Positions 1 through 64,000 of a stretch of DNA of 64,000 bases are shown piece by piece. Numbering within the stretch: the first letter of the stretch is position 1; every line of letters begins with the position of its first letter. The notes beneath the pieces were generated by a model, which saw only the letters and a list, made by a program, of their open reading frames with translations, made no database searches and was not told the origin of the DNA. The position numbers were made by a program, and so were the translations under genes. The DNA is taken from the NCBI GenBank assembly GCA_016180135.1, contig JACPBV010000004.1, positions 26,868 through 90,867 of the forward strand. The letters run 5' to 3'. This stretch comes from Candidatus Woesearchaeota archaeon (GTDB lineage Archaea; Nanobdellota; Nanobdellia; Woesearchaeales; JACPBV01).

Positions 1-1
1 T

Positions 2-241
2 TCCTGGCTCGAGACTGACCTGAAGGGCATAGCTCAGGAGCTCCTCTCGAAGGAGTCCCTCGCAAAGCGGAAGCTCTTCAGCTACAGCTATGTGGAAAAG
101 CTCTGGAACAGCTACAAAAGCGCAAAAGTCTATTACAGCCGCCAGCTTTGGACGCTGCTGAACTTTGAATTGTGGTCAAGAATCTACCTTGACAGGGAAG
201 ATATTGCTGACGGAGATATCCTGCTGAAGGATGTCCTTTAG
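2..241 (+). CDS. asparagine synthase-like protein, C-terminal fragment (gene starts upstream of window)
   Basis: Frame 2 is open from base 2 to TAG at 239-241. My translation ...LFSYSYVEKLWNSYKSAKVYYSRQLWTLLNFELWSRIYL... parallels the C-terminus of the full AsnB-type ORF at 7971-9884 (...GQKVWMLLNVEIWLREYF). Confidence 0.55.
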   Translation, partial: SWLETDLKGIAQELLSKESLAKRKLFSYSYVEKLWNSYKSAKVYYSRQLWTLLNFELWSRIYLDREDIADGDILLKDVL

Positions 242-248
242 TCGAATA

Positions 249-280
249 AACCTCCTAACCCCTAAACCTCCTAACCCCTA
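249..280. repeat. perfect 16-nt tandem duplication (aacctcctaaccccta x2) abutting the ATG at 281
   Basis: Read directly: 249-264 and 265-280 are identical. The tract is G-free. Confidence 0.8.
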
Positions 281-2002
281 ATGACTCCCATCATCCGCAT
301 AGGCAACGAGCTCCACCCCGTCTCCGGCATAGAAGGCTCCCCGAATGCCGAGATGATATTCCAGCACGCCCTGCTCAACGAAAACGAAAAGAGGGGGGAA
401 AGGGGGAAGGTCTCAGGAGAAAAGATCTTCAGCGATAAAAACCTTGGAGAGAAAACTGATAATTCAAAAATCCCCATGAAGAAATCACGGGAAGATGGAT
501 CCCAGGGAAATAAATCCCAATTTGAGTTTATAATGTTTTCAAGGCCGTTTTCCAAAGAGACAAAGCAGAAATGCCTCAATGATGCGTATGCCTCGGACAG
601 GGAGGTTTTGAACTTCCTCCTGTCCAGCGAAAGGTGGTATGGGCCGATGGTATCCAGCAAGGCCGAAGCCTGGGCTCTTATTCAAAACACCTATTTCATC
701 CCATGGACTTCTTTCGAAAGGCTTTGCTATTGGTTTGTAAAAAAATCATTTTTGAAAAGTTTTTTTTACGGGCTGCTGGCCATAAGCTACCATCGGAGAA
801 CTGCGTCAGCGATCCAAAAGCTCCGTCTCCAAGCTCCTATCATCCACCTGTATAACCGCCCGTTGGCATGGCTGATGAAACCGAAGTTGAAAGGCTGCAG
901 GCCGATTTTTGTTTTGGAGATGCAGAACAGCCATCTCGTGCAGAAGCATAGTATCTTCAAAGGCATCATTCAGAAATTGCTCAACAGTGCTGCTGCTCAG
1001 TTCAAAAAGATAATTTTTGTCAGCGATTTTCTCAGAGATGAGTATAGGGGAGAGTGTAAAGGAGAATGTAAAGGAGAATGTAGGGGAGAGTGTAAAGGAG
1101 AATGTAAGGGAGAGTGTAAGGAAGAGTGTAAAGGAGAATGTAAGGGAGAGTGTAAAACCGAATCTGCAGATGAAAAAATTGAAGAAAGCCGCCACAGCGA
1201 TTGCTCATGCTCACCTCATTTATCCCAATATTCCGTCGCATATAACGGAGTCTCAACAATACATCAGTATTTGGGAGCTCATCCTGCCTTATTGGCAGGA
1301 GATGGCCTGAGCCTCTCGCATTGGAAGTCCTCGCTGTTCCCGCAGTTGAAAAACCTCACTCCAGACACCAGCCTCCGCATCCTCTTCAGCGGAAGGATTG
1401 TGAGGGAAAAAGGCCTCCATATACTTTTGGATGCCCTCCGGCTTCTTGCTGATAGCCGGCAGAAAAGAAATTCGGTAAGGAAGAAGCAGATCCAGAAAAT
1501 AGAGCTGCGCATAGCCGGCTCGCCGTATTTTGGCAGAGAGGGAAGCTCCCCCTATGTTCGGGAAATCCTCCGGAAGATAAAGCAGCTTGAGCTGGAAAAT
1601 ATCAAGATAACCTTTATGGGATTCCTTGACAAATGCTCCCTCTCGAAGGAATACCTTGCGGCAGATATTCTCGTCGTTCCTTCATTATGGGACGAGCCCT
1701 TCGGCAACGTGGTTATCGAGGGGATGTATTTCAAATGCATTGTCGTTGCAGCAAGGAGTGGAGGGATTCCTGAGATACTAGAAAACAAAAAGACAGGATT
1801 CTTGGTCAGCAAAGGAAATGCTTCTGAGCTTTCCCGCCTGCTTGAAAATATCAGCCTGCGAACCCCAAGGGATGATGCCTCCCTTAAAGCCCTGGCCAGA
1901 AACGCAAAAAAGAGCGTTGAGCAGAAATTTCTGATGCAGCACCATTTCAGTGCCGTGATGGATGTTTACAGAGAGATTGTCAAAAATGAAACCTGGCGAT
2001 AG
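281..2002 (+). CDS. glycosyltransferase family 4 (GT-B, GT1-type C-terminal domain) with low-complexity insertions
   Basis: The C-terminal half has the classic GT4 pattern: RILFSGRIVREKGLHILLDAL ... ADILVVPSLWDEPFGNVVIEGMYFKCIVVAARSGGIPEIL..KTGFLV. The N-terminal start is uncertain. Confidence 0.8.
   Translation: MTPIIRIGNELHPVSGIEGSPNAEMIFQHALLNENEKRGERGKVSGEKIFSDKNLGEKTDNSKIPMKKSREDGSQGNKSQFEFIMFSRPFSKETKQKCLNDAYASDREVLNFLLSSERWYGPMVSSKAEAWALIQNTYFIPWTSFERLCYWFVKKSFLKSFFYGLLAISYHRRTASAIQKLRLQAPIIHLYNRPLAWLMKPKLKGCRPIFVLEMQNSHLVQKHSIFKGIIQKLLNSAAAQFKKIIFVSDFLRDEYRGECKGECKGECRGECKGECKGECKEECKGECKGECKTESADEKIEESRHSDCSCSPHLSQYSVAYNGVSTIHQYLGAHPALLAGDGLSLSHWKSSLFPQLKNLTPDTSLRILFSGRIVREKGLHILLDALRLLADSRQKRNSVRKKQIQKIELRIAGSPYFGREGSSPYVREILRKIKQLELENIKITFMGFLDKCSLSKEYLAADILVVPSLWDEPFGNVVIEGMYFKCIVVAARSGGIPEILENKKTGFLVSKGNASELSRLLENISLRTPRDDASLKALARNAKKSVEQKFLMQHHFSAVMDVYREIVKNETWR
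1047..1156 (+). repeat. in-frame 12-nt tandem repeat encoding (G-E-C-K/R)n inside the GT4 gene
   Basis: About 9 units of ggaga(a/g)tgtaa(a/g) translate to RGECKGECKGECRGECKGECKGECKEECKGECKGECK. They lie between the two Rossmann-like halves. Confidence 0.85.
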
Positions 2003-2229
2003 TAATCTTCCTCAACTTTATGCTGAAGTCGGGGATTTAGCCGGGAAGTAGTATGGTGCGCTCTGTTGTTCAGGTAATGCAGCAAAGAGGCAGGTGTATG
2101 TGCACAGTTTTTTACGTCTTACTTTTCTTGTGCCCATAACTTCTGATCTGGTCAATAATCAAGCCCGAGAACAAGATATCTCTCCATCACGCCAGATTTT
2201 ATAGCCCCTCATTCAATCTTAAAATAGGG

Positions 2230-3135
2230 TTATTCCCCAGAACCGCCATCCAGCCTCAACACTGCCGACATTACAGCCCCCAACCCATAAGCCAGCGCAG
2301 TCATCAGCGCTATTACTGTTCCTGCTGTAGAAGGATCGATATGCAGCGATGTGAGCATCACAAAAAGCGCAGACTCCCTCAATCCCAATCCAGAAAGCGT
2401 GAAGGGGACAAAAGACAGCAGCGTCGCAGTGTTGAACACCACCACCAGCATAAAAAAAGGCGCCTTTCCGCCAATCGCATAAAAAAGCAGCAGGGGAACA
2501 AGCCCGCCGACCGCTATTTTTGAGGCAGTAAATATCAGATTGAGCGCCAGCGCCTTCCTTCCGACAGTAAAATACCCTTTCAAAGTCCTGTAGAAGCCGG
2601 TGAACTGCGCATCATACTTTCCCAGCAGTCTTTTTCGGACAAATTTTCTGGCCTTTTCCGATGCCAGGAAAAAACCCCCCAGCGCAAGAGCCGCAGCTAA
2701 AAGAAAAAAGAGCCCCAAAGCCTGCCCCGGAAGGAAAAGATAAGCCCCGATTATTGCAATCAGAAGGGTAAAAAAAAGTGAAGTGATTTTATTTGTGATG
2801 ATTGCCGCCAGGCTTTCTCCGATAGTAAGCCCCCGTTTCCTGAAATAGGGGATGATAATAAGGTCGCCTGCCCTGCCCGGCAGCAGAAGCCCTGCGCTCC
2901 AGGAGTAAAGATACCCTTGGATAGTTCCCTTCAGCGAAACTTTGGGAAACTGGCTTACAAGCACAAAGAGGCTCATCCCGTCGATGAGCAGTGTTGCGAT
3001 GATGGCTGCGGCAGCTAAAAAGAGCAGCAGCAAATCTCCCTTCCCTAAAATCTCCAGAACTTCCGCAGCCCCAACTTTAAAAAAAAAGAATGCCAGCAGG
3101 GCAGCGCTGACGGTCAGCTTGATCCAGAGTTTCAT
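2230..3135 (-). CDS. flippase-like / LPG-synthase-TM (UPF0104) family membrane protein
   Basis: Polytopic. MKLWIKLTVSAALLAFFFFKVG...LLPGRAGDLIIIPYFRKRGL is typical of this family. I trimmed the ORF-track start (3429) to Met99 (3135), because the upstream 98 aa lie in a degenerate repeat and run into the neighbouring gene. Confidence 0.65.
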   Translation of the reverse strand: MKLWIKLTVSAALLAFFFFKVGAAEVLEILGKGDLLLLFLAAAAIIATLLIDGMSLFVLVSQFPKVSLKGTIQGYLYSWSAGLLLPGRAGDLIIIPYFRKRGLTIGESLAAIITNKITSLFFTLLIAIIGAYLFLPGQALGLFFLLAAALALGGFFLASEKARKFVRKRLLGKYDAQFTGFYRTLKGYFTVGRKALALNLIFTASKIAVGGLVPLLLFYAIGGKAPFFMLVVVFNTATLLSFVPFTLSGLGLRESALFVMLTSLHIDPSTAGTVIALMTALAYGLGAVMSAVLRLDGGSGE

Positions 3136-3169
3136 GGTAAGAGGTTTTATCTTCTGGGAAATCCATCTC

Positions 3170-3290
3170 AACAGTAATCTTCTTCCGATGGGCGCATTCT
3201 CCCGATGGAAGGGTGTCTCAACAGGAATCTTTTTCCTGTGAAATGCTCCCTTAATAGGAATCTTCTCCCGCTGGAAAGGCTCTCCCGAAG
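3170..3290. repeat. degenerate ~33-nt tandem repeat in the spacer between two minus-strand genes
   Basis: Minus-strand units are ttccagcgggagaagattcctattaagggagca / tttcacaggaaaaagattcctgttgagacaccc / ttccatcgggagaatgcgccc.... Identity is about 50-60 percent by eye. Confidence 0.35.
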
Positions 3291-3296
3291 GAAAAT

Positions 3297-4208
3297 TTAT
3301 CTTTTCAGCATATCCGCTAAAAAGCCAAACAGCGTTATCTGGATTCCCGTCATGATGAACAGCGCGCTTAAGATGACCCTTGGGATTCCGCCGACATTCC
3401 CTGCAGTCAGGACAGAATACACTATCCACGCCCCGAGAACTATCCCCAGTCCGATAAAGAACATCCCCACCGCCCCGAAAAACTTCAGTGGCTCATAATC
3501 CCTGTAGATGCGTAAGATATTCATTCCGGCCCTCCCTGCATAGGAGAAAGGATTGCTTATCAGCCTGCTCTTATCCTTCCTTCGTGCGAAATGCACGGGC
3601 ACCTCAGCTATTTTAAGCTTTTGCTTTACTGCCCGGATGATCTGCTCCTGGGTGTAAGTGTGGAGAGAATAAACTGGCAGTCTCGCAGCCTCCGCAGTGA
3701 ACGCCCTAAACCCAGTCTGGCTGTCAGTTATCTTCTTCCCTGCGATGCCCGACACAACCATCGAAAAAGCCTTATTCCCGAATCTTTTCACCAAAGGCAT
3801 GCTTTCAATATGCCCCGTAAAGCGTGAGCCTAACACCAGATCAGCTTTCTTCTCAATAATCGGCCTGAGCAGCGAAGGTATGTCTTTTGCCAGATACTGC
3901 CCGTCAGCGTCGATGTGGACGATGATCTCAGCCCCCAGCCGTAAAGCTTCCTTCATCTCAGTCCTGAACGTCTCCCCTAACCCCTTATTTGTAGGATGAG
4001 AAACCACCTTTGCCCCGAGGCCAAGCGCAATCTTTCTCGTGTTATCCTTGCTCCCGTCATCAGCAACGAGGATGATTGCCTGAGGCAATATTTCCCTGAT
4101 GCCAATGATTGCATTGCCGATAGTCTTCTCTTCATTAAATGCAGGGATAGTAACAACTATCCTGGGATTTTTCCCGCCCATAAATTTCTCCGCTTTCTCT
4201 CCGCCCAT
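3297..4208 (-). CDS. GT2 glycosyltransferase, dolichyl/polyprenyl-phosphate sugar synthase-like, with C-terminal TM helices
   Basis: VVTIPAFNEEKTIGNAI...LVADDGSKDNT...HIDADGQY matches the GT-A DxD-type pattern, and there are two C-terminal TM segments. The start is set at Met22 (4208), so a TATA-like box at 4231-4238 lies 23-30 nt upstream. Confidence 0.8.
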   Translation of the reverse strand: MGGEKAEKFMGGKNPRIVVTIPAFNEEKTIGNAIIGIREILPQAIILVADDGSKDNTRKIALGLGAKVVSHPTNKGLGETFRTEMKEALRLGAEIIVHIDADGQYLAKDIPSLLRPIIEKKADLVLGSRFTGHIESMPLVKRFGNKAFSMVVSGIAGKKITDSQTGFRAFTAEAARLPVYSLHTYTQEQIIRAVKQKLKIAEVPVHFARRKDKSRLISNPFSYAGRAGMNILRIYRDYEPLKFFGAVGMFFIGLGIVLGAWIVYSVLTAGNVGGIPRVILSALFIMTGIQITLFGFLADMLKR

Positions 4209-4228
4209 AAGGGAAACTAAAAGAGAAT

Positions 4229-4240
4229 CATTTAAATAGG
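4229..4240. promoter_or_regulatory. palindromic TATA-like box (catttaaatagg) between divergent genes
   Basis: The core atttaaat is its own reverse complement. It lies 23-30 nt from the minus-strand ATG (4208) and 33-40 nt from the plus-strand ATG (4271). Confidence 0.4.
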
Positions 4241-4270
4241 TTTCCAACCTTTGCATCTCAAGAGCAGCCA

Positions 4271-6202
4271 ATGAGCATTTTCACAATCTTGCTATTCTTC
4301 CTCTACACCTACGGCCTAGGCTTTTCCATAACCTTCTTCTTCAAAAACGCAGAAAACTTCTTCGAAAGGCACATCATGAGGGTAGGGATCGGCCTTGCAG
4401 TGCTCCCCTTTCTCCTCGTCGTCCTGGACATTTTCAGAATTCCCCTCGACTGGAAGCTGGTTTTAGGCCTTTCCTTAGCCATCCCCATCTACCGCCTTCT
4501 GAAGGGCAGAAGGGGCATACCATCTAGCCTCAGTCTTCCGCAGCTTAAGGTTACCAGGTCCGGGCTTAACGCTCTTATTATTTTTATAATCTTCGTCATC
4601 ACCTTCTATATGTATTCCTCAGGCGCATTCAGCTACGCTTACCTCGAGGATGATGACCCCTGGGCGCATGCCGTCGGCGTAAAGTATGTGGCGATGGAAA
4701 AAAATTTTGATGACCCTGAAAACAACCTCTTTTACATTAAGACGTATCCTCCGGGATATGACGGCCTGCTCGGCATCCTCCACCAGACTTCCCCATCATT
4801 GCTGTGGACGATGAAGTTCTTTAATGCGCTTATCATCTCTTTAGGCATTTTCTTCTTCTATTATTTCGCAAAAAATTTCATGCAGAGCGAAAGGAAAGCC
4901 CTTTATGCCGCACTTGCCCTTGCCATGCTTCCTTCCTACTTGAGCCATTTCATCTGGGCGCATAGCCTGGTCATCACCCAATTCATCGTCTCCCTGTATT
5001 GCATTGAGATGCTCAGGCAGGAAAAGCGCTGGTCGCTCCCCATCGCATTAACGATAGCGGGAGCAGCTGTCGTCCAGCCTGACCAGCCGATTAAATTCCT
5101 GGTGATGTATATTATCTATTTCGCCATTAGCAGCATCGCAGAAAAAAAGTTCCAGTGGAGGCTTGCGCTTGCCGTCAAGTCCGGCTATCTTCTTTCGCTG
5201 GCATGGTGGGGCTTTAACGCCGGTAATTTCTTTAGCAGATTCTTCTCTTACAACCGTGCAAGGGCAGGGATAGATGCAGCAGCCTCATCATCATTATCAT
5301 CATCGTCATTATCCTCATCTTTGCTGGAAAAGCCGCTGCTTGAAAAAGCCTGGAGCGCCATTACCTCTACGTTCCCCCCCAACAGCGGAACAGCGACAAG
5401 AGCCTACACCTTCAATGATTTTTTTGTCGCAAAATCCCAGAACCTGATCAACAATCCTATCGGCATCGGCATTGCGCTTTCCCTTCTTGCGGTTATCGGA
5501 ATCCTCCTTATCCTTGCAGCCTGGAAAACGATGGGCAGGGAAAAAAAGCGATGGACTGCAATTGCTCTTTTTTGGCTTCTCTTCGCTTTTCTGGGAGTCA
5601 ACAGCCTCACCTTCCACCTTCCCGTCGGGCTTTTTGCATTCCGTTTTTGGATGCTGATGGCCATCCCCCTCTCGATCTTAGCGGGAGAGGGCATTGATTC
5701 AGTCGCCCGGTTGGGGAAGGGCATAGGGATTCCAAGGGCGCTCACTTCCATACTCCTCATCACTGCACTATTCTTCACAGGGGGGGTCCAGAAATATGCA
5801 GTAAACACCGCTCAATGGTATCCCGGCCAGTTCTGGACTTCAAACGAAGAGATTCAGGGCTATGTCTGGCTTACCACGCTTCCCGTAAACACCAAAGTTT
5901 TCTCATACTCTAACGACGAACAGGTCATCGGGATGGACAAGTTCAGCTGCCAGTGGTGCAGCGAAGTTGTTGAATTCAGAAAAGGCCTGCTGGAAAAGAA
6001 TATCTCAGAAGCCTATCCCTGGCTGAAGCAGCAAAACTACGAGTATGTGATGGTAGACGGGATGACGGTCAAAAACTTTCAGGCGCAGTATGGCAATGCT
6101 ACAGCGCAGCTGGTGAACCAAAAGATAAGCGAAATTGCCTCATCAGGAAAATTCCAGCCGGCATTCCAGAATCAGGGCGTGGTAGTCTTTAAGGTCATTT
6201 AG
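4271..6202 (+). CDS. polytopic membrane protein, GT-C-fold glycosyltransferase-like (ArnT/PMT/STT3-like), with a soluble C-terminal domain
   Basis: There are more than 10 predicted TM segments. An acidic first-loop motif YLEDDDPWAHAVGVKY resembles the GT-C catalytic loop. No WWDYG motif is present. A Ser/Leu microsatellite stretch (SSSLSSSSLSSS) is also present. Confidence 0.5.
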   Translation: MSIFTILLFFLYTYGLGFSITFFFKNAENFFERHIMRVGIGLAVLPFLLVVLDIFRIPLDWKLVLGLSLAIPIYRLLKGRRGIPSSLSLPQLKVTRSGLNALIIFIIFVITFYMYSSGAFSYAYLEDDDPWAHAVGVKYVAMEKNFDDPENNLFYIKTYPPGYDGLLGILHQTSPSLLWTMKFFNALIISLGIFFFYYFAKNFMQSERKALYAALALAMLPSYLSHFIWAHSLVITQFIVSLYCIEMLRQEKRWSLPIALTIAGAAVVQPDQPIKFLVMYIIYFAISSIAEKKFQWRLALAVKSGYLLSLAWWGFNAGNFFSRFFSYNRARAGIDAAASSSLSSSSLSSSLLEKPLLEKAWSAITSTFPPNSGTATRAYTFNDFFVAKSQNLINNPIGIGIALSLLAVIGILLILAAWKTMGREKKRWTAIALFWLLFAFLGVNSLTFHLPVGLFAFRFWMLMAIPLSILAGEGIDSVARLGKGIGIPRALTSILLITALFFTGGVQKYAVNTAQWYPGQFWTSNEEIQGYVWLTTLPVNTKVFSYSNDEQVIGMDKFSCQWCSEVVEFRKGLLEKNISEAYPWLKQQNYEYVMVDGMTVKNFQAQYGNATAQLVNQKISEIASSGKFQPAFQNQGVVVFKVI

Positions 6203-6330
6203 GAAAAGATTTTAGAGTTGGGTGTTTGTCAAATCACGGGAAATCCCCCCTCCCCCCTTTAGGCGGGGACGAGGTCACGATGGGTATACCTTTCTCGTTG
6301 GGCATTATCTTTTTTAGGGCTGTAGAAATA

Positions 6331-7761
6331 TCATCGAGGGAAAAAACTCTTCAGGAGCTCCCTTTCTTCTTTATGGATCCCCCCTAATGATGCTAAAGCG
6401 ATGCCGTAGACGAGGACTGCAAGGGGGACAAGGACAGCAATAGGCAGGAAATCAAGCCGCACGATGGCTATCCCCATGATGGCTGCTGAAAGGATTGGCT
6501 TGTAGCTTAGCCTGATGAGGTCCAGCCTGTAGCCGTGCTTCTGTGCGGAAAGGTAGAGCAGGATGAAGCTCAGCGCCTGCGAGATTACTGTCGCAAAAGC
6601 CGACCCCAGATAGCTTAAGGGCGGAATCAGTGCGAGATTCAGGATCACATTTGCTATTGAGGAAACGATGATAGCTTTGGTGAATGCCTGCTGCTGGTTG
6701 ATCGAGCTCAGAAGGTAGCCTAAGATGAAGTTGACAAACAGGAAGATGAAGGATAACGAAAGGATCTGCAGGACAATCCCTGATTCAGTGAACTGATGCT
6801 TGTAGAAAAACAGGATAAACCGCTGGGCAAGCAGGAATGTTCCGACGGAGATGGGGGCAGATGCAGCAACCATATAGTAAAACGATTTTTCGTAAAGCTT
6901 CATCAGCTCTTTTTTTGCGTTGAAATGATGGAACCGTGACATCGCAGGCACCGTCGCATTGATCACCGCAACAGGGATGAAGGAAATGCCGGACACGAGT
7001 GCAGAGCCTGCGCTGAACCATCCTGTTGCCTGATAGCTCTTGAGCCACGTCAGCATGACTTTATCGGTTTGCTGATACATCACCTCAAAGACCCGTGCTG
7101 CCCAGAACGGCAGGGAATGCATTGCCATAGATTTCCAGAGCTGGATATCTGCGCTGATGGCGGGCCTGAAGAAAAATTTCCAGCAAAGGAATCCGCTGAA
7201 GAGCAGAGTGATAATCTTTCCAAGGATCAGCCCCGCTAATAATCCTAATATCCCATACCCCCATGCAAGCGCAGCTGCGCCAAACACTAAGGCAGTAATC
7301 CTGTCAACAGCCATGGTGGAGACAGTAAACTCATTCCGCTCAAATGCCTTGAACACTACTCCGAGCATGAGGTGCATCTGGGAGATGAGCTCATGCGCCA
7401 TCACCAGGAAGATGACCCACAGGATTTCCTGGGTCTTTGGCCAAAGATAGCCCAGCGCAGCAGCTGCAGCATAAGTCCCAAGGATAAGCGCTGCCCTCAA
7501 TCCAAGCGCATTGCCGATAAGCTGTTTTGCCCTGTCTTTGTGCCTCGAGATCTCCCTGAGGAGGTAGGCCATGATCCCTGCGTGGGAAAAGACAACAAAA
7601 AGCCCGATGAAAGCGAACGCAAACGCATACTTCCCGTAGCCCACATCACCAAGATAGCGGGTGATGAGGATAATAAGGATAAAGGAAAGTATCTTGTTGA
7701 TTATTTCTGCCGTAAAAAGATATCCGGTGTTTTTTGCGATGATCTTTGCGGTGGACATCAT
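6331..7761 (-). CDS. MOP-superfamily oligosaccharide/polysaccharide flippase (Wzx-like)
   Basis: 476 aa with about 12-14 TM segments. The N-terminus IAKNTGYLFTAEIINKILSFILIILITRYLGDVGYGKYAF is typical of polysaccharide biosynthesis (Wzx) proteins. Confidence 0.8.
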   Translation of the reverse strand: MMSTAKIIAKNTGYLFTAEIINKILSFILIILITRYLGDVGYGKYAFAFAFIGLFVVFSHAGIMAYLLREISRHKDRAKQLIGNALGLRAALILGTYAAAAALGYLWPKTQEILWVIFLVMAHELISQMHLMLGVVFKAFERNEFTVSTMAVDRITALVFGAAALAWGYGILGLLAGLILGKIITLLFSGFLCWKFFFRPAISADIQLWKSMAMHSLPFWAARVFEVMYQQTDKVMLTWLKSYQATGWFSAGSALVSGISFIPVAVINATVPAMSRFHHFNAKKELMKLYEKSFYYMVAASAPISVGTFLLAQRFILFFYKHQFTESGIVLQILSLSFIFLFVNFILGYLLSSINQQQAFTKAIIVSSIANVILNLALIPPLSYLGSAFATVISQALSFILLYLSAQKHGYRLDLIRLSYKPILSAAIMGIAIVRLDFLPIAVLVPLAVLVYGIALASLGGIHKEERELLKSFFPR

Positions 7762-7845
7762 CTCCCGAAGTGCCGGGGCAATTTATAAACCTTTGTTTAA
7801 GCCAATATTCTGCAGGATATGCTCTCAGCTTTGGTAAGAAAACTC

Positions 7846-7905
7846 CTATGAATCACTTTTCCGCAGGAGCGGCTCTGCCGCCTAAGGTCAAAACTCAATT
7901 GACAT
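7846..7905. mobile_element. solo 5-prime-arm fragment of the family-B hairpin element
   Basis: tatgaat...ccgcaggagcggctctgccgcctaaggtcaaaactcaattgac matches the B 5-prime arm (ccggcaagagcggctctgccatcctaaggtcaaaactcaact). No matching 3-prime arm follows. Confidence 0.5.
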
Positions 7906-7936
7906 TACTTTATCTGCAGGTTTTTTTTCAATAGCC

Positions 7937-7944
7937 TTTTTATA
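7937..7944 (+). promoter_or_regulatory. TATA-like box (tttttata) about 27-34 nt upstream of the asnB ATG
   Basis: Position and composition fit an archaeal TATA box with a leaderless or short-leader transcript. Confidence 0.45.
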
Positions 7945-7970
7945 CTTCCCCTCATTCGAAAGAAGAGTCT

Positions 7971-9884
7971 ATGTGCGGCATAGCTGGAATTTACAGCCTC
8001 AGCGGAAAGGAGGCACCCTCAGCAAGAGTCATCACAGAGATGGCAGACTCCATGGCTCATCGTGGCCCTGAAGATTCGGGGATCTATCTCGGCAAAGGGA
8101 TAGCATTTGGCCACAGGAGGCTTCGCATCCTTGATTTGTCAGAGAAAGGAAAGCAGCCGATGATGGACAGGGAAAAGGAGATAGTGATAACCTTCAACGG
8201 CGAAATTTACAATTTCCGGGATATCAGGGATGAGCTTATCAGCCTGGGATATTCTTTCTCTTCAGCGTCTGACACTGAAGTGATCCTCAGCGCTTACCGG
8301 CAGTGGGGGATTGAATGCATCCAAAGGTTCAACGGCATGTTTGCCTTTGGACTTTACGACGGGAGGAAGCAGAAGCTTTTTCTTGTGAGGGACAGGCTTG
8401 GGAAAAAGCCGCTTTACTATTCCATTGTGGATGGCGCTCTTATATTCGCTTCCGAAATTAAGGCGATTTTGAGATATCCTCATTTTGTTGCTGAGCCAAA
8501 TTGGAAAGCTATCTCTTCATATCTTTCTTTTAGGTATGTCCTCGGGAAAGATTCTTTCTTTAGCCGCATAGTAAAAGTCCTTCCCGGCCATTATCTTGAG
8601 ATCTCCGGCGGTAAGATTGATGAAAAAGAATATTGGGATATTCCGCTGGTTGCGAAAAAGGGTGATAGGGGCATAGCCTATTACAAAGCATCAATTAGAG
8701 AAAAATTAACCAGGGCAGTGAAGCTGAGGATGGTCAGTGATGTCCCTCTGGGGGCTTACCTGAGCGGCGGCCTTGATTCCAGCATAATTGTTGCCCTGAT
8801 GGCGCAGCTTACAGGAAAAGTGAGGACGTATTCTGTCGCATTTGACGTTGAGGGATATGATGAGCTGCAGTATGCTAAGCTCGTCGCAGAAAAGTTTAGC
8901 ACGGAGCACACGGAAATCAGGCTGAAGGCAGGAGACTATATGGGGGCGATGAAAGAGCTTATCAGATTCAAAGATGAGCCTCTTGCGGTCCCGAATGAAG
9001 TTCCCATCTACCTCATGTCAAAAGTGCTGAAAAAAGACATCACTGTTGTCCTCTCAGGGGAAGGCTCTGACGAGCTTTTCTATGGGTATGGGAGGCTTTT
9101 CAGGAGCCCCTTTGACTATGCCCGGCTGAAGATGCTTCCTGCAGGCCTGAGGAATTTATTTCTGAAATCTCTCGGAAAGAAATATGGCAGTAAATCATTC
9201 TCTTCTGAGATGGAGCATTTCCTTCACCTCTACAGCTATTTCCCGAATGGGGAGAAAAACAGCCTGTTCAATCCTTTTATGAAGTCGCTGTGCCGTGACG
9301 ATGAGGGCCTTCATGCGCTTTTCCGGAAATATTTTGACAGGGCGGAAAATCTAAATTATTATGACAAGATCAGCTATGTGTTTGAGAAGATCCACCTCGT
9401 CGGCCTTCTCGGAAGGCTGGATAATGCGACGATGGCTGCCGCTGTGGAGGCAAGGGCACCCTTTGTTGACCATGAGCTTGTCGAGTTTATGTTTAATGTC
9501 CCAAAAAAATACAAGCTGCACTGGAAGTCTGCTTTTTCTTTCTTCAGAGGTTTGCTCAAAAATTCTGACGAGATCAGCGAAAACCTGGATATCACCAAAT
9601 GGATATTAAGGGAAGCATTTAAGGATGATGTCCCCGAAAAGATTATCAGCAGGAAAAAACAGGGATTTCCTGTCCCGCTTGACGCATGGTTCAAGGGAAA
9701 ATTCATCAGCGACGCAAAGAAGTATCTTCTTGGCCCCGAAGCAAGGATAAGAAAGATTATTGACCAGCAGAATCTTGAATCATGGATAAACAGAAACCTT
9801 AATAACAGCGCAGGCACCTCCTTCGGTCAGAAAGTGTGGATGCTGCTGAATGTCGAAATATGGTTAAGGGAGTATTTTGGATGA
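7971..9884 (+). CDS. asnB: asparagine synthase (glutamine-hydrolysing) family amidotransferase
   Basis: The N-terminal MCGIAGIY has the catalytic Cys2. The PP-loop SGGLDSS is present. Length (637 aa) and C-terminal region are typical of AsnB. Confidence 0.9.
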   Translation: MCGIAGIYSLSGKEAPSARVITEMADSMAHRGPEDSGIYLGKGIAFGHRRLRILDLSEKGKQPMMDREKEIVITFNGEIYNFRDIRDELISLGYSFSSASDTEVILSAYRQWGIECIQRFNGMFAFGLYDGRKQKLFLVRDRLGKKPLYYSIVDGALIFASEIKAILRYPHFVAEPNWKAISSYLSFRYVLGKDSFFSRIVKVLPGHYLEISGGKIDEKEYWDIPLVAKKGDRGIAYYKASIREKLTRAVKLRMVSDVPLGAYLSGGLDSSIIVALMAQLTGKVRTYSVAFDVEGYDELQYAKLVAEKFSTEHTEIRLKAGDYMGAMKELIRFKDEPLAVPNEVPIYLMSKVLKKDITVVLSGEGSDELFYGYGRLFRSPFDYARLKMLPAGLRNLFLKSLGKKYGSKSFSSEMEHFLHLYSYFPNGEKNSLFNPFMKSLCRDDEGLHALFRKYFDRAENLNYYDKISYVFEKIHLVGLLGRLDNATMAAAVEARAPFVDHELVEFMFNVPKKYKLHWKSAFSFFRGLLKNSDEISENLDITKWILREAFKDDVPEKIISRKKQGFPVPLDAWFKGKFISDAKKYLLGPEARIRKIIDQQNLESWINRNLNNSAGTSFGQKVWMLLNVEIWLREYFG

Positions 9885-10020
9885 GATGCCCGGGGAGCAC
9901 AGCCGCCCCCTCACATCAAAAAACCAATCAACCATCACCACCACCATCACCCCCTCAACCAATACCCCCTCACCCATTAATCAATCAATTAACCAACAAA
10001 TCTAAAACGCCTCTGAAAAA

Positions 10021-10758
10021 ATGAAAGCGATACTCTTATCGGCAGGAAAGGGAACAAGGATGTTGCCTTTGACGAAAAATACCCCCAAATGCCTTTTGCA
10101 TGTCGGCAATGGGTTGACGGTGCTGGAAACTCAGCTGGAGACTCTGAAAAAAGCCTCAATAAAAGATATTTGTATTGTTACTGGCTATTTATCTGATCAG
10201 GTTGAGGCAAAAGTCAGGCCTTATGAAAAGGACCTGAATATCAGGATAATCTATAACCCGTTCTATGATATCTCCAACAACCTGGTCTCCCTGTGGACAG
10301 CCAGCAGCCAGATGGACGGCGATTTTATGATCATCAACGGCGATGACCTCTTTCAGAAGTCAGTCATTGAAAAGCTTCTTGCTGTAAAGAGCAGTAGGTG
10401 CATGGTCATCGACCAGGAGCCTCCCTATCGGGAGGGAGATATGAAAGTCGAGATAGCCGGCGGCAGGATTGTCCGTGTCAGCAAGCAGATTCCCTCAGAA
10501 AAAGCAGCAGGAGAATCTATCGGCATGATGAAATTCACCAACGGCTCAAACAAACTCATCCAGGCAGTGCTGGACAAGATGGTCAGGAAAAAAGAAAATC
10601 TCCAGTCATTTTACCTGGAAGCCGTCAACGAGCTGATCAAGGAAGGCCATACTTTAGATTTTATCGCTATCCCGGCAAAAGACTGGGCAGAGATTGATTT
10701 CCATCCGGATTATGAGTTAGTGATGAAGAATATCGATGGGTTCCATAGGGGGATGTGA
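10021..10758 (+). CDS. sugar/alcohol-phosphate nucleotidyltransferase (LicC / IPCT-like NTP-transferase family)
   Basis: MKAILLSAGKGTRMLPLTKNTPKCLL is the G-rich NTP-transferase signature. The C-terminal WAEIDFHPDY resembles cytidylyltransferases of the LicC/IPCT type. Confidence 0.8.
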   Translation: MKAILLSAGKGTRMLPLTKNTPKCLLHVGNGLTVLETQLETLKKASIKDICIVTGYLSDQVEAKVRPYEKDLNIRIIYNPFYDISNNLVSLWTASSQMDGDFMIINGDDLFQKSVIEKLLAVKSSRCMVIDQEPPYREGDMKVEIAGGRIVRVSKQIPSEKAAGESIGMMKFTNGSNKLIQAVLDKMVRKKENLQSFYLEAVNELIKEGHTLDFIAIPAKDWAEIDFHPDYELVMKNIDGFHRGM

Positions 10759-10794
10759 AAACTTTTTTCTAATAAAACCTTACTCTCCAAATAT

Positions 10795-10828
10795 TATTTC
10801 CACGCCTTTATCATCCAGCTCCCGCCCC
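10795..10828. repeat. 34-bp perfect direct repeat, copy 1 (flanks the PIN/AbrB cassette)
   Basis: tatttccacgcctttatcatccagctcccgcccc is identical to 11553-11586. Confidence 0.9.
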
Positions 10829-11242
10829 TTTATCGTGCTCAATTCTTGAAAGAAATTCCGCAGGCGTCAGGATAGAAACTCCCTGGTATTGTTTTAGTTT
10901 GAGAAGGTGCCTGTCTCCAGTCACAATGAACTCTGCCTTTGCGGCAATTGCGCAGGACAGCACCTTGTCATCCTTAGGGTCTTCTTGGACAGCAATAACT
11001 TGGATGGTAGGTTCGATTATTGTTGAAATTGTTTTGAAAAGGCTTATCTGACGTTGGATAAACTCTTCAGGCACATCAAAGTCCCTTTTTTGGCTTTCTT
11101 CCATCTCCAAAAGCATCTCTGGTGAGGTAAAGCTGCTGATCTGCTGCTGGAGCGCAAGCCGGACAATGGCGTGGGGTTTTCCTAGCTCCCAAAAAATTGA
11201 AGAGATCAGGATATTGGTATCCAGCACAACCCTTTCAGGCAT
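10811..11242 (-). CDS. PIN-domain toxin (VapC-like)
   Basis: VVLDTNILISS (N-terminal acidic Asp) ... FIVTGDRHLLKL... matches the PIN_3-type pattern. It lies immediately downstream of an AbrB-type antitoxin. Confidence 0.8.
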   Translation of the reverse strand: MPERVVLDTNILISSIFWELGKPHAIVRLALQQQISSFTSPEMLLEMEESQKRDFDVPEEFIQRQISLFKTISTIIEPTIQVIAVQEDPKDDKVLSCAIAAKAEFIVTGDRHLLKLKQYQGVSILTPAEFLSRIEHDKGAGAG

Positions 11243-11243
11243 C

Positions 11244-11504
11244 CTAAGCCCCTCTGCCCCGATGGATTTTTTTGACTACTGCTTCTTCATCTTTGATTCC
11301 CTTTTGCTGTGCAAATTTTTGCCCCCAGCGGGTAAGCTCTTGAAATTCCTTCTCAAGTTCAGTCATATTCATCTTTTTTATCACCACTGCATCACGTATT
11401 GTGCTGATGGCAACAGCAGTTCCTGGCATCAGGTCTAGCTCATTGCGGATTTCTAGGGGTATTACTACCTGCCCTTTAGTTGAAATCTTTGAAATTTCAG
11501 TCAT
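11244..11504 (-). CDS. AbrB/MazE/SpoVT-family antitoxin
   Basis: ISTKGQVVIPLEIRNELDLMPGTAVAIS is the swapped-hairpin AbrB motif. The start is moved to Met29 (11504) to avoid running into the upstream methyltransferase gene. Confidence 0.75.
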   Translation of the reverse strand: MTEISKISTKGQVVIPLEIRNELDLMPGTAVAISTIRDAVVIKKMNMTELEKEFQELTRWGQKFAQQKGIKDEEAVVKKIHRGRGA

Positions 11505-11551
11505 GGTAGTCCTCAAGTTGGAAAGTAATACTTTCTTACTTAAAAAACTTC

Positions 11552-12337
11552 CTATTTCCACGCCTTTATCATCCAGCTCCCGCCCCATATTTTCTCAAGC
11601 TGCCGCACAAGCCATTTATTGGGAAATTTGTCCCCGAGGGAATTGATCAGTGGCCTCCGCCAGACTTTAACTCTGCTGAACTGGGTGAACAGCCTTTTGA
11701 TTCCGGCTTTGGTATACACCCTTACCAAGGGCACATTCCCTTCAACTTCATAATGCTTATGGACGATTTCGCTCCAGCTGAGCCTGAAAAATTCCCCGCG
11801 CAATATCCCGTGCCACAGCGGAAAAAATAAGTAATACATCCACCCCCGTGCATAAAGCATGATGACTGCGCTCTTCCCCGGCTTTAAAGCGCGGTGAACT
11901 TCATTGATCGCTTTTCGTGTGTCCGGCGTATGGTGCAGAACTCCAAAGCTGTAGGCAAAATCAAAGGTATTGTCAGGAAACTCAAGATGCTCTGCATCCA
12001 TCCTTTTGAAATGCCCCCTCAACCCGTAGAGCTTGAATCTTTTTGCAGTAGTCTCGATGGCATTCTGGGTCAGATCGACCCCGTAAACTGCCGCGCCATG
12101 CTTCGCAAACATCAGGCTGTCGGTCCCGATGCCGCAGCCGACCTCCAGGATCTTCTCCCCGGCATGCCTGTTGAATTCTGCATCGCTGAGCAGGAAAGGA
12201 TATTGGGTGGTGAACCTCACCCGCTCCACCTCGTCATAGTATTCTTTGGTGCCGGCTTCCTTTTGAGAATACCACCGCTGGGGCAGTTTCCCTTCCCAGT
12301 ATCCCCTGATATTTTCCTTGTCTTTTACCGGCTTCAT
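11552..12337 (-). CDS. class I SAM-dependent methyltransferase
   Basis: ILEVGCGIGTDSLMFAKHGAAVYGVDL (motif I) and FDFAYSFGVLHHTPD are present. Confidence 0.8.
   Translation of the reverse strand: MKPVKDKENIRGYWEGKLPQRWYSQKEAGTKEYYDEVERVRFTTQYPFLLSDAEFNRHAGEKILEVGCGIGTDSLMFAKHGAAVYGVDLTQNAIETTAKRFKLYGLRGHFKRMDAEHLEFPDNTFDFAYSFGVLHHTPDTRKAINEVHRALKPGKSAVIMLYARGWMYYLFFPLWHGILRGEFFRLSWSEIVHKHYEVEGNVPLVRVYTKAGIKRLFTQFSRVKVWRRPLINSLGDKFPNKWLVRQLEKIWGGSWMIKAWK
11553..11586. repeat. 34-bp perfect direct repeat, copy 2 (covers the last codons and stop of the methyltransferase gene)
   Basis: Identical to 10795-10828. On the minus strand it encodes ...GGSWMIKAWK-stop. Confidence 0.9.
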
Positions 12338-13473
12338 TCCTTTAAAACCTCATCGTAAAGCTCTGAAAACTTCTTCTCCTGAATAGGGTAGTCCCATGAA
12401 TGCATGAGCTCCTGAAGCTCTCTCCCATAGCGCATCCGGAGATTTTTATCAGCATAATAAATTTCAAGATTGGATGCCAGCTTTTCAGCATCTCTCGGAA
12501 GATGATACAGCGCAAGCCCTTTAAAAACTGTCGTAAATGCGCCGATGTCAGAAAGGCAGAGCGCAATCCCGGAAGCAGCTGCTTCATACACCGCAATTCC
12601 CTGGGCTTCGGGGTCTGAGGAATTGACAAAGACATCGGAAAGATGATGAACTTCCCTGACTTCTTCTGTTGTGAGCGAGCCTGCCAAGGTTACACTATCC
12701 TGCAGCCCCAGGCTGTCAATCGCTTCTCTCACGGATCTCGGCCCCGGCTGCGTTTTCTGCTCTCTGAACATCTCGCTCTGGAGCATATCCTTCCCTGCCA
12801 GTATCAGGTGTGATTTCGGGTATTGGAAATGGAATTTTTTGAAAGCCTCCAGGATGATATCAATATTCTTGAACTTCCTGAAATTTGCGACTGTGCATGC
12901 GATGAAATCCCCTTCATGAAAACCGTATTTTGCTGCCAGGGATTTTTTATCGGTGGATATCTTCCGGGAGAAGTAAGCATAGTCAATTGCGCATGGCAGC
13001 AGCGCAACCTTCCTTGGGTCAAACCCTTCTTTAAGGTAGATCTCCATTTCATAGGGAGTCTGCGCAATAACTCTGTCATATCGCTTCATGCAGAGCTTTG
13101 AGATCCATGCGATGAGACTGTTGGAGCCGAGGATATAGGTTGAAGGTGTGATGATCCTTTTCTTGTTGAACAGAAATCCTGCAAGAAGTGAAGGGAGAAA
13201 AGGCCGTAAAAAAGAATGTATCATCTTGACATCCTTGTCCCAGAAAAGATTCCAGAGCATCGAAAGCGTGCTGGTATATCTTCTGACTTTGAACCCATGC
13301 ACTTCCTGTTCCGCAGGCAGCCCCTTTTCCGTAAGTGTTGCGATCTCGGCGTCAAAGCCCTTCTGCTGCATGATCACCAGCTTTCTCTCGATATAGTTCT
13401 CAGTAGGCAGGATTTGGTCAGTGCATGCGCCGGGATAGGCGCTTACAATCTTGATAAATTTCGGCTTCCCCAT
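12334..13473 (-). CDS. glycosyltransferase family 4
   Basis: The C-terminal domain reads LILAGKD...VTLAGSLTTEEVREVHHLSDVFVNSSDPEAQGIAVYEAAASGIAL. A 4-nt overlap links it to the downstream methyltransferase gene. Confidence 0.8.
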   Translation of the reverse strand: MGKPKFIKIVSAYPGACTDQILPTENYIERKLVIMQQKGFDAEIATLTEKGLPAEQEVHGFKVRRYTSTLSMLWNLFWDKDVKMIHSFLRPFLPSLLAGFLFNKKRIITPSTYILGSNSLIAWISKLCMKRYDRVIAQTPYEMEIYLKEGFDPRKVALLPCAIDYAYFSRKISTDKKSLAAKYGFHEGDFIACTVANFRKFKNIDIILEAFKKFHFQYPKSHLILAGKDMLQSEMFREQKTQPGPRSVREAIDSLGLQDSVTLAGSLTTEEVREVHHLSDVFVNSSDPEAQGIAVYEAAASGIALCLSDIGAFTTVFKGLALYHLPRDAEKLASNLEIYYADKNLRMRYGRELQELMHSWDYPIQEKKFSELYDEVLKE

Positions 13474-13501
13474 AGTTTCCTCTCGGAAAAATCCCTCTGC
13501 G

Positions 13502-13509
13502 TTTATAAA
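13502..13509 (-). promoter_or_regulatory. TATA-like box (tttataaa) 29-36 nt upstream of the GT4 ATG at 13473
   Basis: Read on the minus strand. Spacing is typical for an archaeal promoter. Confidence 0.4.
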
Positions 13510-13619
13510 TTATGCAGAAAAAACCGGCCAAATAGGCACTGCTTGCGGGGTAACCGGGACGTTGCATAACTTATTTTTACTCATAGCGCAGGTTTACTGT
13601 CCCGCACCCAAAAAACCCG

Positions 13620-14687
13620 CTAAGACATCGAATACATTGCAGCCTTTGCAAGCTGCGCAGGAGTTGAATAGATCGTGTTTAACGCCTCGCAGTCAGTCCA
13701 GCAGGAGCATTTCTCATTGGCGATGAACACTCTTGCGCTTTTCGCTTCCTCGGAATTCAGCACTTCAGCAAAAGTTTTGTCCTTGACATTCCCCAGCTTC
13801 TTGCTCAGCATGATGCAGGGGTAGATGTTCCCGTAGGGGTCGAGGAAATAGCTGTTGAATCCTGAATAGCATGGCAGCGGCTGTTTTTCAGGATGATCAA
13901 GATACCTGTCCCGGTAATACCTGTAAAAAAGGTTCATCGGCTGCTCCCGGATCAAAGTGGAAAATATATCCTTGACTTTAGGCATATCTTTCTCATCGAC
14001 AAACAGCTTGGTGGAGATGGTCTTATAGTAGATTGCAGAGCTTTGCGCCAGCCTGGTTGAAAAAACCACCCCAAGCTCACGGGCAAGCTTATGGACGTTG
14101 AGCACCTCATTGATGTTGTCCTTGCTGATCGTGTTGCTGATCCCGATGGTCAGCCTTTTGTCCTGCTTCTGAAGCTCCTGCAATGCCTTAATAGTCTTGA
14201 TGGCCTGCTGGAACGAGTCCTTGATGCCCCGCATAGTGTTGTGAACTTCCTCAAGCCCGTCGATGGAGATGCTCGCCCCAAGCTCATCAAAATGGTCCAT
14301 CGCAAGCATCTGTTTGTAAGCCTCGATGATTCTCCCCGTCAGCTGCCCATTGGTGGAGATAGTGATCCTTTTTGCCTTTACCGCCTTCACGATCTCGACG
14401 ATATCCTTCCGGAGAAACGGCTCCCCGCCGGTGATTCCCAGCGTGAGCAAATCAGGGATCTGCCCAAAAAAATGCTGTATCTGCTCCAGGCTCATTTCCT
14501 GCCGCAGAAGCGGCCTGTCTCTTTCCTCGAGATAAGTCTTCCAGATGTTGCAGAATTGGCACCTGAACCCGCAGTCATAGGTTATCGCAAAATTCATATT
14601 CCTCACCTGCAGGGGCAGGCCTAATGTCTTTCTGGCATAATGCCCTACCGATTGTGAAATCAGTTGGAGTTTGTTCATGTGCTTCAC
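13620..14687 (-). CDS. radical SAM enzyme with C-terminal SPASM/twitch-like Cys cluster
   Basis: CGFRCQFCNIW gives the CxxxCxxC motif, followed by GGEPFL. The C-terminal Cys set is PCYSG...YPCIM...KCSCWTDC. Confidence 0.85.
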   Translation of the reverse strand: MKHMNKLQLISQSVGHYARKTLGLPLQVRNMNFAITYDCGFRCQFCNIWKTYLEERDRPLLRQEMSLEQIQHFFGQIPDLLTLGITGGEPFLRKDIVEIVKAVKAKRITISTNGQLTGRIIEAYKQMLAMDHFDELGASISIDGLEEVHNTMRGIKDSFQQAIKTIKALQELQKQDKRLTIGISNTISKDNINEVLNVHKLARELGVVFSTRLAQSSAIYYKTISTKLFVDEKDMPKVKDIFSTLIREQPMNLFYRYYRDRYLDHPEKQPLPCYSGFNSYFLDPYGNIYPCIMLSKKLGNVKDKTFAEVLNSEEAKSARVFIANEKCSCWTDCEALNTIYSTPAQLAKAAMYSMS

Positions 14688-14961
14688 AAGCTTAAAAGAT
14701 ATCCAGCCATATAAATCTTCCTAAAACTTGACTATCGTTAACTAATTCCCGATATGGCCTCTTGAGATGGCTCCGGCCATTTTAGGGGATAGGGGGCGGT
14801 GAAGGTTGGTGTGATGGAAAATTTGAAAAATGGAATTGCTGCCAAGTCCCGGCCAATCTCAAAATCAATAAATTCTTCCCTCATTACACTCAATGTCATC
14901 AATCCTGATCCACAATCAATTCATCCCAAAATCAAAAAATTCTTCCCCCCTTCCCATTCTT

Positions 14962-15657
14962 CTAATCAATTCCCCGGGCATGCTTATATCCATAATAAGC
15001 GATATATCCTACCCAGACAAGGTTGAAGTAAACGGCATAAAACGCAAGGAAGATGTCAAGCCTCTGGGCAGCAGCTGAAATGCTCAGGATATGCAGCTGG
15101 ATGTCATAATCAAGAAAAAAGAGAAACATCCACACCAGCGGGTTTTTCTTAAGGTTGTCTTTCACCATATCTGTCTCGCTGTGCCCGGGATAATAGATAT
15201 CTGACGTCAGAGAGAGAAAGTGGTAGAGGTATTTCCCAAAGATATAGCTCAGCGTAAGATACAGTATTGCAGGATTCCCCGAAGTCTGAAAAAGCGAAAC
15301 CCCTATGGCGATGGCCCAGATATTGACAACAATCCTGTCTCCTGCCCGGTCAATCCATCCGCCAAAGTTTGACTTCATGCTTGTCAGCTTCGACAGCATC
15401 CCATCGGCCACATCAAGCGCATGGAACCATTGCACAAGGATGGCAAAAATGATAAGGGCAGCAGGCGTATGGGCACTGAGTAATATCCAGCCGGCAGCTG
15501 CGCTGGAGATGATATTGAACAGAGTGACCATATTAGGAGTGATTGGCGTCTTTGCAAGAATCCCTGCAAGAAACTCCCCGAATGGCTCGACGTAATATCG
15601 TGCCAGCGGATTCCACACAACCCTCCTGCCGCCGATGACTTTATCCATAGCCCCCAA
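14962..15657 (-). CDS. CDP-alcohol phosphatidyltransferase family membrane protein
   Basis: DVADGMLSKLTSMKSNFGGWIDRAGDRI fits D-x2-D-G-x(n)-G-x3-D-x3-D, with Ser-Lys in place of the usual Ala-Arg. About 6 TM segments. Confidence 0.7.
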   Translation of the reverse strand: MGAMDKVIGGRRVVWNPLARYYVEPFGEFLAGILAKTPITPNMVTLFNIISSAAAGWILLSAHTPAALIIFAILVQWFHALDVADGMLSKLTSMKSNFGGWIDRAGDRIVVNIWAIAIGVSLFQTSGNPAILYLTLSYIFGKYLYHFLSLTSDIYYPGHSETDMVKDNLKKNPLVWMFLFFLDYDIQLHILSISAAAQRLDIFLAFYAVYFNLVWVGYIAYYGYKHARGID

Positions 15658-15690
15658 GATTTAGGGGCGGTTTAAAAGCTTTATCCTCTG

Positions 15691-15864
15691 GTATGTATTA
15701 AGCTCCGGCAAGAGCGGCTCTGCCATCCTAAGGTCAAAACTCAACTATCAAACTAAATCGCGCTCGTCGTGGGGGGATGCCCCCTCGGGGACACAGAGCC
15801 CTTGCCAAATCAATTGGGAGTTTTGAAGAGGGCAGAGCCGCTCCAAGGGGAGCTTAATACATAC
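15691..15864. mobile_element. family-B long-hairpin MITE-like element, copy B1 (174 nt)
   Basis: The 16-bp terminal inverted repeat is gtatgtattaagctcc / ggagcttaatacatac. Inner perfect stems are gagcggctctgcc/ggcagagccgctc (13 bp) and tcaaaactc/gagttttga (9 bp). The GC-rich core is ggggggatgccccctcggggacacagagcc. The flanking 8-mers match only imperfectly (atcctctg vs cttctgca). Confidence 0.7.
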
Positions 15865-15937
15865 CTTCTGCAGGCCTCCCCGAATTAAGTTCAGATATAC
15901 AATAAACCCGCCTCAAATCTCTATCTCACCCAAACGC

Positions 15938-17926
15938 TCAGCAGTTCTTCAGGGCAGCAGCATCAATATCCAGAAAGGAGTATTTTTTCTTATCAGTAAA
16001 TTCACCTAACGTGCAGATCATCGTATCATGCGGAGCGCCTTTCTTCAGCAATAACCAGCTCCCCCGGACTTGAACAACACCATACCGTTCATCATTAAAC
16101 AGCGCATTCAGCTCAGAGGAGCTTAATTTCTGCCCATTCCTCTTCGGATCAGCCAGTGCCCTGCTTAAATCAACGATGATATACTCCGGCATTGGCCATT
16201 CTATAATTGGCTTTTTCTCACCAACTCTTCCATCCCCAGCATCACTAACCTTTCCATCAGTAAATCTTTCCCTGGAACCCCGCAGGAAATCCGCAAGGTT
16301 GTAGGCAAACTTCCTTTCGCTGAGATGCGGCAGCGCCCAATTGGGGGCGGCGACAGCAGCATTCTTCGGAATCAGGGAAATGACCTCTCTCCCGTTGAGT
16401 GCATAAGGTGAAGAAGCTGAAAAATCCCTGAGGTCATAGAGCAGCGCAAATGGCCCGTAGGAAGCGAAAGCGAAGATGCTGGCAAAAAACACAAACACGC
16501 ACCAGGAAAGGATTGTGCGGGAATTTTTGACAATCTTTCTCTTCATGAGGAAACCTAATCCCGATGCCGCTGCCAGATAGAGGAAAGGCACGATGACAAC
16601 AGGGTGATGATAGAGGATCTGCTGGAAACCAAGTGGGCTGTAAAGCAGGATCAAAGCAAACTCCGAAATCACCAAAAACAGCACAGGCAGCCCGAAAAGG
16701 GTCAAGACCCCAAACGGAAAGAACAGCAGCGACAGAAAGCCTATCTTCTCGAGCGTAAAGACATAAGGCAGGGTGATATCGGGCCTGAACAATGCGGTCA
16801 GGGCAGCCTCTCCGATGGTTTTTCCGAAGATGGGATTTACTTCAAGGAAGAAATTGGTGTGCTGCCCGAACAGCGGCATGATAAGATAAAAGTTTGCAAG
16901 AAACCACATAATCCCTGCAAGTAAAACCACGCTCCCCCAAAGCCTTTTCCGGTATTTCACAAAAGCAAATATCCCGAACGGAACCATCAGCAGGGGCAGC
17001 GTCTCTTTTACTGTTCCCGAGGCAGCAAGAAGCGCCGCCGTAATGCCAAATCTTCCCTTTTCCATAAAATAGAAAGCAAACAGCACTAATGGCACAGCAA
17101 GCGTATCTGGATGAAAATCGAAGAGATAGGTAAAATTTAACGTCGGAAAAAACAGGTAGCCCGCAGCAAAAAGCAGGCTCCAGAACTCTCTTTTCAGCAT
17201 CCTTCTTAAGATCAGGTAGAGGGGGATTGCGCTGAAGCTTAATACTGCCCCCTGCACGATAAGAAGAACCACAGGACTTTTGAAGGCAAGATACAAAGGC
17301 GCAAATATCCATAGTATCCAGTTGAGGTGCATGCTCAGCAGCGGAAACATCATCGTTGAATAGTATTGGCTGAGCTGGGTGTATCCAAAAACAACTTGGT
17401 CATAGACTCCAAGGTCATAGCCTGTCGAGAAAAAGGAATAATGCTTCATGATCGCAAGGGTTGTGAAGACAGTAAAATGAATTCCGGCAAGGATAAATAC
17501 CCATAGCAGCGAAGTTTTTACCTCAAGTTTTTTTGGAAAGAAATAAACCTTGAGTAACAGGAAGCAGGCGAAGGAAAATGCGAAGGGCAGGGTTGATTGG
17601 AGCAGCGAAAACGGCTCCAGCGATGGCGGCAACGGAAGAGTATGCCTCAGCGGAAAAAGCCCTAAGATTGCAAAAGGCAGGAACGTCAGTGCATCGTTGA
17701 AAAGAAATTTCCTGAACTGCTTCCCAAATGCTCTGGCGGTAAGGGCGCTATAAGCCGCCCACACCCCAAGGAACAAAACTGCCGAAGTGATGGAAAAAGA
17801 GAAGATGCCTGTCCAGGGGGCAGCTGAAATGCTTTTGAAGAAATAATCTGCCGAAAATATCCCTGCAAGTATCCCCAGTGCGCTGACCCACAGCCCTGCA
17901 AAAAGAATCGTATGGCGCTCATCCAC
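15938..17926 (-). CDS. DUF2079-like polytopic membrane protein (GT-C-like, putative glycosyltransferase)
   Basis: 662 aa with many TM segments. The loop motif FSTGYDLGVYDQVVFGY resembles the DUF2079 signature (D-L-G-x-F-D-Q). Confidence 0.55.
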   Translation of the reverse strand: MDERHTILFAGLWVSALGILAGIFSADYFFKSISAAPWTGIFSFSITSAVLFLGVWAAYSALTARAFGKQFRKFLFNDALTFLPFAILGLFPLRHTLPLPPSLEPFSLLQSTLPFAFSFACFLLLKVYFFPKKLEVKTSLLWVFILAGIHFTVFTTLAIMKHYSFFSTGYDLGVYDQVVFGYTQLSQYYSTMMFPLLSMHLNWILWIFAPLYLAFKSPVVLLIVQGAVLSFSAIPLYLILRRMLKREFWSLLFAAGYLFFPTLNFTYLFDFHPDTLAVPLVLFAFYFMEKGRFGITAALLAASGTVKETLPLLMVPFGIFAFVKYRKRLWGSVVLLAGIMWFLANFYLIMPLFGQHTNFFLEVNPIFGKTIGEAALTALFRPDITLPYVFTLEKIGFLSLLFFPFGVLTLFGLPVLFLVISEFALILLYSPLGFQQILYHHPVVIVPFLYLAAASGLGFLMKRKIVKNSRTILSWCVFVFFASIFAFASYGPFALLYDLRDFSASSPYALNGREVISLIPKNAAVAAPNWALPHLSERKFAYNLADFLRGSRERFTDGKVSDAGDGRVGEKKPIIEWPMPEYIIVDLSRALADPKRNGQKLSSSELNALFNDERYGVVQVRGSWLLLKKGAPHDTMICTLGEFTDKKKYSFLDIDAAALKNC

Positions 17927-18440
17927 CTTCCTTGAACCTCCATTTGCTGACTTCCATCATGGTAAACACTTTTTTCCTTGCAGCCCTTTCGCATTGTGTA
18001 AAAAGATAGGCATTAGCCTCCTCGAGCGTCATCTTGTGGTCGTCATGGGCAGTGGTGTATCCGGTAAGCATCATCCCGACGCTTGAGACCCAGTTTTCCG
18101 TCGGAAGGCCTGTCAGCAGGATTGCCCCGGGATTCATCTTTTTGAAATCAGCGATTATCTCTTTGAGCTGGGGCAGCGTCAGGTGCTCAAACACTCCGTT
18201 TGCAACGATCACCGACGGCTTCAGCCCCCGGTAGTCTTCAATCTCAGTATTTTCCGGAAGGAGATCATAGCCAACCACATTTCTGCCGGGCAGCATCCTC
18301 TTCAGATGGCCTACGCCGCAGCCAAAATCAAGAATAAGCCCTTCTTCACTCTTCAGGTTCCCCAATCGGATGATGGTGTTCAGGACCCTGCGGAAGTAGA
18401 TTCCTGCAATCCCAGTGTAATAGTCTTCCCTGTAGTCCAT
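17919..18440 (-). CDS. class I SAM-dependent methyltransferase
   Basis: ILDFGCGVGHLKRMLPGRNVVGYDL is motif I. An 8-nt overlap links it to the downstream gene. Confidence 0.7.
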   Translation of the reverse strand: MDYREDYYTGIAGIYFRRVLNTIIRLGNLKSEEGLILDFGCGVGHLKRMLPGRNVVGYDLLPENTEIEDYRGLKPSVIVANGVFEHLTLPQLKEIIADFKKMNPGAILLTGLPTENWVSSVGMMLTGYTTAHDDHKMTLEEANAYLFTQCERAARKKVFTMMEVSKWRFKEGG

Positions 18441-18442
18441 AG

Positions 18443-19318
18443 TTAACGGAAAAGGTAATGCGCCATCTCTTTAAGAATATTTCCTATCAGCGAAGGGGTT
18501 ATCCTGACGCTGGAAACCCCCTGCGCTCTCAGCGTGTAGGGTATTCCCATCTCTTTCCACCGGAACCCTTTCCTTTTCAGCTCAGAAAGCAGCTCTGCAG
18601 AGAAGAAGAACGTATTTGCCCTGAGGTCAAGCTCCCGGGCAGCATCCCTCCGGACCATCTTAAAAGAGAAGTTGACATCATGGACTTTCAGCCCAAGCAG
18701 ATGCCGTGTGAGAAAATTATAGCTTTTGGAGTAGAACCACCGTGTGAAATTTTCCCGGTGCCCGATGCGGTAGCCTATCACCGCATCGCAGTCCCTGATG
18801 AGCGGCAGCGCCCTTTTGATCTCATCGATGGAAAACGGCTCATCCCCGTCCATATACAGCACGATATCTTTTGCGCTCTCCCTGAATCCATACCGGATGG
18901 CGCTCCCCAGCCCTTTCTTTGCGCCCTCATGGAACACTTTGCAGTGTCGCATGGTTTTTGCAAGCGTATCGACAATTGCCCCGGTGCTGTCGGTGCTTCC
19001 GCTCTCGATAATGATGATCTCATAATCATCGGTCAGCCCCCGCAGCGCTTTTTCCAGTGATCCGATGACTCTTAAAGCGTTCCGTTCCTCATTATACATC
19101 GGGACAACGATAGAGAGACTCTCCCGGATTTCCCCTCCTTGGGTATGGCTTCCCGCTTCGTTTCCCCCCTCCCCATCTCTCCTCCCCGCTCCGCTCCCAT
19201 CCCTCCCAAATCCCCTTCTCCCGGTTACTCTATTTCCACGAGCCATGCCCCAATTGCCTGAGTCAATTTTATGAGTGTCCTTGACCATACCTCTGCCTCT
19301 GCCTTTGCCCCGGTTCAT
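18443..19318 (-). CDS. GT2 glycosyltransferase with Arg/Gly-rich N-terminal extension
   Basis: LSIVVPMYNEERNA...IIIIESGSTDSTGAIV...LYMDGDEPF is a GT-A core. The start is chosen at Met21 (19318), which makes an ATGA overlap with the upstream stop. About 70 aa of RG-rich sequence precede the catalytic domain. Confidence 0.8.
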   Translation of the reverse strand: MNRGKGRGRGMVKDTHKIDSGNWGMARGNRVTGRRGFGRDGSGAGRRDGEGGNEAGSHTQGGEIRESLSIVVPMYNEERNALRVIGSLEKALRGLTDDYEIIIIESGSTDSTGAIVDTLAKTMRHCKVFHEGAKKGLGSAIRYGFRESAKDIVLYMDGDEPFSIDEIKRALPLIRDCDAVIGYRIGHRENFTRWFYSKSYNFLTRHLLGLKVHDVNFSFKMVRRDAARELDLRANTFFFSAELLSELKRKGFRWKEMGIPYTLRAQGVSSVRITPSLIGNILKEMAHYLFR

Positions 19319-20235
19319 GCCTTCTTCCCCCGCAGTGCAAGCGTAAGCCCTGCATCGATGCTGATGGTCGGCTCCCACCTCAATTCTTTTTTTGCCTTTG
19401 CGATGTCTGCCCTGCAGTCCATAACTTCATTTTTTCTCCGCTCGCCGGAAAATGTCATCTTCACAGGTTTCCCATGCAGTTTTGCAAGCTTCTCAGCTAT
19501 CTCCCTGACGCTGTAGCTTTTTCCCGAACCGATATTGAACACTCCCTCCCCCGGAAACGCCATCGCCCGGAGGTATGCCTCAACCGCATCTTCAACAAAA
19601 GTGAAATCTCTTTTTGGCTCAGGGTCCCCAAGCTCAACAGCCGCCCCCCCTGTCCCTGCCTCCGCCCCCAGCTGGCTTATGATCTTTCCGATAAGAAAAT
19701 CTTTTCCCTGCCCCGGCCCGTAGATATTGAACATTCTCAGGATGATCGCTTTCATCCCAAAATCTTTTTGGTAGGCTTTGATGAATTCCTCTGCAAGGTA
19801 TTTGGAATGCGCATAGGGGTTAAACGGGTTTAAAGGGTGCTTCTCGTCAACAGGAAGGTATTGGGGCGCCCCATACAGGTAAGAGCTTGCGAAAATAAGC
19901 CTTGCGCCGGTGATCCTGCACAGCTCGCACACATTAAGTGTTCCGAAGCTGTTCACTTCAAAATATTCCCGTGGCTTTTCCCGGGAAGCTCCCACCGCAG
20001 CAAGCCCTGCCAGATGGAAAACATGGCTGATGCCGTTAGTGCTCTTTGTTCCGTTAACTCCCTTTGTTCCGCTGGCTTCTGCAGCAATCCCCTTCAGGTC
20101 TTCCCAACGTGCCACAGACTTTCCTTCTGTGTGGTCAAATTTCAGGACAGGTATCCCCTTGCGCTCCAAAGCCCGGACTAGCCATTTGCCTACAAACCCG
20201 CTGCTTCCCGTGACTAAAACTGATGCTTTTTTCAT
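19315..20235 (-). CDS. NAD-dependent nucleotide-sugar epimerase/dehydratase (SDR family)
   Basis: VLVTGSSGFVGKWL is the Rossmann GxxGxxG motif. YAHSKYLAE is the YxxxK motif. Confidence 0.85.
   Translation of the reverse strand: MKKASVLVTGSSGFVGKWLVRALERKGIPVLKFDHTEGKSVARWEDLKGIAAEASGTKGVNGTKSTNGISHVFHLAGLAAVGASREKPREYFEVNSFGTLNVCELCRITGARLIFASSYLYGAPQYLPVDEKHPLNPFNPYAHSKYLAEEFIKAYQKDFGMKAIILRMFNIYGPGQGKDFLIGKIISQLGAEAGTGGAAVELGDPEPKRDFTFVEDAVEAYLRAMAFPGEGVFNIGSGKSYSVREIAEKLAKLHGKPVKMTFSGERRKNEVMDCRADIAKAKKELRWEPTISIDAGLTLALRGKKA
20023..20066 (-). repeat. in-frame imperfect 18-nt tandem repeat inside the epimerase gene (GTKGVN/GTKSTN)
   Basis: ccgttagtgctctttgtt / ccgttaactccctttgtt / ccgctggc.... 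These encode ...SGTKGVNGTKSTNG..., an insertion not expected in the SDR fold. Confidence 0.5.
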
Positions 20236-20948
20236 GGCAGAAATCTTGAAGGGTTTTTGCTGAACTCTTCAACAGCGATCGCATAATCATCCGGCCTCCC
20301 GATATCCAGCCAGTATCCTTCGAACGGATAGGCTATCACTTTCTCCTTCCTGCTGATGAGGATTTTTATCAGGTCAGGAAAATCCAGCTTCCCCTGCTGT
20401 TCGACAGCTTCTCTGATGATTCCGATGACCTTAGGCTCCATCACATTGATGCCGATGCTGACGGTGTATTGGAGCGTCGGCTTTTCAGTGTAGCCTCTGA
20501 CCTCCTGCCCGTTTCCCACCTCGATGATCCCATAATCGATAGGAACTTTTCTTTGGTGGACAGCGATAGTCACTGCAGCCTTATGCTTCTTGTGATAGCT
20601 CATCAGGTCTTTATAGTTCAGGTCCGTCAGGATGTCCCCATTCATCACCAGGAACGCCTCAGTAAGCCCCTTTATCTGCCCCAATGGCCCCGATGTCCCT
20701 AAAGGCTTGTCTTCCTTTGAATATTTAATCGGCACCCCGTGCTTCTGCCCGTCGCCAAAATAAGCCATGAACAGCTCAGAGAGATAACCGACGGCAAGAG
20801 TGATATCGGTGAAGCCGTTTTTCTTCAGCTGCGCAATGACCACTTCGATGATTGCCCTGTCCCCGATGGGCATCAATGGCTTAGGGATGACAGTGGTATA
20901 AGGCTTCAGCCGAGTCCCTTTCCCGCCCGCTAAGATTGCCGCTTTCAT
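20232..20948 (-). CDS. sugar-1-phosphate nucleotidyltransferase
   Basis: MKAAILAGGKGTRLKPYTTVIPKPLMPIG is the canonical signature (RfbA/RfbF/GlmU-N type). Confidence 0.85.
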   Translation of the reverse strand: MKAAILAGGKGTRLKPYTTVIPKPLMPIGDRAIIEVVIAQLKKNGFTDITLAVGYLSELFMAYFGDGQKHGVPIKYSKEDKPLGTSGPLGQIKGLTEAFLVMNGDILTDLNYKDLMSYHKKHKAAVTIAVHQRKVPIDYGIIEVGNGQEVRGYTEKPTLQYTVSIGINVMEPKVIGIIREAVEQQGKLDFPDLIKILISRKEKVIAYPFEGYWLDIGRPDDYAIAVEEFSKNPSRFLP

Positions 20949-21003
20949 AAGGAAAACCTGAGATGGGAAAAACTGAGAGTGTATTTAAAGATTTGTGTGT
21001 TTG

Positions 21004-21177
21004 GTATGAATTAAGCTCCGGCAAGAGCAGCTCTGCCATCCTAAAGTCAAAACTCCATCCAAAAAGACAGCCAGCCCGTTGCGGGGGGTTGTCCCTTACG
21101 GGGACGCAGGGCCATCGCCAGACTTATCGGGAGTTTTGAAGATGGCAGAGCCGCTCCGAGGGGAGCTTAATTTATAC
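21004..21177. mobile_element. family-B long-hairpin MITE-like element, copy B2 (174 nt)
   Basis: The inverted repeat is gtatgaattaagctcc / ggagcttaatttatac. The same 13-bp and 9-bp inner stems are present. The core is gcggggggttgtcccttacggggacgcagggcc. The flanking 8-mers tgtgtttg / ggtgtttg match 7 of 8. Confidence 0.75.
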
Positions 21178-21234
21178 GGTGTTTGAAGTGTTGAGAGCAG
21201 AACTTACGATATGGGCCTTTAGTTTACCTTAGAA

Positions 21235-22224
21235 CTATTCAAACCCCTTCCCGCCCTTCTGAAAAAAGTCCCAATACCACTGCACGGTCTTCTTCACGCC
21301 TTCCTTCCACCCGACAGCAGGCCTGTAGCCAAGAAGCTTCCTGGCCTTAGAAATGTCAGGGCATCTTCTCGAAACGCTTCCTGAAGGCGCTTTTTCAGAT
21401 GAATATCTCCCTTTAAACCCGACAACTGAGCCGATAAACCTCACAAGTTCATCGACGGTAATCTCCTCTTCAGCCCCGATATGGAATATCTCCCCGTCTC
21501 CCTTGCTGCTCTCCATCGCCAGGACAGTTCCCTGCACCGCATCATCCACATAGCAGAAGCTTCTCGTCTGCTCTCCGCCGATGATCGAAAAAGGATTTTC
21601 CTTCTCATAAAACCTTTTCACCACCTGGGGGATCACATGCTTGAACCCCATCCTTTCGCCGTAGACATTGTGGTATCTGGCCACAACAGGAATAAACCCA
21701 TACGTTTTTGCATAGGCAAACAATCCTGACTCTCCGAGCATCTTTGTGGCAGCATAGGTAAACCTTGGATGCCTGATGTCAGCGATGCACAGCGGCACTT
21801 CCTCATCCGTCGGCACTTTATAGCCAAACTTCTCGACGCTGCCGGCATAGCATTCGCTTGTTGACGAAAAAATCACTTTCCTGCATTGAGCAGTTTTCAG
21901 CCATTCCAGCAGGTTTACCATCAGCAGGGTATTGATCCTGATGATCTCAGCAGGCATCTTCTCCGTATAGCCGACGCCGACCACTGCAGCAAGCATATAT
22001 ACGCAGTCATAATGTTCGCCCAGCTTGGAAAATGCTTTTGCGTCGGTGCAGTCTGCCTTGACAATCTTCACCCCTCCCTTCTCCAGCGCCTTCAGCTCAT
22101 CATCCATCTTCCCCCTGAAGAAATTGTCAATGATCGTGACTGCATACCCTTTCTGCCCAGAAAGATGCTTCGCAAGGCGGTGGCCGATAAAACCAGCTCC
22201 GCCGATGATCAGTGCTTTTTTCAT
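21235..22224 (-). CDS. NAD-dependent nucleotide-sugar epimerase/dehydratase (SDR family)
   Basis: ALIIGGAGFIGHRLAKHL and YAATKMLGE (YxxxK) are present. A 4-nt overlap links it to the upstream dehydrogenase gene. Confidence 0.85.
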   Translation of the reverse strand: MKKALIIGGAGFIGHRLAKHLSGQKGYAVTIIDNFFRGKMDDELKALEKGGVKIVKADCTDAKAFSKLGEHYDCVYMLAAVVGVGYTEKMPAEIIRINTLLMVNLLEWLKTAQCRKVIFSSTSECYAGSVEKFGYKVPTDEEVPLCIADIRHPRFTYAATKMLGESGLFAYAKTYGFIPVVARYHNVYGERMGFKHVIPQVVKRFYEKENPFSIIGGEQTRSFCYVDDAVQGTVLAMESSKGDGEIFHIGAEEEITVDELVRFIGSVVGFKGRYSSEKAPSGSVSRRCPDISKARKLLGYRPAVGWKEGVKKTVQWYWDFFQKGGKGFE

Positions 22225-23693
22225 ATGTCCCCCCTCCCGATGACCTTGATACTATGCTTAGCCTTAAACAATGCAATGGTTCCCTTATCGAGTATTCCGA
22301 CGGAATCGACGATGATGCACCTCTTCATCCCCATGATGCTTTCCTGCAGCGCCTTGTTATTCCTATAGCCCTTGTGGTTTGTGCAGAAGATGATGATGTC
22401 AAAAACTCCCTCAACAGGGATGCGCTGCTCAACCTTAACGTTCTTCTCTGGCCAGGTGGTAAGATAAGGGTCCTGCAATGAAATGGTGCACCCCTCCTTT
22501 TTCAGAAGGTCATAAAGCATTCCGACAGGAGTGCTTCTTGTATCGCCGACTTCGCTCCGGTAGGATACTCCGTAAAGAAGGGCTTTTTTCCCTTTGAGAT
22601 TTCCCTGCGCCAGCCTCTTTGCAGCATCGAACGTATGTTTAGGCATCATATCATTGATGGCAACTGCATGCTCGCTTTCTCCCAGCCCTGCTTTGCTCCC
22701 AAAAATATTTTTTTTCGACCAGCTTGCCATCAAAGGGTCTTTGGTGAGGCAATACCCTCCAACACCTAATCCCGGCAGCATGATGTTCCTGTGCGTCGGC
22801 CTTTTCCTGATGGCATCAACAACAGCATACAGGTCAACCCCTGCTTCCTCGGCAAACTCTGTCCATTCCTCGATAAACGCAATGTTCATCGCCCGGAAGG
22901 AATTTTCCAGCACTTTTGCCATCTCAGATGCGGTGGTGGAATGCAGCCGAGTCAGCGGAAACTGGTCTGTCCTGACAATTGTCTTGAGAAATTTTTCAGT
23001 TTCCTGAGCGCTCCCCTCATCGATGCCGGCATACACCCTGTAAAAATTTTGTATAGAATCGATGTATTCAGGCCCTGGCATGACTCTCTCAAAAGAATGC
23101 CCGAGAAAATATTTAGAGATCCCCCTTTCCTGGAATGCTTTGTCCAGAATGGGCTTGACAATCTTCTCGCATGCCCCGGGAGGGACAGTTGTCTCAATCA
23201 GAACCAACACCCCTTCCTTCGCAGACTTCCCGATCGCCACGATAGCTTTCCTGAACCCGCTAAGGTCAACGTCAAACGATTTTCCTTTCTTCGGGTTCTT
23301 CTGGACGTCGAGATTGATGTCCACGATAATCACATCAGCAAGGGAATAAGCATGCGGGTCGCATGTTGCGGTGAAATTTTTCTTCTTTCTTGCCACCTCG
23401 TAAAACTCCAGAACTTTCGGGTCTTCGGCCTTAACCGGAAACTGCCCTTCATTCAGTGCCATGACTTTCCAGTATGATTCAGGAGCAGCAAGATCAACGC
23501 CGATGACCGCATAATCTCCCCGGTAAGCGTTGGCAGCAGCCATCGCCATTGCAGCTCCGACAAATCCAAGTCCCTGGACTGCGATAACCTTTTTCCCGGC
23601 ATTGCCGGAGATAAACTTATCAAGAGCCTTCCGGTCATCTATTGTTTCGGGGATACCATAGCTTCTGCCTGAGTTGGGGTCTTTTGATTCCAT
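22221..23693 (-). CDS. nucleotide-sugar 6-dehydrogenase (UDP-glucose/GDP-mannose dehydrogenase family, WecC/Cap5O-like)
   Basis: VIAVQGLGFVGAAMAMA is the N-terminal Rossmann motif. The catalytic region is GVGGYCLTKDP. Confidence 0.85.
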   Translation of the reverse strand: MESKDPNSGRSYGIPETIDDRKALDKFISGNAGKKVIAVQGLGFVGAAMAMAAANAYRGDYAVIGVDLAAPESYWKVMALNEGQFPVKAEDPKVLEFYEVARKKKNFTATCDPHAYSLADVIIVDINLDVQKNPKKGKSFDVDLSGFRKAIVAIGKSAKEGVLVLIETTVPPGACEKIVKPILDKAFQERGISKYFLGHSFERVMPGPEYIDSIQNFYRVYAGIDEGSAQETEKFLKTIVRTDQFPLTRLHSTTASEMAKVLENSFRAMNIAFIEEWTEFAEEAGVDLYAVVDAIRKRPTHRNIMLPGLGVGGYCLTKDPLMASWSKKNIFGSKAGLGESEHAVAINDMMPKHTFDAAKRLAQGNLKGKKALLYGVSYRSEVGDTRSTPVGMLYDLLKKEGCTISLQDPYLTTWPEKNVKVEQRIPVEGVFDIIIFCTNHKGYRNNKALQESIMGMKRCIIVDSVGILDKGTIALFKAKHSIKVIGRGDI

Positions 23694-23763
23694 ATTGATT
23701 CCACGGGAATAACTTGCTGATGAAGAAAATCACTTAACTCTATTTAAACCATTCGCAAAATCA

Positions 23764-23930
23764 GCGGCTCCGTTCAAAATATAGGTTAGCAGCCTAAAGT
23801 AAAAATCATTTGCCCTCTGAATCCAGCTGACAAGGGGGACGCCCCCAACGGGGAATGTCAGCAACTGAAAAATCACTTTGGGATTTTTAAGCTGCTAACC
23901 CGAGCGAAGCGAGATTTTGAACGGAGCCGC
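23764..23930. mobile_element. family-C long-hairpin MITE-like element (167 nt)
   Basis: Terminal inverted repeat gcggctccgttcaaaat / attttgaacggagccgc (17 bp). Inner stems are ggttagcagc/gctgctaacc and gctgaca/tgtcagc. The core is agggggacgcccccaacgggg. An 11-bp direct repeat gcaaaatcagc sits at 23755-23765 and 23929-23939. Confidence 0.7.
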
Positions 23931-23934
23931 AAAA

Positions 23935-24525
23935 TCAGCCTTTCTCCGCCCTCACAACATTCGTTATTGGATCAGCTTTCCTGTCTTCATATATCCTAAA
24001 CCCGGCATGGGCAAGCAGTCTGTGCAGCCCGTTTCTTGAAAACAGCCGTATCCTCACCCCATGGCTCAGGTGGAATGCTTTATACAGAAAGCCGGCCGGG
24101 CTTGTTCGTGGATAGATACAGACAAAAACTCCCCCTCTCTTCAAAGATTCATAGATATTCTGCGCTCCTTGTTCAGGATGCCTCATGAATTCCAATGCCC
24201 CTGCGCAAAGCGCTTTATCAAACACCCCTTTTGGCCGCTCCAGCTCGATGTTGCAGACTTCAGCTGCAATCCCAAGCTTCCTTGTTTCCAGGACCATCTT
24301 GGGAGCGATGTCAATCCCGAAGGGAACCCCATGAGCTTCCCTGATCAGGGCACCGTAATGCCCGCTGCCGCACCCGACGTCGAGGACAGATTCGTTGGCC
24401 TTCACTGCCAAAAGCTCAAGGGCAATCTCCTGCTCTTTCTTAACAAGCTTCCCGATGAAGCCAGTCCCTCCCCGCTCACCGGCATACACCGATGCCTTCC
24501 TGTCAAAATACTCGCCTGCTTTCAT
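23935..24525 (-). CDS. class I SAM-dependent methyltransferase
   Basis: VLDVGCGSGHYGALI...GIDIAPKMV is motif I with post-I. Confidence 0.75.
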   Translation of the reverse strand: MKAGEYFDRKASVYAGERGGTGFIGKLVKKEQEIALELLAVKANESVLDVGCGSGHYGALIREAHGVPFGIDIAPKMVLETRKLGIAAEVCNIELERPKGVFDKALCAGALEFMRHPEQGAQNIYESLKRGGVFVCIYPRTSPAGFLYKAFHLSHGVRIRLFSRNGLHRLLAHAGFRIYEDRKADPITNVVRAEKG

Positions 24526-24714
24526 GTTTGCTGACTCTCCTTTTGATAATCTATACTTACGGAAAAAAATAATTATACAATTGTTGTCCGTTCGTAATAA
24601 GCCAACGACAACTTTTTGTCTAAATATTTGCGTCGTTGGCTATATTATATGCTCAGGAATTATTCCGCAAAGTCTGAACCCTCTTTCAAATTCATCAAAT
24701 AAATTAGCGCTATA

Positions 24715-24829
24715 GAAAATTTCAACAACCTCGGCGAGGCGAGGCTGGGGGTCGCCCCATCGGGGTAGCCGAGCAGGGCAAATTTCCAGAGGAAATTTGA
24801 CCGTCGAGCCATGTGTTGTTGAAATTTTC
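24715..24829 (+). repeat. family-A structured repeat, copy A1 (115 nt)
   Basis: A 15-bp closing stem gaaaatttcaacaac / gttgttgaaattttc encloses ctcggc...gtcgag, a GC hairpin (ggctg-ggggtcgccccatcgggg-tagcc) and the hairpin caaatttcc-aga-ggaaatttg. Confidence 0.75.
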
Positions 24830-24858
24830 GCGCATTGCACCTCATAAGAGGTGTCTTT

Positions 24859-24955
24859 AAATGCAAACATTTAATCATTCTCCTGCTAATCGGATTTTTT
24901 TTTTGAATGCAAATATTTAATGATTCTCTGGATGGTGGTGGCCGGATTTCGTTTA
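24859..24955 (+). repeat. degenerate family-D-like element (D3), adjacent to A1
   Basis: aaatgcaaacatttaatcattctc and gaatgcaaatatttaatgattctc resemble the D 5-prime end aaatgcaaatattcc. ggtggccggatttcgttt resembles the D 3-prime end ggtggtcggatttctttt. Confidence 0.35.
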
Positions 24956-24988
24956 ATCTTTCTATGCTAAATGCTTCTTCTACTTGCC

Positions 24989-25789
24989 TTATTTTCCTTC
25001 TTCCCGCATAAGCTCCCTGACAGTCATTGGCATCATCCCTTGGGTTATGCACCACTGGACAAATTCCTCAAATTTCTTAACAAATGGCTGCCCGGTTTTT
25101 CTGACAACAAGCGATGGATGCACAGCAAACCCGGACACATTGATGAACTCCCACGGATGGAAATAAAGGTTAAGATACCCCCCACTAATAAGCGAAAGCC
25201 TCGAACACGCCTTTGCATATGCTAACGGCATATTCCTCAGCCATATCCATGAAAAAGGCAGCCTCAATAACGGGCTTACTGATACCGGAATCACAGTTAT
25301 GCCTTCAGTAGTATGAATTTTTCTCGTCTTGAAAAAAAGATTGTAGTGCCCGGGAATATATGTTGGATGGTAAGAGCTGTCATAAAGTAACCCTAACCTC
25401 CCCAGGACGGGGTAGGGCGGGCGTGACATCTGCGGAGCCCGGAACGAAACAACCTTCATACCGGCAATCCCCTCGAGCTTTTCCTTTGCCTTATGCAGCC
25501 GTGCATAAGCCTCTTCTTCTTTCATCTTCCCATACCTGTCTTTATGCGAGTATCCATGCAGCCCTATCTCATGCCCCCGGGCAATTGCTTTTTTCATAAG
25601 CTCAGGGCAATATGCGGCAAACTCAGCTGTTGTAAAGAGCGTCGCTTTGCAGCCATTCCTCTCTAATATCCTCAGGATCTGCTGGAATCCTTTCTTGCTG
25701 ATCTCCATGCAGACTTCCATCGGAACCTGAAGCCCAAACTCATTGGCGATAAACTCTTCGAGGTCAAAAGTCAGGAGCAGGTATTTCAT
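24989..25789 (-). CDS. polysaccharide deacetylase family protein (NodB-like / DUF3473-type)
   Basis: LLTFDLEEF...ATLFTTAEFAAYCPELMKKAIARGHEIGLHGYSH has the TFD and H-x-x-H style motifs. Confidence 0.8.
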   Translation of the reverse strand: MKYLLLTFDLEEFIANEFGLQVPMEVCMEISKKGFQQILRILERNGCKATLFTTAEFAAYCPELMKKAIARGHEIGLHGYSHKDRYGKMKEEEAYARLHKAKEKLEGIAGMKVVSFRAPQMSRPPYPVLGRLGLLYDSSYHPTYIPGHYNLFFKTRKIHTTEGITVIPVSVSPLLRLPFSWIWLRNMPLAYAKACSRLSLISGGYLNLYFHPWEFINVSGFAVHPSLVVRKTGQPFVKKFEEFVQWCITQGMMPMTVRELMREEGK

Positions 25790-26823
25790 TTTCCCAGCAC
25801 CTCAAGGATTGCATCGGCAAATGACTGGACATCAGCTGCCCCTGCATGCCTTCCATCCTTTAAGGTCACAAGCCTCCCTTCCTTCAGGACTTCCCTGTGC
25901 GATCCGACGTCAAAGGCCACAGCAGGCCTGCCGCAGGCAGCTGCCTCCGCAATGGGGATGTCAAACCCTTCCCAGAGTGATGCAGTCACATAGGCGTCGC
26001 ATGCAGCATAATACGCAGGCAGCTCAGTATCGGGAACAAACCCTGCAAAGATAATGCCCGGTGCTGCCATCTCCTGAAGTTTCCTTGTGTAGGCCGGAAA
26101 GGTATGCTTCCCGATGATGATTAGCTTTACCGCAGGCTTTTTTCCCTGGACAATCTTGAATGCATCTATCAGGAGGTGGATCCCTTTATGTGGGCTGATT
26201 CTTCCGACGTAAAGCAATATCCGCTCCTGCCTGCCGATGCCGTGGATCTTCCTGACAGCGCTCCCGTCAGTCCCTTTGTGGAACCTTCTGGCATCTACAG
26301 GAACATACTCCACTCTGCTGGCAATGCCCGTCTCCCGCTCAAATTCCGCCTGGAGAAATTTTGAGATCGAGATAGCAGTATCGCACTTCTTTGCATAATG
26401 GTTATTCAGCGCATTGAACATTGTAAGGTAGAGCTTTTCAAAAAACGAATACGTATCGGTGATGCCAACGCCTGCATGATGATAAATATATTCAACTTTG
26501 GGATTCAGCCGTTTTGCGGAAGCTGCAAGCAGGGTCATCGGATACAGGTGTGCGATAATCCGGTCATAAGCGCTGAGTTTCCTTGCGTAAGCCCTCACAA
26601 TAGGGAAGTCTAAAAACATCAGAAGCCGGTAGATCCTCTGCCAGAAAGGCTTTTTCGGCATCCCCAGGATAACCACTTTAGCCCCTTTTGGCTTGATGCT
26701 CCCGTCGAGAGTGAACACATCGACAGTATGCCCTTCTTTCACAAGCTGCAGAGCCTGCTGCTCGACCAGCCGGTCTATGCCGGAATACTCAAAGAATGTT
26801 GGCGTCAGGATGGCGATTTTCAT
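25786..26823 (-). CDS. glycosyltransferase family 4
   Basis: MKIAILTPTFFEYSGIDRLV... ILLYVGRISPHKGIHLLIDAF...ACDAYVTASLWEGFDIPIAEAAACGRPAVAFDVGSHREV. Confidence 0.85.
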   Translation of the reverse strand: MKIAILTPTFFEYSGIDRLVEQQALQLVKEGHTVDVFTLDGSIKPKGAKVVILGMPKKPFWQRIYRLLMFLDFPIVRAYARKLSAYDRIIAHLYPMTLLAASAKRLNPKVEYIYHHAGVGITDTYSFFEKLYLTMFNALNNHYAKKCDTAISISKFLQAEFERETGIASRVEYVPVDARRFHKGTDGSAVRKIHGIGRQERILLYVGRISPHKGIHLLIDAFKIVQGKKPAVKLIIIGKHTFPAYTRKLQEMAAPGIIFAGFVPDTELPAYYAACDAYVTASLWEGFDIPIAEAAACGRPAVAFDVGSHREVLKEGRLVTLKDGRHAGAADVQSFADAILEVLGK

Positions 26824-26853
26824 TGTTGAGTCAGCATCTCCCTGCGGGCGGTT

Positions 26854-27003
26854 AAATGCAAATATTCCACCAGTCTTTGACTGGTGGTTGACGCTCGATT
26901 AGACGTTGGGAATATTTGCCTTCTCAGAAATCCGACCCGAGCGACCGAAGGGAGCGAGCAATCCCCCCCGTCTGTGACGGGGGGTGGTCGGATTTCTTTT
27001 GAA
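26854..27003 (+). repeat. family-D two-domain structured repeat, copy D1 (~150 nt)
   Basis: Domain 1 is gcaaatattcc/ggaatatttgc enclosing ccaccagtc-ttt-gactggtgg. Domain 2 is agaaatccgacc/ggtcggatttct enclosing cgagcgaccgaagggagcgagc and ccccccgtc-tgt-gacgggggg. Confidence 0.7.
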
Positions 27004-27058
27004 GTGTCTCCTCTGCCCTCCGCCAGAGATAAGAGGGGCGCCGCAGTAAAACCTCCAG

Positions 27059-27628
27059 CTATTTTTTTAGCCTGCACCGGACGACGAGAGACTGCCCGAA
27101 GAGCCTGCTGGAGATAAACGGAACTCTAATCACAGGAATAAATCCTCTGTTAAAGGTGATTTTCTCGATGGTGAAAAAATCGGGGAGCTGCCAGAGGAAG
27201 AAGGGGTTGACGTGGTGGGGCTGCTCCCGTGCATTGAATTCGATGAACTTGTTCCGGAAAAGATACAGCGCCCGGTTGAAGAGATTATTGATATTAGGGG
27301 TCGAAAATACAAATATTCCGCCGTTCTTCAGGATTCTCTTTACTTCTCTGAAGAAATGATACTTGTTTTCCAGATGCTCAACAACTTCTGTGGAGATTGC
27401 CGCATCAAAGCTCCCGTCAGGATAATCTATGCTCTTGTTGAAATCCATAATCTTTGCTTTTCCGTCAAAATTATCAGCAAGGTCGCAGTAGCTCACATGG
27501 GTAAACCCTTTCTTCCAGAGCTCAGTCACAATAAACCCCCGTCCGCAGCCAAGATCCACTATCTTTTTCTCCCTTCCGACATCGTCAAGAAGCCCCAGTG
27601 CAGCCTCATAAGTCCCCGGATACGCCAT
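27059..27628 (-). CDS. class I SAM-dependent methyltransferase
   Basis: IVDLGCGRGFIVTELWKKGFTHVSYCDL and GGIFVFSTPN are present. Confidence 0.75.
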   Translation of the reverse strand: MAYPGTYEAALGLLDDVGREKKIVDLGCGRGFIVTELWKKGFTHVSYCDLADNFDGKAKIMDFNKSIDYPDGSFDAAISTEVVEHLENKYHFFREVKRILKNGGIFVFSTPNINNLFNRALYLFRNKFIEFNAREQPHHVNPFFLWQLPDFFTIEKITFNRGFIPVIRVPFISSRLFGQSLVVRCRLKK

Positions 27629-27688
27629 GCTGCTGAAATTTCAGCAATGTTTAAAAAGGTTCCTCTATTCGAAGAATAAGGAAAAATC

Positions 27689-27987
27689 GTATGTATTAAG
27701 CTCCGGCAAGAGCGGCTCTGCCATCCTAATGTCAAAAACTGTTGTTTTTGAGCATGCTCAGAAATCGTAACTATTATAATAAGATATGACGATTTCTGAC
27801 AGGTCAAAACTCAACTGTCTAACTGAATCACGCTCGTAGTGGGGGGATGCCCCCTCGGGGACACAGAGCCCCTGCCAAATCAGTCAAGAGTTTTGAAAAC
27901 CCTAAGAAGCGAAGTTTCGTGGGTGCCAATAATGCGCAAGCATTATTAAGCATGGCAGAGGCGCTCCAAGGGGAGCTTAATACATAC
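27689..27987. mobile_element. family-B element, copy B3 (299 nt), carrying two nested insertions
   Basis: Same 16-bp inverted repeat and core as B1. Perfect 8-bp flanking duplication gaaaaatc (27681-27688 and 27988-27995). Relative to B1 there are extra segments of about 70 nt in the 5-prime arm and about 55 nt in the 3-prime arm. Confidence 0.8.
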
Positions 27988-28000
27988 GAAAAATCACAAA

Positions 28001-28990
28001 ATGGCGCAGAAAAAAGCCCTTATAACAGGAATCACCGGCCAGGACGGCTCGTATTTGGCAGAATTGCTCCTGAAGAAAGGCTATCAGGTCTTTGGGATGT
28101 TCAGGCGCTCGAGCAATGACCCCTTTGACAGGATCAGAAATATCCTGGGAAAAATTCAGGTTATGGGCGGCGACCTCACGGACCAGGCCTCAATGCTTGA
28201 GATCATCAAAAAAGTTCATCCCGACGAAGTCTATAATCTTGCTGCGCAGAGTTTTGTCCCGACGTCCTGGGAGCAGCCCATCCTCACGGGAGAGGTGACT
28301 GCTTTGGGCGTTACCAGGATTCTCGAAGCGATCAGGCACGTTGACCCTAAGATCAAGTTTTACAATGCCGCATCCAGCGAGATGTTCGGCAAGGTCACCC
28401 AGACGCCTCAGAATGAGTCCACTCCCTTTTATCCGAGAAGCCCCTATGGTGTCTCAAAGGTCTATGGGTTTTACATCACAAAAAATTACCGGGAAAGCTA
28501 CGGGATGTTTGCCGTCAACGGTATCCTCTTCAATCACGAAAGCCCGAGGCGTGGCCTGCAGTTTGTGACGAGGAAGATCTCTCACGGTGTTGCATGCATC
28601 AAGCTTGGCCTTCAGAAAGAGCTCCTGCTCGGCAATCTGGATGCGAAGCGTGACTGGGGATATGCCCCTGAATACACTGAAGCGATGCATCTGATGATGC
28701 AGCATAAGCATCCCGAGGATTTTGTCATTGCCACCGGAGAGATGCACAGCGTCAGGGAATTCTGCGAGGCAGCATTCACCCACGCCGGCCTTGACTACAG
28801 AGATTATGTAAAAACAGACCCATTATTCCTCAGACCCGCAGAAGTCGACCTTCTTGTTGGCGATATCTCAAAAGCCAAAAAGCTCTTGGGCTGGCAGCCA
28901 AAAGTGAAGTGCAGAGAATTGGCAGAGCTGATGGTTGATGCGGATTTGGCTCTGATGAAGGGCGCCCACAAACCCCAAAGTCTTTCTTAA
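28001..28990 (+). CDS. gmd: GDP-mannose 4,6-dehydratase
   Basis: [44 protein letters not shown] and NHESPRRG are hallmark Gmd motifs. Confidence 0.93.
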
Positions 28991-29078
28991 GTTCAATTCT
29001 AAACCTAATCTTATCATTTTAGGCTTCATCCCCTGACGTTAGGGAAATGAAGGCTAGCGCACAATAAACGTTTTTTTT

Positions 29079-29230
29079 GAAAATTTCAACAACATCGGCG
29101 AGGCGAGGGAGGGCCGCCCTCCGTCCGCAGACCGGAACGCTGGATTATCCCTCCGTCCGCAGACCGGAACGCTGGATTATCCCTCCGTCCGCAGACCGGA
29201 ACGCTTTTTTTTCCCTCCGTCCGTTTTCTC
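29079..29230 (+). repeat. family-A element, copy A3: 5-prime half only, followed by tandem expansion
   Basis: It starts gaaaatttcaacaacatcggcgaggcgaggg as other A copies do, then runs into 32-nt tandem units. No gttgttgaaattttc 3-prime arm is present. Confidence 0.6.
29117..29223 (+). repeat. perfect 32-nt tandem repeat (ccctccgtccgcagaccggaacgctggattat), 2 full units plus 24-nt and 11-nt partial units
   Basis: Units read directly at 29117-29148, 29149-29180 and 29181-29204, then T8, then ccctccgtccg. Confidence 0.9.
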
Positions 29231-29258
29231 AGAACTAAGCCAACAGGTATCAGCAAGA

Positions 29259-29266
29259 TTTATATA
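29259..29266 (+). promoter_or_regulatory. TATA-like box (tttatata) 24-31 nt upstream of the ATG at 29290
   Basis: Position and composition. Confidence 0.45.
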
Positions 29267-29289
29267 ACCTCCCCGACCTGATTCAGTGA

Positions 29290-30507
29290 ATGAAACCTGA
29301 TATGATGAGGCATATTGACAGATGGGCAGGCATCCCGTTATGCTTCCTTTTTTCAGTCCTCAACAGTATCGGGCGCCTCATCCGGGTAAGGAATCTTCCA
29401 AAAAACTTCAGGCCGAAAAACATCCTTTTTATCGAGCTCTCGGAGATGGGAAGCACCGTCCTTGCCTACAGCGCTATGAAAAAAGCCAAAGAGCTTTTCA
29501 GCGCAAACCTCTTTTTCATGATCTTCAGGGAAAATGCGGAAAGCGTGAAGCTGTTGGGCATCATCCCGAAAGAAAACATCATCACGGTCAGGAGCAAAAA
29601 TATCTTTGCATTGGCTTGGGACACCCTCGCTGCCATCATAAAGATGCGCAGGAAAGGCATTGACACCGTCGTTGATCTGGAGCTCTTTTCACGCTTCACT
29701 TCCCTGCTCAGCTATTTTTCCGGCGCTAAGGCAGTTTCCGGCTTTTACAAATACCACATGGAAGGGCTGTATCGTGGAAATTTCCAGACTCACAAAGTCC
29801 AATACAACCCATTCTACCATATCAGCCAGAGCTTTGTGGCCCTCGTGTATGCCCTTGCAGAAGACCCTCGCCAGCAGGTGCCTCTCCTCAAGAGGGCAAT
29901 CCCCTTATCGGAGATTGTCGCCTGCAGTAAGCCATCTTCTCATCAGGAAAAGAAAAGGCTGCTTGCAAAGCTGCAGCATAGTAATCCAGGCATCAGCGAA
30001 AAATCAAATATAATCCTTCTCAACCCCAATGCCTCCCAGCTTCTTCCCCTAAGGAAGTGGCCGATAGAAAATTTCAAACAGCTGGCAAAAAAACTGCTCC
30101 ATGCCCCAGACACCTTCGTCATCATAACGGGCGTAGCTTCAGAAAAGCCCGACGCAGAAGCAATCTGCAGGTATGTCGCCAGCGACAGATGCATTGACTT
30201 TACCGGCCAGACAACATTAAGCGAGCTCATCTGCTTGTTCAATATCGGCAAAGCCCTAATAACCAATGATTCCGGTCCAGCGCATTTTGCCTCCCTCACC
30301 CAAATCAAAATTTTTGTCTTCTTCGGCCCTGAAACCCCTGCCCTCTACAGGCCGTTAAGCGCAAACTGCACGCCTCTTTACAGCAATTTTGCGTGCTCCC
30401 CCTGTGTCTCAGCCTTCAACCACAGAAAGACACCATGCGCCGATAATAAGTGCCTCCAGGCGATTAGCGTTGAGGATGTTTTTGAGAAAGTGAAGAAAAA
30501 TCTGTAG
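29290..30507 (+). CDS. glycosyltransferase family 9 (heptosyltransferase-like)
   Basis: ILLNPNASQLLPLRKWPIENFKQLAKKLL...FVIITGVASEKPDAEAI...FTGQTTLSELICLFNIGKALITNDSGPAHFASL matches the GT9 C-terminal pattern. Confidence 0.75.
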   Translation: MKPDMMRHIDRWAGIPLCFLFSVLNSIGRLIRVRNLPKNFRPKNILFIELSEMGSTVLAYSAMKKAKELFSANLFFMIFRENAESVKLLGIIPKENIITVRSKNIFALAWDTLAAIIKMRRKGIDTVVDLELFSRFTSLLSYFSGAKAVSGFYKYHMEGLYRGNFQTHKVQYNPFYHISQSFVALVYALAEDPRQQVPLLKRAIPLSEIVACSKPSSHQEKKRLLAKLQHSNPGISEKSNIILLNPNASQLLPLRKWPIENFKQLAKKLLHAPDTFVIITGVASEKPDAEAICRYVASDRCIDFTGQTTLSELICLFNIGKALITNDSGPAHFASLTQIKIFVFFGPETPALYRPLSANCTPLYSNFACSPCVSAFNHRKTPCADNKCLQAISVEDVFEKVKKNL

Positions 30508-30530
30508 CCCAATAAATGGCGTATTTCTTT

Positions 30531-30655
30531 TTCTCAAATAATCGAGTTACCCCTACACTTTAAACGGTCTCTGATTTTTGTAGGGGTAACCGCCATTGGC
30601 AAGGGTGCAATCCCCAATTGCGCTAACCCTGGCAAAAGCGAAATTTTGAACCTAG
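30531..30655. repeat. hairpin-rich intergenic element (E), partly related to family C
   Basis: Hairpins are gttacccctaca...tgtaggggtaac and gcaat-cccca-attgc. The 3-prime end aagcgaaattttgaacc resembles the family-C end aagcgagattttgaacgg. Confidence 0.35.
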
Positions 30656-30705
30656 CTTCCTTCCACAACAAAGCTTATTAACCAAAAAGAAACACGGGAA
30701 ATAAA

Positions 30706-32274
30706 ATGGGAATTAACCCTAAGCTCGAAGGGCTTCTTGTAACCCTGCTCTACTTCACCGCTCTTTACTTCTGGACGCTCCCTATCCAGAAAAGCCCTTT
30801 GCCCTACGGTGAGGTCGATGCTGCATCCCACTATGCTGTTGCTGAATTCACCTTATGGCAGGGCCGCTCGATTACCCTCCTGCCCCATTATATCGATGTA
30901 AGATACGGCGACGACAATGTCTACCAAAACCACGTCCTCTGGTATCCCCCGCCGTTCCATACCGGCCTGGCGTTAGGCGGCTTTTTTGGAGCTCCTAATC
31001 AGGGAATCTATATCGCAAATGCGCTCTTCTCAACGCTGATCATCCTGAGCGTTTATTTCCTGATGCGGAATCTCTATGGGATCCTCATCGCATTGCTCTC
31101 CTCTTTTTTCCTCATGTTCTCCATGCGTGACATCCTCACTTTTCTTTGGGGCCAGTGGCCGGAGCGCATGGGCTTTGCGTTTATCCCCCTTGTTCTGTGG
31201 TGCCTGTATGCATACTACTCTTCAATAAAGGAAAAAACGCCGAAGAGCAGCTACCTATACCTCATAGCGGTTTTCCTTGCCTCCGCCCTGTTCATCCATC
31301 CGATGGCCTTCTTCCATGCTCTCGCTGCCATCAGTGTTTTGTCTGTCTTCTTCCTGCTCAGGGAGAAGAGATTTTTTTTCAGCCTCAGGCATATTGTATT
31401 CTCTTCCTTGGTTTTCCTTATCATCATCTCAGTCTTCCCCGACCAGACCCTCAATGTGTTTGCAACCCTCAAGTCCGAGAGGACAGACGAGCCCGGCAAA
31501 GGGGATTTTTCAAGGCTGTTCCGATGGTTCAAAGCCCAGGAAAATGCAGGCGTTCCCGAAGAATACTTCTCTTACCGGGCGATGATCGGCCCCGTATGGA
31601 CAATCCCCATAATCCTCATCGCAGTAATCTTCCTTTTGCTGAGAAGATCTCCCAAAGACCTTGTCATGCTCGCCTGGCTCGTCAGCTTATACATCATGCT
31701 TCATCTTGATTTTATCGGCAAAGGCAGAGTCCACCGCTCACTGTCAGCAACAGCCCATCTTTTTTATCCCTTGATCGTTCTCGGCATATGGTTCTTGCTC
31801 AACTCCATCCCTGTTAAAGGCCGTCTGAAAGCTATCCTGAAATACGGCCTCTTATCGCTCTTCGCAGTTTTCCTGGCGCTCGCAGTCGCCCCTCCTGCCT
31901 TCACAGCATTAAGCTCCTCTTATCAGGGAGTTAACAGGCTCAACCCTTCCCAATACGAAATTGCCCAATGGCTGAAATCAGGCGAAGGCATGGCCATGCT
32001 GCCGGAAACTTCAAGGATTTACCATCTTGGGTCAGTGTCCCTCGCAAAATCAAGATGGCTGTCTATGGCGGGCCACCACGAATTCCTTTTTGAGCCGAAC
32101 AAGTCTCCGAAAGATGCAAACGCATCGCACGTTGCAGTTGACACCTCAGACTTTGCGTTGGCTGGCAGGCAGGACTTAGTCCAGCAGCTTGAAGCGCTCG
32201 AGCGGCAGTCTTTTGCCAACCAAACTTCCCTCTACAATAAAAACGGCATCAGGGTGTATCAAGTTGGAAGCTGA
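30706..32274 (+). CDS. polytopic membrane protein, GT-C-like (putative glycosyltransferase)
   Basis: 522 aa with more than 10 TM segments. The first-loop motif YGEVDAASHYAVAEF parallels those of the ORFs at 4271 and 34243. Confidence 0.45.
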   Translation: MGINPKLEGLLVTLLYFTALYFWTLPIQKSPLPYGEVDAASHYAVAEFTLWQGRSITLLPHYIDVRYGDDNVYQNHVLWYPPPFHTGLALGGFFGAPNQGIYIANALFSTLIILSVYFLMRNLYGILIALLSSFFLMFSMRDILTFLWGQWPERMGFAFIPLVLWCLYAYYSSIKEKTPKSSYLYLIAVFLASALFIHPMAFFHALAAISVLSVFFLLREKRFFFSLRHIVFSSLVFLIIISVFPDQTLNVFATLKSERTDEPGKGDFSRLFRWFKAQENAGVPEEYFSYRAMIGPVWTIPIILIAVIFLLLRRSPKDLVMLAWLVSLYIMLHLDFIGKGRVHRSLSATAHLFYPLIVLGIWFLLNSIPVKGRLKAILKYGLLSLFAVFLALAVAPPAFTALSSSYQGVNRLNPSQYEIAQWLKSGEGMAMLPETSRIYHLGSVSLAKSRWLSMAGHHEFLFEPNKSPKDANASHVAVDTSDFALAGRQDLVQQLEALERQSFANQTSLYNKNGIRVYQVGS

Positions 32275-32305
32275 AACCCTTCATCAGGAAACTGTCAAAA
32301 ATAAG

Positions 32306-32620
32306 GTGGCAGATGCAAAGCTCTTCGGGCTTATCTTTTTATTGATCGCCGTCTTCTCAACGTTCGCCTTTGGAGTTTCCGGCTTTAAAACTATCATGGG
32401 AATAATTTTTGCTTTCTTCCTCCCAGCATACCTTATTCTCAAAAAAAGCGCCTTTTCCGAAAACGAGAAATTATTTTTTTCAATTTTCCTAGGCGCAGTC
32501 CTTTTTCCCGCCTTAATCTATTGGCCTGCCGTCATCATGCCGTTGAAGGCAGCTGTTCCCTTAGTATTTCTGCTTGTCTCAGGAGCGGGATTAATTTTTC
32601 TTCTGAAATCAAAGAAATAG
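32306..32620 (+). CDS. small 3-4 TM membrane protein paired with the upstream GT-C-like gene
   Basis: The ORF-track frame 32189-32620 overlaps the upstream gene by 86 nt. GTG at 32306 is a plausible start, but the start is uncertain. Sequence: ...FLPAYLILKKSAFSENEKLFFSIFLGAVLFPAL.... Confidence 0.4.
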   Translation: MADAKLFGLIFLLIAVFSTFAFGVSGFKTIMGIIFAFFLPAYLILKKSAFSENEKLFFSIFLGAVLFPALIYWPAVIMPLKAAVPLVFLLVSGAGLIFLLKSKK

Positions 32621-32627
32621 TTTCTTC

Positions 32628-32791
32628 GTATTTGTTTAGCATCCTAAGATCGAAACGCTTCTGGGCTTACCGTTGGGTCCGTCGCGGGGGCCGCCCTCCT
32701 TCCCGAAGGGACAGGAACGTTTTTCCACCCCTACGGGGACGCAGGACATCCATATCTCCCGTCGAGCGTTTCGAAGATGCTAAACAAATAC
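32628..32791. mobile_element. family-F long-hairpin MITE-like element (164 nt), related to family B
   Basis: 16-bp perfect inverted repeat gtatttgtttagcatc / gatgctaaacaaatac. Perfect 8-bp flanking duplication gtttcttc (32620-32627, 32792-32799). The core is cacccctacggggacgcagg. Confidence 0.8.
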
Positions 32792-32861
32792 GTTTCTTCA
32801 GGAAAATCAGGAATTTCCCCTCAAAACAAAAAGCCCCAAACCCCCCAATCCGAAAAAAGAA

Positions 32862-33800
32862 TCAGTTTTTCAGCAGCCTTCTGAAATAACTGATTGTCTC
32901 CCGCAGCCCATCATCCAGCTCTACCTTTGGCTCCCATCCAAGCTTCTCTTTTGCCAGGGAGATATCAGGGTTCCTCCTTTCAGGGTCATCTTCAGGCAGC
33001 GGCTTGAAGGAAATCTTTGATGTTGAGCCCGCTAAAGATATTATCTTTTCCGCAAGCTCAAGGATGGTGAGCTCATGGGGATTCCCCAGATTCACAGGGC
33101 CGATAAAATCAATAGTATTGTCCATCATGGTTATCATTCCGTCGACGAGGTCAGCGGCAAAGCAGAAGCTCCTGGTCTGCTTTCCCTTGCCGTAGATGGT
33201 TATCGGCTCATTCCGGAGCGCCTGCACGATGAAGTTAGACACAACCCTCCCGTCATCCATCGCCATGTTTGGCCCGTAGGTATTGAAGATCCTCACGATC
33301 CTGATCGGAATCTTATGCTCACGGTGGTAATCCATCATAAAGGTCTCCGCCACCCTCTTCCCTTCGTCATAGCACGCCCGTGGCCCGAGCATATTGACAT
33401 TGCCCGGGTATTTTTCAGTCTGGGGATGCACAGCAGGGTTCCCATAGACTTCAGATGTTGAAGCCTGCAGTATTTTTGCCCTGCACCTTTTTGCTATCCC
33501 GAGCATATGGAACATCCCTACCGTCGAAGTAAGCAGCGTCTTGATGGGGTCGAACTGGTAATGTTTCGGAGACGCCGGGCATGCCAGATTATAGATCTCA
33601 TCAACTTCCAGAACAATCGGCTGGATAATATCGTGCCTGGCCACCTCAAAATCTTTGTTCCCCATAAGATGGTTGATATTCCTCTGGCTCCCGGTAAAGA
33701 AATTGTCCAGGCAGATGACATGGCTGCCCTTCTTCAGGAGCGCTTCGCAGAGATGGCTGCCGATAAACCCTGCCCCGCCAGTGACCAAGATTGTTTTCAT
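32862..33800 (-). CDS. uxs: UDP-glucuronate decarboxylase (UDP-xylose synthase)
   Basis: [48 protein letters not shown] and YDEGKRVAE are all typical UXS motifs. Confidence 0.9.
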
Positions 33801-33872
33801 GAAAAGAAAGATTCCCCCGTTGTTTAAAAAGATTGCTGGGATTTAAGATGTAATCTCGGGATGCCAATACTT

Positions 33873-34274
33873 CTAACTGTGATGGTTGCTCTTCTCTGGG
33901 CTTTCCGCAGATTTTTCCCTTCTCGACAGGGCAAACGCCCCGATGCCTATTCCCAAGATCGGCAGCAGCCATGCCTGGTAAATTGCTGCCATCCCAATAA
34001 TCCTGAGATTATAGCCAATCACGCCAAAAAAAGCCATGCCTAAGATAGTTCCCATCACAAAACGCTCCAGGAAAGGCATTTCCTTCCGGAAAAGATACAG
34101 CAGAAAAAATCCCGGAATAACGAAAAGCCAGAAAAGCGACAAGCTCATCTTAAAGATGACAAAAAAACTTCCCCTGTAAAAAACAGCTTGAAGGAGGATA
34201 GCAGCTGCTGCAAACCCTAATCCTATCTTCTTCCCGTCTTCCTTAAGCTGTTGCAGCATTGCCAAAGCAGTCAA
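33873..34274 (-). CDS. small 4-TM membrane protein paired with the upstream GT-C-like gene
   Basis: It overlaps the 3-prime end of 34243-36009. ...VIPGFFLLYLFRKEMPFLERFVMGTILGMAFFGVIGY... is similar to the 32306-32620 product and to the N-terminus of the 4271 ORF. Confidence 0.45.
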   Translation of the reverse strand: MTALAMLQQLKEDGKKIGLGFAAAAILLQAVFYRGSFFVIFKMSLSLFWLFVIPGFFLLYLFRKEMPFLERFVMGTILGMAFFGVIGYNLRIIGMAAIYQAWLLPILGIGIGAFALSRREKSAESPEKSNHHS

Positions 34275-36009
34275 CTCCCGGTTTTGTATTCTCTACGATA
34301 GACACAAGCGGATTGGAATAAACCTCCTTTAACCACTCATTTTTCAGCAGCATGTCCCTGATTGCCAGATTATACTGGGCAAGCGCAGGCTGTGAGGCTG
34401 CCTTGTCGAAATAATAATATTCCGCAGCGCATAAATCTTTGAGCTGCTCTTCCTGAGGCACAGGATTATAGGGCTGATATTCCGCCAGGCAGGAATAAGA
34501 ATTGTTCTTCGGCTTGAGATTAAAGTCAAAATAACAGAAGGAAAAAAAGCCGTTCGGATGGAGATACACTGGATACCCGTCAACAAGGTTGAACTCATAG
34601 GCTCTCCTTAATTCCTTCGACTGAAGCGCCTGGATGTAAGGCTTCACCCTGATGTTGAACGCAACCCTCTCAGAGTTATAGAGCGGCGCATTATGGGTCA
34701 GCGCATCAGAGTAAAAATAATGGACAGCAGATTCTTTAGGGATGTTTTTTGATATCCACTGCAGCCCTTCCCAGTCGTAAGCGTTCATGATCCCCTGCCC
34801 GACGTTGGTGTTCCCGAATACAGACTGCCCAAAAATTCCGATGAGGATGATAGAGGCGATGAACACTATCGGCGATGGGGTTTTTTTCAGCAATAATCCT
34901 ATTGTGCTATAGGCGGCAAATCCAAAAAAGAACGACAGGTAAATGAACCAGAATAACCGGTGCGCATACGCCCTCTTCCCGAAGCCCAGCAGGATGAGAT
35001 AGCCTAAAAGAAAGCAGAACAGCGAGATGAGCGGCGCAAGGATATGCTCTTTTTTGGACAGGAGGAAAAACACAATCCCTGCCAGCGCAATGATCCCGAA
35101 GATGCCGAGGTTGATGAGGTTAAATTCAGGATACCCTCCTGCCCACTGCGCAGGATCCCAGGTGCTTCTGAACCCCTCAGAGAGGAGGAATGATTTGGAA
35201 AATACCATGAGAGAATAAAAGCTGAGGATGCCGGTAAGCAAAGCCAGCAGGATAATTTTTTTAAAAAGCCCCGATTCAATGTTCTTTGCCTTCCAGACAT
35301 GAAATCCTATCATTCCGGCAAAAAACAATCCTGCCCAGGTGAATTCCGGCTGGTGCACTAATGCAGTAGCAGAAAAAAACAGCGCAAGAGGCGCCACAGA
35401 GCGTTCCTCATGAAACTTGGCCATCGCCCAAAAAGCAGCCAGCATCGTCATAATTCCCGCTAACAGCAGCCAATATCCCCAGAAGATGAGCGGGGTGAGC
35501 TTAGCGGACAGCATCAGCAGTCCTGCAGGCAGCGCAAGCATCGCGATCTTTTTGCTCGACCGCCTCCAGATGAAATATGCTGCAAGGATCGCAAGGAGGA
35601 AAGACAGCACCGCTAGAAAAGGCAGCGCATCAAAAACCTCAATTCCTGCAGCTATGCTGAGTGTCGCAGCGAGGTGATACAGCAATGGCGGATGGGTGTC
35701 TAACACTCCCTCATAGCCCCCGATAGACCATGGAGCTGCCCATTTCACCCCGCCTGTTTCCTTTGCATATTGCGTCATCGCCTGGTGGAAAAATGCATCG
35801 GACGCAAGATACGATGTTGGAAACTCATGCTCAATCTTATGCTGCCATGGCTGCCCTAAAGCGATAAAGAGGAACACGATTGAAAAAATGACTATCAGCC
35901 CGGCCTCAAAATCAAAGAGTCTTTTTTTCTTTGGCTGCAGAAGATTGAGGGAAGATGGCGTAGGCAGTACATCGGGCGTATGAAGATTATGCTGGTGCTC
36001 TTCCTCCAT
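34243..36009 (-). CDS. polytopic membrane protein, GT-C-like (putative glycosyltransferase)
   Basis: 588 aa with more than 10 TM segments. First-loop motif: YLASDAFFHQAMTQY. A TATA-like ggtatataaacc lies at 36031-36042, upstream on the minus strand. Confidence 0.5.
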   Translation of the reverse strand: MEEEHQHNLHTPDVLPTPSSLNLLQPKKKRLFDFEAGLIVIFSIVFLFIALGQPWQHKIEHEFPTSYLASDAFFHQAMTQYAKETGGVKWAAPWSIGGYEGVLDTHPPLLYHLAATLSIAAGIEVFDALPFLAVLSFLLAILAAYFIWRRSSKKIAMLALPAGLLMLSAKLTPLIFWGYWLLLAGIMTMLAAFWAMAKFHEERSVAPLALFFSATALVHQPEFTWAGLFFAGMIGFHVWKAKNIESGLFKKIILLALLTGILSFYSLMVFSKSFLLSEGFRSTWDPAQWAGGYPEFNLINLGIFGIIALAGIVFFLLSKKEHILAPLISLFCFLLGYLILLGFGKRAYAHRLFWFIYLSFFFGFAAYSTIGLLLKKTPSPIVFIASIILIGIFGQSVFGNTNVGQGIMNAYDWEGLQWISKNIPKESAVHYFYSDALTHNAPLYNSERVAFNIRVKPYIQALQSKELRRAYEFNLVDGYPVYLHPNGFFSFCYFDFNLKPKNNSYSCLAEYQPYNPVPQEEQLKDLCAAEYYYFDKAASQPALAQYNLAIRDMLLKNEWLKEVYSNPLVSIVENTKPGVDCFGNAATA

Positions 36010-36154
36010 ATGTTCCAGAAAAATTCGTCGGTATATAAACCATTCGCTAAATTCTTTTCCTTTCTTCCCTCGATAAAGGTGGGCATATTATCTTTGCACA
36101 CCCTACAGCCCTATCCGCACTAACAGCACAACATCTCTAACCGCACTAACGGCC

Positions 36155-36919
36155 CTAAACATACTCCCCGCCATCGGCAGGCAGGTCATAATGGGTGATC
36201 ACAGCAAAAGCCAAAAATCGCCCGAATTTATAGGAGAATCCTGAAGTAGTTATTTTTCCAACCTCTGCGCCGTTGATTGTCACCCTCTCAGGAATCTTGG
36301 TATAAGCTATTCTCACCAGCTTTCTGGCCGGCCTGCCAAGATTCCTCACCCTTGCCATCACTTCCTGGCCGGGATAGCATCCCTTTGAAAAAGAGGCCTC
36401 ATCCTCCCGGGCAATCTCAAGGAACATCTGCTGGTCAAAATCAATGCCCTGAACCGCCATATTGTTCTCAAGCCGAAGCGCAGTATATACTCCCTCAGAA
36501 ATTTCCTTGATCCCCTGGATGATTGAGAGCCTGTCGGTAAGCGCAAGATACCCGAGAGGCTGGGGAATCCTCAGGGTTCCGGCAGCATGGTTCCCAAAGA
36601 TGTGCAGCACCCTCAGCGGCATCTCCTCAATGGCGACTTTTGCAAGCTTCGCATATTTCTCAGCCGATTCCAAAAACCTCCCTTTGAACCTGTCTTCAAA
36701 AGCCAAATAAACTTCATCACCGGTAACCAACTGATCAAAAAGAACTGTTAGTTTTCCAAAACGGTCAAGCAGTGCATTTTTTGTCTTATCAAGCGTATTG
36801 CAGGATATCCTCTCAAGAAGCTGCTTCCCGCCCTTGCCAAACCTAAACACCGCTTTGGCCAGAGGCTTATAGCCTCCGGTGATCATTGCGCTGGTGTATT
36901 CTTCGAGGATAGAGTCCAT
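36155..36919 (-). CDS. ygfZ: YgfZ/IBA57-family folate-binding protein (GcvT-like)
   Basis: The family signature KGCYPGQEVMARV is present, and the length is about 250 aa. Confidence 0.8.
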   Translation of the reverse strand: MDSILEEYTSAMITGGYKPLAKAVFRFGKGGKQLLERISCNTLDKTKNALLDRFGKLTVLFDQLVTGDEVYLAFEDRFKGRFLESAEKYAKLAKVAIEEMPLRVLHIFGNHAAGTLRIPQPLGYLALTDRLSIIQGIKEISEGVYTALRLENNMAVQGIDFDQQMFLEIAREDEASFSKGCYPGQEVMARVRNLGRPARKLVRIAYTKIPERVTINGAEVGKITTSGFSYKFGRFLAFAVITHYDLPADGGEYV

Positions 36920-36949
36920 AAGTCTTGAAAAGTGCTCAGCATTAAAAGC

Positions 36950-37702
36950 TTACCCAAAAGAATGTCCGCATCCGCAGCTTGTCTTGGCATTGGGGTTTGA
37001 TATCTTGAAGCCGGAAGCCTGCAGGTTCTCGATGTAATCGATTTTTGCTCCTTTGAGCATATCCATGCTTGCAGCATCCACAAAGAACTTCACGCCGCCT
37101 TCCTCGATGACAAAATCATCCGCCTGATCCATATCTTCAGATTGCCCCCTATTTTCAGCTTGTCCCTTCTTCTCAGCCTGCTGCTTCTTCTCAAAAGAGA
37201 ACTCGTATTCAAAACCTGCGCATCCGCCGGGAATGACTGCAATCCTGATGCCTGATACATCATCTCCTTCCTTGCTCAAAATATCCCTTACTTTTTCAGC
37301 TGCCTCCTTGGTGACTGTCAGGGACAGACTGCCATCCCCCCCAGCTTCCCGGTTGGATGCTTCCTTCCTCGCTGCCTCAACTGCCTCATTTAACTTTTCC
37401 ACAACAGCATCCGCATCTTCAGCGCTTCTCCCGTGCCCCATCAGCCCTTGCTCTATCGTCTCAAAATAGGATGCGCCGCAGCCGATGCAATGCACCCCTT
37501 CAGCAAGCAGAGGCTCAATCGCTTCAGGGTAAGACTGGACTAAATCCCCGATAAGCATATCTTTGGTGATTTTATTAATAACTTCGGCTGATTTGTGTTC
37601 ATTTCCCATCTGCTCGGTTTTCTCTTCCATCTGTTGAGTTTTCTGTCCCGCCTGCTGGGCCTGAGAGCGTTCCATGCTTCCTCCGATGCAGTTAGCAATC
37701 AA
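36950..37702 (-). CDS. fusion protein: DUF1858 (redox-disulfide, hybrid-cluster-protein-associated) domain + IscA/HesB A-type Fe-S carrier
   Basis: The N-terminal half ITKDMLIGDLVQSYPEAIEPLLAEGVHCIGCG is DUF1858-like. The C-terminal half ...GIRIAVIPGGCAGFEYEFSFEK...NPNAKTSCGCGHSF has the three A-type carrier Cys residues. Confidence 0.8.
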   Translation of the reverse strand: MIANCIGGSMERSQAQQAGQKTQQMEEKTEQMGNEHKSAEVINKITKDMLIGDLVQSYPEAIEPLLAEGVHCIGCGASYFETIEQGLMGHGRSAEDADAVVEKLNEAVEAARKEASNREAGGDGSLSLTVTKEAAEKVRDILSKEGDDVSGIRIAVIPGGCAGFEYEFSFEKKQQAEKKGQAENRGQSEDMDQADDFVIEEGGVKFFVDAASMDMLKGAKIDYIENLQASGFKISNPNAKTSCGCGHSFG

Positions 37703-37734
37703 TAAACAATTCTTAACAATAGTTAAATCAGGAA

Positions 37735-37746
37735 CCTATAAAAAGG
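37735..37746. promoter_or_regulatory. TATA-like box (cctataaaaagg) between divergent genes
   Basis: It lies 24-31 nt upstream of the ATG at 37768 (plus strand). On the minus strand tttttata lies 33-40 nt upstream of the ATG at 37702. Confidence 0.4.
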
Positions 37747-37767
37747 TTTCTTAAAATCAATCTTAAA

Positions 37768-38166
37768 ATGATAGGATTTGTCAACAACAACCGCTGCTTT
37801 GCCTGCGGCAAAGAGAACCCTGTCGGATTAAAGCTGGACTTCAGGCTAGAAAACGGCCAATACAAAGCAGCCTTTACTCCAAAGCCGGAGCATCAGGGAT
37901 ATAAAGGCATTGTGCATGGGGGTATTGTCGCCACAGTCCTGGACGAAGCGATGGGAAGGCTGATGTTTGAACTTAACAAGAATGCGGTGACCGGCTCTTT
38001 CTCCGTAAGGCTCAACAGGCCGGCGCTGACGGGAAAAACTTATACTGCCGTCGGAGAGATTGTAGCGGAGCAGGAGAGGAAGATACTCACAAAATCAAGG
38101 CTGGTTGATGATGCAGGGGTTGTTGTGGCGGAAGCTGAGGGAGTGATGGTAAAATTGAAGCAATAG
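37768..38166 (+). CDS. PaaI-family hotdog-fold thioesterase
   Basis: CFACGKENPVGLKL...HQGYKGIVHGGIVATVLDEAMG is the PaaI/4HBT-type motif. Confidence 0.8.
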   Translation: MIGFVNNNRCFACGKENPVGLKLDFRLENGQYKAAFTPKPEHQGYKGIVHGGIVATVLDEAMGRLMFELNKNAVTGSFSVRLNRPALTGKTYTAVGEIVAEQERKILTKSRLVDDAGVVVAEAEGVMVKLKQ

Positions 38167-38207
38167 AAATCACCTCCCGATAACCTTCACCCCATGAAAA
38201 CCGTCAG

Positions 38208-38218
38208 ATTTAAATATA
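38208..38218 (+). promoter_or_regulatory. TATA-like box (atttaaatata) 21-31 nt upstream of the ArsR-family gene
   Basis: Position and composition. Confidence 0.45.
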
Positions 38219-38258
38219 AGATATGATCTTCTAATCATATGATTTGCAATTCATATGA
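38219..38258. promoter_or_regulatory. candidate operator: repeated tcatatga palindromes over the transcription and translation start of the ArsR-family gene
   Basis: Perfect 8-bp palindromes tcatatga at 38235-38242 and 38251-38258, plus a partial copy atatgatc at 38221-38228. They lie between the TATA box and the first codons. Confidence 0.3.
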
Positions 38259-38562
38259 GCGCTTTTTTAAGACGCTGGCAGAGCCGGCAAAGCTGGAGAT
38301 CATCAACCTGCTGAGCAAAGGGCCGTTGAATGTCTCGCAGCTCTCCAAAAAGCTCAACTTTGAGCAGTCGAGAGCATCCCATAATCTCAAGGCGCTTGCT
38401 GACCGGCATTTTGTCCTTGTCGAAAGGAAAGGAAAAGAACGTTATTATTCGCTCGATAAAACCATCATCGCCCCTATCCTCAGGCTCATCGATGCCCACG
38501 TCGAAAAGTATGAGAAGCATTACTGCAAATGCAAAGGCATACCCTGGAGGAAAAAGGAGTAG
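38239..38562 (+). CDS. ArsR/SmtB-family metal-responsive transcriptional regulator
   Basis: FKTLAEPAKLEIINLLSKGPLNVSQLSKKLNFEQSRASHNLKALADRHFVLVERKGKERYYSL is a winged HTH. A C-terminal Cys pair (YCKCKG) is present. Confidence 0.85.
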   Translation: MICNSYERFFKTLAEPAKLEIINLLSKGPLNVSQLSKKLNFEQSRASHNLKALADRHFVLVERKGKERYYSLDKTIIAPILRLIDAHVEKYEKHYCKCKGIPWRKKE

Positions 38563-38631
38563 GATACCCAAACAAGATACCTCAACAAGATACCCAAACA
38601 AGATACCTCAACAAGATACCCAAACAAGATA
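38563..38631 (+). repeat. 13-nt tandem array (gatacccaaacaa / gatacctcaacaa alternating, 5 units plus a partial) starting right after the ArsR stop codon
   Basis: Units read directly. The effective period is 26 nt, about 2.6 copies. Confidence 0.85.
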
Positions 38632-38722
38632 GATGAGTATGATGCACGAGTAATGCGGGAGGTAAGATAAGGTGTATCGGGGTTGCAGGACTGGAAAATA
38701 CAACTATTTTGGAGGAAAAAAC

Positions 38723-39154
38723 ATGATAAAACTTATAAAAGAAAAATTGGTTGGATGGGCTGGCAGCATTTCAAGCGCTGCAAGCATCATGGGCTCGTGG
38801 CAGATATGCCATAGCATCTGCTTAGGCCTGATCTCGCTGCTGAGCATCATCGGCATTACGGTAGCGGGGATGCCTCTGCTCTTCCTTACTGAAATCGCTG
38901 TTCCGATGTGGACGGTTGCGTTGGCAATTTTCATCATAACCCTGTGGCTCTACCTCACAAAAAAATGTATCTCTCCTAAGCTTTTGCTGCTTAATGCCGG
39001 GCTCATCATCGCAGGCACTCCTTTCCAGCAGCTCCGGCAATTCCAGATTTATTTCTGGGCAGTTGGTGGCCTGATTGCCGCCGGAGCAGTCGGCTGGTAT
39101 CTCAAAGACAGGCTTGCCGGGAAAATCCCGCACCAAAAAGGGGGGAAGAGATGA
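38723..39154 (+). CDS. small membrane protein with intramembrane CxxxC motif (putative metal-handling accessory protein)
   Basis: [15 protein letters not shown]...[16 protein letters not shown], with 4 TM segments. ggagg lies 8 nt upstream of the ATG at 38723. Its stop overlaps the copA ATG (ATGA). Confidence 0.5.
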
Positions 39155-41745
39155 AACACTCAAAAAATCGGAGCATGATAAATCCTGCCAAGAGCATGTC
39201 AAGGTCCGGATCAGGTGAGCTGGCAGCGGCAGATAAATCCTCCAGAAAAATAACACTGTCAATCAGCGGGATGCACTGCGCTTCCTGCGCCGCAAATATT
39301 GAAAAAGCGCTCGGCAGGACGGAGGGGGTAAAGACTGGCACGGTGAACTTTGCGTCCGAAAAAGCCACGATTGTTTTTGACCCGGAAAAAACTGATGAGC
39401 CTAAGCTGAAAGCTGCTATCATCAAAACGGGCTACAAGGTTGTTGAGCAGGGAAATGCTCAGGAACCTAAGCAGGGTGGGCAGGGGATGGGGCAGGAAAA
39501 GGGGAATGCCGGTAGCAAAGGCGGATTCAGCGAGCTCCGGCTTAAGGTTGTTGGGATGGATAACCCTCATTGCGTCTCAACGGTTGGCGATGCCCTGAAT
39601 CTTGTCAAGGGCATCATCTCAAAAGAGCTGTCTGCCAGCCAGAATGCTGTCATCACATTTGACTCATCAAAGGCATCTCCGGATGAGATAAAAAAAGCGA
39701 TAGCCAAAGCAGGCTATGAGCCCGTCGAGCTGTCTCCTCAGCTTGCGGACAGGGAAAAGGAAGCAAGGGCAAAGGAGATCGGAAGGCTCAAGAAAGAGAT
39801 TATCTTTGGGTTTATCTTAAGCATCCCAATTTTTATCCTCTCTTTTCCGCAGTGGTTTAAAATAATGCTCCCCTATAATCACTACATTCTTTTTATCCTG
39901 ACAACGCCTGTCCAGCTGATTCTAGGAAGGCGTTTCTATACCGGCGCTTACATCGCATTGATGAATAAATCTGCTAATATGGATTCCCTTATCGCAATCG
40001 GGACTTCGGCTGCCTATGTCTACAGCTCGTTAGGGACTTTTTTCCCTTCAACATTTGGCGATGCGATGTATTATGACACTGCGGCAGTGATTATCACATT
40101 CATCCTTCTTGGCAAATACCTTGAGGCAGTCACCAAGGGAAAAGCATCGGAGGCGATCAGGAAGCTCATCGGGCTGCAGGCAAAGACTGCCGTCATCATA
40201 CGGGGCGGGAAAGAAGTGGAAATCCCCGTCGATCAGCTTCAGGTGGGAGACATTTTCCTTGTAAAGCCCGGAGAGAAGATTGCGACGGATGGGATTGTCG
40301 CTTCAGGCGCTTCTTTTGTTGACGAGTCTATGGTCACTGGCGAGAGCATTCCCGTAAAGAAAGGGATGGATGATGCTGTTATCGGATCAACCATCAACAA
40401 GCACGGGCTCCTGAAAGTCAGGGCAGCAAAAGTCGGCAATGAGACGATGCTTTCCCAGATCATCAGGCTGGTTGAGGATGCGCAGGGCTCGAAAGCCCCT
40501 ATCCAGAGGCTGGCTGACAAAGTTTCAGGGATTTTTGTGCCCGCAGTAATAGCGATAGCTGTCATCTCATTTTTGTTCTGGAACTTCATGGCGCCGCAAT
40601 GGCTTTCGTTATCCCCCACACCATTCTTGTTTTCATTGGTCATCTTCATCTCGGTCCTTATCATTGCATGCCCCTGCGCTCTCGGGCTTGCGACGCCGAC
40701 AGCCATCATGGTCGGCACAGGAAAAGGCGCTGAGCATGGCATCCTCATCAAGAATGCCGAAGCATTGGAGACTGCCCATAAGATTACAACTGTTGTTTTT
40801 GATAAGACCGGCACACTGACAAAAGGCGAGCCGTCGGTAACTGATATTATCCCATTGGGCTCAAGTCTCAACCGGCAGGAGCTTCTTTTTTATGCTGCCG
40901 TCGCAGAAAAAGGCTCTGAGCACCCGTTGGCTGAAGCGATAATGAAAAAAGCGAAATCTGAGAAACTGATTGTTCCTGATGCATCCTCCTTTTCAGCAGT
41001 CCCGGGAAAAGGCGTTATAGCAAAGCACAAAACCCATTCCCTGCTCGCAGGCAGCCCGAAATTCCTCTTGCAGAAGAAAATTTCTTTTCCTCAGGGGGCT
41101 GAAGAGCAGATTGCGAAGCTCGAAGGCGAAGGAAAGACCACCATTGCTCTTGCCGTCGATGAAAAGCCAGCCTGCCTCATTGCGGTTGCCGATACCCTGA
41201 AGGAGAGCTCGCAGGAGGCATTACGCTCCCTGAACAGCCTGGGCATTGAAACCATTATGATCACGGGAGACAACGAAAGAACTGCAAAAGCAATCGCTTC
41301 CAAGGTTGGAATCAGCAAGGTTCTCGCAGAAGTCCTCCCTCAGGACAAGGAAAAAGAGATCAAAAAGCTCCAGTCCCAGAACAATGTAGTTGCGATGGTC
41401 GGCGACGGCATCAATGATGCTCCGGCCCTTGCCCAGGCAGACGTCGGCATAGCGATAGGCGCCGGGACAGACGTTGCCATAGAGACTGGCCAGATAGTGT
41501 TGATAAAAAGCGACTTGCGTGATGTGGTCACTGCAATTAAGCTGAGCTCCTACACCATAAAAAAGATCAAGCAGAATCTCTTCTGGGCGTTTGGCTACAA
41601 CACCTTAGGGATACCGATCGCAGCCGGCATCCTGTATCCGTTTACTGGCTTCCTCCTAAATCCGATCATCGCAGGCGCTGCGATGGCATTCAGCTCCGTC
41701 TCTGTCGTCGGAAACAGCCTGCTGATGAGAAGGTGGAAAGGGTGA
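39151..41745 (+). CDS. copA: copper-translocating P1B-type ATPase
   Basis: An HMA domain ([15 protein letters not shown]) and a second, degenerate HMA domain are present. The CPC motif ([10 protein letters not shown]), DKTGTLT and [10 protein letters not shown] are all present. Confidence 0.95.
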
Positions 41746-41749
41746 AGTT

Positions 41750-42157
41750 TTACTTAAAAAAACCCAAAGACCTCAAATAAAGATAAAATAGGACTATAAG
41801 GATTCCCATGAAAACCCATTTTGGGTCGATAGCAAATGCCTTTCTGTTTCTTCTAAATGCTTCTAATATTGATATTCTCTTCTCTATTTCATAAAGTCTT
41901 TTTTCTTCGTCCATTTTATCTTTTATATCCTCAATATCCTTTTTGTTTTTATTCACCTGATTAATATAAAATTTAACTTTATTTGAAATCCAAACAGAGC
42001 CATACAAAAAGCTTACATATCCTAAGATGGCTAAAAAATATATTAAGCTGTTTTGTTGGTCTTTTGCAGTTTTCGGTGGAAATATCTGTAAGATTATTGC
42101 AAATAAGGTTATTATAAACATTATTTTTTCCACGAGACCTATTTTCTCTTTTTCCAT
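41750..42157 (-). CDS. hypothetical membrane / coiled-coil protein in an AT-rich islet
   Basis: 135 aa. Two N-terminal TM segments, a charged helix (KNKKDIEDIKDKMDEEKRLYEIEKRISILE) and one C-terminal TM. I recognise no family. Confidence 0.4.
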   Translation of the reverse strand: MEKEKIGLVEKIMFIITLFAIILQIFPPKTAKDQQNSLIYFLAILGYVSFLYGSVWISNKVKFYINQVNKNKKDIEDIKDKMDEEKRLYEIEKRISILEAFRRNRKAFAIDPKWVFMGILIVLFYLYLRSLGFFK

Positions 42158-42357
42158 GTTGTTTTGAACCTATTCTGCAACAATAATAATGCCTTCTTTT
42201 TCCATCAATAATCTCAATAAACTCCTGAAGTATCTCAATCCCATTTATACCTGTGGTGTGCCTACCTAAATTAAACTCCCCATCCCCTTCTTTAAATTTC
42301 ATTAATGCCTCTTTTTATCCTTTAATTTTTCTCCTAACAAAGTCAATGGCCTTATTT

Positions 42358-43017
42358 TTATACCTCAAACCCATATTTTCCATACATCGGCGTAAACAGG
42401 AACTGCCCGAGAAATTCCAAAGCGATTGTCCCGTCTTTCCGCTTGATGCCCCTTACCATCTCCTGCTCACGTGCATCACCCACAGGGCCGAGGATGATTC
42501 CATCCGTCTTGAGCTGCCCCAAGAGTTCTTTGGGAAATTCCCTGCATGCAGCAGTGATGATGATTTTGTCAAAAGGGGCTTCAGGGGCAATTCCTTTGCT
42601 GCCATCATCCTCAAAGATCTCAACATTCCTCACACCGGTCTTCATTAGGTTCCCCCGTGCAAAATTGACCAGCTCCGGGATGACCTCGGTGCTGACAACC
42701 TTCCCCTTCGGGCCGACAATTTTTGCAAGGATTGCCGCCTGATAACCGGAGCCCGTCCCAACTTCAAACACTTTATCTCCTGCCTCCAGCTCTAATGCAT
42801 GAGTCATTATCATCACGGTTGTTGGCTGTGAGATTGTCTTTCCCCGCAGCAGCGGCAGAGGCCTGTCATCGTAGGCAAACCCCTTCATTTCAGCAGAGAT
42901 AAAATGCTCCCTCTTGACTTCAGAAAATGCCAGTATCTCCCGGGGAGAGAACTTGAAATGCTCCGTCCAAAACCGCATCAGCGTCTCTTTTTGGATTTGC
43001 ATAAGCGTATGAATCAA
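42358..43017 (-). CDS. pcm: protein-L-isoaspartate O-methyltransferase
   Basis: ISQPTTVMIMTHALELEAGDKVFEVGTGSGYQAAILAKIVG is the classic PIMT motif set. Confidence 0.9.
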   Translation of the reverse strand: MIHTLMQIQKETLMRFWTEHFKFSPREILAFSEVKREHFISAEMKGFAYDDRPLPLLRGKTISQPTTVMIMTHALELEAGDKVFEVGTGSGYQAAILAKIVGPKGKVVSTEVIPELVNFARGNLMKTGVRNVEIFEDDGSKGIAPEAPFDKIIITAACREFPKELLGQLKTDGIILGPVGDAREQEMVRGIKRKDGTIALEFLGQFLFTPMYGKYGFEV

Positions 43018-43065
43018 TCCAACTATATAAAGATTTCATTTTGGAGTATGGATTAAACTGTAAAA

Positions 43066-43184
43066 GAAAATCCCAACAACAAAGGGCTCGACGGTCAAAT
43101 TTTTCTCTGAGAAAAATTTGCCCTGCTCGGGCACCCCGATGGGGCGACCCCCGCCCTCGCCTCGCCGATGTTGTTGGGATTTTC
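43066..43184 (-). repeat. family-A structured repeat, copy A2 (119 nt, inverted orientation)
   Basis: The closing stem is gaaaatcccaacaac / gttgttgggattttc. It differs from other copies by three compensatory pairs. The inner modules are conserved in reverse complement. Confidence 0.75.
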
Positions 43185-43238
43185 CAAATGCAGTCTATTT
43201 TTTTCTTCGACGGAGCTTAATACCTGCATTTCAGGGTT

Positions 43239-45143
43239 CTAACTTCCCTTGATTTCCGGCCCTTCCGGAAAATGTTTCTTAAAGAACGCTTCAATCTCCC
43301 CCTTGTAATCCTGCGTCACCTCTATGTCGTATTCTGCAGGAAAGCAGTCAAGTATTCCCTGTGAAGCATACCGCTCGTCCAGGAAAACAACAACTCCTTT
43401 GTCGGTGGCGCTTCTGATAAGCCTCCCGGCATTTTGTATTGTCCTGATGATCGCAGGGAAGATATAGCCATACTCCATCCCTTTGCCGAACTTTGATTCA
43501 TAGTAATTGACAAGTTCCTTGACCTCCAGGGAAGGCTTTTCAAGCGGTAAGCCGACGACGATAACCCCCTTCAGATACGCCCCGGGCAGGTCCACTCCCT
43601 CGCCGAAAGAGCCGGAAGCGATGGCCAGCAGTATTGCCCCGTCCCGGTGATGCGCCTTGAACTCCTCAAGCAGCTGATGTTTTGCTTCTTTGCTCAGGCC
43701 GGGCTGCTCAATCAGGATTTTTTTCCTGCAGGCTTCCTGGAAATAGGGATAGACTTTATTCCGAAGGTCATAGCTTGGGAAAAACATCATCACATTTCCC
43801 GGGATTGAGTTTGCGATATCCGCCGCAAGCGCTCCGGTTTTCTTGAATTCCCCCTCGCTTCTTCTCGCATATTTCGAGCTTGTCTCCGGAACAACCAGGC
43901 TCAGCCGGTGGTGTTTCGGGAACGGCGATAGATACGTGGCCTGCTTGGCATTCCTGAACCCAAGGAGGTCTGCATACATCTCTGTCGGAAGGAGTGTCCC
44001 GGACATGCATAAAACACTGTAAGCCGAATCAATGACCTCTCTGCTGACAAGGCTGGGGTCAAGGCACTGGTAGAGCACCGTGAAAAAGATTTCCTGCCTT
44101 CCCTGCTTCATCTGGAATATCCTTGCAAATCCAGAATCCTCCCCTTTCCATGCCCGCAGGAATTCTCCGATGCTTCCGAGATAGCTGATCCTTTGTTCTT
44201 TCCTGACGATAGCTGCGGCATCATCGAGCATCTCGACAAGCGCATCATATTCCGCTGCTTCGCTGATAAGCGCAGAGAGCTGCTCACGCTGGATGAGAAT
44301 CTCCTGCTGCCCTTCCTCAAGGGCTTCCCCGAGTTTCTCAAAGACACTACTTAATTTCCTGAAAATCTTTTCGATGTCTGCGATGCCGAATTTAATCGCT
44401 TCCTTGATGCCCCGGTCAACCATGACTGAGCTCAGCTCATAGCTTAAGAGCTCACGGCAGCGTTTGGGAAGATTGTGGGCTTCATCTACGATGATGATGC
44501 TTTTCTCCAGCGCGCAGTCGATCTTTGGCAGGAGCGCTTTCCGTATTGCCGGGCTGAACAGGTAAAAATAATCCCCGATGATGACGTGCGCTTTCTTTGC
44601 CGCCATCTCTGCAGTGTAATAGGGGCAGATTTTTTCCTGCCTGCACAAACTGATGAAATCCTCAACATGCACCGGCCCGATCTGCTGGGACTTGCTGATA
44701 GTCTGTTCGGCTCCGAGCGAAGGCAGCCCCATAGTATTTTTGGTGTTCAGGAAGAACGTGCACTGCCTTTTTTCCCTGAGGCTCTTGCAGTATTCCATGA
44801 AATCGTTGTTCGGCAGCCCCCGGATCCCTTCCTGGAGGCACATCCCGTGCTTTCCGATAAGGTCGCATGCGCTTAGTTCCATGTCAAACTTTTTCCGGAT
44901 TGCCCGTAAGGTCTCGATGCAGAGGTGATGGTGGGAATGCCTCGAGGTGAGGAAGAAGACTTTAAGGCCGTTGGCGATGGCAAAATCAAGGACTGCGCTT
45001 AAGCTTGCTGCAGTTTTTCCGAGCCCGGTGGGTGCATGCCCCAGAAAATGCTTTTTTTCCCTCACACAGCCGGCAATGTCCTGAATGAGCTCATGCTGCG
45101 CCTTTCTGATCTCTGAGAACGGAAAAAGTATTTTTTCCTCCAT
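43239..45143 (-). CDS. xpd: XPD/Rad3-family (DinG-like) Fe-S DNA helicase
   Basis: Walker A (GHAPTGLGKTAASL), DEAH box (VDEAHNL) and four Cys between them (GMC...EYC...RQC...ICPYY) for the 4Fe-4S domain. Confidence 0.9.
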   Translation of the reverse strand: MEEKILFPFSEIRKAQHELIQDIAGCVREKKHFLGHAPTGLGKTAASLSAVLDFAIANGLKVFFLTSRHSHHHLCIETLRAIRKKFDMELSACDLIGKHGMCLQEGIRGLPNNDFMEYCKSLREKRQCTFFLNTKNTMGLPSLGAEQTISKSQQIGPVHVEDFISLCRQEKICPYYTAEMAAKKAHVIIGDYFYLFSPAIRKALLPKIDCALEKSIIIVDEAHNLPKRCRELLSYELSSVMVDRGIKEAIKFGIADIEKIFRKLSSVFEKLGEALEEGQQEILIQREQLSALISEAAEYDALVEMLDDAAAIVRKEQRISYLGSIGEFLRAWKGEDSGFARIFQMKQGRQEIFFTVLYQCLDPSLVSREVIDSAYSVLCMSGTLLPTEMYADLLGFRNAKQATYLSPFPKHHRLSLVVPETSSKYARRSEGEFKKTGALAADIANSIPGNVMMFFPSYDLRNKVYPYFQEACRKKILIEQPGLSKEAKHQLLEEFKAHHRDGAILLAIASGSFGEGVDLPGAYLKGVIVVGLPLEKPSLEVKELVNYYESKFGKGMEYGYIFPAIIRTIQNAGRLIRSATDKGVVVFLDERYASQGILDCFPAEYDIEVTQDYKGEIEAFFKKHFPEGPEIKGS

Positions 45144-45334
45144 ATCAGATGGAGAGCTTGGCAGTTTTTATAGGTTTGGAATTGGCCCCCAATCCTTCTG
45201 AATCAATTTCTCAAATCATTTCCAACTAACCCCCCCACGTTCCAATCATCAACGTAACCCTTACCTTTCCAATTCCTATATTCCATCACCTAAAATCTTA
45301 TATATCTCATCTCCCTAATGGCGATTTAAGCAGG

Positions 45335-45790
45335 ATGGAAAGAAAAATATCTCCTCTTACCGCCTTACTCTTGATTTTATTAGTAGCTCTCATACAGGCC
45401 TGTGGCAGGACGCAGACCACCCCATCAAATCGGGCAGCAGTTCTCAGCGATCAGCCCGCACTTCCTGGAGAAGACGCCGACCTTCTCGCTCCGGAAGGCT
45501 CCTTCAATGGTGCAACGCACAATGTCGTAATAAAAAATTTCCGTCTCGACCCCCAGGAAATTACGATCAGAAAAGGCGACAGGGTTATCTGGCAGAATGA
45601 TGACATGTGGCGTGAAGAGGGAATCTACCACCAGTTTTTTGCCCACAACAACAGGTTCAGGACACCAAAATTCTTCAGCGGCGAATCAGCAAACCTGACG
45701 TTCGAAGAGCCGGGCACGTATACTTACTTTGACGTCATCTACAAAGAAAGGGAATTCCTGAGGGGGAAGATAACGGTCTTAGGGGGATAA
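45335..45790 (+). CDS. cupredoxin-like secreted/lipid-anchored protein lacking the canonical Cys copper ligand
   Basis: A signal peptide with LIQAC lipobox-like Cys is present. HNVVIKNFRLDPQEITIRKGDRVIWQNDD...PGTYTYFDVIYKEREFLRGKITV follows the plastocyanin-like pattern, but Asp sits where the ligand Cys is expected. Confidence 0.5.
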   Translation: MERKISPLTALLLILLVALIQACGRTQTTPSNRAAVLSDQPALPGEDADLLAPEGSFNGATHNVVIKNFRLDPQEITIRKGDRVIWQNDDMWREEGIYHQFFAHNNRFRTPKFFSGESANLTFEEPGTYTYFDVIYKEREFLRGKITVLGG

Positions 45791-45812
45791 AGGGGAGGTA
45801 TTTTTCCCAAAA

Positions 45813-45933
45813 GAAAATTTCAACAACATCGGCGAGGCGAGGGCGGGGGTTTGTCCCTTACGGGGTGCCCGAGCAGGGCAAAATTTCCACAGAGGAAATT
45901 TTGACCGTCGAGCCCTTTGTTGTTGAAATTTTC
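45813..45933 (+). repeat. family-A structured repeat, copy A4 (121 nt)
   Basis: Same closing stem as A1. The inner hairpins are gggcg-ggggtttgtcccttacgggg-tgccc and caaaatttcc-acaga-ggaaattttg. Confidence 0.75.
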
Positions 45934-46032
45934 GCACATTGCAACCTAAAACTGCAGTTATGGGGAAGTGCGTTGATTGGGGGACACAATAGGGATTTAC
46001 ATCAATCCCCTTTACAACACCATTCGAGTATT

Positions 46033-46180
46033 AAATGCAAATATTCCACCAGTCTCTGACTGGTGGTTGACTCTCGATTAGCCATTGGGAATATTTGCCT
46101 TCTCAGAAATCCGACCCGAGCGACCGAAGGGAGCGAGTAATCCCCCCGTCTGTGACGGGAGGTGGTCGGATTTCTTTTGA
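46033..46180 (+). repeat. family-D two-domain structured repeat, copy D2
   Basis: More than 90 percent identical by eye to D1 (26854-27003), with the same four stems. Confidence 0.7.
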
Positions 46181-46254
46181 ATAATTGCGGCAAATGTAGC
46201 ATAACTACTGCAATTATCTATATTTTTCTGATGTAGAAGTTTTATCCAATATCT

Positions 46255-46262
46255 TTTTATAA
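46255..46262 (+). promoter_or_regulatory. TATA-like box (tttttata) 22-29 nt upstream of the ATG at 46284
   Basis: Position and composition. Confidence 0.45.
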
Positions 46263-46283
46263 TAGAATCTCCTAAACCCCCTT

Positions 46284-46913
46284 ATGGCGCAAAGCTTCTC
46301 ACCATCGCTGTTTAAGAAAGAGCTTGCCGAGTTGATAAGGCTGAAAGATGGCCTTGAAAACGAACTGAGAAGAAAAACTAACCAGTTCAGCGCTTATGCG
46401 GATGCAGCAAAGAAAGCCTTTTCTCTGATGGGGAAGAAATACCCTAGCCTTTCAGTTGGTCTCAGCGTAAAGCCCGCAGGCATTTCTGTAAAAATTCTCA
46501 TCAGGGAACGCTCATGCAAGGATGCTTTTTTGCAGGCCGCCAGGATTGAAGGCCTCAGTGCGATAGGAACCTCTTCTTTCAACCAGGTGAAGGTTGAGGA
46601 GACAGATAAATTTTCCAAGGAGATTGACCGCCTGAAAAACCGCCTCTTCCTTACCTATGGCGCCCAAAATGCCATGAGGTCAACGATGCTTCTGAGCTCA
46701 GCGAAGAAAGGCTGGATTGAAGTAGCGGCCGATTTTGACATAGCCTTAAACAACCCCCTAATAGCCCTGCTGCTCCAGTATGCCTCCCGGGGAACGCAGA
46801 AGAAGCTCAGTATCCTGGAATTCACCAGAAGCATTGGTTTCACAGAAAACCCTCATCTCGAGCAGGCAAGATCATACTTCAAAGGATTTGACCCTAAGAT
46901 GGATGATATCTAA
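46284..46913 (+). CDS. hypothetical protein
   Basis: A 209-aa ORF with its own TATA-like box. It is helical/charged and I recognise no family. Confidence 0.5.
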   Translation: MAQSFSPSLFKKELAELIRLKDGLENELRRKTNQFSAYADAAKKAFSLMGKKYPSLSVGLSVKPAGISVKILIRERSCKDAFLQAARIEGLSAIGTSSFNQVKVEETDKFSKEIDRLKNRLFLTYGAQNAMRSTMLLSSAKKGWIEVAADFDIALNNPLIALLLQYASRGTQKKLSILEFTRSIGFTENPHLEQARSYFKGFDPKMDDI

Positions 46914-47211
46914 AATTAGAGTGCAGCAATCTTTGCCCTTCTTTGTTGCATGGCTCCCCCCTCTCCCCTGAAACACAAATTTCTTCCCCCACATCCCTCC
47001 CCCCCCACTAACCCCCATTTCTTCCCCCTTACCCTCACTCTTCGAGGTATAAATATCCCCTTTCCAAGCATCAATCCTATTAGATAAGAACAACCAAGAA
47101 AAACTTCCTATCATCTGCGACGAGTCTCTAACCCCTATATCTTCCCATCTTCTTACTATATACCATAAATAACCAATATCTTTATAAACAAATCCCATAG
47201 AATAAGAACTC

Positions 47212-47502
47212 TTGGCTTCAAAAGAAGGCATGGAGACGGATGTAGACAGAGTTCTTGCTAGTGTCAGGAAGAAGCGTTTGCTGATGGAAGTCGAGGTCAA
47301 GGGCCTCATCGAGAAGAAGGAAGAGGAAATTTCCATCCCCTTAAGCATTTTCTCGGAGAGATTAGGCATGCTTGAGTCTATCGTTCATTATCTCAGGGAT
47401 TCTCATGGGCTTTCTTTTACAGAGATTGCAGGGCATCTAAAGCGGGACTACAAGACAGTCTGGGCGACATATCAGCAGGCAAAGAAAAAGTATAAGCGAT
47501 GA
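47212..47502 (+). CDS. small helix-turn-helix protein (sigma-70 region-4 / LuxR-like HTH), translationally coupled to the giant ORF
   Basis: LGMLESIVHYLRDSHGLSFTEIAGHLKRDYKTVWATYQQAKKK looks like an HTH. The stop overlaps the giant-ORF ATG (ATGA at 47499-47502). The start may be TTG 47212 or ATG 47230. A TATA-like ctttataaac lies at 47181-47190. Confidence 0.55.
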   Translation: MASKEGMETDVDRVLASVRKKRLLMEVEVKGLIEKKEEEISIPLSIFSERLGMLESIVHYLRDSHGLSFTEIAGHLKRDYKTVWATYQQAKKKYKR

Positions 47503-50500
47503 AACAATCCAGCAAAGTTAAGGAAATCAGCGCAGGCATAAGGGAGCTCAGGCTCTCAGGGAAAAATGCCGATAATGCCAGAAAGAGCTATGCAAGGCTG
47601 CTGGAAGCCTTGCTTCAGGAAAAAGAAAAACTGCAGTCTCATCTCAGCAAAGGGATTCTATCAGAGCAGAACTATGATCAGATTCTCCAGGAAAATCTTG
47701 ACGGCAAAACCAGGATGCAATGGATTGCCTATTGTGAAAATATCCTTGGCAGCGCAGATTCCAAAAAACAGCAGTATCGCCGATGGGTCGGAGTTCTTGA
47801 GGACGACATTGGCCGGATTAAACGATCTTTCAGGAAGGGAAGCATCTCCCAGGAAGCATACCATCATCTCCTGAACCAGAAGATTGAGGGAAAAACCAGG
47901 GAAGGATGGATTGTATCCGCAAAAATGGCGTTGTATGGTCTGGAAGAGGGTGAATCCCTGGCGGGCGCTCAGGGAATTTTAAGCCGCAGCGCATCGTCAG
48001 TAATCAGAGCATCAAAATCGCTGCTAGAAGAGAAAAAGGAACTCCTCGTTAACACCGCCCCTATAATATTGATGCTCTTGCTTCTCAGCCTCTCAGCTTT
48101 TTTTATCAGCCCGGCGCACACCGGATTTGCAGTCATAAGCATAGAGAATGGATTTGAGGATTCCTTAAACCTCTCCCTCAACGGGTCATCCTCATTCCTC
48201 TGGGCCCCGGCCAGCCACGGAATGATAACGAACATTGCAGTCAGCGGAAGGCTTTCAAAAGGTGCCGGAGCAAAAATCTACCTCGAAAAGGCCGGCAGGC
48301 TTTATCTGCTCCTTGATACTGAAGCTGGCTTGAAGACAGAAACAGTTTTGCAGGAAATTCCCGGCATTGCTGCTGGAATCAGTTCCCTCCCGCAGCAAAA
48401 GATCCCCCTCACCGGAGAGATTGAAAACCTATCTGTTGCCCTTATCGGCTCAGGGCCAGTTCAATCAGCAAATGATATATTTAAATTCGGCTTGAAGCAA
48501 AGGGCAGGATTAGACAACAGCTCTTCAGTCCCTGATGAGAACTTCTGCGCACTATGGAAAGTGAACAATGTTTCGGCAGAGTGCTATGGAAATGCTGACT
48601 GCTGCAGTTTTGCGGGCCTCGAAGCCAGTGGCTCCTGGAATGATACGTTCTACCTGTATTCCGGAAGATTCAGCGCAAAGAAAGACAATCTCATTGAGCC
48701 AATCCTTATCTCTTACGATGTCAATCTGAGCATCCCGAAGTCCGATATTAGGATTTCCTCCGCAGTTGCGGAAGCCCATTTTGCGGATGAGCTGGAGAGA
48801 TTCAGCCTTGCATGCATGGAAACGTGCAGCGGCCTGGAGTTTAACGAATCGCGATACTCTCTTGTTGTCTCTTTGGCAATTGGCTCGCTCATCCTTGACA
48901 GCATCTCTTACAAAATGGCCGAAAGCTATAACGTATCAGAAAATTCCCCTCTGCTCCAAAAGAACATCTCTAATGTGTCGCTCTACCAAAACGAAAACAT
49001 CACGTTAAGCCTTAATGATTTCTTTGCCGATGCAGACTCCGATGCGCTGGTATACTATGCTTATCCTGCAGAAAATATCAGCTTTTCTTTTTACCAGGGG
49101 AACATCACCGTCATCCCTGATAAGGATTTCCTCGGCAAAGCATCAACATTTTTTACTGCCTCAGACGGCTTTTTTAATGCCACTTCAGGAATAATTGATA
49201 TTGAGGTTGCTGAAAAGCCGCTCCTCCCGGCTCAGGTATCGGTCACCCAAACTCCCATAAAACCCAAGGTAAGGGTCAATGAGCCGGTGAAATGGGTTAC
49301 AAGAGTTAATTCCACCAGGAAAGTCATAAACCTCACGATGAGCCTGGCGCACGGGGCTGAGAACATCTCCGTCAGAGAATTGACTCAGGGCAGCATTGAT
49401 ACCTCAAGAGTCATTGATACATCCAAAGTGATTGATACATCCAAAGTGATTGATACCTCAAGAGTCATTGATACTGCTGGATTCATGAATCTTAAATCAG
49501 TATTTGTCAGCGAGCAGGGCCAGACTAAAAACCTCTCGCTCTATAATGCCGAAAAGTATTTGGCCAGGCTTGAATCCAGGGAGGAGATGCTTATTGAAAC
49601 CAAAAGGGGAAAGATTAAAAATGACCCGACGGAAATTGAAGCTCTGAAATCTCTTAACACCCAATTGCGTGATGTTGAAAACGAGAAAAACCGGATTACA
49701 GGATTTGTTGTTGCCCAAAGAGGGCAGAAAGGCATTATAACCCGATTTTTTGAATGGCTCATCCAATCAGACCTCGTCGGATTTGCCATCCTCAACGCCC
49801 CATTAGCTCCAATCACCACTCCCTCCACTAATCTCATCCCCACCCCCACAACTAATCACGCCACTAACTCCTTCCCCACTCCCTCCACTAATCTCATCCC
49901 CACCCCCACAACTAATCTTGAAGAGCCTGGCGAAAATGCCCATCCCCCAGTATTGACGATTGCCGAGGGGATTAAAGAAGCCGAGATTACTTATTTCACG
50001 GAAGCTCCGGTTGCCGAGGAATTCAATCTGTCAGAGTCAGGCAAGCGCATTATCATCAGCTCAGACATCCACTATGAAAACATTACGGCTTTCACTTACC
50101 TCCCCGGCGAATATGCCTCTTCAGGCATCCATCTGTATTGGATGAAAAACGGCTCAAGGGAAGAGGTAAATTTCACAGCATTTGATGAAAACAATAACGG
50201 CAGGATTGATTATATCGAATGGATCATCCCCTCGTTGTCAAACCAGACATATGATCTCTCCCTCACCATCATCACACTGAAGAGTTATCCTATCATTGGA
50301 AGAAACTGGACGACAGAGTTTAATGTTTCCGGCACAGCAAACCTCACGATCACTGCAGTCAACAGCACAAGTTTTGGCCAGGTCTACGTTGACAATTTCT
50401 CCTCGGAAGACGACCTCTATCTCAGGGAACTGAAATGCGGTAATCTCACCGTATGGAACAACGGCACAAATTATTCATCAGGCAATGTTTTCTTCGTCCT

Positions 50501-53500
50501 CAGCAATGGCACCGAGGCAGCCTGGAGCGAAACATTCGGAAACAGCCTTCCAGTAACTTCCTTAAAAGTTGTTGACTTCAGCTGCAGCAGTTCAGCGTAT
50601 CACATTGTCAAGGTTGAAACCCACGGGGACCATGTCCAGGAATTCACTTTTGGAAATATCACAAAATATGCTTACAATCATGCAGGGGGGACAGCATGCG
50701 GTTCAGACGGCCTCGGCTCAACCTGCCAGGGAGGGGGAAATGCCAGCCTTGACACGTGCATTGATACTGACAGCTCTAACACGCTTGATGGGTCGGATTT
50801 CTGCCATGGCGCTAACCAATGCCTTGATTCCCATATCGGCGCTTCCTGCAACTATGCCACCGGCCCGACATCAGGGCTCTGCGCCTACAACGGTGCAACC
50901 TCTGCAACCTGCTCAAACCTCGTAATCTCCGGGGAGTATGGCACAGGCATAACTGGCGGTTCTTCAGTAAACTTCCACAGCGGCAATGAAAATTCATCAT
51001 GCTCCCCTGCATCAGAGATGATGGTCTGCAATATCTCTACGGGATACAACCCTCAGGGCGGTGATCTCTGCCTCGACTCATCATGCACGGATCCTGCAAG
51101 CGGGATTGTTTCCCTTAACTGCATCGATCAATCCTGCTCAACGTCGGATGTCAGTGATGCGGCAGTATTCGGCGACTGTAATGCCACGGGCGGAGGCTGG
51201 GCCTGTGACAGCAGCCTTGGCTCATCAGGGTTTGCCCAGGACGGGATTTGCTCAGTGACCTCTGGATTTAACACCTATGGGTGCGCAGCTTCCGGATATA
51301 TCTGCAATGCTACCTCGGGCCCTTTTGCCGGAACTATCTTCAAAAATGGCTGCGGTGTTGGCATGGAGTGTTCAGACAACGATCCCTGCGACTCCTCATT
51401 GACAGACGGCAATTTCAATAAGGCAGCAGGCACATGCTCGGGCACAGACTGTGTCGGTGTCGCAGTTGCCAGCATCTATGCATTCAACCACTCTAAAACC
51501 TCGCCGACAAGCCTCTACCTCGTGAACGGCTCAGTGAACTCCTCCGTCATCAACGGAACAAATATAACCCATAATCAGACCTTAAACTTTACCCACCCGA
51601 CGTTTGGCCTTCGGCTCCAGATTATCGCAAACTTCTCAAGCTGGGATGTTGACATTTCCAACCTTACCATTGACGCAAACAACTTCAGCACTGCCGTGAA
51701 TTGGACATTTGTTGACCAGAGAGCTGTCCCCAAGAATCACACGCTCTACGTCCCCAACACCCTCCAGCTTGGCGTGTATGCATGCGGAACAGCAAACAGC
51801 ACAGGGGAAGTTTTCCCAAAATGCCCGAACAGGACGGTCTGGACGGACTCGGAATTGGGGGCAGGCTCGGTCGTCGTAAGGAATGGGCTCGTAGCGTATG
51901 AGCTTTCTAATCGTTACGTTGTCTCCAACCTTTCGGGCTCCGGAATAGGTCAGGGTGTTGCAGAATGCGGAGCGCTAAACCGTGAGAACGTCACCTATAA
52001 CCTCCTTCAGTCAGTCACTGATACTGACACCTGTTTCACAATCTCCGCCAATAATGTTACGCTTGACTGCAACAATTTTTCCATCACTTATGCAACTGCA
52101 GCTAACGGTAATGGCATCACCGTCAGCAATGTAAACAGGACAACGATCAGGAACTGCACCTTCATCAAGACCTCCGGTCAGGGCTCCTCATATGCCGTTC
52201 AGTTGTCTGGAGCAAACAATGCATCCATCAGCAACAGCTCATTCACTGCTGCTTCTTTAATTTCTTACCCGATTTACCTGACTTCATCCTCAAGGACAAA
52301 CCTGATTCAGAACAACAACATCACCGCTTCAGGAGGGAGCCCCGGAATCTATATTGATTCTTCCTCGGGACAGAACATCATCCTTAACAACAACATTACG
52401 ACTGTCGCAGCCTCGGCGCCTGCTGTTTACATCACTGGCTCTTCCAACAACACCCTTGACGGGAACAATATCACCACCGCCGGAAAAGCATCGTTCGGCA
52501 TACAGCTTGATGCCTCATCTTTTAACACAACTATAATCTTTAACAACATTACGACCGAAGGGAACTCATCTCACGCAGTCTATATCCTTGCAGCCTCAAA
52601 CTTTACCAAAGTATTGAAAAATGTAATCATCACAAAAGGATGGACATCATCCGGTATCATGATTTCTGATGCGTCATACAATATGGCCGAGAACAACTCC
52701 CTGGATATCCTCAACAGCACTAACGCAGCCTTTTACATCAACCAAAGCTCGCTTGCAAACAGCTTTTCAAAAAACAATGTGACTTTCTCAAGAGGGGACG
52801 CAATCCATATCATCTATGACCCGAAGCCGACCTCAGATGGGGGGCCTGTCCCGAGGTTCAATAATTTCTCGAACAACACGTTCTCCAATATATCCGGCTT
52901 TGACCTGATGCTCACCCCTATGATAAGTGCTCCCGGAGTTTCCCAGATAAACCTTACCACCCTGATTGACCAGCCCATAAAGAGATACAACTTCACCAAT
53001 TATGGCGGCTTGTTTGCCATAAGGTCATCCGAATTTGGGGAAATCGCTTTTTTCACCGTCATCAACGGCTCAGGAACAAATTTCAGCAATGATATTATCA
53101 TCAAAAATAATTCTATCACAGTTAATGCTTCAGCAGGGAATGGAATATTCAACAGCTCAGCAAACCTTACATTCTTTAACCTAGGGGACAGGGGCTTTGC
53201 CAATCCCGCCATTCTTTACAACGGTGGAACGTGTGATTTAACCACCTCCCCGCTCTGCCTGAACTTTACCGGCCTTACTGCTGCGACGGTCATCTTGAAT
53301 GTTACTCATTTCAGCAATTACAGCATCGGGGGTCAGGTTGATTTAAGCACACCTACTGTCTCTGTCATCTCGCCAACGCACAGGAACTACACGCTAAGGC
53401 AGATCGACTTCAACATTTCCCTGAATGAGGCAGGGAGCGCATGCAAAATGGCATTGGACAGCGAGGGAAATATCACGATGAGCGCTGTAAACAGCTCTTA

Positions 53501-59500: not shown

Positions 59501-62465
59501 AACACTCCCTGATTTTAATCAGGAAATTAACCTCCCCTCTACTGATGATCCTCAGTATACTCCTCCCGGGGATAATCCTCCATCAGAATTCCCATCTCCT
59601 CCAGTCAGTCCTCTTCCTCAGCTTCCCCTTATCCCCCTTTTCCCGCCATCATCTCCACCCATTGTTCCTCAGCTCCCGCTTATTCCTATCGCGCCTCTTT
59701 TCCCCTTCCTTCCGGAATTGCCTCCTGTCATTCAGCTTCCCCCGATTTATATCTTCCCGCCTGAAATCATTGTTCCTCAGCTTCCCCCTCAGCTGCCTTT
59801 GATTCCATTCCTTCCACAGCCGGCCCCGGAACTTATTCCTCAGCCGCCTTTGACACCTCCAGATCTGATTCCCCTTATGCCGCCGGAATTCCCTGCCCCG
59901 CCGGAACAGCCTGCTCCGGAATTAGTTCCGCCTCAGGAACCCATCATAAGTCCGGAATCTCCCGTCAGTCCGGTAGCCCCAATAACTCCAGAAGCACCTG
60001 TAACTCCGGAATCTCCGGAAACTCCAGAGCAATATGCTGAACGATTGAAAGATTTGGAAGCAGGCGCAAGAAGCATATCTGAAAACACATTCCCCTGCAG
60101 GTTCGCAAATATCACCAGCATTAATTCTTCAATTGCGCTTAAGAAAGGAAAAGTTACCAGGGAATACATCCCTAAAGGGTATGATCTTATTTTAGAGCCC
60201 TTCTTTGTTTCCTGCAGCGGCCAGTCCCTCCAGCTGACATTGAGCATTCCGGAAAACTACACTGATGTCCGGCTGTTTAAATGCGCCGAGGGAAAATGTG
60301 AGCCAAGGGCCCTTACCACGACCCAGGACCTGAGATGCCTCCCGAACGGCTCAAATGAGATCAGGCGCGTCAATGATTATCTTGAGCCAGAGTTCATCAA
60401 TGTCCAGACAAAAGAAGTTAAGGCAAATATCACCCAGCTCTCAACTATTCTGGCTTCAGGAAATAGGTCAGTCCAGTTTAAGGGCGGCGCTATAGAGAAC
60501 ATCACTGCCCAGCTGGTTAAGTCCCTTAACCCCGTGGAAGAGCCAAAGAACAAGTTTCTGAAGATTGTTGGCATCCCCCTTATCATCAAAGTGGGCGATG
60601 AGGGCAGCGTTGGGGACAGCCAGGGGGATAATCAAGAGGATAATCAAGAGGATAATCAAGAGGATAACCTTAGGGATAGCTATGAGGATATCAATGAGGA
60701 TAGCCATGAGGATAGCAATGGGAATAGCCGGGGGGACAGCAATGAAGTGAAGATCACACTCCCTTTCTCAAAAACCGATATTGGATATGTTGACGAAAAA
60801 AGCCTGTCGCTTTACGGGAAAGTCCCTGAAGGATGGTCATGGATTCCAAGCGCTATATCCTTGGACCATAGCTCTGTGTCAGCAGTTATCTCAAACATGA
60901 GCGCTTATCTTGATGGCAGCAGCACCGCTACCTTTGCTGTTATGGGAACAATCTGCCAGAACTGCACGAACACCGTGCTTGAGAGAGTTTACAACGGAAC
61001 CTCAAGGAAAGCATTGCTTTTGGTCCACGGCTTTGCAAGCTCCCCCGAAACATTCTCTGAGATCCTCGGAGATATCAGGCAGACAAAGCAGGAATTCCAG
61101 GTATGGACATTTGCTTACAGCTCCAGCCTGCCCCTGCAGCAGATTACCGATGAGCTGATAAGCCAGCTTCAGCGCAGTTCTTTTGAGTTCGACATCCTTT
61201 ACATCGGTGCCCACAGCCTCGGAGGCATTGTTGTCCAAAAAGCCCTTGACGATGCCTCGTCAAGAAACAAGGAAGTATTCACCTACTCCTTCCTGCCGAA
61301 AGTGAAAAAAGTCATTATCGCAGGAGCCCCTAATGAAGGCTCAATACTCTTAAGGGCCTATGAATCAATCTACAATTTCCTGATTAACCATGCAAGCAGG
61401 CTCAACAATCTTTTCAACCCAAGCCCCGACTTTGTTGAGATCCTCAGGAAAGGCCTGCTTGTCCCCCGCCTTGAGGGAGTTGAATATTATGTTATCGCAG
61501 GAACAAACCCTGATGAGTTCCCCGGATTCTTGAACCTCATCAGGGTCAATGACACCAACGACGGCCTTGTCACAGCAAAAAGCGCGCAGCATATCGGCGA
61601 TGCTGTCCTTGATGACCGCTGCGCTAATTTCTGGGACATCAATGTTTCCCACACGAAGCTTATCGATGATGACGTGTCAAGGAAGCTGATTGAGCGCATC
61701 GTCGCAAAAGAGATATTTCAGGAAGGCGATGACCTTGCTCTCGGCCATACGAAATATTTTGAAGTCAATGTCCCCTTGTGCAGGCCTGATGAAAAGTATA
61801 TCCTCATCGGAAAGCCGGTTCCTGCTGCGGCGATAGAAGACCCTACAGGATGCCTCTGCGGGAACGGTGTCTGCGGCATCGGTGAGACAGAGCTGAACTG
61901 CCCGTCAGACTGCTTTGTAAGTCTATCCCCTCAAAGATTCTTAACCGTCGGATGGCCGCTGTTCCTGCTGCTGCTTCTGTTGATGGGGTCAGGTGCAGTA
62001 TATCTTCAGCGGAGAAAGATTCATTACTGCGCTGAGCTTTCCTATTATCAATTCCTCCGGCAGGATTGGGCAGCGGTAAGGGGAATGCATGTGAAGAAAG
62101 CGGTCCAGGCATACCGCCGCCTGTTGCTCATCTATAGGGCGCTTCTCGGGCATGCCGGAAAGTTCCACCAGCTTGTCCTGTATTGGAAGGTAAAAAAAGT
62201 CTACACTGCCCTCATGGGATTGAGCATTGAGGAGCGGAAGCTTCTGGCCTTTGCCGATAAGGTCGAGGCAGCAGTCAGGCGCCGCCATCCTTCAGCCCAA
62301 AAACTTTATCGTTCATTGGAACAGCAATACGAGAGTCTCCTGCAGGAAAGGATTGCAGAGGAGAACAAAAAGCAGGGCCTGTTTGCCAGGCTGGCTATGA
62401 AACGAAGGGATAAAAAAATCTACGGAAGAGTCCTGGGGATTTACAGGCAGTTGAAAGGGAAGTAG
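47499..62465 (+). CDS. giant (4,988 aa) doubly anchored, sequon-rich multidomain surface protein
   Basis: A single uninterrupted ORF. There are hydrophobic anchors near both ends. In between are Cys-rich modules, parallel beta-helix (PbH1-like) repeats, a LamG-like lectin domain, Ig/FN3-like repeats, a Pro-rich linker and an alpha/beta-hydrolase domain (GAHSLGG). Confidence 0.9.
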   Translation: MKQSSKVKEISAGIRELRLSGKNADNARKSYARLLEALLQEKEKLQSHLSKGILSEQNYDQILQENLDGKTRMQWIAYCENILGSADSKKQQYRRWVGVLEDDIGRIKRSFRKGSISQEAYHHLLNQKIEGKTREGWIVSAKMALYGLEEGESLAGAQGILSRSASSVIRASKSLLEEKKELLVNTAPIILMLLLLSLSAFFISPAHTGFAVISIENGFEDSLNLSLNGSSSFLWAPASHGMITNIAVSGRLSKGAGAKIYLEKAGRLYLLLDTEAGLKTETVLQEIPGIAAGISSLPQQKIPLTGEIENLSVALIGSGPVQSANDIFKFGLKQRAGLDNSSSVPDENFCALWKVNNVSAECYGNADCCSFAGLEASGSWNDTFYLYSGRFSAKKDNLIEPILISYDVNLSIPKSDIRISSAVAEAHFADELERFSLACMETCSGLEFNESRYSLVVSLAIGSLILDSISYKMAESYNVSENSPLLQKNISNVSLYQNENITLSLNDFFADADSDALVYYAYPAENISFSFYQGNITVIPDKDFLGKASTFFTASDGFFNATSGIIDIEVAEKPLLPAQVSVTQTPIKPKVRVNEPVKWVTRVNSTRKVINLTMSLAHGAENISVRELTQGSIDTSRVIDTSKVIDTSKVIDTSRVIDTAGFMNLKSVFVSEQGQTKNLSLYNAEKYLARLESREEMLIETKRGKIKNDPTEIEALKSLNTQLRDVENEKNRITGFVVAQRGQKGIITRFFEWLIQSDLVGFAILNAPLAPITTPSTNLIPTPTTNHATNSFPTPSTNLIPTPTTNLEEPGENAHPPVLTIAEGIKEAEITYFTEAPVAEEFNLSESGKRIIISSDIHYENITAFTYLPGEYASSGIHLYWMKNGSREEVNFTAFDENNNGRIDYIEWIIPSLSNQTYDLSLTIITLKSYPIIGRNWTTEFNVSGTANLTITAVNSTSFGQVYVDNFSSEDDLYLRELKCGNLTVWNNGTNYSSGNVFFVLSNGTEAAWSETFGNSLPVTSLKVVDFSCSSSAYHIVKVETHGDHVQEFTFGNITKYAYNHAGGTACGSDGLGSTCQGGGNASLDTCIDTDSSNTLDGSDFCHGANQCLDSHIGASCNYATGPTSGLCAYNGATSATCSNLVISGEYGTGITGGSSVNFHSGNENSSCSPASEMMVCNISTGYNPQGGDLCLDSSCTDPASGIVSLNCIDQSCSTSDVSDAAVFGDCNATGGGWACDSSLGSSGFAQDGICSVTSGFNTYGCAASGYICNATSGPFAGTIFKNGCGVGMECSDNDPCDSSLTDGNFNKAAGTCSGTDCVGVAVASIYAFNHSKTSPTSLYLVNGSVNSSVINGTNITHNQTLNFTHPTFGLRLQIIANFSSWDVDISNLTIDANNFSTAVNWTFVDQRAVPKNHTLYVPNTLQLGVYACGTANSTGEVFPKCPNRTVWTDSELGAGSVVVRNGLVAYELSNRYVVSNLSGSGIGQGVAECGALNRENVTYNLLQSVTDTDTCFTISANNVTLDCNNFSITYATAANGNGITVSNVNRTTIRNCTFIKTSGQGSSYAVQLSGANNASISNSSFTAASLISYPIYLTSSSRTNLIQNNNITASGGSPGIYIDSSSGQNIILNNNITTVAASAPAVYITGSSNNTLDGNNITTAGKASFGIQLDASSFNTTIIFNNITTEGNSSHAVYILAASNFTKVLKNVIITKGWTSSGIMISDASYNMAENNSLDILNSTNAAFYINQSSLANSFSKNNVTFSRGDAIHIIYDPKPTSDGGPVPRFNNFSNNTFSNISGFDLMLTPMISAPGVSQINLTTLIDQPIKRYNFTNYGGLFAIRSSEFGEIAFFTVINGSGTNFSNDIIIKNNSITVNASAGNGIFNSSANLTFFNLGDRGFANPAILYNGGTCDLTTSPLCLNFTGLTAATVILNVTHFSNYSIGGQVDLSTPTVSVISPTHRNYTLRQIDFNISLNEAGSACKMALDSEGNITMSAVNSSYYNFTNVSVSTAFHNVTFFCNDTSNNFGIVTGYFRVSINATCAFGLNCSQHFGLDACVDTTADNTPDSCQNETRDCASYIGKSCDLSNNSQGICTNNSRCEGNLLVAGEYGLGIVGGSLGDFHSGNETAGCSGGTEAMICNASINSSYSPKAWSYCADNSCIEPATTSAVSFDCKDNECSIADISAAAFQPSCVSGWACDSPVNGSGWSQDGICDSSGTPQCIIDGRGNVCNSSSGTLVNSSCGSSCAANDPCDATLADGNFNRSYGACQGSSCTQITANGKPSVSVPAFNTSSPSSTDVIRAQVNYSDPDANQGDVFIFWFSNNTNIYNRTFSRVSNGSVLNATLGPLNFTRGRVINVTVNATDGQLYSLTNASIPLTIGNAPPALASPALNISTPSEIDSIKVNTTYSDQDNDTGSVNITWYVNQVPKFNQSFQGVANGTVLTSNFSLGNFNETDKINVSIIANDSSSNGSLVWSRSAIITPGPNVSSCGNLSLNQTTFTLQQDVSAAQTCFSLSGEDIVFDCAGKSINYSSGYWGSAFNNSLGFSNITIKNCVINQQNQTAGSSPALDIKNAENMTIQNVSITTFGSSSYAISIDTGQNITISGSTLKTNGSNAFAIYLTGGRGNITIINNTIETNGSAADGIDSTGVDSQNIFGNTITVRGADSRAIDPGVSDDNSIKANIINASGADAYGISVGGASHIDNTVGNNIIDLYGTGSIGIFLGVDGFASHANNTITARGSSSIGIDISNTRYTEIYNNTINISGSSGRGIRSDTTPDNMNIRENLITITGSGGMGAYLKQATSFNFTNNTILVNAGTSTGIYTETSSALNISLNTINATGSSTRAVVIWRTERSVFKYNNITYAGLDAFFIDNGNGNSYYNNFTGNSIGGSGGHDFFFDDPNILGTRFIDQTVREINLTTGGMEMYIENTTFGEIYFFKNTTGDSVDLNSNLIIGNNTVSVNSASIPGFNTSANISLYALGSRGFSVPVILRDSDTVCNRTSAPQCTNFTGLDANVVRFNVTSWSNFSIADSGVSTPSIYFPANGKNHSSVPYLNFSSFDSNGNPITYNVYINGTLNATTTTNITSWNASDGYYNMTVSASAGGLGSANATYTFFRKDGVQPSFADNQTNVTSAKINDIIQFNLTVMDNASGLSYYLFSWNGTGAWDNLTNASLTGAGRKLVLNKTLAVSSGNTIGYRWFVNDSAGNMNETETRIFSIGNTAPNLTAPQLNDSSLYASEDIQASATYEDADGSAGTVVFQWFRNNSLIFNQSFHGLANGTTPYSNLSRSNYSAGDLINVSVFANDSSQASAVVNMNINALTVQETEVPQIRFIGPTPPNGTKTPINFTVVNISLEESNLNILKLDWNGSNYTLFNNTLVLALNFDNRSSLGENNSLVKDISRNYYPGILSGPVFGSASGIYGGAYTFDGLDDNITFPHTGHFDINNGSFTMESWIKMNPNATGPRHIMGKRSDDGGNWTRLYSLDGDVRFEFTGGVAVQAPGPFNDTLWHYIIATRLANGTSILYVDANLTYAGTNPGNVSNQANFTIGRWSYENSFNGTIDEVRFWNRSFTEKEVNITYHSNLKKLNQSGYGLIYNATGLLDNRTYNYSAYAQDDAGNENRTETRSISIDATPPSFSLNQTNASQAAKNGNISFNITLADSFTGLSFYLFSWNGTGAWENLTNGSLSAASSQSLSLNKSTNLTNGSVVAYQWFANDSAGNKNSSGEGSFIIINAAPSTPVVAAPVSGSNLTNVAINFSSSDTDGHQITFRIFINNTLNITTTANITAWNASDGFYNLTITATDGSTSSQNSTVIFFRLDTTAPGFSGNQTNSSAARQDGNITFNITMTDLGAGLSSFIFSWNGTGAWENLTNGSLNGASSQFLNINKSPAVAANKVVGYRWYANDSANNFNSTETGTFSILPTCGDSLCDSSEATSCAADCDWCGDSVCSSGETCSSCSSDCGSCPGGEYHSPAPSPPSSAPGSGYSAPPNVQPPSVTLPDFNQEINLPSTDDPQYTPPGDNPPSEFPSPPVSPLPQLPLIPLFPPSSPPIVPQLPLIPIAPLFPFLPELPPVIQLPPIYIFPPEIIVPQLPPQLPLIPFLPQPAPELIPQPPLTPPDLIPLMPPEFPAPPEQPAPELVPPQEPIISPESPVSPVAPITPEAPVTPESPETPEQYAERLKDLEAGARSISENTFPCRFANITSINSSIALKKGKVTREYIPKGYDLILEPFFVSCSGQSLQLTLSIPENYTDVRLFKCAEGKCEPRALTTTQDLRCLPNGSNEIRRVNDYLEPEFINVQTKEVKANITQLSTILASGNRSVQFKGGAIENITAQLVKSLNPVEEPKNKFLKIVGIPLIIKVGDEGSVGDSQGDNQEDNQEDNQEDNLRDSYEDINEDSHEDSNGNSRGDSNEVKITLPFSKTDIGYVDEKSLSLYGKVPEGWSWIPSAISLDHSSVSAVISNMSAYLDGSSTATFAVMGTICQNCTNTVLERVYNGTSRKALLLVHGFASSPETFSEILGDIRQTKQEFQVWTFAYSSSLPLQQITDELISQLQRSSFEFDILYIGAHSLGGIVVQKALDDASSRNKEVFTYSFLPKVKKVIIAGAPNEGSILLRAYESIYNFLINHASRLNNLFNPSPDFVEILRKGLLVPRLEGVEYYVIAGTNPDEFPGFLNLIRVNDTNDGLVTAKSAQHIGDAVLDDRCANFWDINVSHTKLIDDDVSRKLIERIVAKEIFQEGDDLALGHTKYFEVNVPLCRPDEKYILIGKPVPAAAIEDPTGCLCGNGVCGIGETELNCPSDCFVSLSPQRFLTVGWPLFLLLLLLMGSGAVYLQRRKIHYCAELSYYQFLRQDWAAVRGMHVKKAVQAYRRLLLIYRALLGHAGKFHQLVLYWKVKKVYTALMGLSIEERKLLAFADKVEAAVRRRHPSAQKLYRSLEQQYESLLQERIAEENKKQGLFARLAMKRRDKKIYGRVLGIYRQLKGK
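48058..48117 (+). other. N-terminal transmembrane anchor of the giant protein
   Basis: The hydrophobic run PIILMLLLLSLSAFFISPA follows about 185 aa of charged, Lys/Glu-rich sequence. Confidence 0.7.
49395..49475 (+). repeat. in-frame 18-nt tandem repeat (IDTS[RK]V x4.5) in the giant ORF
   Basis: attgatacctcaagagtc / attgatacatccaaagtg / attgatacatccaaagtg / attgatacctcaagagtc / attgatactgct.... Confidence 0.9.
49817..49917 (+). repeat. in-frame 60-nt-period repeat (perfect 41-nt core x2; TPSTNLIPTPTTN)
   Basis: cactccctccactaatctcatccccacccccacaactaatc occurs at 49817-49857 and 49877-49917. Confidence 0.85.
50685..51465 (+). other. Cys-rich module 1 of the giant protein
   Basis: GGTACGSDGLGSTCQGG...CIDTDSSNTLDGSDFCHGANQCLDSHIGASC...GTDCVG. 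It is homologous to module 2 at 53615-54335. Confidence 0.7.
52032..52820 (+). other. parallel beta-helix (PbH1-like) repeat region 1
   Basis: A period of about 22-23 aa, e.g. NNNITASGGSPGIYIDSSSGQNIILNNNITTVAASAPAVYITGSSNNTLDGNNITTAGKASFGIQLD. Confidence 0.7.
53615..54335 (+). other. Cys-rich module 2 of the giant protein
   Basis: ATCAFGLNCSQHFGLDACVDTTADNTPDSCQNETRDCASYIGKSC...GSSCTQ is collinear with module 1. Confidence 0.7.
55035..56180 (+). other. parallel beta-helix (PbH1-like) repeat region 2
   Basis: ITIKNCVINQ...NVSITTFGSSSYAISIDTGQNITISGSTLKTNGSNAFAIYLTGGRGNITIINNTIETNGSAADGID... has periodic N-x-I/T turns. Confidence 0.7.
57639..58235 (+). other. LamG / concanavalin-A-like lectin domain (Laminin_G_3-type)
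   Basis: LALNFDN...GGAYTFDGLDDNITFPH...FTMESWIKMN...WHYIIATR...LYVDANL...FNGTIDEVRFWNRSFTEKEV is the canonical pattern. Confidence 0.8.
60612..60743 (+). repeat. in-frame 12-nt tandem repeat (11 units, 3 near-perfect) encoding an acidic [DE]-[DS]-x-[QNE] tract
   Basis: ggggataatcaa gaggataatcaa gaggataatcaa gaggataacctt ... translates to GDNQEDNQEDNQEDNLRDSYEDINEDSHEDSNGNSRGDSN. Confidence 0.85.
61011..61672 (+). other. alpha/beta-hydrolase (lipase/esterase, PGAP1-like) domain
   Basis: LLLVHGFASSPETF (oxyanion region), the nucleophile elbow GAHSLGG (61206-61226), and later NDGLV and SH as candidate Asp/His. Confidence 0.7.
61941..62007 (+). other. C-terminal transmembrane anchor of the giant protein
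   Basis: WPLFLLLLLLMGSGAVYL is followed by RRK and about 150 aa of basic helical tail. Confidence 0.7.
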
Positions 62466-62554
62466 GGAAATCAAGGTTTCATCCCAAAAAGTCCGAGAAT
62501 AGGGTGCACAATTCCCCATAGGGCATTTCTTAAAAGTAATTATCGTTTTTTTTC

Positions 62555-62603
62555 AATGCAACCATTCCATCCGGTCTTTGACGGGGGGGTCGGATTATTT
62601 TGA
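62555..62603 (+). repeat. internally deleted family-D derivative (D4), abutting A5
   Basis: aatgcaaccattccatccggtctttgacgggggggtcggattattttga joins the D 5-prime end (aatgcaaatattccaccagtctttgac) directly to the D 3-prime end (gacggggggtggtcggatttcttttga). Confidence 0.5.
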
Positions 62604-62608
62604 AAAAA

Positions 62609-62844
62609 GAAAATTTCAACAACATTGGCGAGGCGAGGGTGGGGCCGCCCTCCGTTGCGAAGCAACCGGAACGCAGGATTATTCCTCCGTCCGCAGACCG
62701 GAACGCTTTTCCCCCCCATCGGGGTGCCCGAGCAGGGCAAAATTTTCGCGGAGAAACCTCCGAGCGGTAGCGAGCGAGGCACAAAAAACCCTAAAGGGTT
62801 TTTTCGTGAATTTGACCGTCGAGCCCTTCGTTGTTGAAATTTTC
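62609..62844 (+). repeat. family-A structured repeat, copy A5 (236 nt, expanded)
   Basis: It has the canonical closing stem. Two copies of the ccctcc-hairpin-ggaacgc submodule are inserted in the GC hairpin, and the AT hairpin is enlarged. Confidence 0.7.
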
Positions 62845-62935
62845 TGCGCAATGCAGCTTATAAAGAACCCACAAAACCTGTTTTATTTAACCGTCTTTTT
62901 CAGAAAGCTTTAAAACAATTCTTTGACTTATGCCT

Positions 62936-63214
62936 GGCGGGAAGGCTAGGCCGGGATGCTAGTGCCACCCTGTCACCTGAAACGCACTTCAGCAGGGGCC
63001 GAAGCTTTGCAAGCGGCATTTTGCTTTGCTGGTGGTCTTTGCCCGTACGTCGAAGCTCTGTCCTTTGGGATTGCCTGTTCAGTGAACCTGGTCAGGCCCG
63101 GAAGGGAGCAGCCATAAGCTGGATGGATGATGCTCAAGGGGTAGCGGAGTGGAGGAAAGGCAGAGGCAGCCATCATCAGGGTAGATTGTCCATTGCGGGG
63201 CATGCTTTCCCGCT
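62936..63214 (+). ncRNA. ffs: signal recognition particle RNA (archaeal-type 7S / SRP RNA)
   Basis: The helix-8 motif ggtcaggcccggaagggagcagccataag lies at 63089-63118. The terminal helix gcgggaagg (62937-62945) pairs with ctttcccgc (63205-63213), including one G-U. A length of about 280 nt fits the archaeal long form. The ends are approximate. Confidence 0.8.
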
Positions 63215-63239
63215 CTTATATTACCGGCAGAAAGGCAGG

Positions 63240-63572
63240 CTATAACTCAAAAATCAGTTTAAGTTTATGATCAACATCTTCTATTTTGCTTTCTTTCAGC
63301 GAACCAATTTTATAGGAGATTATAGATTTTTCTGCGGTGAAAATTCTATTCGGCCGAATCCTGCTTTCAACCTGCAGTCTTCCAGCCTTAAAGTCGGAGT
63401 CATTGAGGACAACTGAGTATTCATCTGTCCTCGCTTCGCTGGTAATCTGGCAAAGAACAACATCGTCACCTGTAAGCGCCGCAATAATCAAAGCTGGCCT
63501 TTTCTTTGAGCCGCTTAAGTCGGAGAATGGAAATGGTAGGACTACAACTTCCCCCTTTACAAATGTGCCCAT
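63240..63572 (-). CDS. mazF: MazF/PemK-family type II toxin (endoribonuclease)
   Basis: GEVVVLPFPFSDLSGSKKRPALIIAALTGDDVVLCQITS is the PemK signature. Confidence 0.85.
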   Translation of the reverse strand: MGTFVKGEVVVLPFPFSDLSGSKKRPALIIAALTGDDVVLCQITSEARTDEYSVVLNDSDFKAGRLQVESRIRPNRIFTAEKSIISYKIGSLKESKIEDVDHKLKLIFEL

Positions 63573-63805
63573 GCTTTGTCTTCCTCTTTGGTGCTCCAGT
63601 CTTTTGCCAAAACCTTTTCGGAAGCAAGGGCAGTCAGAATTGGTTCGTTTAATTTTTTTAAAGGCCTTAACTCCACCTTATCCTGAAATGCCAAGATTGC
63701 CACCTTTGACCCTACCCTGAACCCCTCTCTTTTTCTAATATCGAGGGGAATTGAGATTTGGCCTTTTTCTGTGATGGTGACTGTTTTAATTTCCAGCAGC
63801 GGCAT
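63557..63805 (-). CDS. AbrB/MazE/SpoVT-family antitoxin
   Basis: TVTITEKGQISIPLDIRKREGFRVGSKVAILAF is the motif. A 16-nt overlap links it to the toxin gene. ggaggt lies 7 nt upstream of the ATG. Confidence 0.8.
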   Translation of the reverse strand: MPLLEIKTVTITEKGQISIPLDIRKREGFRVGSKVAILAFQDKVELRPLKKLNEPILTALASEKVLAKDWSTKEEDKAWAHL

Positions 63806-64000
63806 TGGTTACCTCCCTGTTTCTTTCAGGTAAGGAAAGTAAGAAGAGATATAAATGTTTCTGTTACGGGCGGTGAAATGTTCTCATTTATTCGTCTTGA
63901 CAGGGATTAATATCTCCGGTTAATCACTAAGAAACAACCGTCAGCCATCCCTCATATTTCTTATTCCTTCCGTGCACTACATCGAGATAAATCTCCTTCA

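Follow-up and report, generated by a model that had tools for sequence, protein, structure and literature searches.

Are the four large polytopic membrane proteins encoded in a glycan-biosynthesis locus of a tiny, uncultured woesearchaeote glycosyltransferases, and if so, what would they transfer and to what? The locus, about 39 kb of a 1.5-Mb Woesearchaeota (DPANN) genome, starts at C44:24011 on the contig, some 2.9 kb to the left of the window (the whole stretch of 64,000 nucleotides that was analysed), and ends at position 36009 within it. The four proteins are called GT-C 1 to GT-C 4 below, in their order along the window.

Gene content and conservation of the locus

The genes of the window were inventoried from Pfam and NCBIfam scans (Table 1). 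The glycan island of the original prediction is real, and its inventory is mostly backed by the scans, small errors apart. Three GT4 genes (281, 12334 and 25786), two GT2 genes (3297 and 18443), the GT9 gene, the Wzx and UPF0104/LPG_synthase_TM proteins, four methyltransferases (11552, 17919, 23935 and 27059), a polysaccharide deacetylase, gmd, UXS, two further SDRs and an NDP-sugar 6-dehydrogenase were all recovered. The four polytopic reading frames lie where they had been placed and contain the peptides reported for three of them (DDPWAHAVG, DAASHYAVA and DAFFHQAMT). Both predicted AsnB-type amidotransferases exist; that at 7971 alone lies wholly inside the window, and the other ends at base 241. 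Three nucleotidyltransferases had been counted, and just two NTP_transferase genes (10021 and 20232) with no third were found in the scans. The radical SAM/SPASM enzyme, the CDP-alcohol phosphatidyltransferase and the PIN/AbrB pair, the last of which is outside the glycan pathway, were missing from the earlier inventory. A 131-aa ORF at 24660-25055 looks spurious. The GT4 at 281 has an internal (GECK)n repeat, coded by 1040-1156, where a 12-bp tandem repeat is present in 9 copies. Scanning of the locus genes revealed no initiating phosphoglycosyltransferase, and no Wzy-type polymerase was recognised there.

The GT2 at 3297 matches AglJ (TIGR04182, 2e-48) and a dolichyl-phosphate hexose transferase model (2e-27), and ArnC (8vxh) over its full length; the UPF0104 gene is downstream of it, a pairing which is also found in relatives. 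The best match of the GT2 at 18443 is the Dol-P-Man synthase of P. furiosus (5mlz, 2e-14), followed by ArnC and GtrB, and genes akin to this GT2 and to the methyltransferase at 17919 neighbour DUF2079 genes in two other loci. Strong Wzx matches (1e-94 to 1e-144) flank the GT-C 1-type gene in three loci of relatives, weaker MOP-type matches lie near it in two more, and a GT9 gene adjoins the orthologue of GT-C 3 in five.

In one family of Woesearchaeota this cell-surface glycan locus is conserved. All four GT-C genes are on one contig, in the same order and within about 40 kb, in genome G009, and are within about 44 kb in G003. Among 14 genomes of this family, 8 carry the DUF2079 gene (GT-C 2), which is nearly absent elsewhere in the order. 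That GT-C enzymes are unusually numerous holds as a trait of the whole archaeal family, not as a peculiarity of this genome alone. The genome also encodes many giant surface glycoprotein candidates, one of them at 47499-62465, 11 kb from the locus.

Table 1. Features of the locus, with positions in the window unless prefixed C44 (contig positions).
Feature	Coordinates	Strand	Match or remark
GT4	C44:24011-25195		GT4 match 2e-49; left edge of locus, precedes AsnB
AsnB-type amidotransferase, 3' end	1-241	+	Asn_synthase 1.8e-101; gene start upstream at C44:25195
GT4 glycosyltransferase, 573 aa	281-2002	+	Glycos_transf_1, 2e-29
UPF0104/LPG_synthase_TM flippase-like membrane protein	2230-3429	-	PF03706 9e-23; TIGR00374
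GT2, like AglJ, ArnC, dolichyl-phosphate hexose synthases	3297-4271	-	divergent from GT-C 1
GT-C 1 (P0001), 643 aa	4271-6202	+	no Pfam match; AF2/Foldseek
Wzx/MOP-family flippase	6331-7761	-	Polysacc_synt 8e-36; convergent with GT-C 1
AsnB-type glutamine amidotransferase	7971-9884	+	Pfam and NCBIfam
Sugar- or alcohol-phosphate nucleotidylyltransferase	10021-10758	+	Pfam and NCBIfam
PIN toxin and AbrB/MazE-type antitoxin pair	10811-11588	-	inserted in locus
SAM methyltransferase	11552-12337	-	
GT4	12334-13473	-	
Radical SAM/SPASM enzyme	13620-14687	-	
CDP-alcohol phosphatidyltransferase-family membrane enzyme	14962-15657	-	
GT-C 2 (P0002), 662 aa, DUF2079	15938-17926	-	PF09852, 1.5e-48
Methyltransferase	17919-18440	-	directly upstream of DUF2079, co-directional
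DPMS/ArnC/GtrB-like GT2	18443-19378	-	upstream of DUF2079, co-directional
Nucleotide-sugar block	19315-23693	-	SDR 19315, sugar-1-P nucleotidylyltransferase 20232, SDR 21235, NDP-sugar 6-dehydrogenase 22221
Block	23935-27628	-	methyltransferase 23935, polysaccharide deacetylase 24989, GT4 25786, methyltransferase 27059
GDP-mannose 4,6-dehydratase (gmd)	28001-28990	+	TIGR01472, 427 bits, above cut-off
GT9 glycosyltransferase	29290-30507	+	with gmd, upstream of GT-C 3
GT-C 3 (P0003), 522 aa	30706-32274	+	DUF6541 3e-7, PMT_2 1e-5, both just above cut-offs
Small 4-TM partner of GT-C 3	32306-32620	+	ORF open from 32189, overlaps end of GT-C gene
UDP-glucuronate decarboxylase (UXS)	32862-33800	-	human UXS1, E 1.4e-119
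Small 4-TM partner of GT-C 4	33873-34274	-	overlaps 3' end of GT-C gene
GT-C 4 (P0004), 588 aa	34243-36009	-	no Pfam match; AF2/Foldseek

Fold and relationships of the four polytopic proteins

The suggestion that all four proteins are glycosyltransferase-like was upheld by Pfam for GT-C 2 and GT-C 3 and by Foldseek searches with AlphaFold models for GT-C 1 and GT-C 4, neither of which has a Pfam, NCBIfam or PDB sequence match. The model of GT-C 1 (pLDDT 86.6, pTM 0.89) has an extra three-helix N-terminal module (residues 1-90) and an extracytoplasmic alpha/beta domain at its C-terminal end. Its top 15 matches are all GT-C structures with a probability of about 1.0, and STT3, DPY19, PglB, ArnT and AftA are matched with E values from 4e-10 to 1e-4. 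GT-C 4 has a Cys-rich C-terminal domain and was modelled with medium confidence (pLDDT 69.5, pTM 0.68); its top 28 matches, from E = 3e-7, are also all GT-C at about 1.0, and AftA, AftD, EmbA-C and PimE are included in its matches. These results support GT-C-type proteins rather than transporters in all four cases, with TM-scores of the two models to solved GT-C structures of just 0.4-0.5.

GT-C 2 is a clear member of DUF2079, an uncharacterised family of predicted membrane proteins, and covers positions 1-399 of the 459 in the profile. In the literature searched, the name DUF2079 is unmentioned and the accession PF09852 is listed just once. Unlike the Pfam model, GT-C 2 and most of its Woesearchaeal orthologues begin with about 150 additional residues, which hold some 4-5 TM segments. 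Its first-loop motif, S-T-G-Y-D-L-G-V-Y-D-Q, is conserved in 7 sequences, and there is a weak NCBIfam match to 'cell surface glycopolymer formation protein'. Homologues of GT-C 3 carry the NCBI name GT39. At least 675 homologues of GT-C 1 were found, and all those with a source name are from Woesearchaeota/Nanoarchaeota; DUF6541 is matched by 8 of 31 of its relatives and PMT by 4 of 31. Cross-matches of the PMT_2 model extend to GT-C 1 (25.5 bits, just under the cut-off), DUF2079 (2e-4 for GT-C 2), both AglB genes of the genome and 1 of 16 relatives of GT-C 4, whose profile retrieves 451 clusters at 50% identity.

In hhalign comparisons among GT-C 1, GT-C 3 and GT-C 4, the alignments spanned 390-460 columns and kept the first-loop motif in register, at probabilities of 96-98.6% (E = 1.1e-15, 4.7e-9 and 2.2e-12); shared hydrophobic composition can inflate such scores between polytopic profiles, and controls argue against this without excluding it. 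GT-C 2 has no link with the trio at the profile level (E about 1e-3). Judged by their profiles, the three are remote homologues and ancient paralogues, GT-C 2 is placed in a separate lineage, and the trio appears as a branch centred on DPANN archaea that lies on the margin of the PMT/PMT_2/DUF6541 (GT39/GT83-like) group. Of the distinct paralogous family proposed for the three, the paralogy stands, whereas the distinctness is incomplete, as the trio borders that group.

As proposed, the first-loop motif is common to these three only; its register was off by one residue for GT-C 1, and D-[PA]-x-x-H-x-A is a better description. The aligned aspartates are D129 of GT-C 1 (E126-D-D-D129-P-W-A-H133; present in 120/120 sequences), D38 of GT-C 3 (Y34-G-E-V-D38-A-A-S-H42; both D38 and H42 in 50/50) and D71 of GT-C 4 (Y67-L-A-S-D71-A-F-F-H75; 151/151). 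In the models this Asp is in or just after the loop past the first core TM helix, where D129 starts helix 129-143 of GT-C 1 and D71 is the second residue of helix 70-85 of GT-C 4. It is predicted to be a catalytic-type residue, placed at the N-terminal end of the first extracytoplasmic helix. The genome's two ordinary PMT_2 proteins, on contigs C39 and C2, have W-D-E and F-D-D instead. As predicted, WWDYG is missing, and no WWDxG-like motif was found in any of the four. The STT3 Pfam model matches none of them and just two loci elsewhere in the genome, and a bona fide aglB was indeed located elsewhere, as two genes (WWDIG and WWDFG) on other contigs.

Small partner proteins and gene pairing

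A small ORF comes after each GT-C 3- and GT-C 4-type gene in 17/17 loci, and the two partner families are homologous (hhalign 96.9%, E = 1.9e-10). No match to PF04138 (GtrA) or any other Pfam family, and no PDB sequence similarity, was detected for these partners. Against the whole GT-C 1 profile both families match best at the N-terminus (E = 7e-5 for the partner of GT-C 4, at columns 19-84, and 2e-3 for the other). Against that N-terminus alone the values are 3e-6 and 6e-5, and control comparisons with unrelated TM regions gave E values of at least 0.026. Support for this homology is moderate, with probabilities of 63-88% for one family and 14-66% for the other. The partner module thus probably corresponds to the fused N-terminus of GT-C 1. 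Each member of the trio would be tied to a homologous 3-4-TM module, as a separate overlapping gene for GT-C 3 and GT-C 4 and as a probable fusion for GT-C 1.

GT-C 3 and GT-C 4 behave as an obligate pair; both are present in 26 of 61 genomes, one only in 1 and neither in 34, a count which ignores phylogeny. An orthologue of the GT2 at 3297 adjoins the GT-C 1-type gene in 9/18 loci, and a GT2 of the dolichyl-phosphate-sugar type does so in about 14/18. Such a GT2 is beside, or one gene from, the GT-C 4 orthologue in about 8/17 loci, and in this genome no GT2 adjoins GT-C 4 or GT-C 3. New here are the near-perfect co-occurrence of GT-C 3 and GT-C 4, their homologous 4-TM followers, the probable presence of the same module at the N-terminus of GT-C 1, and the GT2 genes, like those of dolichol-phosphate-sugar synthases, that flank GT-C genes.

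Function of the locus

We put at roughly 0.78 the probability that this is a surface-glycan locus in which GT-C enzymes, fed by Dol-P-sugars, act on the outer face of the membrane. Three-component systems of GT2, flippase and GT-C provide the precedent, the closest being GtrA/GtrB/Gtr* (Shigella, Salmonella), ArnC/ArnE-F/ArnT, CsbB/GtcA/YfhO and GT136 of C. youngae (PMC11127046, PMC8035078). As in those systems, a polyprenyl-phosphate sugar synthase-like GT2 gene is beside a GT-C-fold gene, both locus GT2 proteins match DPMS, ArnC and GtrB, and candidate flippases are present; the small partners are like GtrA or ArnE/F in size and TM count. The differences are that the carrier would be dolichol because the setting is archaeal, that the partners have no detectable similarity to GtrA, that the partner is apparently fused to the GT-C protein in one paralogue, and that two paralogous GT-C genes form an obligate convergent pair. 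Also similar by description is AglS, a distantly PMT-like enzyme of Haloferax volcanii that adds mannose from Dol-P-mannose to the S-layer N-glycan (PMC4973528, PMC3871713); it is an archaeal, polytopic, non-AglB protein that passes a sugar from Dol-P-sugar to an outer-face glycan after a GT2 Dol-P-sugar synthase. Unlike AglS, the Woesearchaeal proteins belong to families of their own, one without a Pfam model, and have D-[PA]-x-x-H where AglS has a DE-type motif. The same difference separates the trio from PMT (GT39), with which, as with ArnT/PMT_2 (GT83) and DUF6541, it shares a GT-C_A-type architecture and an Asp opening the first external loop. GT-C 3 is above the PMT_2 and DUF6541 cut-offs, whereas GT-C 1 and GT-C 4 are under every Pfam threshold, and neither a MIR domain nor any other Pfam match was found past the TM core of the locus GT-C proteins. 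PMTs act as dimers of paralogues (Pmt1-Pmt2), a precedent for the pair of GT-C 3 and GT-C 4.

The product could instead be a lipid-anchored glycopolymer, like mycobacterial PIM/LM/LAM or a GPI-like lipoglycan, with no decoration of proteins. The CDP-alcohol phosphatidyltransferase would then make a phospho-alcohol lipid head group, the GT4 enzymes, of which the locus has several, would add the first cytoplasmic sugars, and the GT-C proteins would lengthen the chain on the outside with polyprenyl-phosphate sugars as donors, like PimE, Mpt, Emb and Aft. The phosphatidyltransferase gene adjoins the DUF2079 gene both here and in one other locus, and its best model is archaetidylinositol-phosphate synthase (5e-12, far below that model's cut-off); the nucleotidyltransferase at 10021 resembles inositol-1-P cytidylyltransferase (4e-18). 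The Aft, Emb and PimE fold matches and the glycopolymer match of GT-C 2 point the same way. However, the supporting family matches are all far under curated cut-offs, STT3-type protein glycosyltransferases give the best fold matches, and the genome has its many giant surface glycoprotein candidates, including that near the locus. We consider a lipoglycan unlikely, though deserving of attention; it would alter only the acceptor, and the enzyme mechanism could be the same.

Another reading, which we regard as decidedly improbable, is that some of the GT-C proteins transfer or polymerise whole diphosphate-linked oligosaccharides instead of adding single Dol-P-linked sugars, as AglB-independent oligosaccharyltransferases, ligases or Wzy-like polymerases. 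Structurally, both models come closest to STT3, PglB and AglB (GT66), which are similar in size and likewise have an external C-terminal domain, a Wzx flippase gene is convergent with GT-C 1, and the place of a Wzy-type polymerase is not otherwise filled by a recognised gene. Against this, the WWDxG motif and STT3 matches are missing from the four, their recurrent neighbours are Dol-P-monosaccharide-synthase-like GT2 genes, and their sequence affinities are to PMT, PMT_2 and DUF6541, users of monophosphate donors. The lack of family and PDB matches for two of the four proteins might suggest transporters, or other membrane proteins merely sited in a glycan locus. This we think hardly credible and largely refuted, since transporters appeared in the fold searches only at probabilities of 0.35 or less and TM-scores of about 0.1, beneath 15 to 28 GT-C matches, an invariant acidic residue is at the canonical first-loop position, and profiles link the proteins to PMT_2 and DUF6541.

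What the analysis shows is the fold and homology of the proteins, the conservation of their motifs, and the synteny and co-occurrence of the genes; for Dol-P-sugar-fed transfer, the donor, acceptor, flippase and role of the partners are inferred, as follows. In the cytoplasm, activated and modified sugars would be produced by the nucleotidyltransferases, SDRs (gmd and UXS included), 6-dehydrogenase, AsnB amidotransferases, methyltransferases and deacetylase, and lipid-linked intermediates would be assembled by the GT4, GT9 and GT2 enzymes. The two AglJ/DPMS/ArnC/GtrB-type GT2 proteins would put single sugars on dolichyl phosphate, and the lipid-linked sugars would be flipped to the outer face, for which Wzx, the UPF0104 protein and the small 4-TM partners are candidates. 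There the four GT-C-fold enzymes, plausibly a set of sugar-adding machines working outside the cell, would pass the sugars to a surface glycoconjugate. The most likely function is Gtr/Arn-like extracytoplasmic glycosylation of surface glycoconjugates, and the most plausible acceptors would be the glycans or Ser/Thr-rich regions of the organism's giant surface proteins.

Fold and family placement of the four polytopic proteins

P0002, one of the four large polytopic proteins of the locus (P0001 to P0004, see table), clears the DUF2079 (PF09852) cut-off of 28.2 with 166.5 bits. P0003 only just passes the thresholds of PMT_2 (26.3 bits, cut-off 26.1) and DUF6541 (29.5, cut-off 29), and its relatives are annotated as GT39 or DUF6541. 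On these profile matches both proteins can be assigned to the GT-C enzymes. P0001 scores 25.5 bits against PMT_2, slightly below the gathering threshold; P0004 does not match that model itself and one of its 16 relatives does (E 2e-5). Scanned over the whole genome, the PMT_2 model reaches P0003, P0001, the DUF2079 protein (21.3 bits) and both AglB genes. Nothing was found for P0001 and P0004 in NCBIfam or among PDB sequences, and no significant PDB sequence match came from single-sequence or family-profile searches. In the literature searched, the names DUF2079 and DUF6541 were not met; the accession PF09852 does occur, in one paper. At least 675 homologues of P0001 exist, and all those with a source name are from Woesearchaeota or Nanoarchaeota. 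A word-indexed search returned 17 homologues of P0004. A profile search of 1.84 billion representatives yielded 451 clusters (50% identity), of which 236 reach E <= 1e-30, so the P0004 family is sizeable as well as unnamed.

Main features of the locus and related genes elsewhere in the genome. Unprefixed positions are window coordinates (single numbers are gene starts); prefixed ones are on the named contig of the assembly. The last column counts genomes with a family match among 61 genomes of the same order.
Feature	Position (strand)	Length (aa)	Pfam match or motif	Genomes (of 61)
P0001, GT-C	4271-6202 (+)	643	none	35
P0002, DUF2079 protein	15938-17926 (-)	662	DUF2079, E 1.5e-48	10 (8 over cut-off, all of the same family as this genome)
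P0003, GT-C	30706-32274 (+)	522	DUF6541 and PMT_2, both barely over cut-off	27
P0004, GT-C	34243-36009 (-)	588	none	29
Partner of P0003	32189/32306-32620 (+)			
Partner of P0004	33873-34274 (-)			
GT4 (three)	281-2002, 12334, 25786			
GT2 (two)	3297, 18443			
GT9	29290			
UPF0104/LPG_synthase_TM protein	2230			
Wzx	6331			
AsnB, complete	7971			
PIN-domain toxin and AbrB/MazE-type antitoxin	10811-11588 (-)			
Methyltransferases (four)	11552, 17919, 23935, 27059			
NDP-sugar dehydrogenase	22221			
Polysaccharide deacetylase	24989			
gmd	28001			
UXS (SDR)	32862			
Three consecutive ORFs upstream of window	C44:21202-23929	472/158/197	none	
AglB paralogues (two)	C26:13750-17034, C22:50812-54066	1,084-1,094	WWDIG, WWDFG	
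PMT_2 proteins (two)	C39:23233-25098, C2:24334-26361		first loop W-D-E, F-D-D	

AlphaFold2 models were obtained for P0001 (31-sequence alignment, pLDDT 86.6, pTM 0.89) and P0004 (16 sequences, pLDDT 69.5, pTM 0.68) and compared with the PDB using Foldseek. The P0001 model matches human and yeast STT3, DPY19, PglB, ArnT and AftA, at E-values from 4e-10 to 1e-4. The P0004 model matches STT3, AglB, PglB, ALG12, ArnT, AftA, DPY19, AftD, Pmt and Emb, from E 3e-7. The matches are almost exclusively GT-C enzymes, with modest TM-scores of 0.4-0.5 which place the proteins in a fold class and not in any single family. The original prediction had named transporters as the alternative to glycosyltransferases; these appear in the lists with probabilities of 0.35 or less and TM-scores around 0.1. 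As judged from the models, P0001 and P0004 have a GT-C fold of the GT-C_A type and are not transporters.

No PMT or MIR match was found in any of the four proteins with Pfam, and PF02366 (PMT) is reached by just four of 31 P0001 relatives. PMT (GT39) enzymes are marked by DE in loop 1 and by a MIR domain in loop 5, whereas P0001, P0003 and P0004 (hereafter the trio) have D-[PA]-x-x-H. Nor do the four belong with STT3/AglB (GT66): there is no PF02516 (STT3) match and, as had been noticed at the outset, no WWDxG-like motif. It had been proposed to look for a bona fide aglB elsewhere, and PF02516 matches are indeed confined to two long genes, one on contig C26 and one on C22, whose products are 26% identical to each other. 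Both have long acidic, low-complexity N-termini. With these two, the four in the locus and two ordinary PMT_2 proteins, the 1.5-Mb genome encodes at least eight GT-C enzymes.

Remote kinship of three families and an obligate pair

When the four proteins were compared pairwise against all genome ORFs with phmmer there were no cross-matches at E <= 10, and the family HMMs run on the same ORFs gave no relation among the four. The kinship of the trio is visible by profile-profile comparison only: P0004 with P0003 (98.6%, E 1.1e-15, 392 columns), P0001 with P0003 (97.7%, E 2.2e-12, 458 columns) and P0004 with P0001 (96%, E 4.7e-9, 410 columns). The suggestion that the proteins form a paralogous family therefore holds for three of them, as remote homologues. 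All three alignments bring the first-loop motif into register, with D129 of P0001 opposite D38 of P0003 and D71 of P0004, and likewise H133, H42 and H75. That these three share such a motif was correctly recognised from the sequence, though in P0001 the pattern first written down was out by a single residue. The alignments give D-[PA]-x-x-H-x-A as consensus. Every aligned family sequence has the Asp (120/120 for P0001, 50/50 for P0003 and 151/151 for P0004), and the His is present in 113/120, 50/50 and 99/156, respectively. In the models the Asp lies after the first core transmembrane (TM) helix: helix 129-143 of P0001 opens with D129, and in P0004 D71 occupies the second position of helix 70-85. 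The catalytic Asp of ArnT, PglB and PMT is found at this site, and the first-loop Asp is a clear candidate for the catalytic residue in each of the trio families.

The DUF2079 protein has its own conserved first-loop motif, D-L-G-x-Y-D-Q. Its comparison with the trio by hhalign gave E about 1e-3 and a probability of 7-18%, and no direct link is claimed. In P0002 about 150 aa at the N-terminus (residues 1-155), with some 4-5 TM segments, fall outside the Pfam model; five of six orthologues examined share this extension, and the one in locus L014 lacks it.

All four GT-C genes lie on one contig of a relative (G009), in the order seen here and spanning about 40 kb, and inside about 44 kb in another (G003). 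The 'island' is thus a locus inherited at the family level and not a recent acquisition. Recent horizontal transfer is also unsupported by composition, the GC content of 1-36009 (0.45-0.52) being no different from that of the remainder of the window, and synteny extends across genera of the family. P0003 and P0004 form an obligate pair. Both are found in 26 of the 61 genomes, one only in 1 and neither in 34 (Fisher p 2e-16, uncorrected), and the co-occurrence persists outside the genome's own family (12/1/0/34). In most loci examined the two genes are tail to tail, a few kb apart. In relative G024 the P0001 gene looks as if it were naturally split, but both pieces stop at contig edges, so that the break is one of assembly and not gene fission.

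A small membrane partner

After both the P0003 and the P0004 gene there is a small membrane ORF overlapping the 3' end. The same arrangement recurs for both GT-C types in 17/17 loci of other genomes, where the ORF is about 105-137 aa long. Profile comparison shows that the two partner families are homologues (96.9%, E 1.9e-10, 87 columns). P0001 has about 90 extra N-terminal residues, modelled with high confidence as three helices, which lie outside the stretch that aligns with P0003 and P0004. When the two partner profiles are compared with the whole P0001 profile (631 columns), this segment is the best match of both (E 7e-5 and 2e-3), in the same register about a conserved E-[RK]. Against the N-terminus alone the values are 3.4e-6 and 5.6e-5; other TM-rich regions, used as controls in nine comparisons, gave no E-value below 0.026. 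From the profile matches and controls, homology between the partner families is solid, and fusion of the module to P0001 as its N-terminus is likely but not proven. The N-terminal extension of the DUF2079 protein showed no such kinship (E 0.2-0.5).

No Pfam family gives a meaningful E-value with the partners, and no PDB sequence matches them. An orthologue of the P0004 partner (L016:4009-4389) matches archaeal DUF1616 weakly (E 0.005, profile positions 4-116 of 307), which may be a lead to a wider kinship. The P0001 profile also met Sec61-gamma/SecE at E 0.14 over residues 25-67 (window about 4343-4471). This match spans the helix K-x-x-x-x-F-x-E-R...G-x-G, in the segment that resembles the partners, and is probably due to chance.

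Small 4-TM proteins which act with GT-C enzymes are known in GtrA, ArnE/F and Rv3789 (PMC11127046). They serve as precedents; homology of the partners to them was not detected. GtrA (PF04138) matches neither the partners nor anything else in the locus, and the partners, having no meaningful Pfam match, fall outside the dedicated small flippases of the GtrA and SMR/ArnE-F families. One possible role of the partner is that of a structural subunit; another is that of a donor flippase or hand-off factor. A bolder scheme, which we consider improbable (roughly 0.15), is that the partners are Dol-P-sugar flippase or hand-off subunits docked on the GT-C enzymes (fused in P0001), and that P0003, P0004 and both partners make up one hetero-oligomeric machine, for which Pmt1-Pmt2 and EmbA-EmbB would be the comparison. 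If true, translocators of lipid-linked monosaccharides would gain a new class, and there would be a concrete candidate for the Dol-P-monosaccharide flippase, a function for which we know of no identified protein in dolichol-using organisms.

Locus content, sugar donors and acceptors

The enzyme inventory was checked by scanning every long ORF with Pfam and NCBIfam, and most of what had been listed was recovered (see table): the six GT4, GT2 and GT9 genes, both flippase-type proteins, the methyltransferases, the deacetylase and the NDP-sugar dehydrogenase. gmd is over its equivalog cut-off and is accompanied by three other SDRs, among them UXS (human UXS1, E 1.4e-119). Two entries needed revision. 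Of the two AsnB genes one is complete, and the second is represented in the window by a 241-bp tail, its body being just upstream beside an extra GT4; the locus accordingly starts at C44:24011. Only two of three claimed nucleotidyltransferases were found. The 131-aa ORF at 24660-25055 looks non-coding (basic, low complexity, no family match), which leaves the roughly 450 bp at 24525-24989, between methyltransferase and deacetylase, unexplained. Missing from the original list were a radical SAM/SPASM gene, a CDP-alcohol phosphatidyltransferase and a PIN/AbrB toxin-antitoxin pair; the pair lies mid-locus, between a nucleotidyltransferase and a methyltransferase-GT4 operon.

The right end of the locus is at 36009, beyond which are a protein with a weak match to the glycine-cleavage-T C-terminal domain, an Fe-S cluster protein, a thioesterase and a copper ATPase. 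An HTH regulator lies upstream of C44:24011. The three consecutive ORFs upstream of the window each have one N-terminal hydrophobic segment behind a short basic leader, and may encode pilin-like or other surface proteins at the border of the glycan locus. In the first GT4 (573 aa) Pfam covers residues 358-543 only; the long N-terminal half contains a (G-E-C-K)n stretch encoded by a 12-bp tandem repeat at 1040-1156 (9 copies, 83% matches). The assembly comprises 1.51 Mb in 44 contigs and is 88% complete; the window corresponds to C44:26868-90867, and the named homologues of window proteins are from Woesearchaeota/Nanoarchaeota metagenome bins.

The GT2 at 18443 has the Pyrococcus Dol-P-Man synthase as its nearest match (5mlz, 2e-14), ahead of ArnC and GtrB, and is directly upstream of a methyltransferase and the DUF2079 gene. 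That at 3297 matches the AglJ model (2e-48) and dolichyl-phosphate hexose transferase models, aligns with ArnC over its full length, and is divergent from P0001, with the UPF0104 flippase-like gene next after it. This synteny with a Dol-P-sugar-synthase-like GT2 is conserved. Among 18 loci examined, the P0001 orthologue is beside an orthologue of the 3297 gene in nine and beside another GT2 of the same type in about five more, and UPF0104 follows the GT2 in five. In about 8/17 loci the P0004 orthologue has a short GT2 of that type, often with an SDR, as its direct neighbour or one gene away; the usual upstream neighbour of P0003 is a GT9. Strong Wzx matches adjoin a GT-C gene in three loci (L034, L035, L049), and weaker MOP-type matches are near one in two others.

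GT2 and GT-C are thus encoded together, 3297 with P0001 and 18443 with P0002, as in the three-component extracytoplasmic glycosylation systems made up of a GT2 lipid-phosphate sugar synthase, a flippase and a GT-C enzyme (PMC11127046, PMC8035078). The genetic signature is the same, but a GtrA-type flippase was not found; UPF0104, Wzx and the small partners are the candidates for that role. The archaeal precedent is AglD/AglS (PMC4973528). From the adjoining DPMS/ArnC/AglJ-like GT2 genes we infer that the GT-C enzymes use polyprenyl-phosphate-linked sugars outside the cell. They would act on the outer face of the membrane, with dolichyl phosphate as the source of the single sugars that they add to surface glycoconjugates.

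DPANN archaea depend on contact with a host and have giant, probably glycosylated surface proteins, and those of this organism are attractive candidates for the acceptor. A lipid-anchored glycopolymer is a serious alternative, for which the CDP-alcohol transferase and GT4 genes of the locus speak. The original observation is real and its interpretation holds, function being what we infer for uncharacterised, DPANN-centred GT-C families in a conserved surface-glycan locus of an uncultured lineage. What is new is the P0004 family, which has no database model, the obligate P0003/P0004 pair and the family of small membrane partners.

AglB and AglS aside, almost nothing is known, to our knowledge, of the enzymes which add sugars on the outer face in archaea. 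Archaeal O-glycosylation is not known to have an assigned enzyme. O-mannosylation was, as of 2016, undescribed in archaea (PMC4973528). The present work contributes three GT-C families that are related to one another, widespread and unnamed, that of P0004 lacking even a Pfam model. The identity of the sugars added outside the cell, complex formation by paralogous GT-C enzymes and the mover of Dol-P-sugars across the membrane become testable now. With entries for these families in Pfam and CAZy, many DPANN proteins now called 'hypothetical' or 'GT39' could be given new annotations.

What the first reader, a model, noticed from the sequence alone, without database searches (positions are those of the whole stretch)
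1047..1156. (Gly-Glu-Cys-Lys)n tandem repeat inserted in a GT4 glycosyltransferase
- Nine to ten 12-nt units encode RGECKGECKGECRGECKGECKGECKEECKGECKGECK.
- The array sits between the N- and C-terminal Rossmann-like halves of an otherwise ordinary GT4 enzyme.
- A regular array of about 10 Cys in a cytoplasmic enzyme is unusual. It could bind metal, be redox active, or simply be a tolerated expansion.
- The same gene is preceded by a perfect 16-nt duplication (249-280). It also has a second low-complexity insertion near its N-terminus (NENEKRGERGKVSGEK...).
Basis: seen in the sequence. Interest (0 to 1): 0.6.

Follow-up and report, generated by a model that had tools for sequence, protein, structure and literature searches.

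The report
Cysteine repeat inside an archaeal glycosyltransferase
A small groundwater archaeon has a sugar-transferring enzyme whose surface loop was stretched by a recent stutter of DNA into nine copies of Lys/Arg-Gly-Glu-Cys; the repeat is real but most likely a tolerated accident in a repeat-prone genome, not a new functional device.

Summary
Window 1046-1153 is nine in-frame 12-nt units (three 36-nt super-units) encoding (K/R-G-E-C)9 inside one 573-aa ORF (281-2002). Contigs from six groundwater metagenome runs (two studies, 2017 and 2020) match it exactly, with depth that fits the assembled copy number.

The host protein is a divergent but catalytically intact GT-B/GT4-type glycosyltransferase in a surface-glycan cluster of a DPANN (Woesearchaeota) genome. 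Five orthologs have a 9-10-residue loop at this site; the window has 62 residues. A same-genus ortholog has a different 12-nt repeat (HxSN, about 4.5 units) in the same loop.

AlphaFold2 predicts the insert as disordered. It lies in a helix-to-strand loop before the last strand of the N-terminal domain, not in the inter-domain linker.

The unit resembles the native codons just upstream (RDEY to RGEC; Tyr to Cys is one A-to-G change). The genome carries about 350 tandem-repeat arrays in 1.5 Mb.

My best reading is a tolerated slippage expansion (confidence about 0.6). Metal or redox function (about 0.2) and radical-SAM targeting (about 0.05) are not excluded. The array only borderline-matches the NCBIfam "Cxxx repeat" model, and the genome has no cognate maturase.

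The parts
281..2002 (+). Glycosyltransferase gene (573 aa, P0001): GT-B fold, GT4-like, with two lineage-specific disordered inserts
   Evidence: Single ORF. Pfam Glycos_transf_1 at residues 358-543, 102.6 bits against a cut-off of 26.4. AF2 pTM 0.84. Foldseek top hits are HepE, MshA, BshA, PimA and GlgA, with target TM-score up to 0.78.
1046..1153 (+). Tandem array: nine 12-nt units (three 36-nt super-units) encoding (K/R-G/E-E-C)9. The strand has no C, and all inter-unit differences are A<->G.
   Evidence: TRF; codon table and composition G47 A45 T18; the 36-nt copies differ by 2+2 transitions, 2 synonymous and 2 not; unique in the genome.
1154..1231 (+). Non-repetitive remainder of the loop expansion (KTESADEKIEESRHSDCSCSPHLSQY), with 2 more Cys and 2 His. 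The first unit, KTES, may be a decayed tenth repeat.
   Evidence: Absent from P0002 and P0074-P0076; pLDDT below 50 up to about residue 305; 5 of 12 mismatches to the unit.
1034..1045 (+). Native codons AGA GAT GAG TAT (RDEY, the conserved end of helix 249-257). Probable seed of the repeat unit (AGG GGA GAG TGT).
   Evidence: 8 of 12 identical and in phase. Only about 1.2% of 12-mers in this gene or genome are that close to a unit. E254 and Y255 are invariant in the three full-length orthologs.
377..520 (+). Second lineage-specific low-complexity insert (residues 33-80, Lys/Glu/Gly/Ser/Asn-rich, no Cys) in the loop between helix 1 and strand 2
   Evidence: Missing in P0072/P0073, P0002, P0074 and P0078; coil with pLDDT 41-58.
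247..281 (+). Perfect 16-nt direct duplication (TAAACCTCCTAACCCC x 2.2) filling the 39-nt spacer between the asnB-like stop codon and the GT start codon
   Evidence: TRF 100% match; the 16-mer occurs only here in the 1.51-Mb genome.
1694..1720 (+). EX7E motif (E472-E480) of retaining GT4 enzymes. Together with GRIVREKG (R372, K377) it shows the catalytic half is intact.
   Evidence: Motif scan. E472, E480, G371, R372 and K377 are invariant or nearly invariant in the 69-sequence alignment.

Best explanation
The array is a young coding minisatellite. Replication slippage amplified a 12-nt unit, first to three units and then as a 36-nt block to nine. The unit derives from the enzyme's own codons at the end of an N-domain helix (RDEY to RGEC, with Tyr to Cys by one A-to-G transition). 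This stretched a 9-10-residue surface loop to 62 residues. The loop joins a helix to the last beta-strand of the N-terminal Rossmann-like domain. That is the edge of the sheet facing away from the catalytic cleft, so a disordered insert there is tolerated. The enzyme keeps its donor-binding motifs and presumably still works as a retaining glycosyltransferase in a surface-glycan pathway. The regular spacing of the Cys residues follows from amplifying a unit that happened to contain one Cys codon; it does not show that a metal site was selected. What is shown: the repeat, its frame, its absence from orthologs, its place in the predicted fold, its disorder, the repeat-rich genome, and the same sequence in independent samples. 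What is inferred: the slippage origin, the position away from the cleft, and the lack of a dedicated function.
For: Five orthologs have a 9-10-residue loop at the site, while a same-genus ortholog (gene neighbourhood kept) has an unrelated degenerate 12-nt repeat, CAT NNN TCT AAK, in the same loop, so the loop is a hotspot that accepts repeats. A second disordered insert sits in another helix-to-strand loop of the same domain. In the AF2 model (pTM 0.84), residues 258-311 are coil with pLDDT below 50 while the flanks are confident. The GT4 fold and motifs are intact. The in-phase flanking codons match the unit at 8 of 12, against a background of about 1.2%. The genome has 350 non-overlapping TRF arrays in 1.51 Mb, many of them in-frame peptide repeats, plus a 16-nt duplication right at this gene's start. 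After the 36-nt triplication only four substitutions are seen, 2 synonymous and 2 not, so there is no purifying-selection signal on the peptide. The array DNA is unique in the genome.
Against: The array is the only Cys-periodic repeat in the genome, and the only Cys-dense stretch in a protein without a signal peptide or TM segment. The congener's repeat at the same site also puts a metal-ligand residue (His) at period 4. The same (GECK)n peptide arose independently with other codons in unrelated proteins, once directly beside His-rich runs. The sequence is identical in samples taken years apart, so it is not visibly unstable. Neutrality is a default inference; nothing tested here rules out a function.
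Confidence: 0.6

Rival explanations
1. The array is a functional thiolate module: a genetically encoded, metallothionein- or phytochelatin-like (Glu-Cys)-containing loop. It would bind soft metals (Zn, Cu, Cd), or act as a redox buffer or switch, on a cytoplasmic glycosyltransferase.
For: The 62-residue loop holds 11 Cys, 2 His and 16 acidic residues. Glu-Cys dipeptides recur as in synthetic (Glu-Cys)n metal-binding peptides (PMC4292183, found). The congener has His at period 4 in the same loop. An unrelated secreted protein (L024) joins six perfect GECK units to HTEHGGHHHHGE-type His runs. TGT is invariant in all nine units.
Against: The array has only CxxxC spacing and none of the CxC, CxxC or CC motifs typical of metallothioneins. 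With only four post-expansion substitutions, Cys invariance is expected by chance (about one chance in three). Five orthologs manage with a 9-10-residue loop. AF2 gives no ordered structure. No metal-handling genes lie in the neighbourhood.
Confidence: 0.2
2. The array tunes the enzyme through its length. Changes in copy number (always in frame) would alter acceptor access or membrane docking and so diversify the surface glycan between lineages.
For: The gene lies in a surface-glycan cluster. The loop differs in length and sequence between the two congeners. The GT evolves much faster than the neighbouring rSAM gene: about 40-44% identity against 70% between the same two genomes.
Against: No copy-number variant was seen in six runs from two studies. 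The unit is a multiple of 3, so no on/off switching is possible. From Rossmann-fold topology the loop should lie on the side away from the cleft (inference).
Confidence: 0.08
3. The Cys-every-fourth-residue loop is a substrate of the radical SAM/SPASM enzyme encoded 11.6 kb away (window 13620-14687, minus strand). The model for this is the 'Cys-Xaa-Xaa-Xaa repeat radical SAM target' proteins, or the rSAM-matured HxS-repeat effector HxsA.
For: The array scores 19.0-20.0 bits on NCBIfam TIGR04114 (tSAM_targ_Cxxx), whose cut-off is 20, with E about 1e-3. An rSAM/SPASM gene is in the same cluster, and its 70%-identical ortholog is found only in the genome that also has the GT ortholog. The congener's loop reads H-x-S at each unit, and rSAM maturation of a full-size HxS-repeat protein is documented (PMC13128918).
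Against: The rSAM is not of the CXXX-repeat maturase family: TIGR04115 gives 32.5 bits against a cut-off of 350, a level control genomes also reach. TIGR04117 gives 12.7 bits against 50. The congener's His repeat matches no NCBIfam model. In both genomes the rSAM sits beside a CDP-alcohol transferase-type gene, which suggests small-molecule chemistry. Other genomes with GECK arrays lack the maturase. Co-occurrence within one genus is uninformative.
Confidence: 0.05
4. The repeat is an assembly artefact, or the gene is broken into two halves here.
For: Short-read de Bruijn assemblers break inside the array.
Against: All contig pieces from six runs tile the array with 0 differences, and depth fits the assembled copy number. 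The array is 108 nt, shorter than typical reads. There is one continuous ORF whose two sides align in the same frame to orthologs.
Confidence: 0.02

Closest known systems
Lineage-specific low-complexity or tandem-repeat insertions in surface loops of otherwise conserved enzymes (coding minisatellites; compare low-complexity regions discussed in PMC3140889)
   Same: It is an in-frame short-unit repeat, predicted disordered, placed in a loop that varies among orthologs, and young judging by unit similarity. It sits in a genome with many such arrays.
   Different: The unit carries Cys, giving a regular nine-thiol array in a cytoplasmic enzyme. The host is a DPANN archaeon. I found no report of this motif.
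NCBIfam 'Cys-Xaa-Xaa-Xaa repeat radical SAM target' proteins (TIGR04114 repeat, TIGR04117) with the CXXX-repeat maturase TIGR04115
   Same: Cys sits at every fourth residue in tandem. The score is at the edge of the repeat model's cut-off. An rSAM/SPASM gene is in the same cluster.
   Different: The array is an internal loop of a 573-aa enzyme, not a small precursor. No TIGR04115-class maturase is in the genome. TIGR04117 is far below its cut-off.
Synthetic phytochelatins, (Glu-Cys)n-Gly peptides, and metallothioneins
   Same: The array has repeated Glu-Cys dipeptides and a high thiol density (PMC4292183 and PMC11191002, found).
   Different: The Glu-Cys pairs are separated by Lys-Gly, so the spacing is CxxxC and not CxC. 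The array is embedded in an enzyme, and no metal binding has been tested.
Retaining GT-B / GT4 glycosyltransferases (HepE 4XSO, MshA 3C4Q, BshA 3MBO/5D00, PimA 2GEJ, archaeal GlgA 3L01)
   Same: The two-Rossmann fold, the Glycos_transf_1 domain, and the EX7E and GRxxxxKG motifs.
   Different: The N-terminal half is very divergent: no Pfam N-domain match, extra helices at residues 92-180, and PVSGIEG in place of the usual Gly-Gly loop. It also has two disordered inserts of 48 and 52 residues.
Secreted myxobacterial PF27846 proteins with CxGxCxGx arrays, and other GECK-bearing proteins (Prevotella DUF2023 tail; Muribaculaceae secreted Cys/Lys/Glu-rich protein; L024)
   Same: They share period-4 Cys with Gly, Glu and Lys between, and in places the identical GECK peptide.
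   Different: Those are C-terminal tails or extracellular proteins (likely disulfide-bonded), use different codons (GGC GAG TGC AAG in L024), and are not homologous to this protein outside the repeat.

Membership tests
GT4-type retaining glycosyltransferase (GT-B fold) | C-terminal Glycos_transf_1 domain above Pfam's gathering score | tested here: met
   PF00534 at 102.6 bits (cut-off 26.4), residues 358-543; PF13692 at 84.6 bits.
GT4-type retaining glycosyltransferase (GT-B fold) | EX7E motif and the Arg/Lys donor-phosphate motif (GRxxxxKG) | tested here: met
   E472-x7-E480 and GRIVREKG (R372, K377) are present. These columns are invariant or nearly invariant in 69 aligned GT4 proteins.
GT4-type retaining glycosyltransferase (GT-B fold) | Two Rossmann-like domains; N-terminal domain of the GT4 type | tested here: met
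   AF2 pTM 0.84. Foldseek alignments span both halves, with target TM-scores of 0.66-0.78 to HepE, MshA, BshA and PimA. By sequence alone the N-domain is not recognised (Glyco_transf_4 E 0.16).
GT4-type retaining glycosyltransferase (GT-B fold) | Glycosyl transfer activity, donor and acceptor | not testable with these tools
   This needs an enzyme assay. NCBIfam equivalog models are all far below their cut-offs, so specificity is unknown.
CXXX-repeat radical SAM target system (TIGR04114/TIGR04117 + TIGR04115) | Tandem repeat with Cys at every fourth position that passes the repeat model | tested here: inconclusive
   There are nine CxxxC units. TIGR04114 gives 19.0 bits (75-aa segment) and 20.0 bits (62-aa loop) against a cut-off of 20. 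The model has 18 low-complexity positions.
CXXX-repeat radical SAM target system (TIGR04114/TIGR04117 + TIGR04115) | Cognate CXXX-repeat maturase (TIGR04115) encoded in the genome or nearby | tested here: not met
   The best hit in the genome is 32.5 bits against a cut-off of 350, and 10 of 14 control genomes give similar generic hits. The local rSAM/SPASM best matches the PTO1314 family, at 92.9 bits against a cut-off of 306.
CXXX-repeat radical SAM target system (TIGR04114/TIGR04117 + TIGR04115) | Target is a small dedicated precursor protein (TIGR04117-like) | tested here: not met
   TIGR04117 gives 12.7 bits against a cut-off of 50. The array is an internal loop of a 573-aa enzyme.
Metallothionein / phytochelatin-like metal-binding peptide | Dense Cys in CxC, CxxC or CC arrangement, and demonstrated metal-thiolate clusters | tested here: not met
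   The sequence shows only CxxxC spacing plus one CSC. Metal binding itself is not testable with these tools.
Phase-variable simple-sequence contingency locus | Repeat-number changes that shift the frame or promoter spacing, with copy number polymorphic in populations | tested here: not met
   The unit is 12 nt, so the frame is always kept. No length variant appears in contigs of six runs from two studies. This is contig-level only; rare variants are not excluded.

The most novel reading that the evidence does not exclude
(GECK)n is a portable, ribosomally encoded thiolate module, a natural counterpart of synthetic (Glu-Cys)n phytochelatins. It has arisen repeatedly (in this archaeal enzyme loop, in C-terminal tails in Bacteroidota, and beside His-rich runs in a secreted bacterial protein). 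In this glycosyltransferase it would bind metal, or act as a redox or rSAM-modified switch, coupling surface glycosylation to metal or redox state. The congener's His-period-4 repeat at the same loop would be a convergent solution.
Probability: 0.15. Interest if true: 0.55.

Novelty: new member of a known kind. Interest (0 to 1): 0.25.

Why it matters
As read here, it is a clean natural example of how a repeat-prone, small archaeal genome builds a long disordered insert in an enzyme out of the enzyme's own codons. It also shows which loops of the GT-B fold accept such inserts, which helps annotation (the insert hides the domain boundary) and loop engineering of GT4 enzymes. If the minority reading were right, it would add a very simple encoded metal- or redox-active peptide module that could be grafted onto enzymes. 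It would also give a testable case of convergent Cys and His period-4 repeats at one site.

Tried and rejected
- Assembly artefact or split gene: rejected.
- Dispersed element: the array DNA and the 16-mer occur only at this locus.
- Purifying selection on the peptide: only four post-expansion substitutions, 2 synonymous and 2 not, so no signal either way.
- Allelic length variants: the exact protein is not in the 15-billion-protein collection or its gene index. The metagenome and genome contig scans found only unrelated GECK-bearing proteins, not alleles.
- RNA evidence: no RNA run holds the gene.
- rSAM link: tested from both sides. The maturase family is not met, the HxS model gives no hit, and other genomes with GECK arrays lack the maturase.
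- Literature: no paper contains the GECK repeat string. The paper I recalled as describing the CXXX-repeat class (Haft and Basu 2011, from memory) could not be retrieved, so what I say of that class rests on NCBIfam model names only.
- An eight-sequence ortholog alignment was too divergent for the contig scan.
- Antisense and +2-frame ORFs across the array (806-1195 minus strand, 1017-1310 plus strand) are by-products of a stop-free repeat and have no support.

Full report
**Observation**

Window 1046-1153 consists of nine in-frame 12-nt units, AAR/AGG GGA/GAA GAR TGT, encoding [K/R]-[G/E]-E-C. TRF reports period 12 x 9.0 copies (score 146) and a stronger period 36 x 3.2 copies at 92% identity (score 195). 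The 110-nt stretch contains no C at all (G47, A45, T18). Every difference between units is an A<->G transition, and TGT is invariant. The three 36-nt copies differ by 2 + 2 substitutions, two synonymous and two not (K/R and G/E).

The array lies inside one continuous ORF, 281-2002 (573 aa, P0001).
- A perfect 16-nt duplication at 247-281, unique in the genome.
- An N-terminal low-complexity insert at residues 33-80.

**Is it real DNA?**

The locus is held by at least six groundwater-metagenome runs from two studies (2017 and 2020). Their k=31 contigs break inside the array, as expected for a 36-nt super-repeat, but every piece matches the window with 0 differences. The 33-nt unitig whose 31-mers occur twice in the assembled array (at 1089 and 1125) has roughly twice the flanking depth (ratios 1.4-2.6). 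No alternative joints were reported. The assembled copy number is therefore right and the same in all samples. Only contigs could be examined, not raw reads, so rare length variants cannot be excluded. No RNA run holds the gene.

**Organism and neighbourhood**

The window carries an archaeal SRP RNA. The genome is 1.51 Mb in 44 contigs and 88% complete. The congener's ortholog is on record as a GT4 protein of "Candidatus Woesearchaeota archaeon". Earlier notes of this scan also call the genome Woesearchaeota/DPANN.

The gene sits in a surface-glycan cluster, in this order:
- GT4
- AsnB-like protein
- this GT
- LPG-synthase-TM protein (convergent)
- GT2
- an unknown protein
- Wzx-like flippase
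- a second AsnB
- nucleotidyltransferase
- methyltransferase
- another GT4
- radical SAM/SPASM protein
- CDP-alcohol phosphatidyltransferase
- DUF2079

**The host protein**

- Pfam recognises only the C-terminal Glycos_transf_1 domain (residues 358-543, 102.6 bits). The N-terminal half gives at best E 0.16 to Glyco_transf_4.
- AlphaFold2 on a 69-sequence alignment gives pTM 0.84 and a two-Rossmann architecture.
- Foldseek's best matches are retaining GT4 enzymes (HepE, MshA, BshA, PimA, Pyrococcus GlgA). The alignments cover both halves, with target TM-scores up to 0.78.
- The EX7E motif (E472-E480) and GRIVREKG (R372, K377) are intact.
- There is no signal peptide or TM segment (maximum Kyte-Doolittle 1.3).

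It is most likely an active, cytoplasmic or peripheral retaining glycosyltransferase. Its specificity is unknown, since all NCBIfam equivalog models fall far below their cut-offs.

**Where the insert sits**

An exhaustive profile search of 1.84 billion cluster representatives found only about six clusters of true orthologs. Between the conserved ...F-L-x-x-E-Y and S-I/V-A-Y-N-G-L-S, five of them have 9-10 residues (for example GSKNRKSCKS, MARNKRAPKQ). The window has 62.

In the model the insert follows helix 249-257 and precedes strand 317-319. Residues 258-311 are coil with pLDDT below 50. It is thus the helix-to-strand loop before the last strand of the N-terminal domain, not the inter-domain linker, which begins after YNG.

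In Rossmann-type folds the ligand-binding loops are at the C-terminal ends of the strands, and the helix-to-strand loops lie on the opposite edge (established knowledge). I therefore infer that both this insert and the first one (helix 21-37 to strand 81-88) face away from the catalytic cleft. I could not inspect coordinates.

**A hotspot, not a one-off**

The same-genus genome G001 has an ortholog with the gene neighbourhood kept (convergent LPG-synthase-TM gene). At the same loop it carries HASNHQSNHISKHKSGHAS, encoded by a degenerate 12-nt repeat, CAT NNN TCT AAK, of about 4.5 units. That unit is unrelated in sequence to the window's.

The genome as a whole has 350 non-overlapping TRF arrays in 1.51 Mb, many of them in-frame peptide repeats in long ORFs.

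The in-phase 12-mer just upstream of the array, AGA GAT GAG TAT (RDEY, the conserved helix end), matches the first unit, AGG GGA GAG TGT, at 8 of 12 positions. Only about 1.2% of 12-mers in this gene or genome come that close. Tyr (TAT) to Cys (TGT) is one A-to-G change, the only kind of change seen in the array.

This supports a simple history. Slippage duplicated the helix-end codons, a few transitions created K/R-G-E-C, the unit went to three copies, and the 36-nt block then went to three.

**Function**

Nothing found requires a dedicated function. Four substitutions cannot show selection, and one Cys-bearing unit among dozens of coding repeats is unremarkable. The rivals are still open:

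- Metal or redox module. The loop has 11 Cys and 2 His. It is the only Cys-dense segment in this genome outside giant surface proteins. The congener's repeat puts His at the same period. The identical peptide array has arisen elsewhere with other codons: a DUF2023 protein tail in Prevotella, a secreted Cys/Lys/Glu-rich protein in Muribaculaceae, a 97-aa protein tail, and a signal-peptide protein of a high-GC bacterium with six perfect GGC GAG TGC AAG units followed by HTEHGGHHHHGE. Secreted myxobacterial PF27846 proteins have related CxGx arrays. Because those searches were seeded with the repeat itself across hundreds of millions of contigs, recurrence alone is weak evidence.

- Radical SAM target. 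The array scores 19-20 bits on NCBIfam TIGR04114, "tSAM_targ_Cxxx" (cut-off 20). An rSAM/SPASM gene lies 11.6 kb away. However, that enzyme is not of the CXXX-repeat maturase family (32.5 bits against 350, as in control genomes), and TIGR04117 fails. The congener's His repeat matches no model, although it visually recalls the HxS repeats of the rSAM-matured HxsA (PMC13128918). The rSAM keeps its CDP-alcohol-transferase-type neighbour in G001. Other genomes with GECK arrays lack the maturase.

**Verdict**

The most likely reading is a tolerated, slippage-born coding minisatellite in a permissive loop of a divergent GT4-type enzyme (confidence about 0.6), with metal or redox function the main rival (about 0.2). 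It is a new instance of a known kind of feature, of modest interest.

Noticed in passing
window 247-281: A perfect 16-nt direct duplication (TAAACCTCCTAACCCC x 2.2) fills the 39-nt spacer between the asnB-like stop codon (239-241) and the GT start codon (281). It is unique in the genome. It contains CCTCC (the same sense as the anti-Shine-Dalgarno sequence, not its complement), so it offers no ribosome-binding site on this strand.
   Followed up: partly
L005 (G001:C32) 996-2588, minus strand; repeat at about 1800-1860: The same-genus ortholog carries a degenerate 12-nt repeat, CAT NNN TCT AAK, encoding H-x-S-N/K about 4.5 times, in the same loop as the window's GECK array. His falls at period 4 and an H-x-S motif in each unit. 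It matches no NCBIfam model.
   Followed up: partly
G000 C20:9743-12832, minus strand (outside the window): A 1030-aa ORF starts with a long His-period-4 acidic array (HQEE HDDK HQDG HQEG ..., about 15 units). A hydrophobic segment follows, and the C-terminal part contains an HSMGG (GxSxG-type) motif. It is another ligand-residue period-4 repeat in the same genome.
   Followed up: no
whole genome G000: Tandem-repeat density is very high: 350 non-overlapping TRF arrays (score 50 or more) in 1.51 Mb. Many are in-frame peptide repeats, for example (ETGSGG)7, (GNIQS)7 and (IRSDEA)13.
   Followed up: partly
window 47499-62465, plus strand: A giant 4988-aa ORF has right-handed beta-helix/NosD-like repeats (about residues 1525-1710) and a Laminin_G_3/ConA-like domain (3432-3580). 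It also has Cys-dense stretches and several internal tandem repeats (49394-49474, 49812-49918, 60626-60745). It is probably a surface protein. Two further ORFs of more than 2000 aa lie upstream on the contig (C44:1-9336 and 9158-15685).
   Followed up: partly
L024 (Ga0180429_10030884) 2688-3800, plus strand: A signal-peptide-bearing protein of a high-GC bacterium has six perfect GGC GAG TGC AAG (GECK) units directly followed by several His-rich runs and a long Glu/Lys/Arg-rich, probably helical, tail. It has no Pfam family and looks like a candidate periplasmic metal-binding protein.
   Followed up: partly
window 13620-15657 and L029 (G001:C115): The radical SAM/SPASM gene and its CDP-alcohol phosphatidyltransferase-type neighbour stay adjacent in the same-genus genome (70% identity for the rSAM). 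Other relatives have only paralogs of about 30% identity. The best NCBIfam match is the uncharacterised PTO1314 family, far below its cut-off.
   Followed up: partly
window 29117-29223 and 38563-38631: Two non-coding-looking tandem arrays (32 nt x 3.3 at 94%, and 26 nt x 2.7 at 100%) were not examined.
   Followed up: no

What the first reader, a model, noticed from the sequence alone, without database searches (positions are those of the whole stretch)
10795..11586. PIN/AbrB toxin-antitoxin cassette flanked by 34-bp perfect direct repeats that duplicate a gene's 3-prime end
- tatttccacgcctttatcatccagctcccgcccc occurs at 10795-10828 and 11553-11586.
- The right copy is the natural end of the methyltransferase gene (…GGSWMIKAWK-stop).
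- The left copy is read in a different frame and supplies the last codons and stop of the PIN toxin (…KGAGAG-stop).
- The ~720-bp AbrB-PIN module therefore looks like a cassette inserted at, or recombined via, this 34-bp site inside the long minus-strand glycosylation operon.
- The duplication is much longer than a typical transposase target-site duplication, so site-specific or homologous recombination seems more likely.
Basis: seen in the sequence. Interest (0 to 1): 0.7.

Follow-up and report, generated by a model that had tools for sequence, protein, structure and literature searches.

The report
Toxin-antitoxin insert with 34-bp duplication
A 724-bp toxin-antitoxin gene pair was recently inserted right at the stop codon of a sugar-pathway methyltransferase gene in a DPANN archaeon, duplicating that gene's last 34 bases; this way of inserting was already described for bacterial restriction-modification genes, but I found no report of it for toxin-antitoxin pairs or for archaea.

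Summary
A perfect 34-bp direct repeat (10795-10828, 11553-11586) brackets a 724-bp AbrB/MazE-fold antitoxin + PIN_3 toxin module. Four independent metagenome assemblies are 100% identical to the window over the stretches they cover; three of them read through a repeat copy. The right copy is the true 3' end of the methyltransferase. The left copy is an orphan that supplies the last five codons and stop of the PIN gene. Five related lineages (71-77% aa identity) lack the module. One of them (L010) keeps the same gene order, with the methyltransferase stop 2 nt from the convergent NTP-transferase gene, so this is a recent insertion. The insert has no recombinase, no terminal inverted repeats and no attC-like site. 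The 34-mer is not used as an attachment site anywhere else searched. The closest known phenomenon is "insertion with long target duplication" of restriction-modification modules (Nobusato 2000; Furuta 2010). In 69 related PIN_3 loci, direct bracketing repeats are enriched (10 direct vs 1 inverted). Five curated cases duplicate the end of a neighbouring gene. In one, the two copies differ mostly at synonymous sites, which favours homology-anchored integration. The mechanism in the window itself is inferred. Interest is moderate.

The parts
11553..11586 (-). Right (gene-proximal) copy of the 34-bp direct repeat. It is the last 10 codons plus the TA of the stop of the methyltransferase; the first base of the insert (G, 11552) completes the stop as TAG.
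10795..10828 (-). Left (orphan) copy of the 34-bp repeat. It is followed by A (10794), which recreates the ancestral TAA stop and then the ancestral spacer. In another frame it encodes the last five PIN codons (GAGAG) and the TGA stop (10811-10813).
10829..11552 (-). The 724-bp insert: a 48-nt leader, the antitoxin gene and the toxin gene without a stop codon of its own. It has no terminal inverted repeats and no third ORF.
11505..11552 (-). 48-nt leader of the insert. It carries a TATA-like box TTTTTTAAGTAAG (about 11535-11547) and GAGGA (about 11510-11514) ahead of the ATG. A similar TTTATAAGTAAT lies in the 46-nt leader of the Pacearchaeota homologue L017. Promoter function is inferred.
   Evidence: direct reading of the sequence
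11244..11504 (-). Antitoxin, 86 aa, AbrB/MazE (SpoVT) fold. The start MTEISKISTKGQVVIP matches homologues in L016 and L017.
10811..11242 (-). PIN_3 toxin, 143 aa. The columns invariant across the aligned homologues (D8, E46, D91, D110) are intact. The C-terminal tail HDKGAGAG extends past the usual end of homologues. It starts 1 nt after the antitoxin stop.
11552..12337 (-). Target gene: a class I SAM-dependent methyltransferase, the last gene of the minus-strand run CDP-OH-P transferase / radical-SAM-SPASM / GT1 / methyltransferase. It is left intact by the duplication.
10759..10794 (.). Ancestral spacer between the original methyltransferase stop and the stop of the convergent NTP-transferase gene (10021-10758, +). 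The corresponding spacer in the empty-site relative L010 is 2 nt.

Best explanation
A self-contained 724-bp type II toxin-antitoxin module (own TATA-like leader, AbrB-fold antitoxin, PIN_3 toxin) was inserted recently into a Woesearchaeota chromosome. It landed exactly at the stop codon of the last gene of a surface-glycan operon, and the last 34 bp of that gene were duplicated.

The gene-proximal copy keeps the methyltransferase intact. The distal orphan copy keeps the ancestral TAA and spacer, and by accident now provides the end of the PIN ORF. The module encodes no mobility function.

The event belongs to the descriptive class 'insertion with long target duplication'. The most likely mechanism is integration by the host's own recombination on a short homologous anchor. 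One route is a single (Campbell-type) crossover of a small circular DNA carrying the TA pair plus the end of the methyltransferase gene. The other is homology-facilitated illegitimate recombination of a linear fragment. Once in, the module would be retained because losing it kills or arrests the cell (post-segregational killing). The two 34-bp copies would in principle allow precise excision.

Shown: the repeat, the gene identities, the empty sites in relatives, the absence of mobility genes in the insert and among the ORFs scanned, and the excess of such repeats in this TA family. Inferred: the recombination route, the promoter, toxicity and addiction, and excision.
For: Repeat and anatomy.

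Independent assemblies: L001-L003, 100% identical; L015 ends at the left repeat.

Empty sites: L010 has GT1 (67%), methyltransferase (77%), TAA, 2 nt, then the convergent NTP-transferase (91% over 22 aa), with no TA module. L004/L005, L011, L006-L009 and L013 also lack it.

Recency: the two copies are 34/34 identical, whereas the L010 orthologous stretch already differs at 2 positions.

No mobility machinery: only two ORFs in the insert; no inverted repeats at its ends; no integrase, transposase or Cas among the ORFs scanned at 1-47 kb; no tRNA gene in the window.

Attachment site not shared: a wobble-degenerate 30-nt pattern covering most of the 34-mer found nothing in GTDB genomes, and in JGI metagenomes only orthologous methyltransferase ends plus one chance hit.

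Class behaviour: in 69 PIN_3 loci, direct bracketing repeats of at least 40 bits occur in 10, against 1 for inverted repeats (p=0.004) and 3 of 65 shifted controls. After curation 7 remain (p=0.03). All DR-bounded inserts are 0.7-1.6 kb; those whose ORFs I inspected hold only the TA pair, apart from one dockerin-domain ORF in L094.

Homology-anchor evidence: in L080 the 472-bp aconitase-end duplication differs at codon positions 5/4/29, with 25 synonymous vs 9 non-synonymous codon changes and no stops (P=7e-8). One copy was therefore imported as a functional gene end together with the TA module.

Precedent: PMC2853133 describes RM modules inserted with duplications over 30 bp and of variable length, with no mobility genes and repeats spanning start or stop codons so that the target gene stays intact.
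Against: The mechanism is not observed in the window. With 34/34 identity the codon-position test cannot be applied here, so the homology-anchor route rests on analogy with L080 (and weakly L047). L017 shows no synonymous bias.

A 34-bp anchor is short for homologous recombination, and nothing is known about recombination in DPANN archaea.

The model needs a donor that already had the TA module directly behind the same gene. No such donor was found; the closest PIN is 54% identical.

The family statistic is modest (7 vs 1 after curation) and comes from only 69 loci.

The empty sites are in other species-level lineages (at most 77% aa identity), not in the same population.
Confidence: 0.55

Rival explanations
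1. Site-specific integration. The 34 bp are attL/attR of a small integrative element that targets the 3' end of the methyltransferase gene and rebuilds it. The element is either moved in trans by an integrase encoded elsewhere, or it is the remnant of a larger integrase-bearing element. In the remnant case, one deletion running from the end of the PIN gene into attR would have removed everything except the addictive TA pair.
For: The duplication ends at the stop codon of the target gene, and the insert supplies a new stop (TAG vs ancestral TAA). The same is described for integrase-bearing elements in 3' ends of archaeal protein genes (PMC6563490). Two other PIN_3 islets are bracketed by a tRNA 3' half or a tRNA-like sequence (L094 tRNA-Arg, L089). 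The PIN gene has lost its own stop codon, as one deletion into attR would produce.
Against: There is no integrase in the insert, among the ORFs scanned at 1-47 kb of the window, or among the ORFs scanned beside the tRNA-bracketed islet L094. The 34-mer has no dyad symmetry. No other element or site with this sequence exists in GTDB genomes or JGI metagenomes. No close relative of the cassette is on viral contigs or plasmids. Duplications of 220-472 bp in related loci are longer than usual att cores.
Confidence: 0.22
2. A true long target-site duplication. Two nicks 34 bp apart on opposite strands, or a break with long overhangs, were filled in, and a stray foreign DNA fragment was ligated between them by end joining. 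The fragment persisted because it happened to carry a complete addictive TA pair.
For: The two copies are exact and unique. The insert is a bare minimal fragment that stops short of the PIN stop codon, as expected for a random fragment end. L017 shows no synonymous bias between its copies, which is compatible with in-situ duplication followed by decay. Furuta et al. suggest that double-strand breakage is involved in the RM cases.
Against: In L080 the copies clearly diverged under purifying selection, which an in-situ duplication followed by pseudogene decay does not predict. Duplications of hundreds of bp are hard to explain by staggered cuts. Placement exactly at the stop codon is not predicted, except through selection.
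Confidence: 0.15
3. The arrangement is old and immobile. The TA pair and both repeat copies were ancestral, and the relatives lost the module by recombination between the repeats.
For: Recombination between the repeats would regenerate exactly the empty site seen in relatives.
Against: Five separate relative lineages all lack the module. The non-coding part of the orphan copy is still 100% identical to the gene copy. The closest PIN homologues are only 54% identical and lie in unrelated contexts. Even this scenario needs an original insertion with duplication.
Confidence: 0.04
4. Assembly or binning artefact that created a false duplication.
For: Short-read assemblers break or mis-join at repeats longer than k. 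One Logan contig ends about 66 nt past the NTP-transferase stop, which by my coordinate arithmetic is inside the left repeat (L015).
Against: Three independent assemblies from different runs read through one or the other repeat copy with 100% identity to the window.
Confidence: 0.01

Closest known systems
Insertion with long target duplication of restriction-modification modules (Nobusato et al. 2000, Gene 259:99, known to me through citations; Furuta, Abe & Kobayashi 2010, PMC2853133)
   Same: A small addictive gene module with no mobility genes. It is flanked by unique direct repeats over 30 bp that align to a single copy at an empty site in a relative. The repeats span the stop (or start) codon of the neighbouring gene, so that gene stays intact. 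Repeat length varies (46-423 bp there; 32-472 bp in the gene-end PIN_3 cases here, and 34 bp in the window).
   Different: The cargo is a type II TA pair (an RNase-type PIN toxin), not a DNA-cutting RM system. DNA breakage by the cargo, which those authors proposed as the driver, therefore cannot explain it. The host is a DPANN archaeon, whereas no archaeal case passed their screen. The 2014 review by the same group (PMC3874152) attributes this mode to RM systems only.
Integrase-mediated integration into the 3' ends of tRNA or protein-coding genes (for example the thaumarchaeal integrated elements, PMC6563490; from my own knowledge, e14 and phage 21 in E. coli icd)
   Same: Direct repeats made of the target gene's 3' end. 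The target gene is rebuilt with a new stop codon supplied by the insert.
   Different: No integrase is present. The insert is 724 bp, against a smallest reported element of 2.6 kb that includes an integrase. No second use of the 34-mer was found.
Campbell-type insertion-duplication and homology-facilitated illegitimate recombination (from my own knowledge: de Vries & Wackernagel 2002; Prudhomme et al. 2002)
   Same: Foreign DNA enters through one short homologous anchor. A single crossover of a circle duplicates the anchor on both sides of the insert. In L080 the codon pattern of the two copies fits an imported anchor.
   Different: These are known from naturally transformable bacteria and laboratory constructs. 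They have not been shown in archaea of this group, and the 34-bp anchor is at the low end of workable homology.
Toxin-antitoxin cassettes in integrons (from my own knowledge)
   Same: Small TA pairs with their own promoter that behave as discrete cassettes.
   Different: No attC-like imperfect palindrome, no integron integrase or attI among the ORFs scanned, and no cassette array. The repeat is host coding sequence.
VapBC-type (AbrB/SpoVT antitoxin + PIN toxin) type II TA systems
   Same: The domain pair, gene order, near-abutting genes and conserved PIN acidic residues.
   Different: Nothing unusual in the proteins except the host-derived six-residue tail on the toxin.

Membership tests
Type II TA, AbrB/MazE-fold antitoxin + PIN toxin (VapBC-like) | PIN-domain toxin with the conserved acidic residues | tested here: met
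   PIN_3 5.8e-20, 72.7 bits. D8, E46, D91 and D110 are invariant in the 17-sequence alignment.
Type II TA, AbrB/MazE-fold antitoxin + PIN toxin (VapBC-like) | Small upstream DNA-binding antitoxin, with the two genes adjacent or overlapping | tested here: met
   PF04014 at 26 bits, above the 24.7 cut-off. 1-nt spacing between the genes. The same pair is found in L016 and L017.
Type II TA, AbrB/MazE-fold antitoxin + PIN toxin (VapBC-like) | Toxin arrests growth and the antitoxin neutralises it | not testable with these tools
   Needs expression experiments.
Insertion with long target duplication (Furuta 2010 criteria) | Direct target duplication longer than 30 bp, unique in the genome | tested here: met
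   34 bp, 2 copies only in the 64 kb.
Insertion with long target duplication (Furuta 2010 criteria) | Insert under 20 kb that holds the module and no mobility genes | tested here: met
   724 bp, two ORFs.
Insertion with long target duplication (Furuta 2010 criteria) | Empty site in a related genome where both repeats align to one copy | tested here: met
   L010 and four other lineages. These are other species-level lineages, not strains of the same species.
Insertion with long target duplication (Furuta 2010 criteria) | Cargo is a restriction-modification system | tested here: not met
   The cargo is a TA pair. The window is therefore filed as a variant of the class.
Site-specific integrative element | Integrase encoded in the element or demonstrably acting on the site | tested here: not met
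   None in the insert or among the ORFs scanned at 1-47 kb. Action in trans from elsewhere in the genome cannot be excluded.
Site-specific integrative element | Same attachment sequence reused by related elements or at other sites | tested here: not met
   0 hits in GTDB genomes; only orthologous gene ends in JGI metagenomes.
Site-specific integrative element | Direct repeats made of the target gene's 3' end, with the target gene rebuilt | tested here: met
Integron gene cassette | attC-type imperfect palindrome at the cassette end, with an integron integrase and attI nearby | tested here: not met
   No inverted repeat in or beside the 34-mer. No integrase among the ORFs scanned.
IS / transposon / MITE | Terminal inverted repeats and a short (2-14 bp) target duplication | tested here: not met
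   No terminal inverted repeats at 10829-10860 / 11520-11552. The duplication is 34 bp.
Casposon / Cas1-type integration | Cas1 integrase, terminal inverted repeats, 14-15 bp or CRISPR-repeat-length duplication | tested here: not met
   No Cas genes among the ORFs scanned. No terminal inverted repeats.

The most novel reading that the evidence does not exclude
Small PIN-type TA modules are themselves minimal mobile cassettes in both Archaea and Bacteria. They would spread without any recombinase of their own, riding on a short piece of a conserved host gene end that serves as a homologous anchor. The resulting direct repeats then allow excision as a small circle (758 bp here) that can re-enter the same gene in a related genome. 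This would be a general, recombinase-free life cycle shared by addiction modules (RM and TA). It would explain how chromosomal TA pairs turn up at 'regular' positions, with no mobile element around them.
Probability: 0.2. Interest if true: 0.7.

Novelty: new variant of a known kind. Interest (0 to 1): 0.45.

Why it matters
How chromosomal toxin-antitoxin pairs move when no phage, plasmid or transposon surrounds them is poorly explained. Reviews say only that they 'establish independently or as part of genomic islands' (PMC7167474).

This locus is a clean, recent example with a matching empty site. It shows a TA pair entering a compact archaeal genome at a stop codon, with a long duplication that spares the neighbouring gene. 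The same picture was described for restriction-modification modules in bacteria.

Because the cargo here does not cut DNA, the process cannot depend on cargo-made DNA breaks. It more likely reflects host recombination plus selection for addictive cargo. The small family survey (about 10% of PIN_3 loci bracketed by direct repeats; imported gene ends in L080) turns this into a testable general hypothesis. It also flags the 3' end of a surface-glycan operon in a DPANN archaeon as an entry point for foreign DNA.

Tried and rejected
- **Other uses of the 34-mer.** A wobble-degenerate 30-nt pattern gave 0 hits in GTDB genomes. In JGI metagenomes it gave only orthologous methyltransferase ends (L012, L013) and one chance match (L014). 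There is no evidence of a shared attachment site.
- **An empty-site allele in the same population.** Exact-protein look-ups of the methyltransferase, PIN and NTP-transferase returned only occupied or repeat-truncated contigs. This is uninformative, because k=31 assemblies branch at a 34-bp repeat.
- **A donor.** The best PIN homologue is 54% identical. IMG/VR contigs reach at most 33% and PLSDB plasmids at most 41%.
- **Integron, IS/MITE and casposon readings.** All rejected: no attC-like palindrome, no terminal inverted repeats, and no integrase, transposase or Cas1 among the ORFs scanned.
- **tRNA target.** Rejected: the window has no tRNA gene.
- **Comparative cases discarded after inspection.** L038 and L071 carry dispersed multi-copy repeats. 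L043 has paralogous small zinc-finger ORFs on both sides. L037 has a GC-rich palindromic repeat.
- **'PIN stop lies inside the repeat' as a shared mechanistic signature.** I considered this for the window, L080 and L039 and dropped it. In L080 the junction is better read as a native convergent overlap of two stop codons (CTAG). In the window and L039 the PIN end runs into duplicated host sequence, which I read as an illegitimate joint.
- **Technical dead ends.** Pandey & Gerdes 2005 is not held in the library.
Full report
**1. The observation**

The 34-mer TATTTCCACGCCTTTATCATCCAGCTCCCGCCCC occurs at 10795-10828 and 11553-11586 and nowhere else in the window, even with three mismatches. None of 100 shuffles gave two matches. 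The bases on either side of the two copies differ, so the repeat is exactly 34 bp.

All the genes involved are on the minus strand:
- ORF 11552-12337 is a class I SAM methyltransferase (Methyltransf_25/11, about 1e-23). It ends ...GGSWMIKAWK-TAG, and its last 10 codons plus the TA of the stop form the right copy.
- ORF 11244-11504 is an AbrB/MazE-fold antitoxin (PF04014, 26 bits, above the cut-off).
- ORF 10811-11242 is a PIN_3 toxin (5.8e-20). Its last five codons (GAGAG) and its TGA stop lie in the left copy, read in a different frame.

Four Logan assemblies from four sequencing runs were recovered. Three (L001-L003) match the window at 100% over their full lengths. L001 and L002 read through the right copy and L003 through the left. 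The fourth, L015, ends about 66 nt past the NTP-transferase stop, which I infer is inside the left copy. The structure is real.

**2. Source and setting**

The proteins are recorded from a Candidatus Woesearchaeota MAG, on a contig of 117,852 bp. An archaeal SRP RNA lies at 62939-63211.

Positions 1-34 kb form one large surface-glycan cluster: GT1, GT2, GT4 and GT9 glycosyltransferases, epimerases and dehydratases, a flippase, several methyltransferases, a radical-SAM/SPASM enzyme and CDP-alcohol phosphatidyltransferases.

The TA pair follows the last gene of the minus-strand run CDP-OH-P transferase / radical SAM / GT1 / methyltransferase. It faces the convergent asparagine synthase and NTP-transferase genes. 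So it sits at the end of the operon, not inside it.

No integrase, transposase or Cas gene was found among the ORFs scanned at 1-47 kb. The window has no tRNA gene.

**3. Direction of the event**

The methyltransferase has relatives at 71-77% identity, and I fetched their contigs.
- **L010**, whose run accession is adjacent to those of two window-matching runs, has GT1 (67%), methyltransferase (77%) ending ...GGSWMIKAWK-TAA, then 2 nt, then the stop of a convergent NTP-transferase (91% over the 22 visible residues). There is no TA pair.
- **L004/L005, L011, L006-L009 and L013** also have no TA pair after the gene.

In the window, the left copy is followed by A. This recreates TAA, followed by a 35-nt spacer to the NTP-transferase stop. 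That is the ancestral junction. The right copy is followed by the first base of the insert, G, giving TAG.

The 724 bp between the copies (10829-11552) are therefore an insertion, and the 34 bp a duplication of the target. The copies are identical over 34 bp, although most of the orphan copy is non-coding and the orthologous stretch in L010 already differs at two positions. This points to a recent event.

**4. What was inserted**

The insert has three parts:
- a 48-nt leader with a TATA-like TTTTTTAAGTAAG and a GAGGA before the ATG;
- the antitoxin gene;
- one base later, the toxin gene, which has no stop codon of its own.

The Pacearchaeota homologue L017 has a 46-nt leader with TTTATAAGTAAT. 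Homologous antitoxins start at the same MTEI/MAEI position. This rules out the longer ORF that would start inside the repeat.

PIN homologues mostly end a few residues after the FLxxI motif, and the window's tail HDKGAGAG runs past that point. The residues that are invariant across the aligned homologues (D8, E46, D91, D110) are intact.

There are no inverted repeats at the ends of the insert, and no hairpin in or next to the 34-mer. The closest PIN in 5.8 billion proteins is 54% identical. Viral contigs reach 33% and plasmids 41%. The donor is not sampled.

**5. Is the 34-mer an attachment site?**

I scanned with a 30-nt pattern made degenerate at codon wobble positions, which covers most of the exact 34-mer. 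It found nothing in 185,579 GTDB species genomes. In JGI metagenomes it found only orthologous methyltransferase ends and one chance match. There is no sign that any other element or cassette uses this sequence.

**6. Is this a one-off?**

I fetched 80 loci with PIN_3 relatives from named genomes. I then looked for repeats with one copy upstream of the antitoxin and the other at or after the PIN stop.
- Direct repeats of at least 40 bits occur in 10 of 69 testable loci.
- Controls gave 3 of 65 for the same geometry shifted by 1.6 kb, and 1 of 69 for inverted repeats with identical geometry (p=0.004).

Inspection removed two loci with dispersed multi-copy repeats (L038, L071) and one ambiguous locus (L043). 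That leaves 7 of 69 (p=0.03 against 1 of 69).

Five of the seven duplicate the end of a neighbouring gene:

| Locus | Organism | Duplicated sequence | Length, identity |
|---|---|---|---|
| L080 | Limnocylindria | Aconitase 3' end; PIN and aconitase stops overlap in CTAG | 472 bp, 92% |
| L047 | Halovenus | C-terminal ~125 aa of a 222-aa protein | at least 220 bp, 75% |
| L017 | Pacearchaeota (AbrB-PIN pair homologous to the window's) | 3' end of a LamG-domain gene, up to its stop | 73 bp, 82% |
| L026 | Aenigmatarchaeota | 5' end of a small ORF | 48 bp, 90% |
| L039 | Woesearchaeota | Stop codon and 3' flank of a convergent gene; spacing 753 bp; PIN end again encoded by the repeat | 32 bp, 91% |

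The other two are bracketed by a tRNA-Arg 3' half (L094) or a tRNA-like sequence (L089).

All DR-bounded inserts are 721-1,587 bp, too small to also hold a recombinase. The ones whose ORFs I inspected contain only the TA pair; L094 also has a dockerin-domain ORF.

**7. Mechanism**

Three routes can give 'gene - insert - orphan gene end':
- (a) a staggered break that is filled in, with a foreign fragment captured;
- (b) site-specific recombination, with the integrase acting in trans or since lost;
- (c) integration through a homologous anchor carried on the incoming DNA, either as a single crossover of a small circle or as homology-facilitated illegitimate recombination.

A codon-position test separates (a) from (b) and (c) in the older examples. 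After an in-situ duplication the orphan decays neutrally. If one copy was imported, both copies diverged while they were functional genes.

| Locus | Differences at codon positions 1/2/3 | Result |
|---|---|---|
| L080 | 5/4/29 (25 synonymous vs 9 non-synonymous codon changes; no stop or frameshift in 156 codons) | P=7e-8: one copy imported with the TA pair |
| L047 | 19/19/34 | P=0.01: intermediate |
| L017 | 5/3/5 | Uninformative |

In the window the copies are identical, so the test cannot be applied. I therefore rank (c) first by analogy. It also needs no missing enzyme and explains the variable repeat length (32-472 bp). Route (b) comes second. It explains the stop-codon placement and the lost PIN stop through a single deletion into attR, and archaeal elements do integrate into gene 3' ends (PMC6563490). 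However, no integrase or second use of the site was found. Route (a) comes third.

One further point, noted only as speculation: the upstream edge of the repeat is the GC-rich run GGGGCGGG. From my own knowledge, illegitimate joints often fall in patches of that kind.

Retention by post-segregational killing is inferred from what is generally known of such modules.

**8. Comparison with what is known**

Furuta, Abe and Kobayashi (PMC2853133), following Nobusato et al. 2000, defined 'insertion with long target duplication' for restriction-modification modules. Its features are:
- repeats over 30 bp and of variable length (46-423 bp);
- no other mobility genes;
- an empty site in a related genome;

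They found it only in bacteria (no archaeal case survived their screen) and suggested that DNA breakage by the RM enzymes is involved. The later review from the same group attributes this mode to RM systems only (PMC3874152). TA reviews give no insertion mechanism. One mycoplasma paper mentions flanking direct repeats as 'scars of previous recombination events'.

The window meets every structural criterion of the class except the nature of the cargo. It is best described as a variant of that class: a TA pair in an archaeon.

**9. Verdict**

The reading as an insertion is correct. The proposed recombination mechanism is plausible but unproven. The phenomenon has a published precedent for another kind of addictive module.

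It is a clean, recent and well-documented example, and the family survey suggests the mode is not rare. It is not a new kind of element. Interest is moderate (0.45).

Noticed in passing
window 15689-15864, 21002-21177, 27687-27987 (partial 18-mer at 7881-7898): A MITE-like or structured intergenic element of about 176 nt with perfect 16-bp inverted termini (GTATGTATTAAGCTCC ... GGAGCTTAATACATAC). It folds into one long nested hairpin (-84.8 kcal/mol, z=-7.6). Three copies lie in spacers of the glycan cluster, and the third carries two internal insertions of about 72 and 53 nt. It has no Rfam match.
   Followed up: partly
window 24704-24839, 45802-45943, 62598-62854; 26852-27003 and 46031-46181; 29099-29208 and 62665-62710: Further dispersed intergenic repeat families (83-96% identity between the better copies). 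They include 32-bp tandem units at 29.1 kb. One copy lies just upstream of the SRP RNA gene.
   Followed up: no
window 62939-63211 (+): Archaeal signal recognition particle RNA, 155.6 bits, full length. It independently confirms that the window is archaeal.
   Followed up: yes
window 47499-62465 (+): A single 4,988-aa ORF with internal repeats at the DNA level (for example 54789/57312 and 51378/54246). It was not scanned for domains; my guess is a giant surface protein.
   Followed up: no
window 38563-38640: A tandem repeat with a 13-bp period (GATACCCAAACAA / GATACCTCAACAA, about 6 units). The period is not a multiple of three. It lies just upstream of a small ORF (38672-39154) and the heavy-metal P-type ATPase gene (39151-41745). 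It could be an operator or iteron-like array.
   Followed up: no
L006 6288-7209 and L007 8985-9906: In the 72%-identity relatives, an IS630-like pair of ORFs (HTH_23 to HTH_33 plus a faint DDE_3 hit) sits directly downstream of the orthologous methyltransferase. The 3' end of this operon may therefore be a recurrent landing place for foreign DNA.
   Followed up: partly
L080 2167-3870 (Candidatus Limnocylindria MAG): A 760-bp RHH-PIN module sits between an intact aconitase gene and a 472-bp orphan copy of its 3' end. The PIN and aconitase stop codons overlap in CTAG. The two copies differ almost only at synonymous sites, which implies that a foreign aconitase gene end was imported together with the TA pair.
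   Followed up: yes
L071 1952, 2351, 3462, 4443: A 23-mer (CTCTCTCTCTCTGCCTTTTGCAA) recurs four times in a locus that holds two PIN-type TA pairs in a Gammaproteobacteria MAG. It might mark a cassette array.
   Followed up: no
L094 2416-2463 and 4051-4098; L089 2566-2633 and 3716-3783: TA-containing islets of 1.1-1.6 kb are bracketed by a duplicated tRNA-Arg 3' half (L094) or a tRNA-like 3' end plus hairpin (L089). No integrase was found among the ORFs scanned in and beside the L094 islet; L089's flanks were not scanned. They may be decayed or non-autonomous integrative elements reduced to their addictive module.
   Followed up: partly
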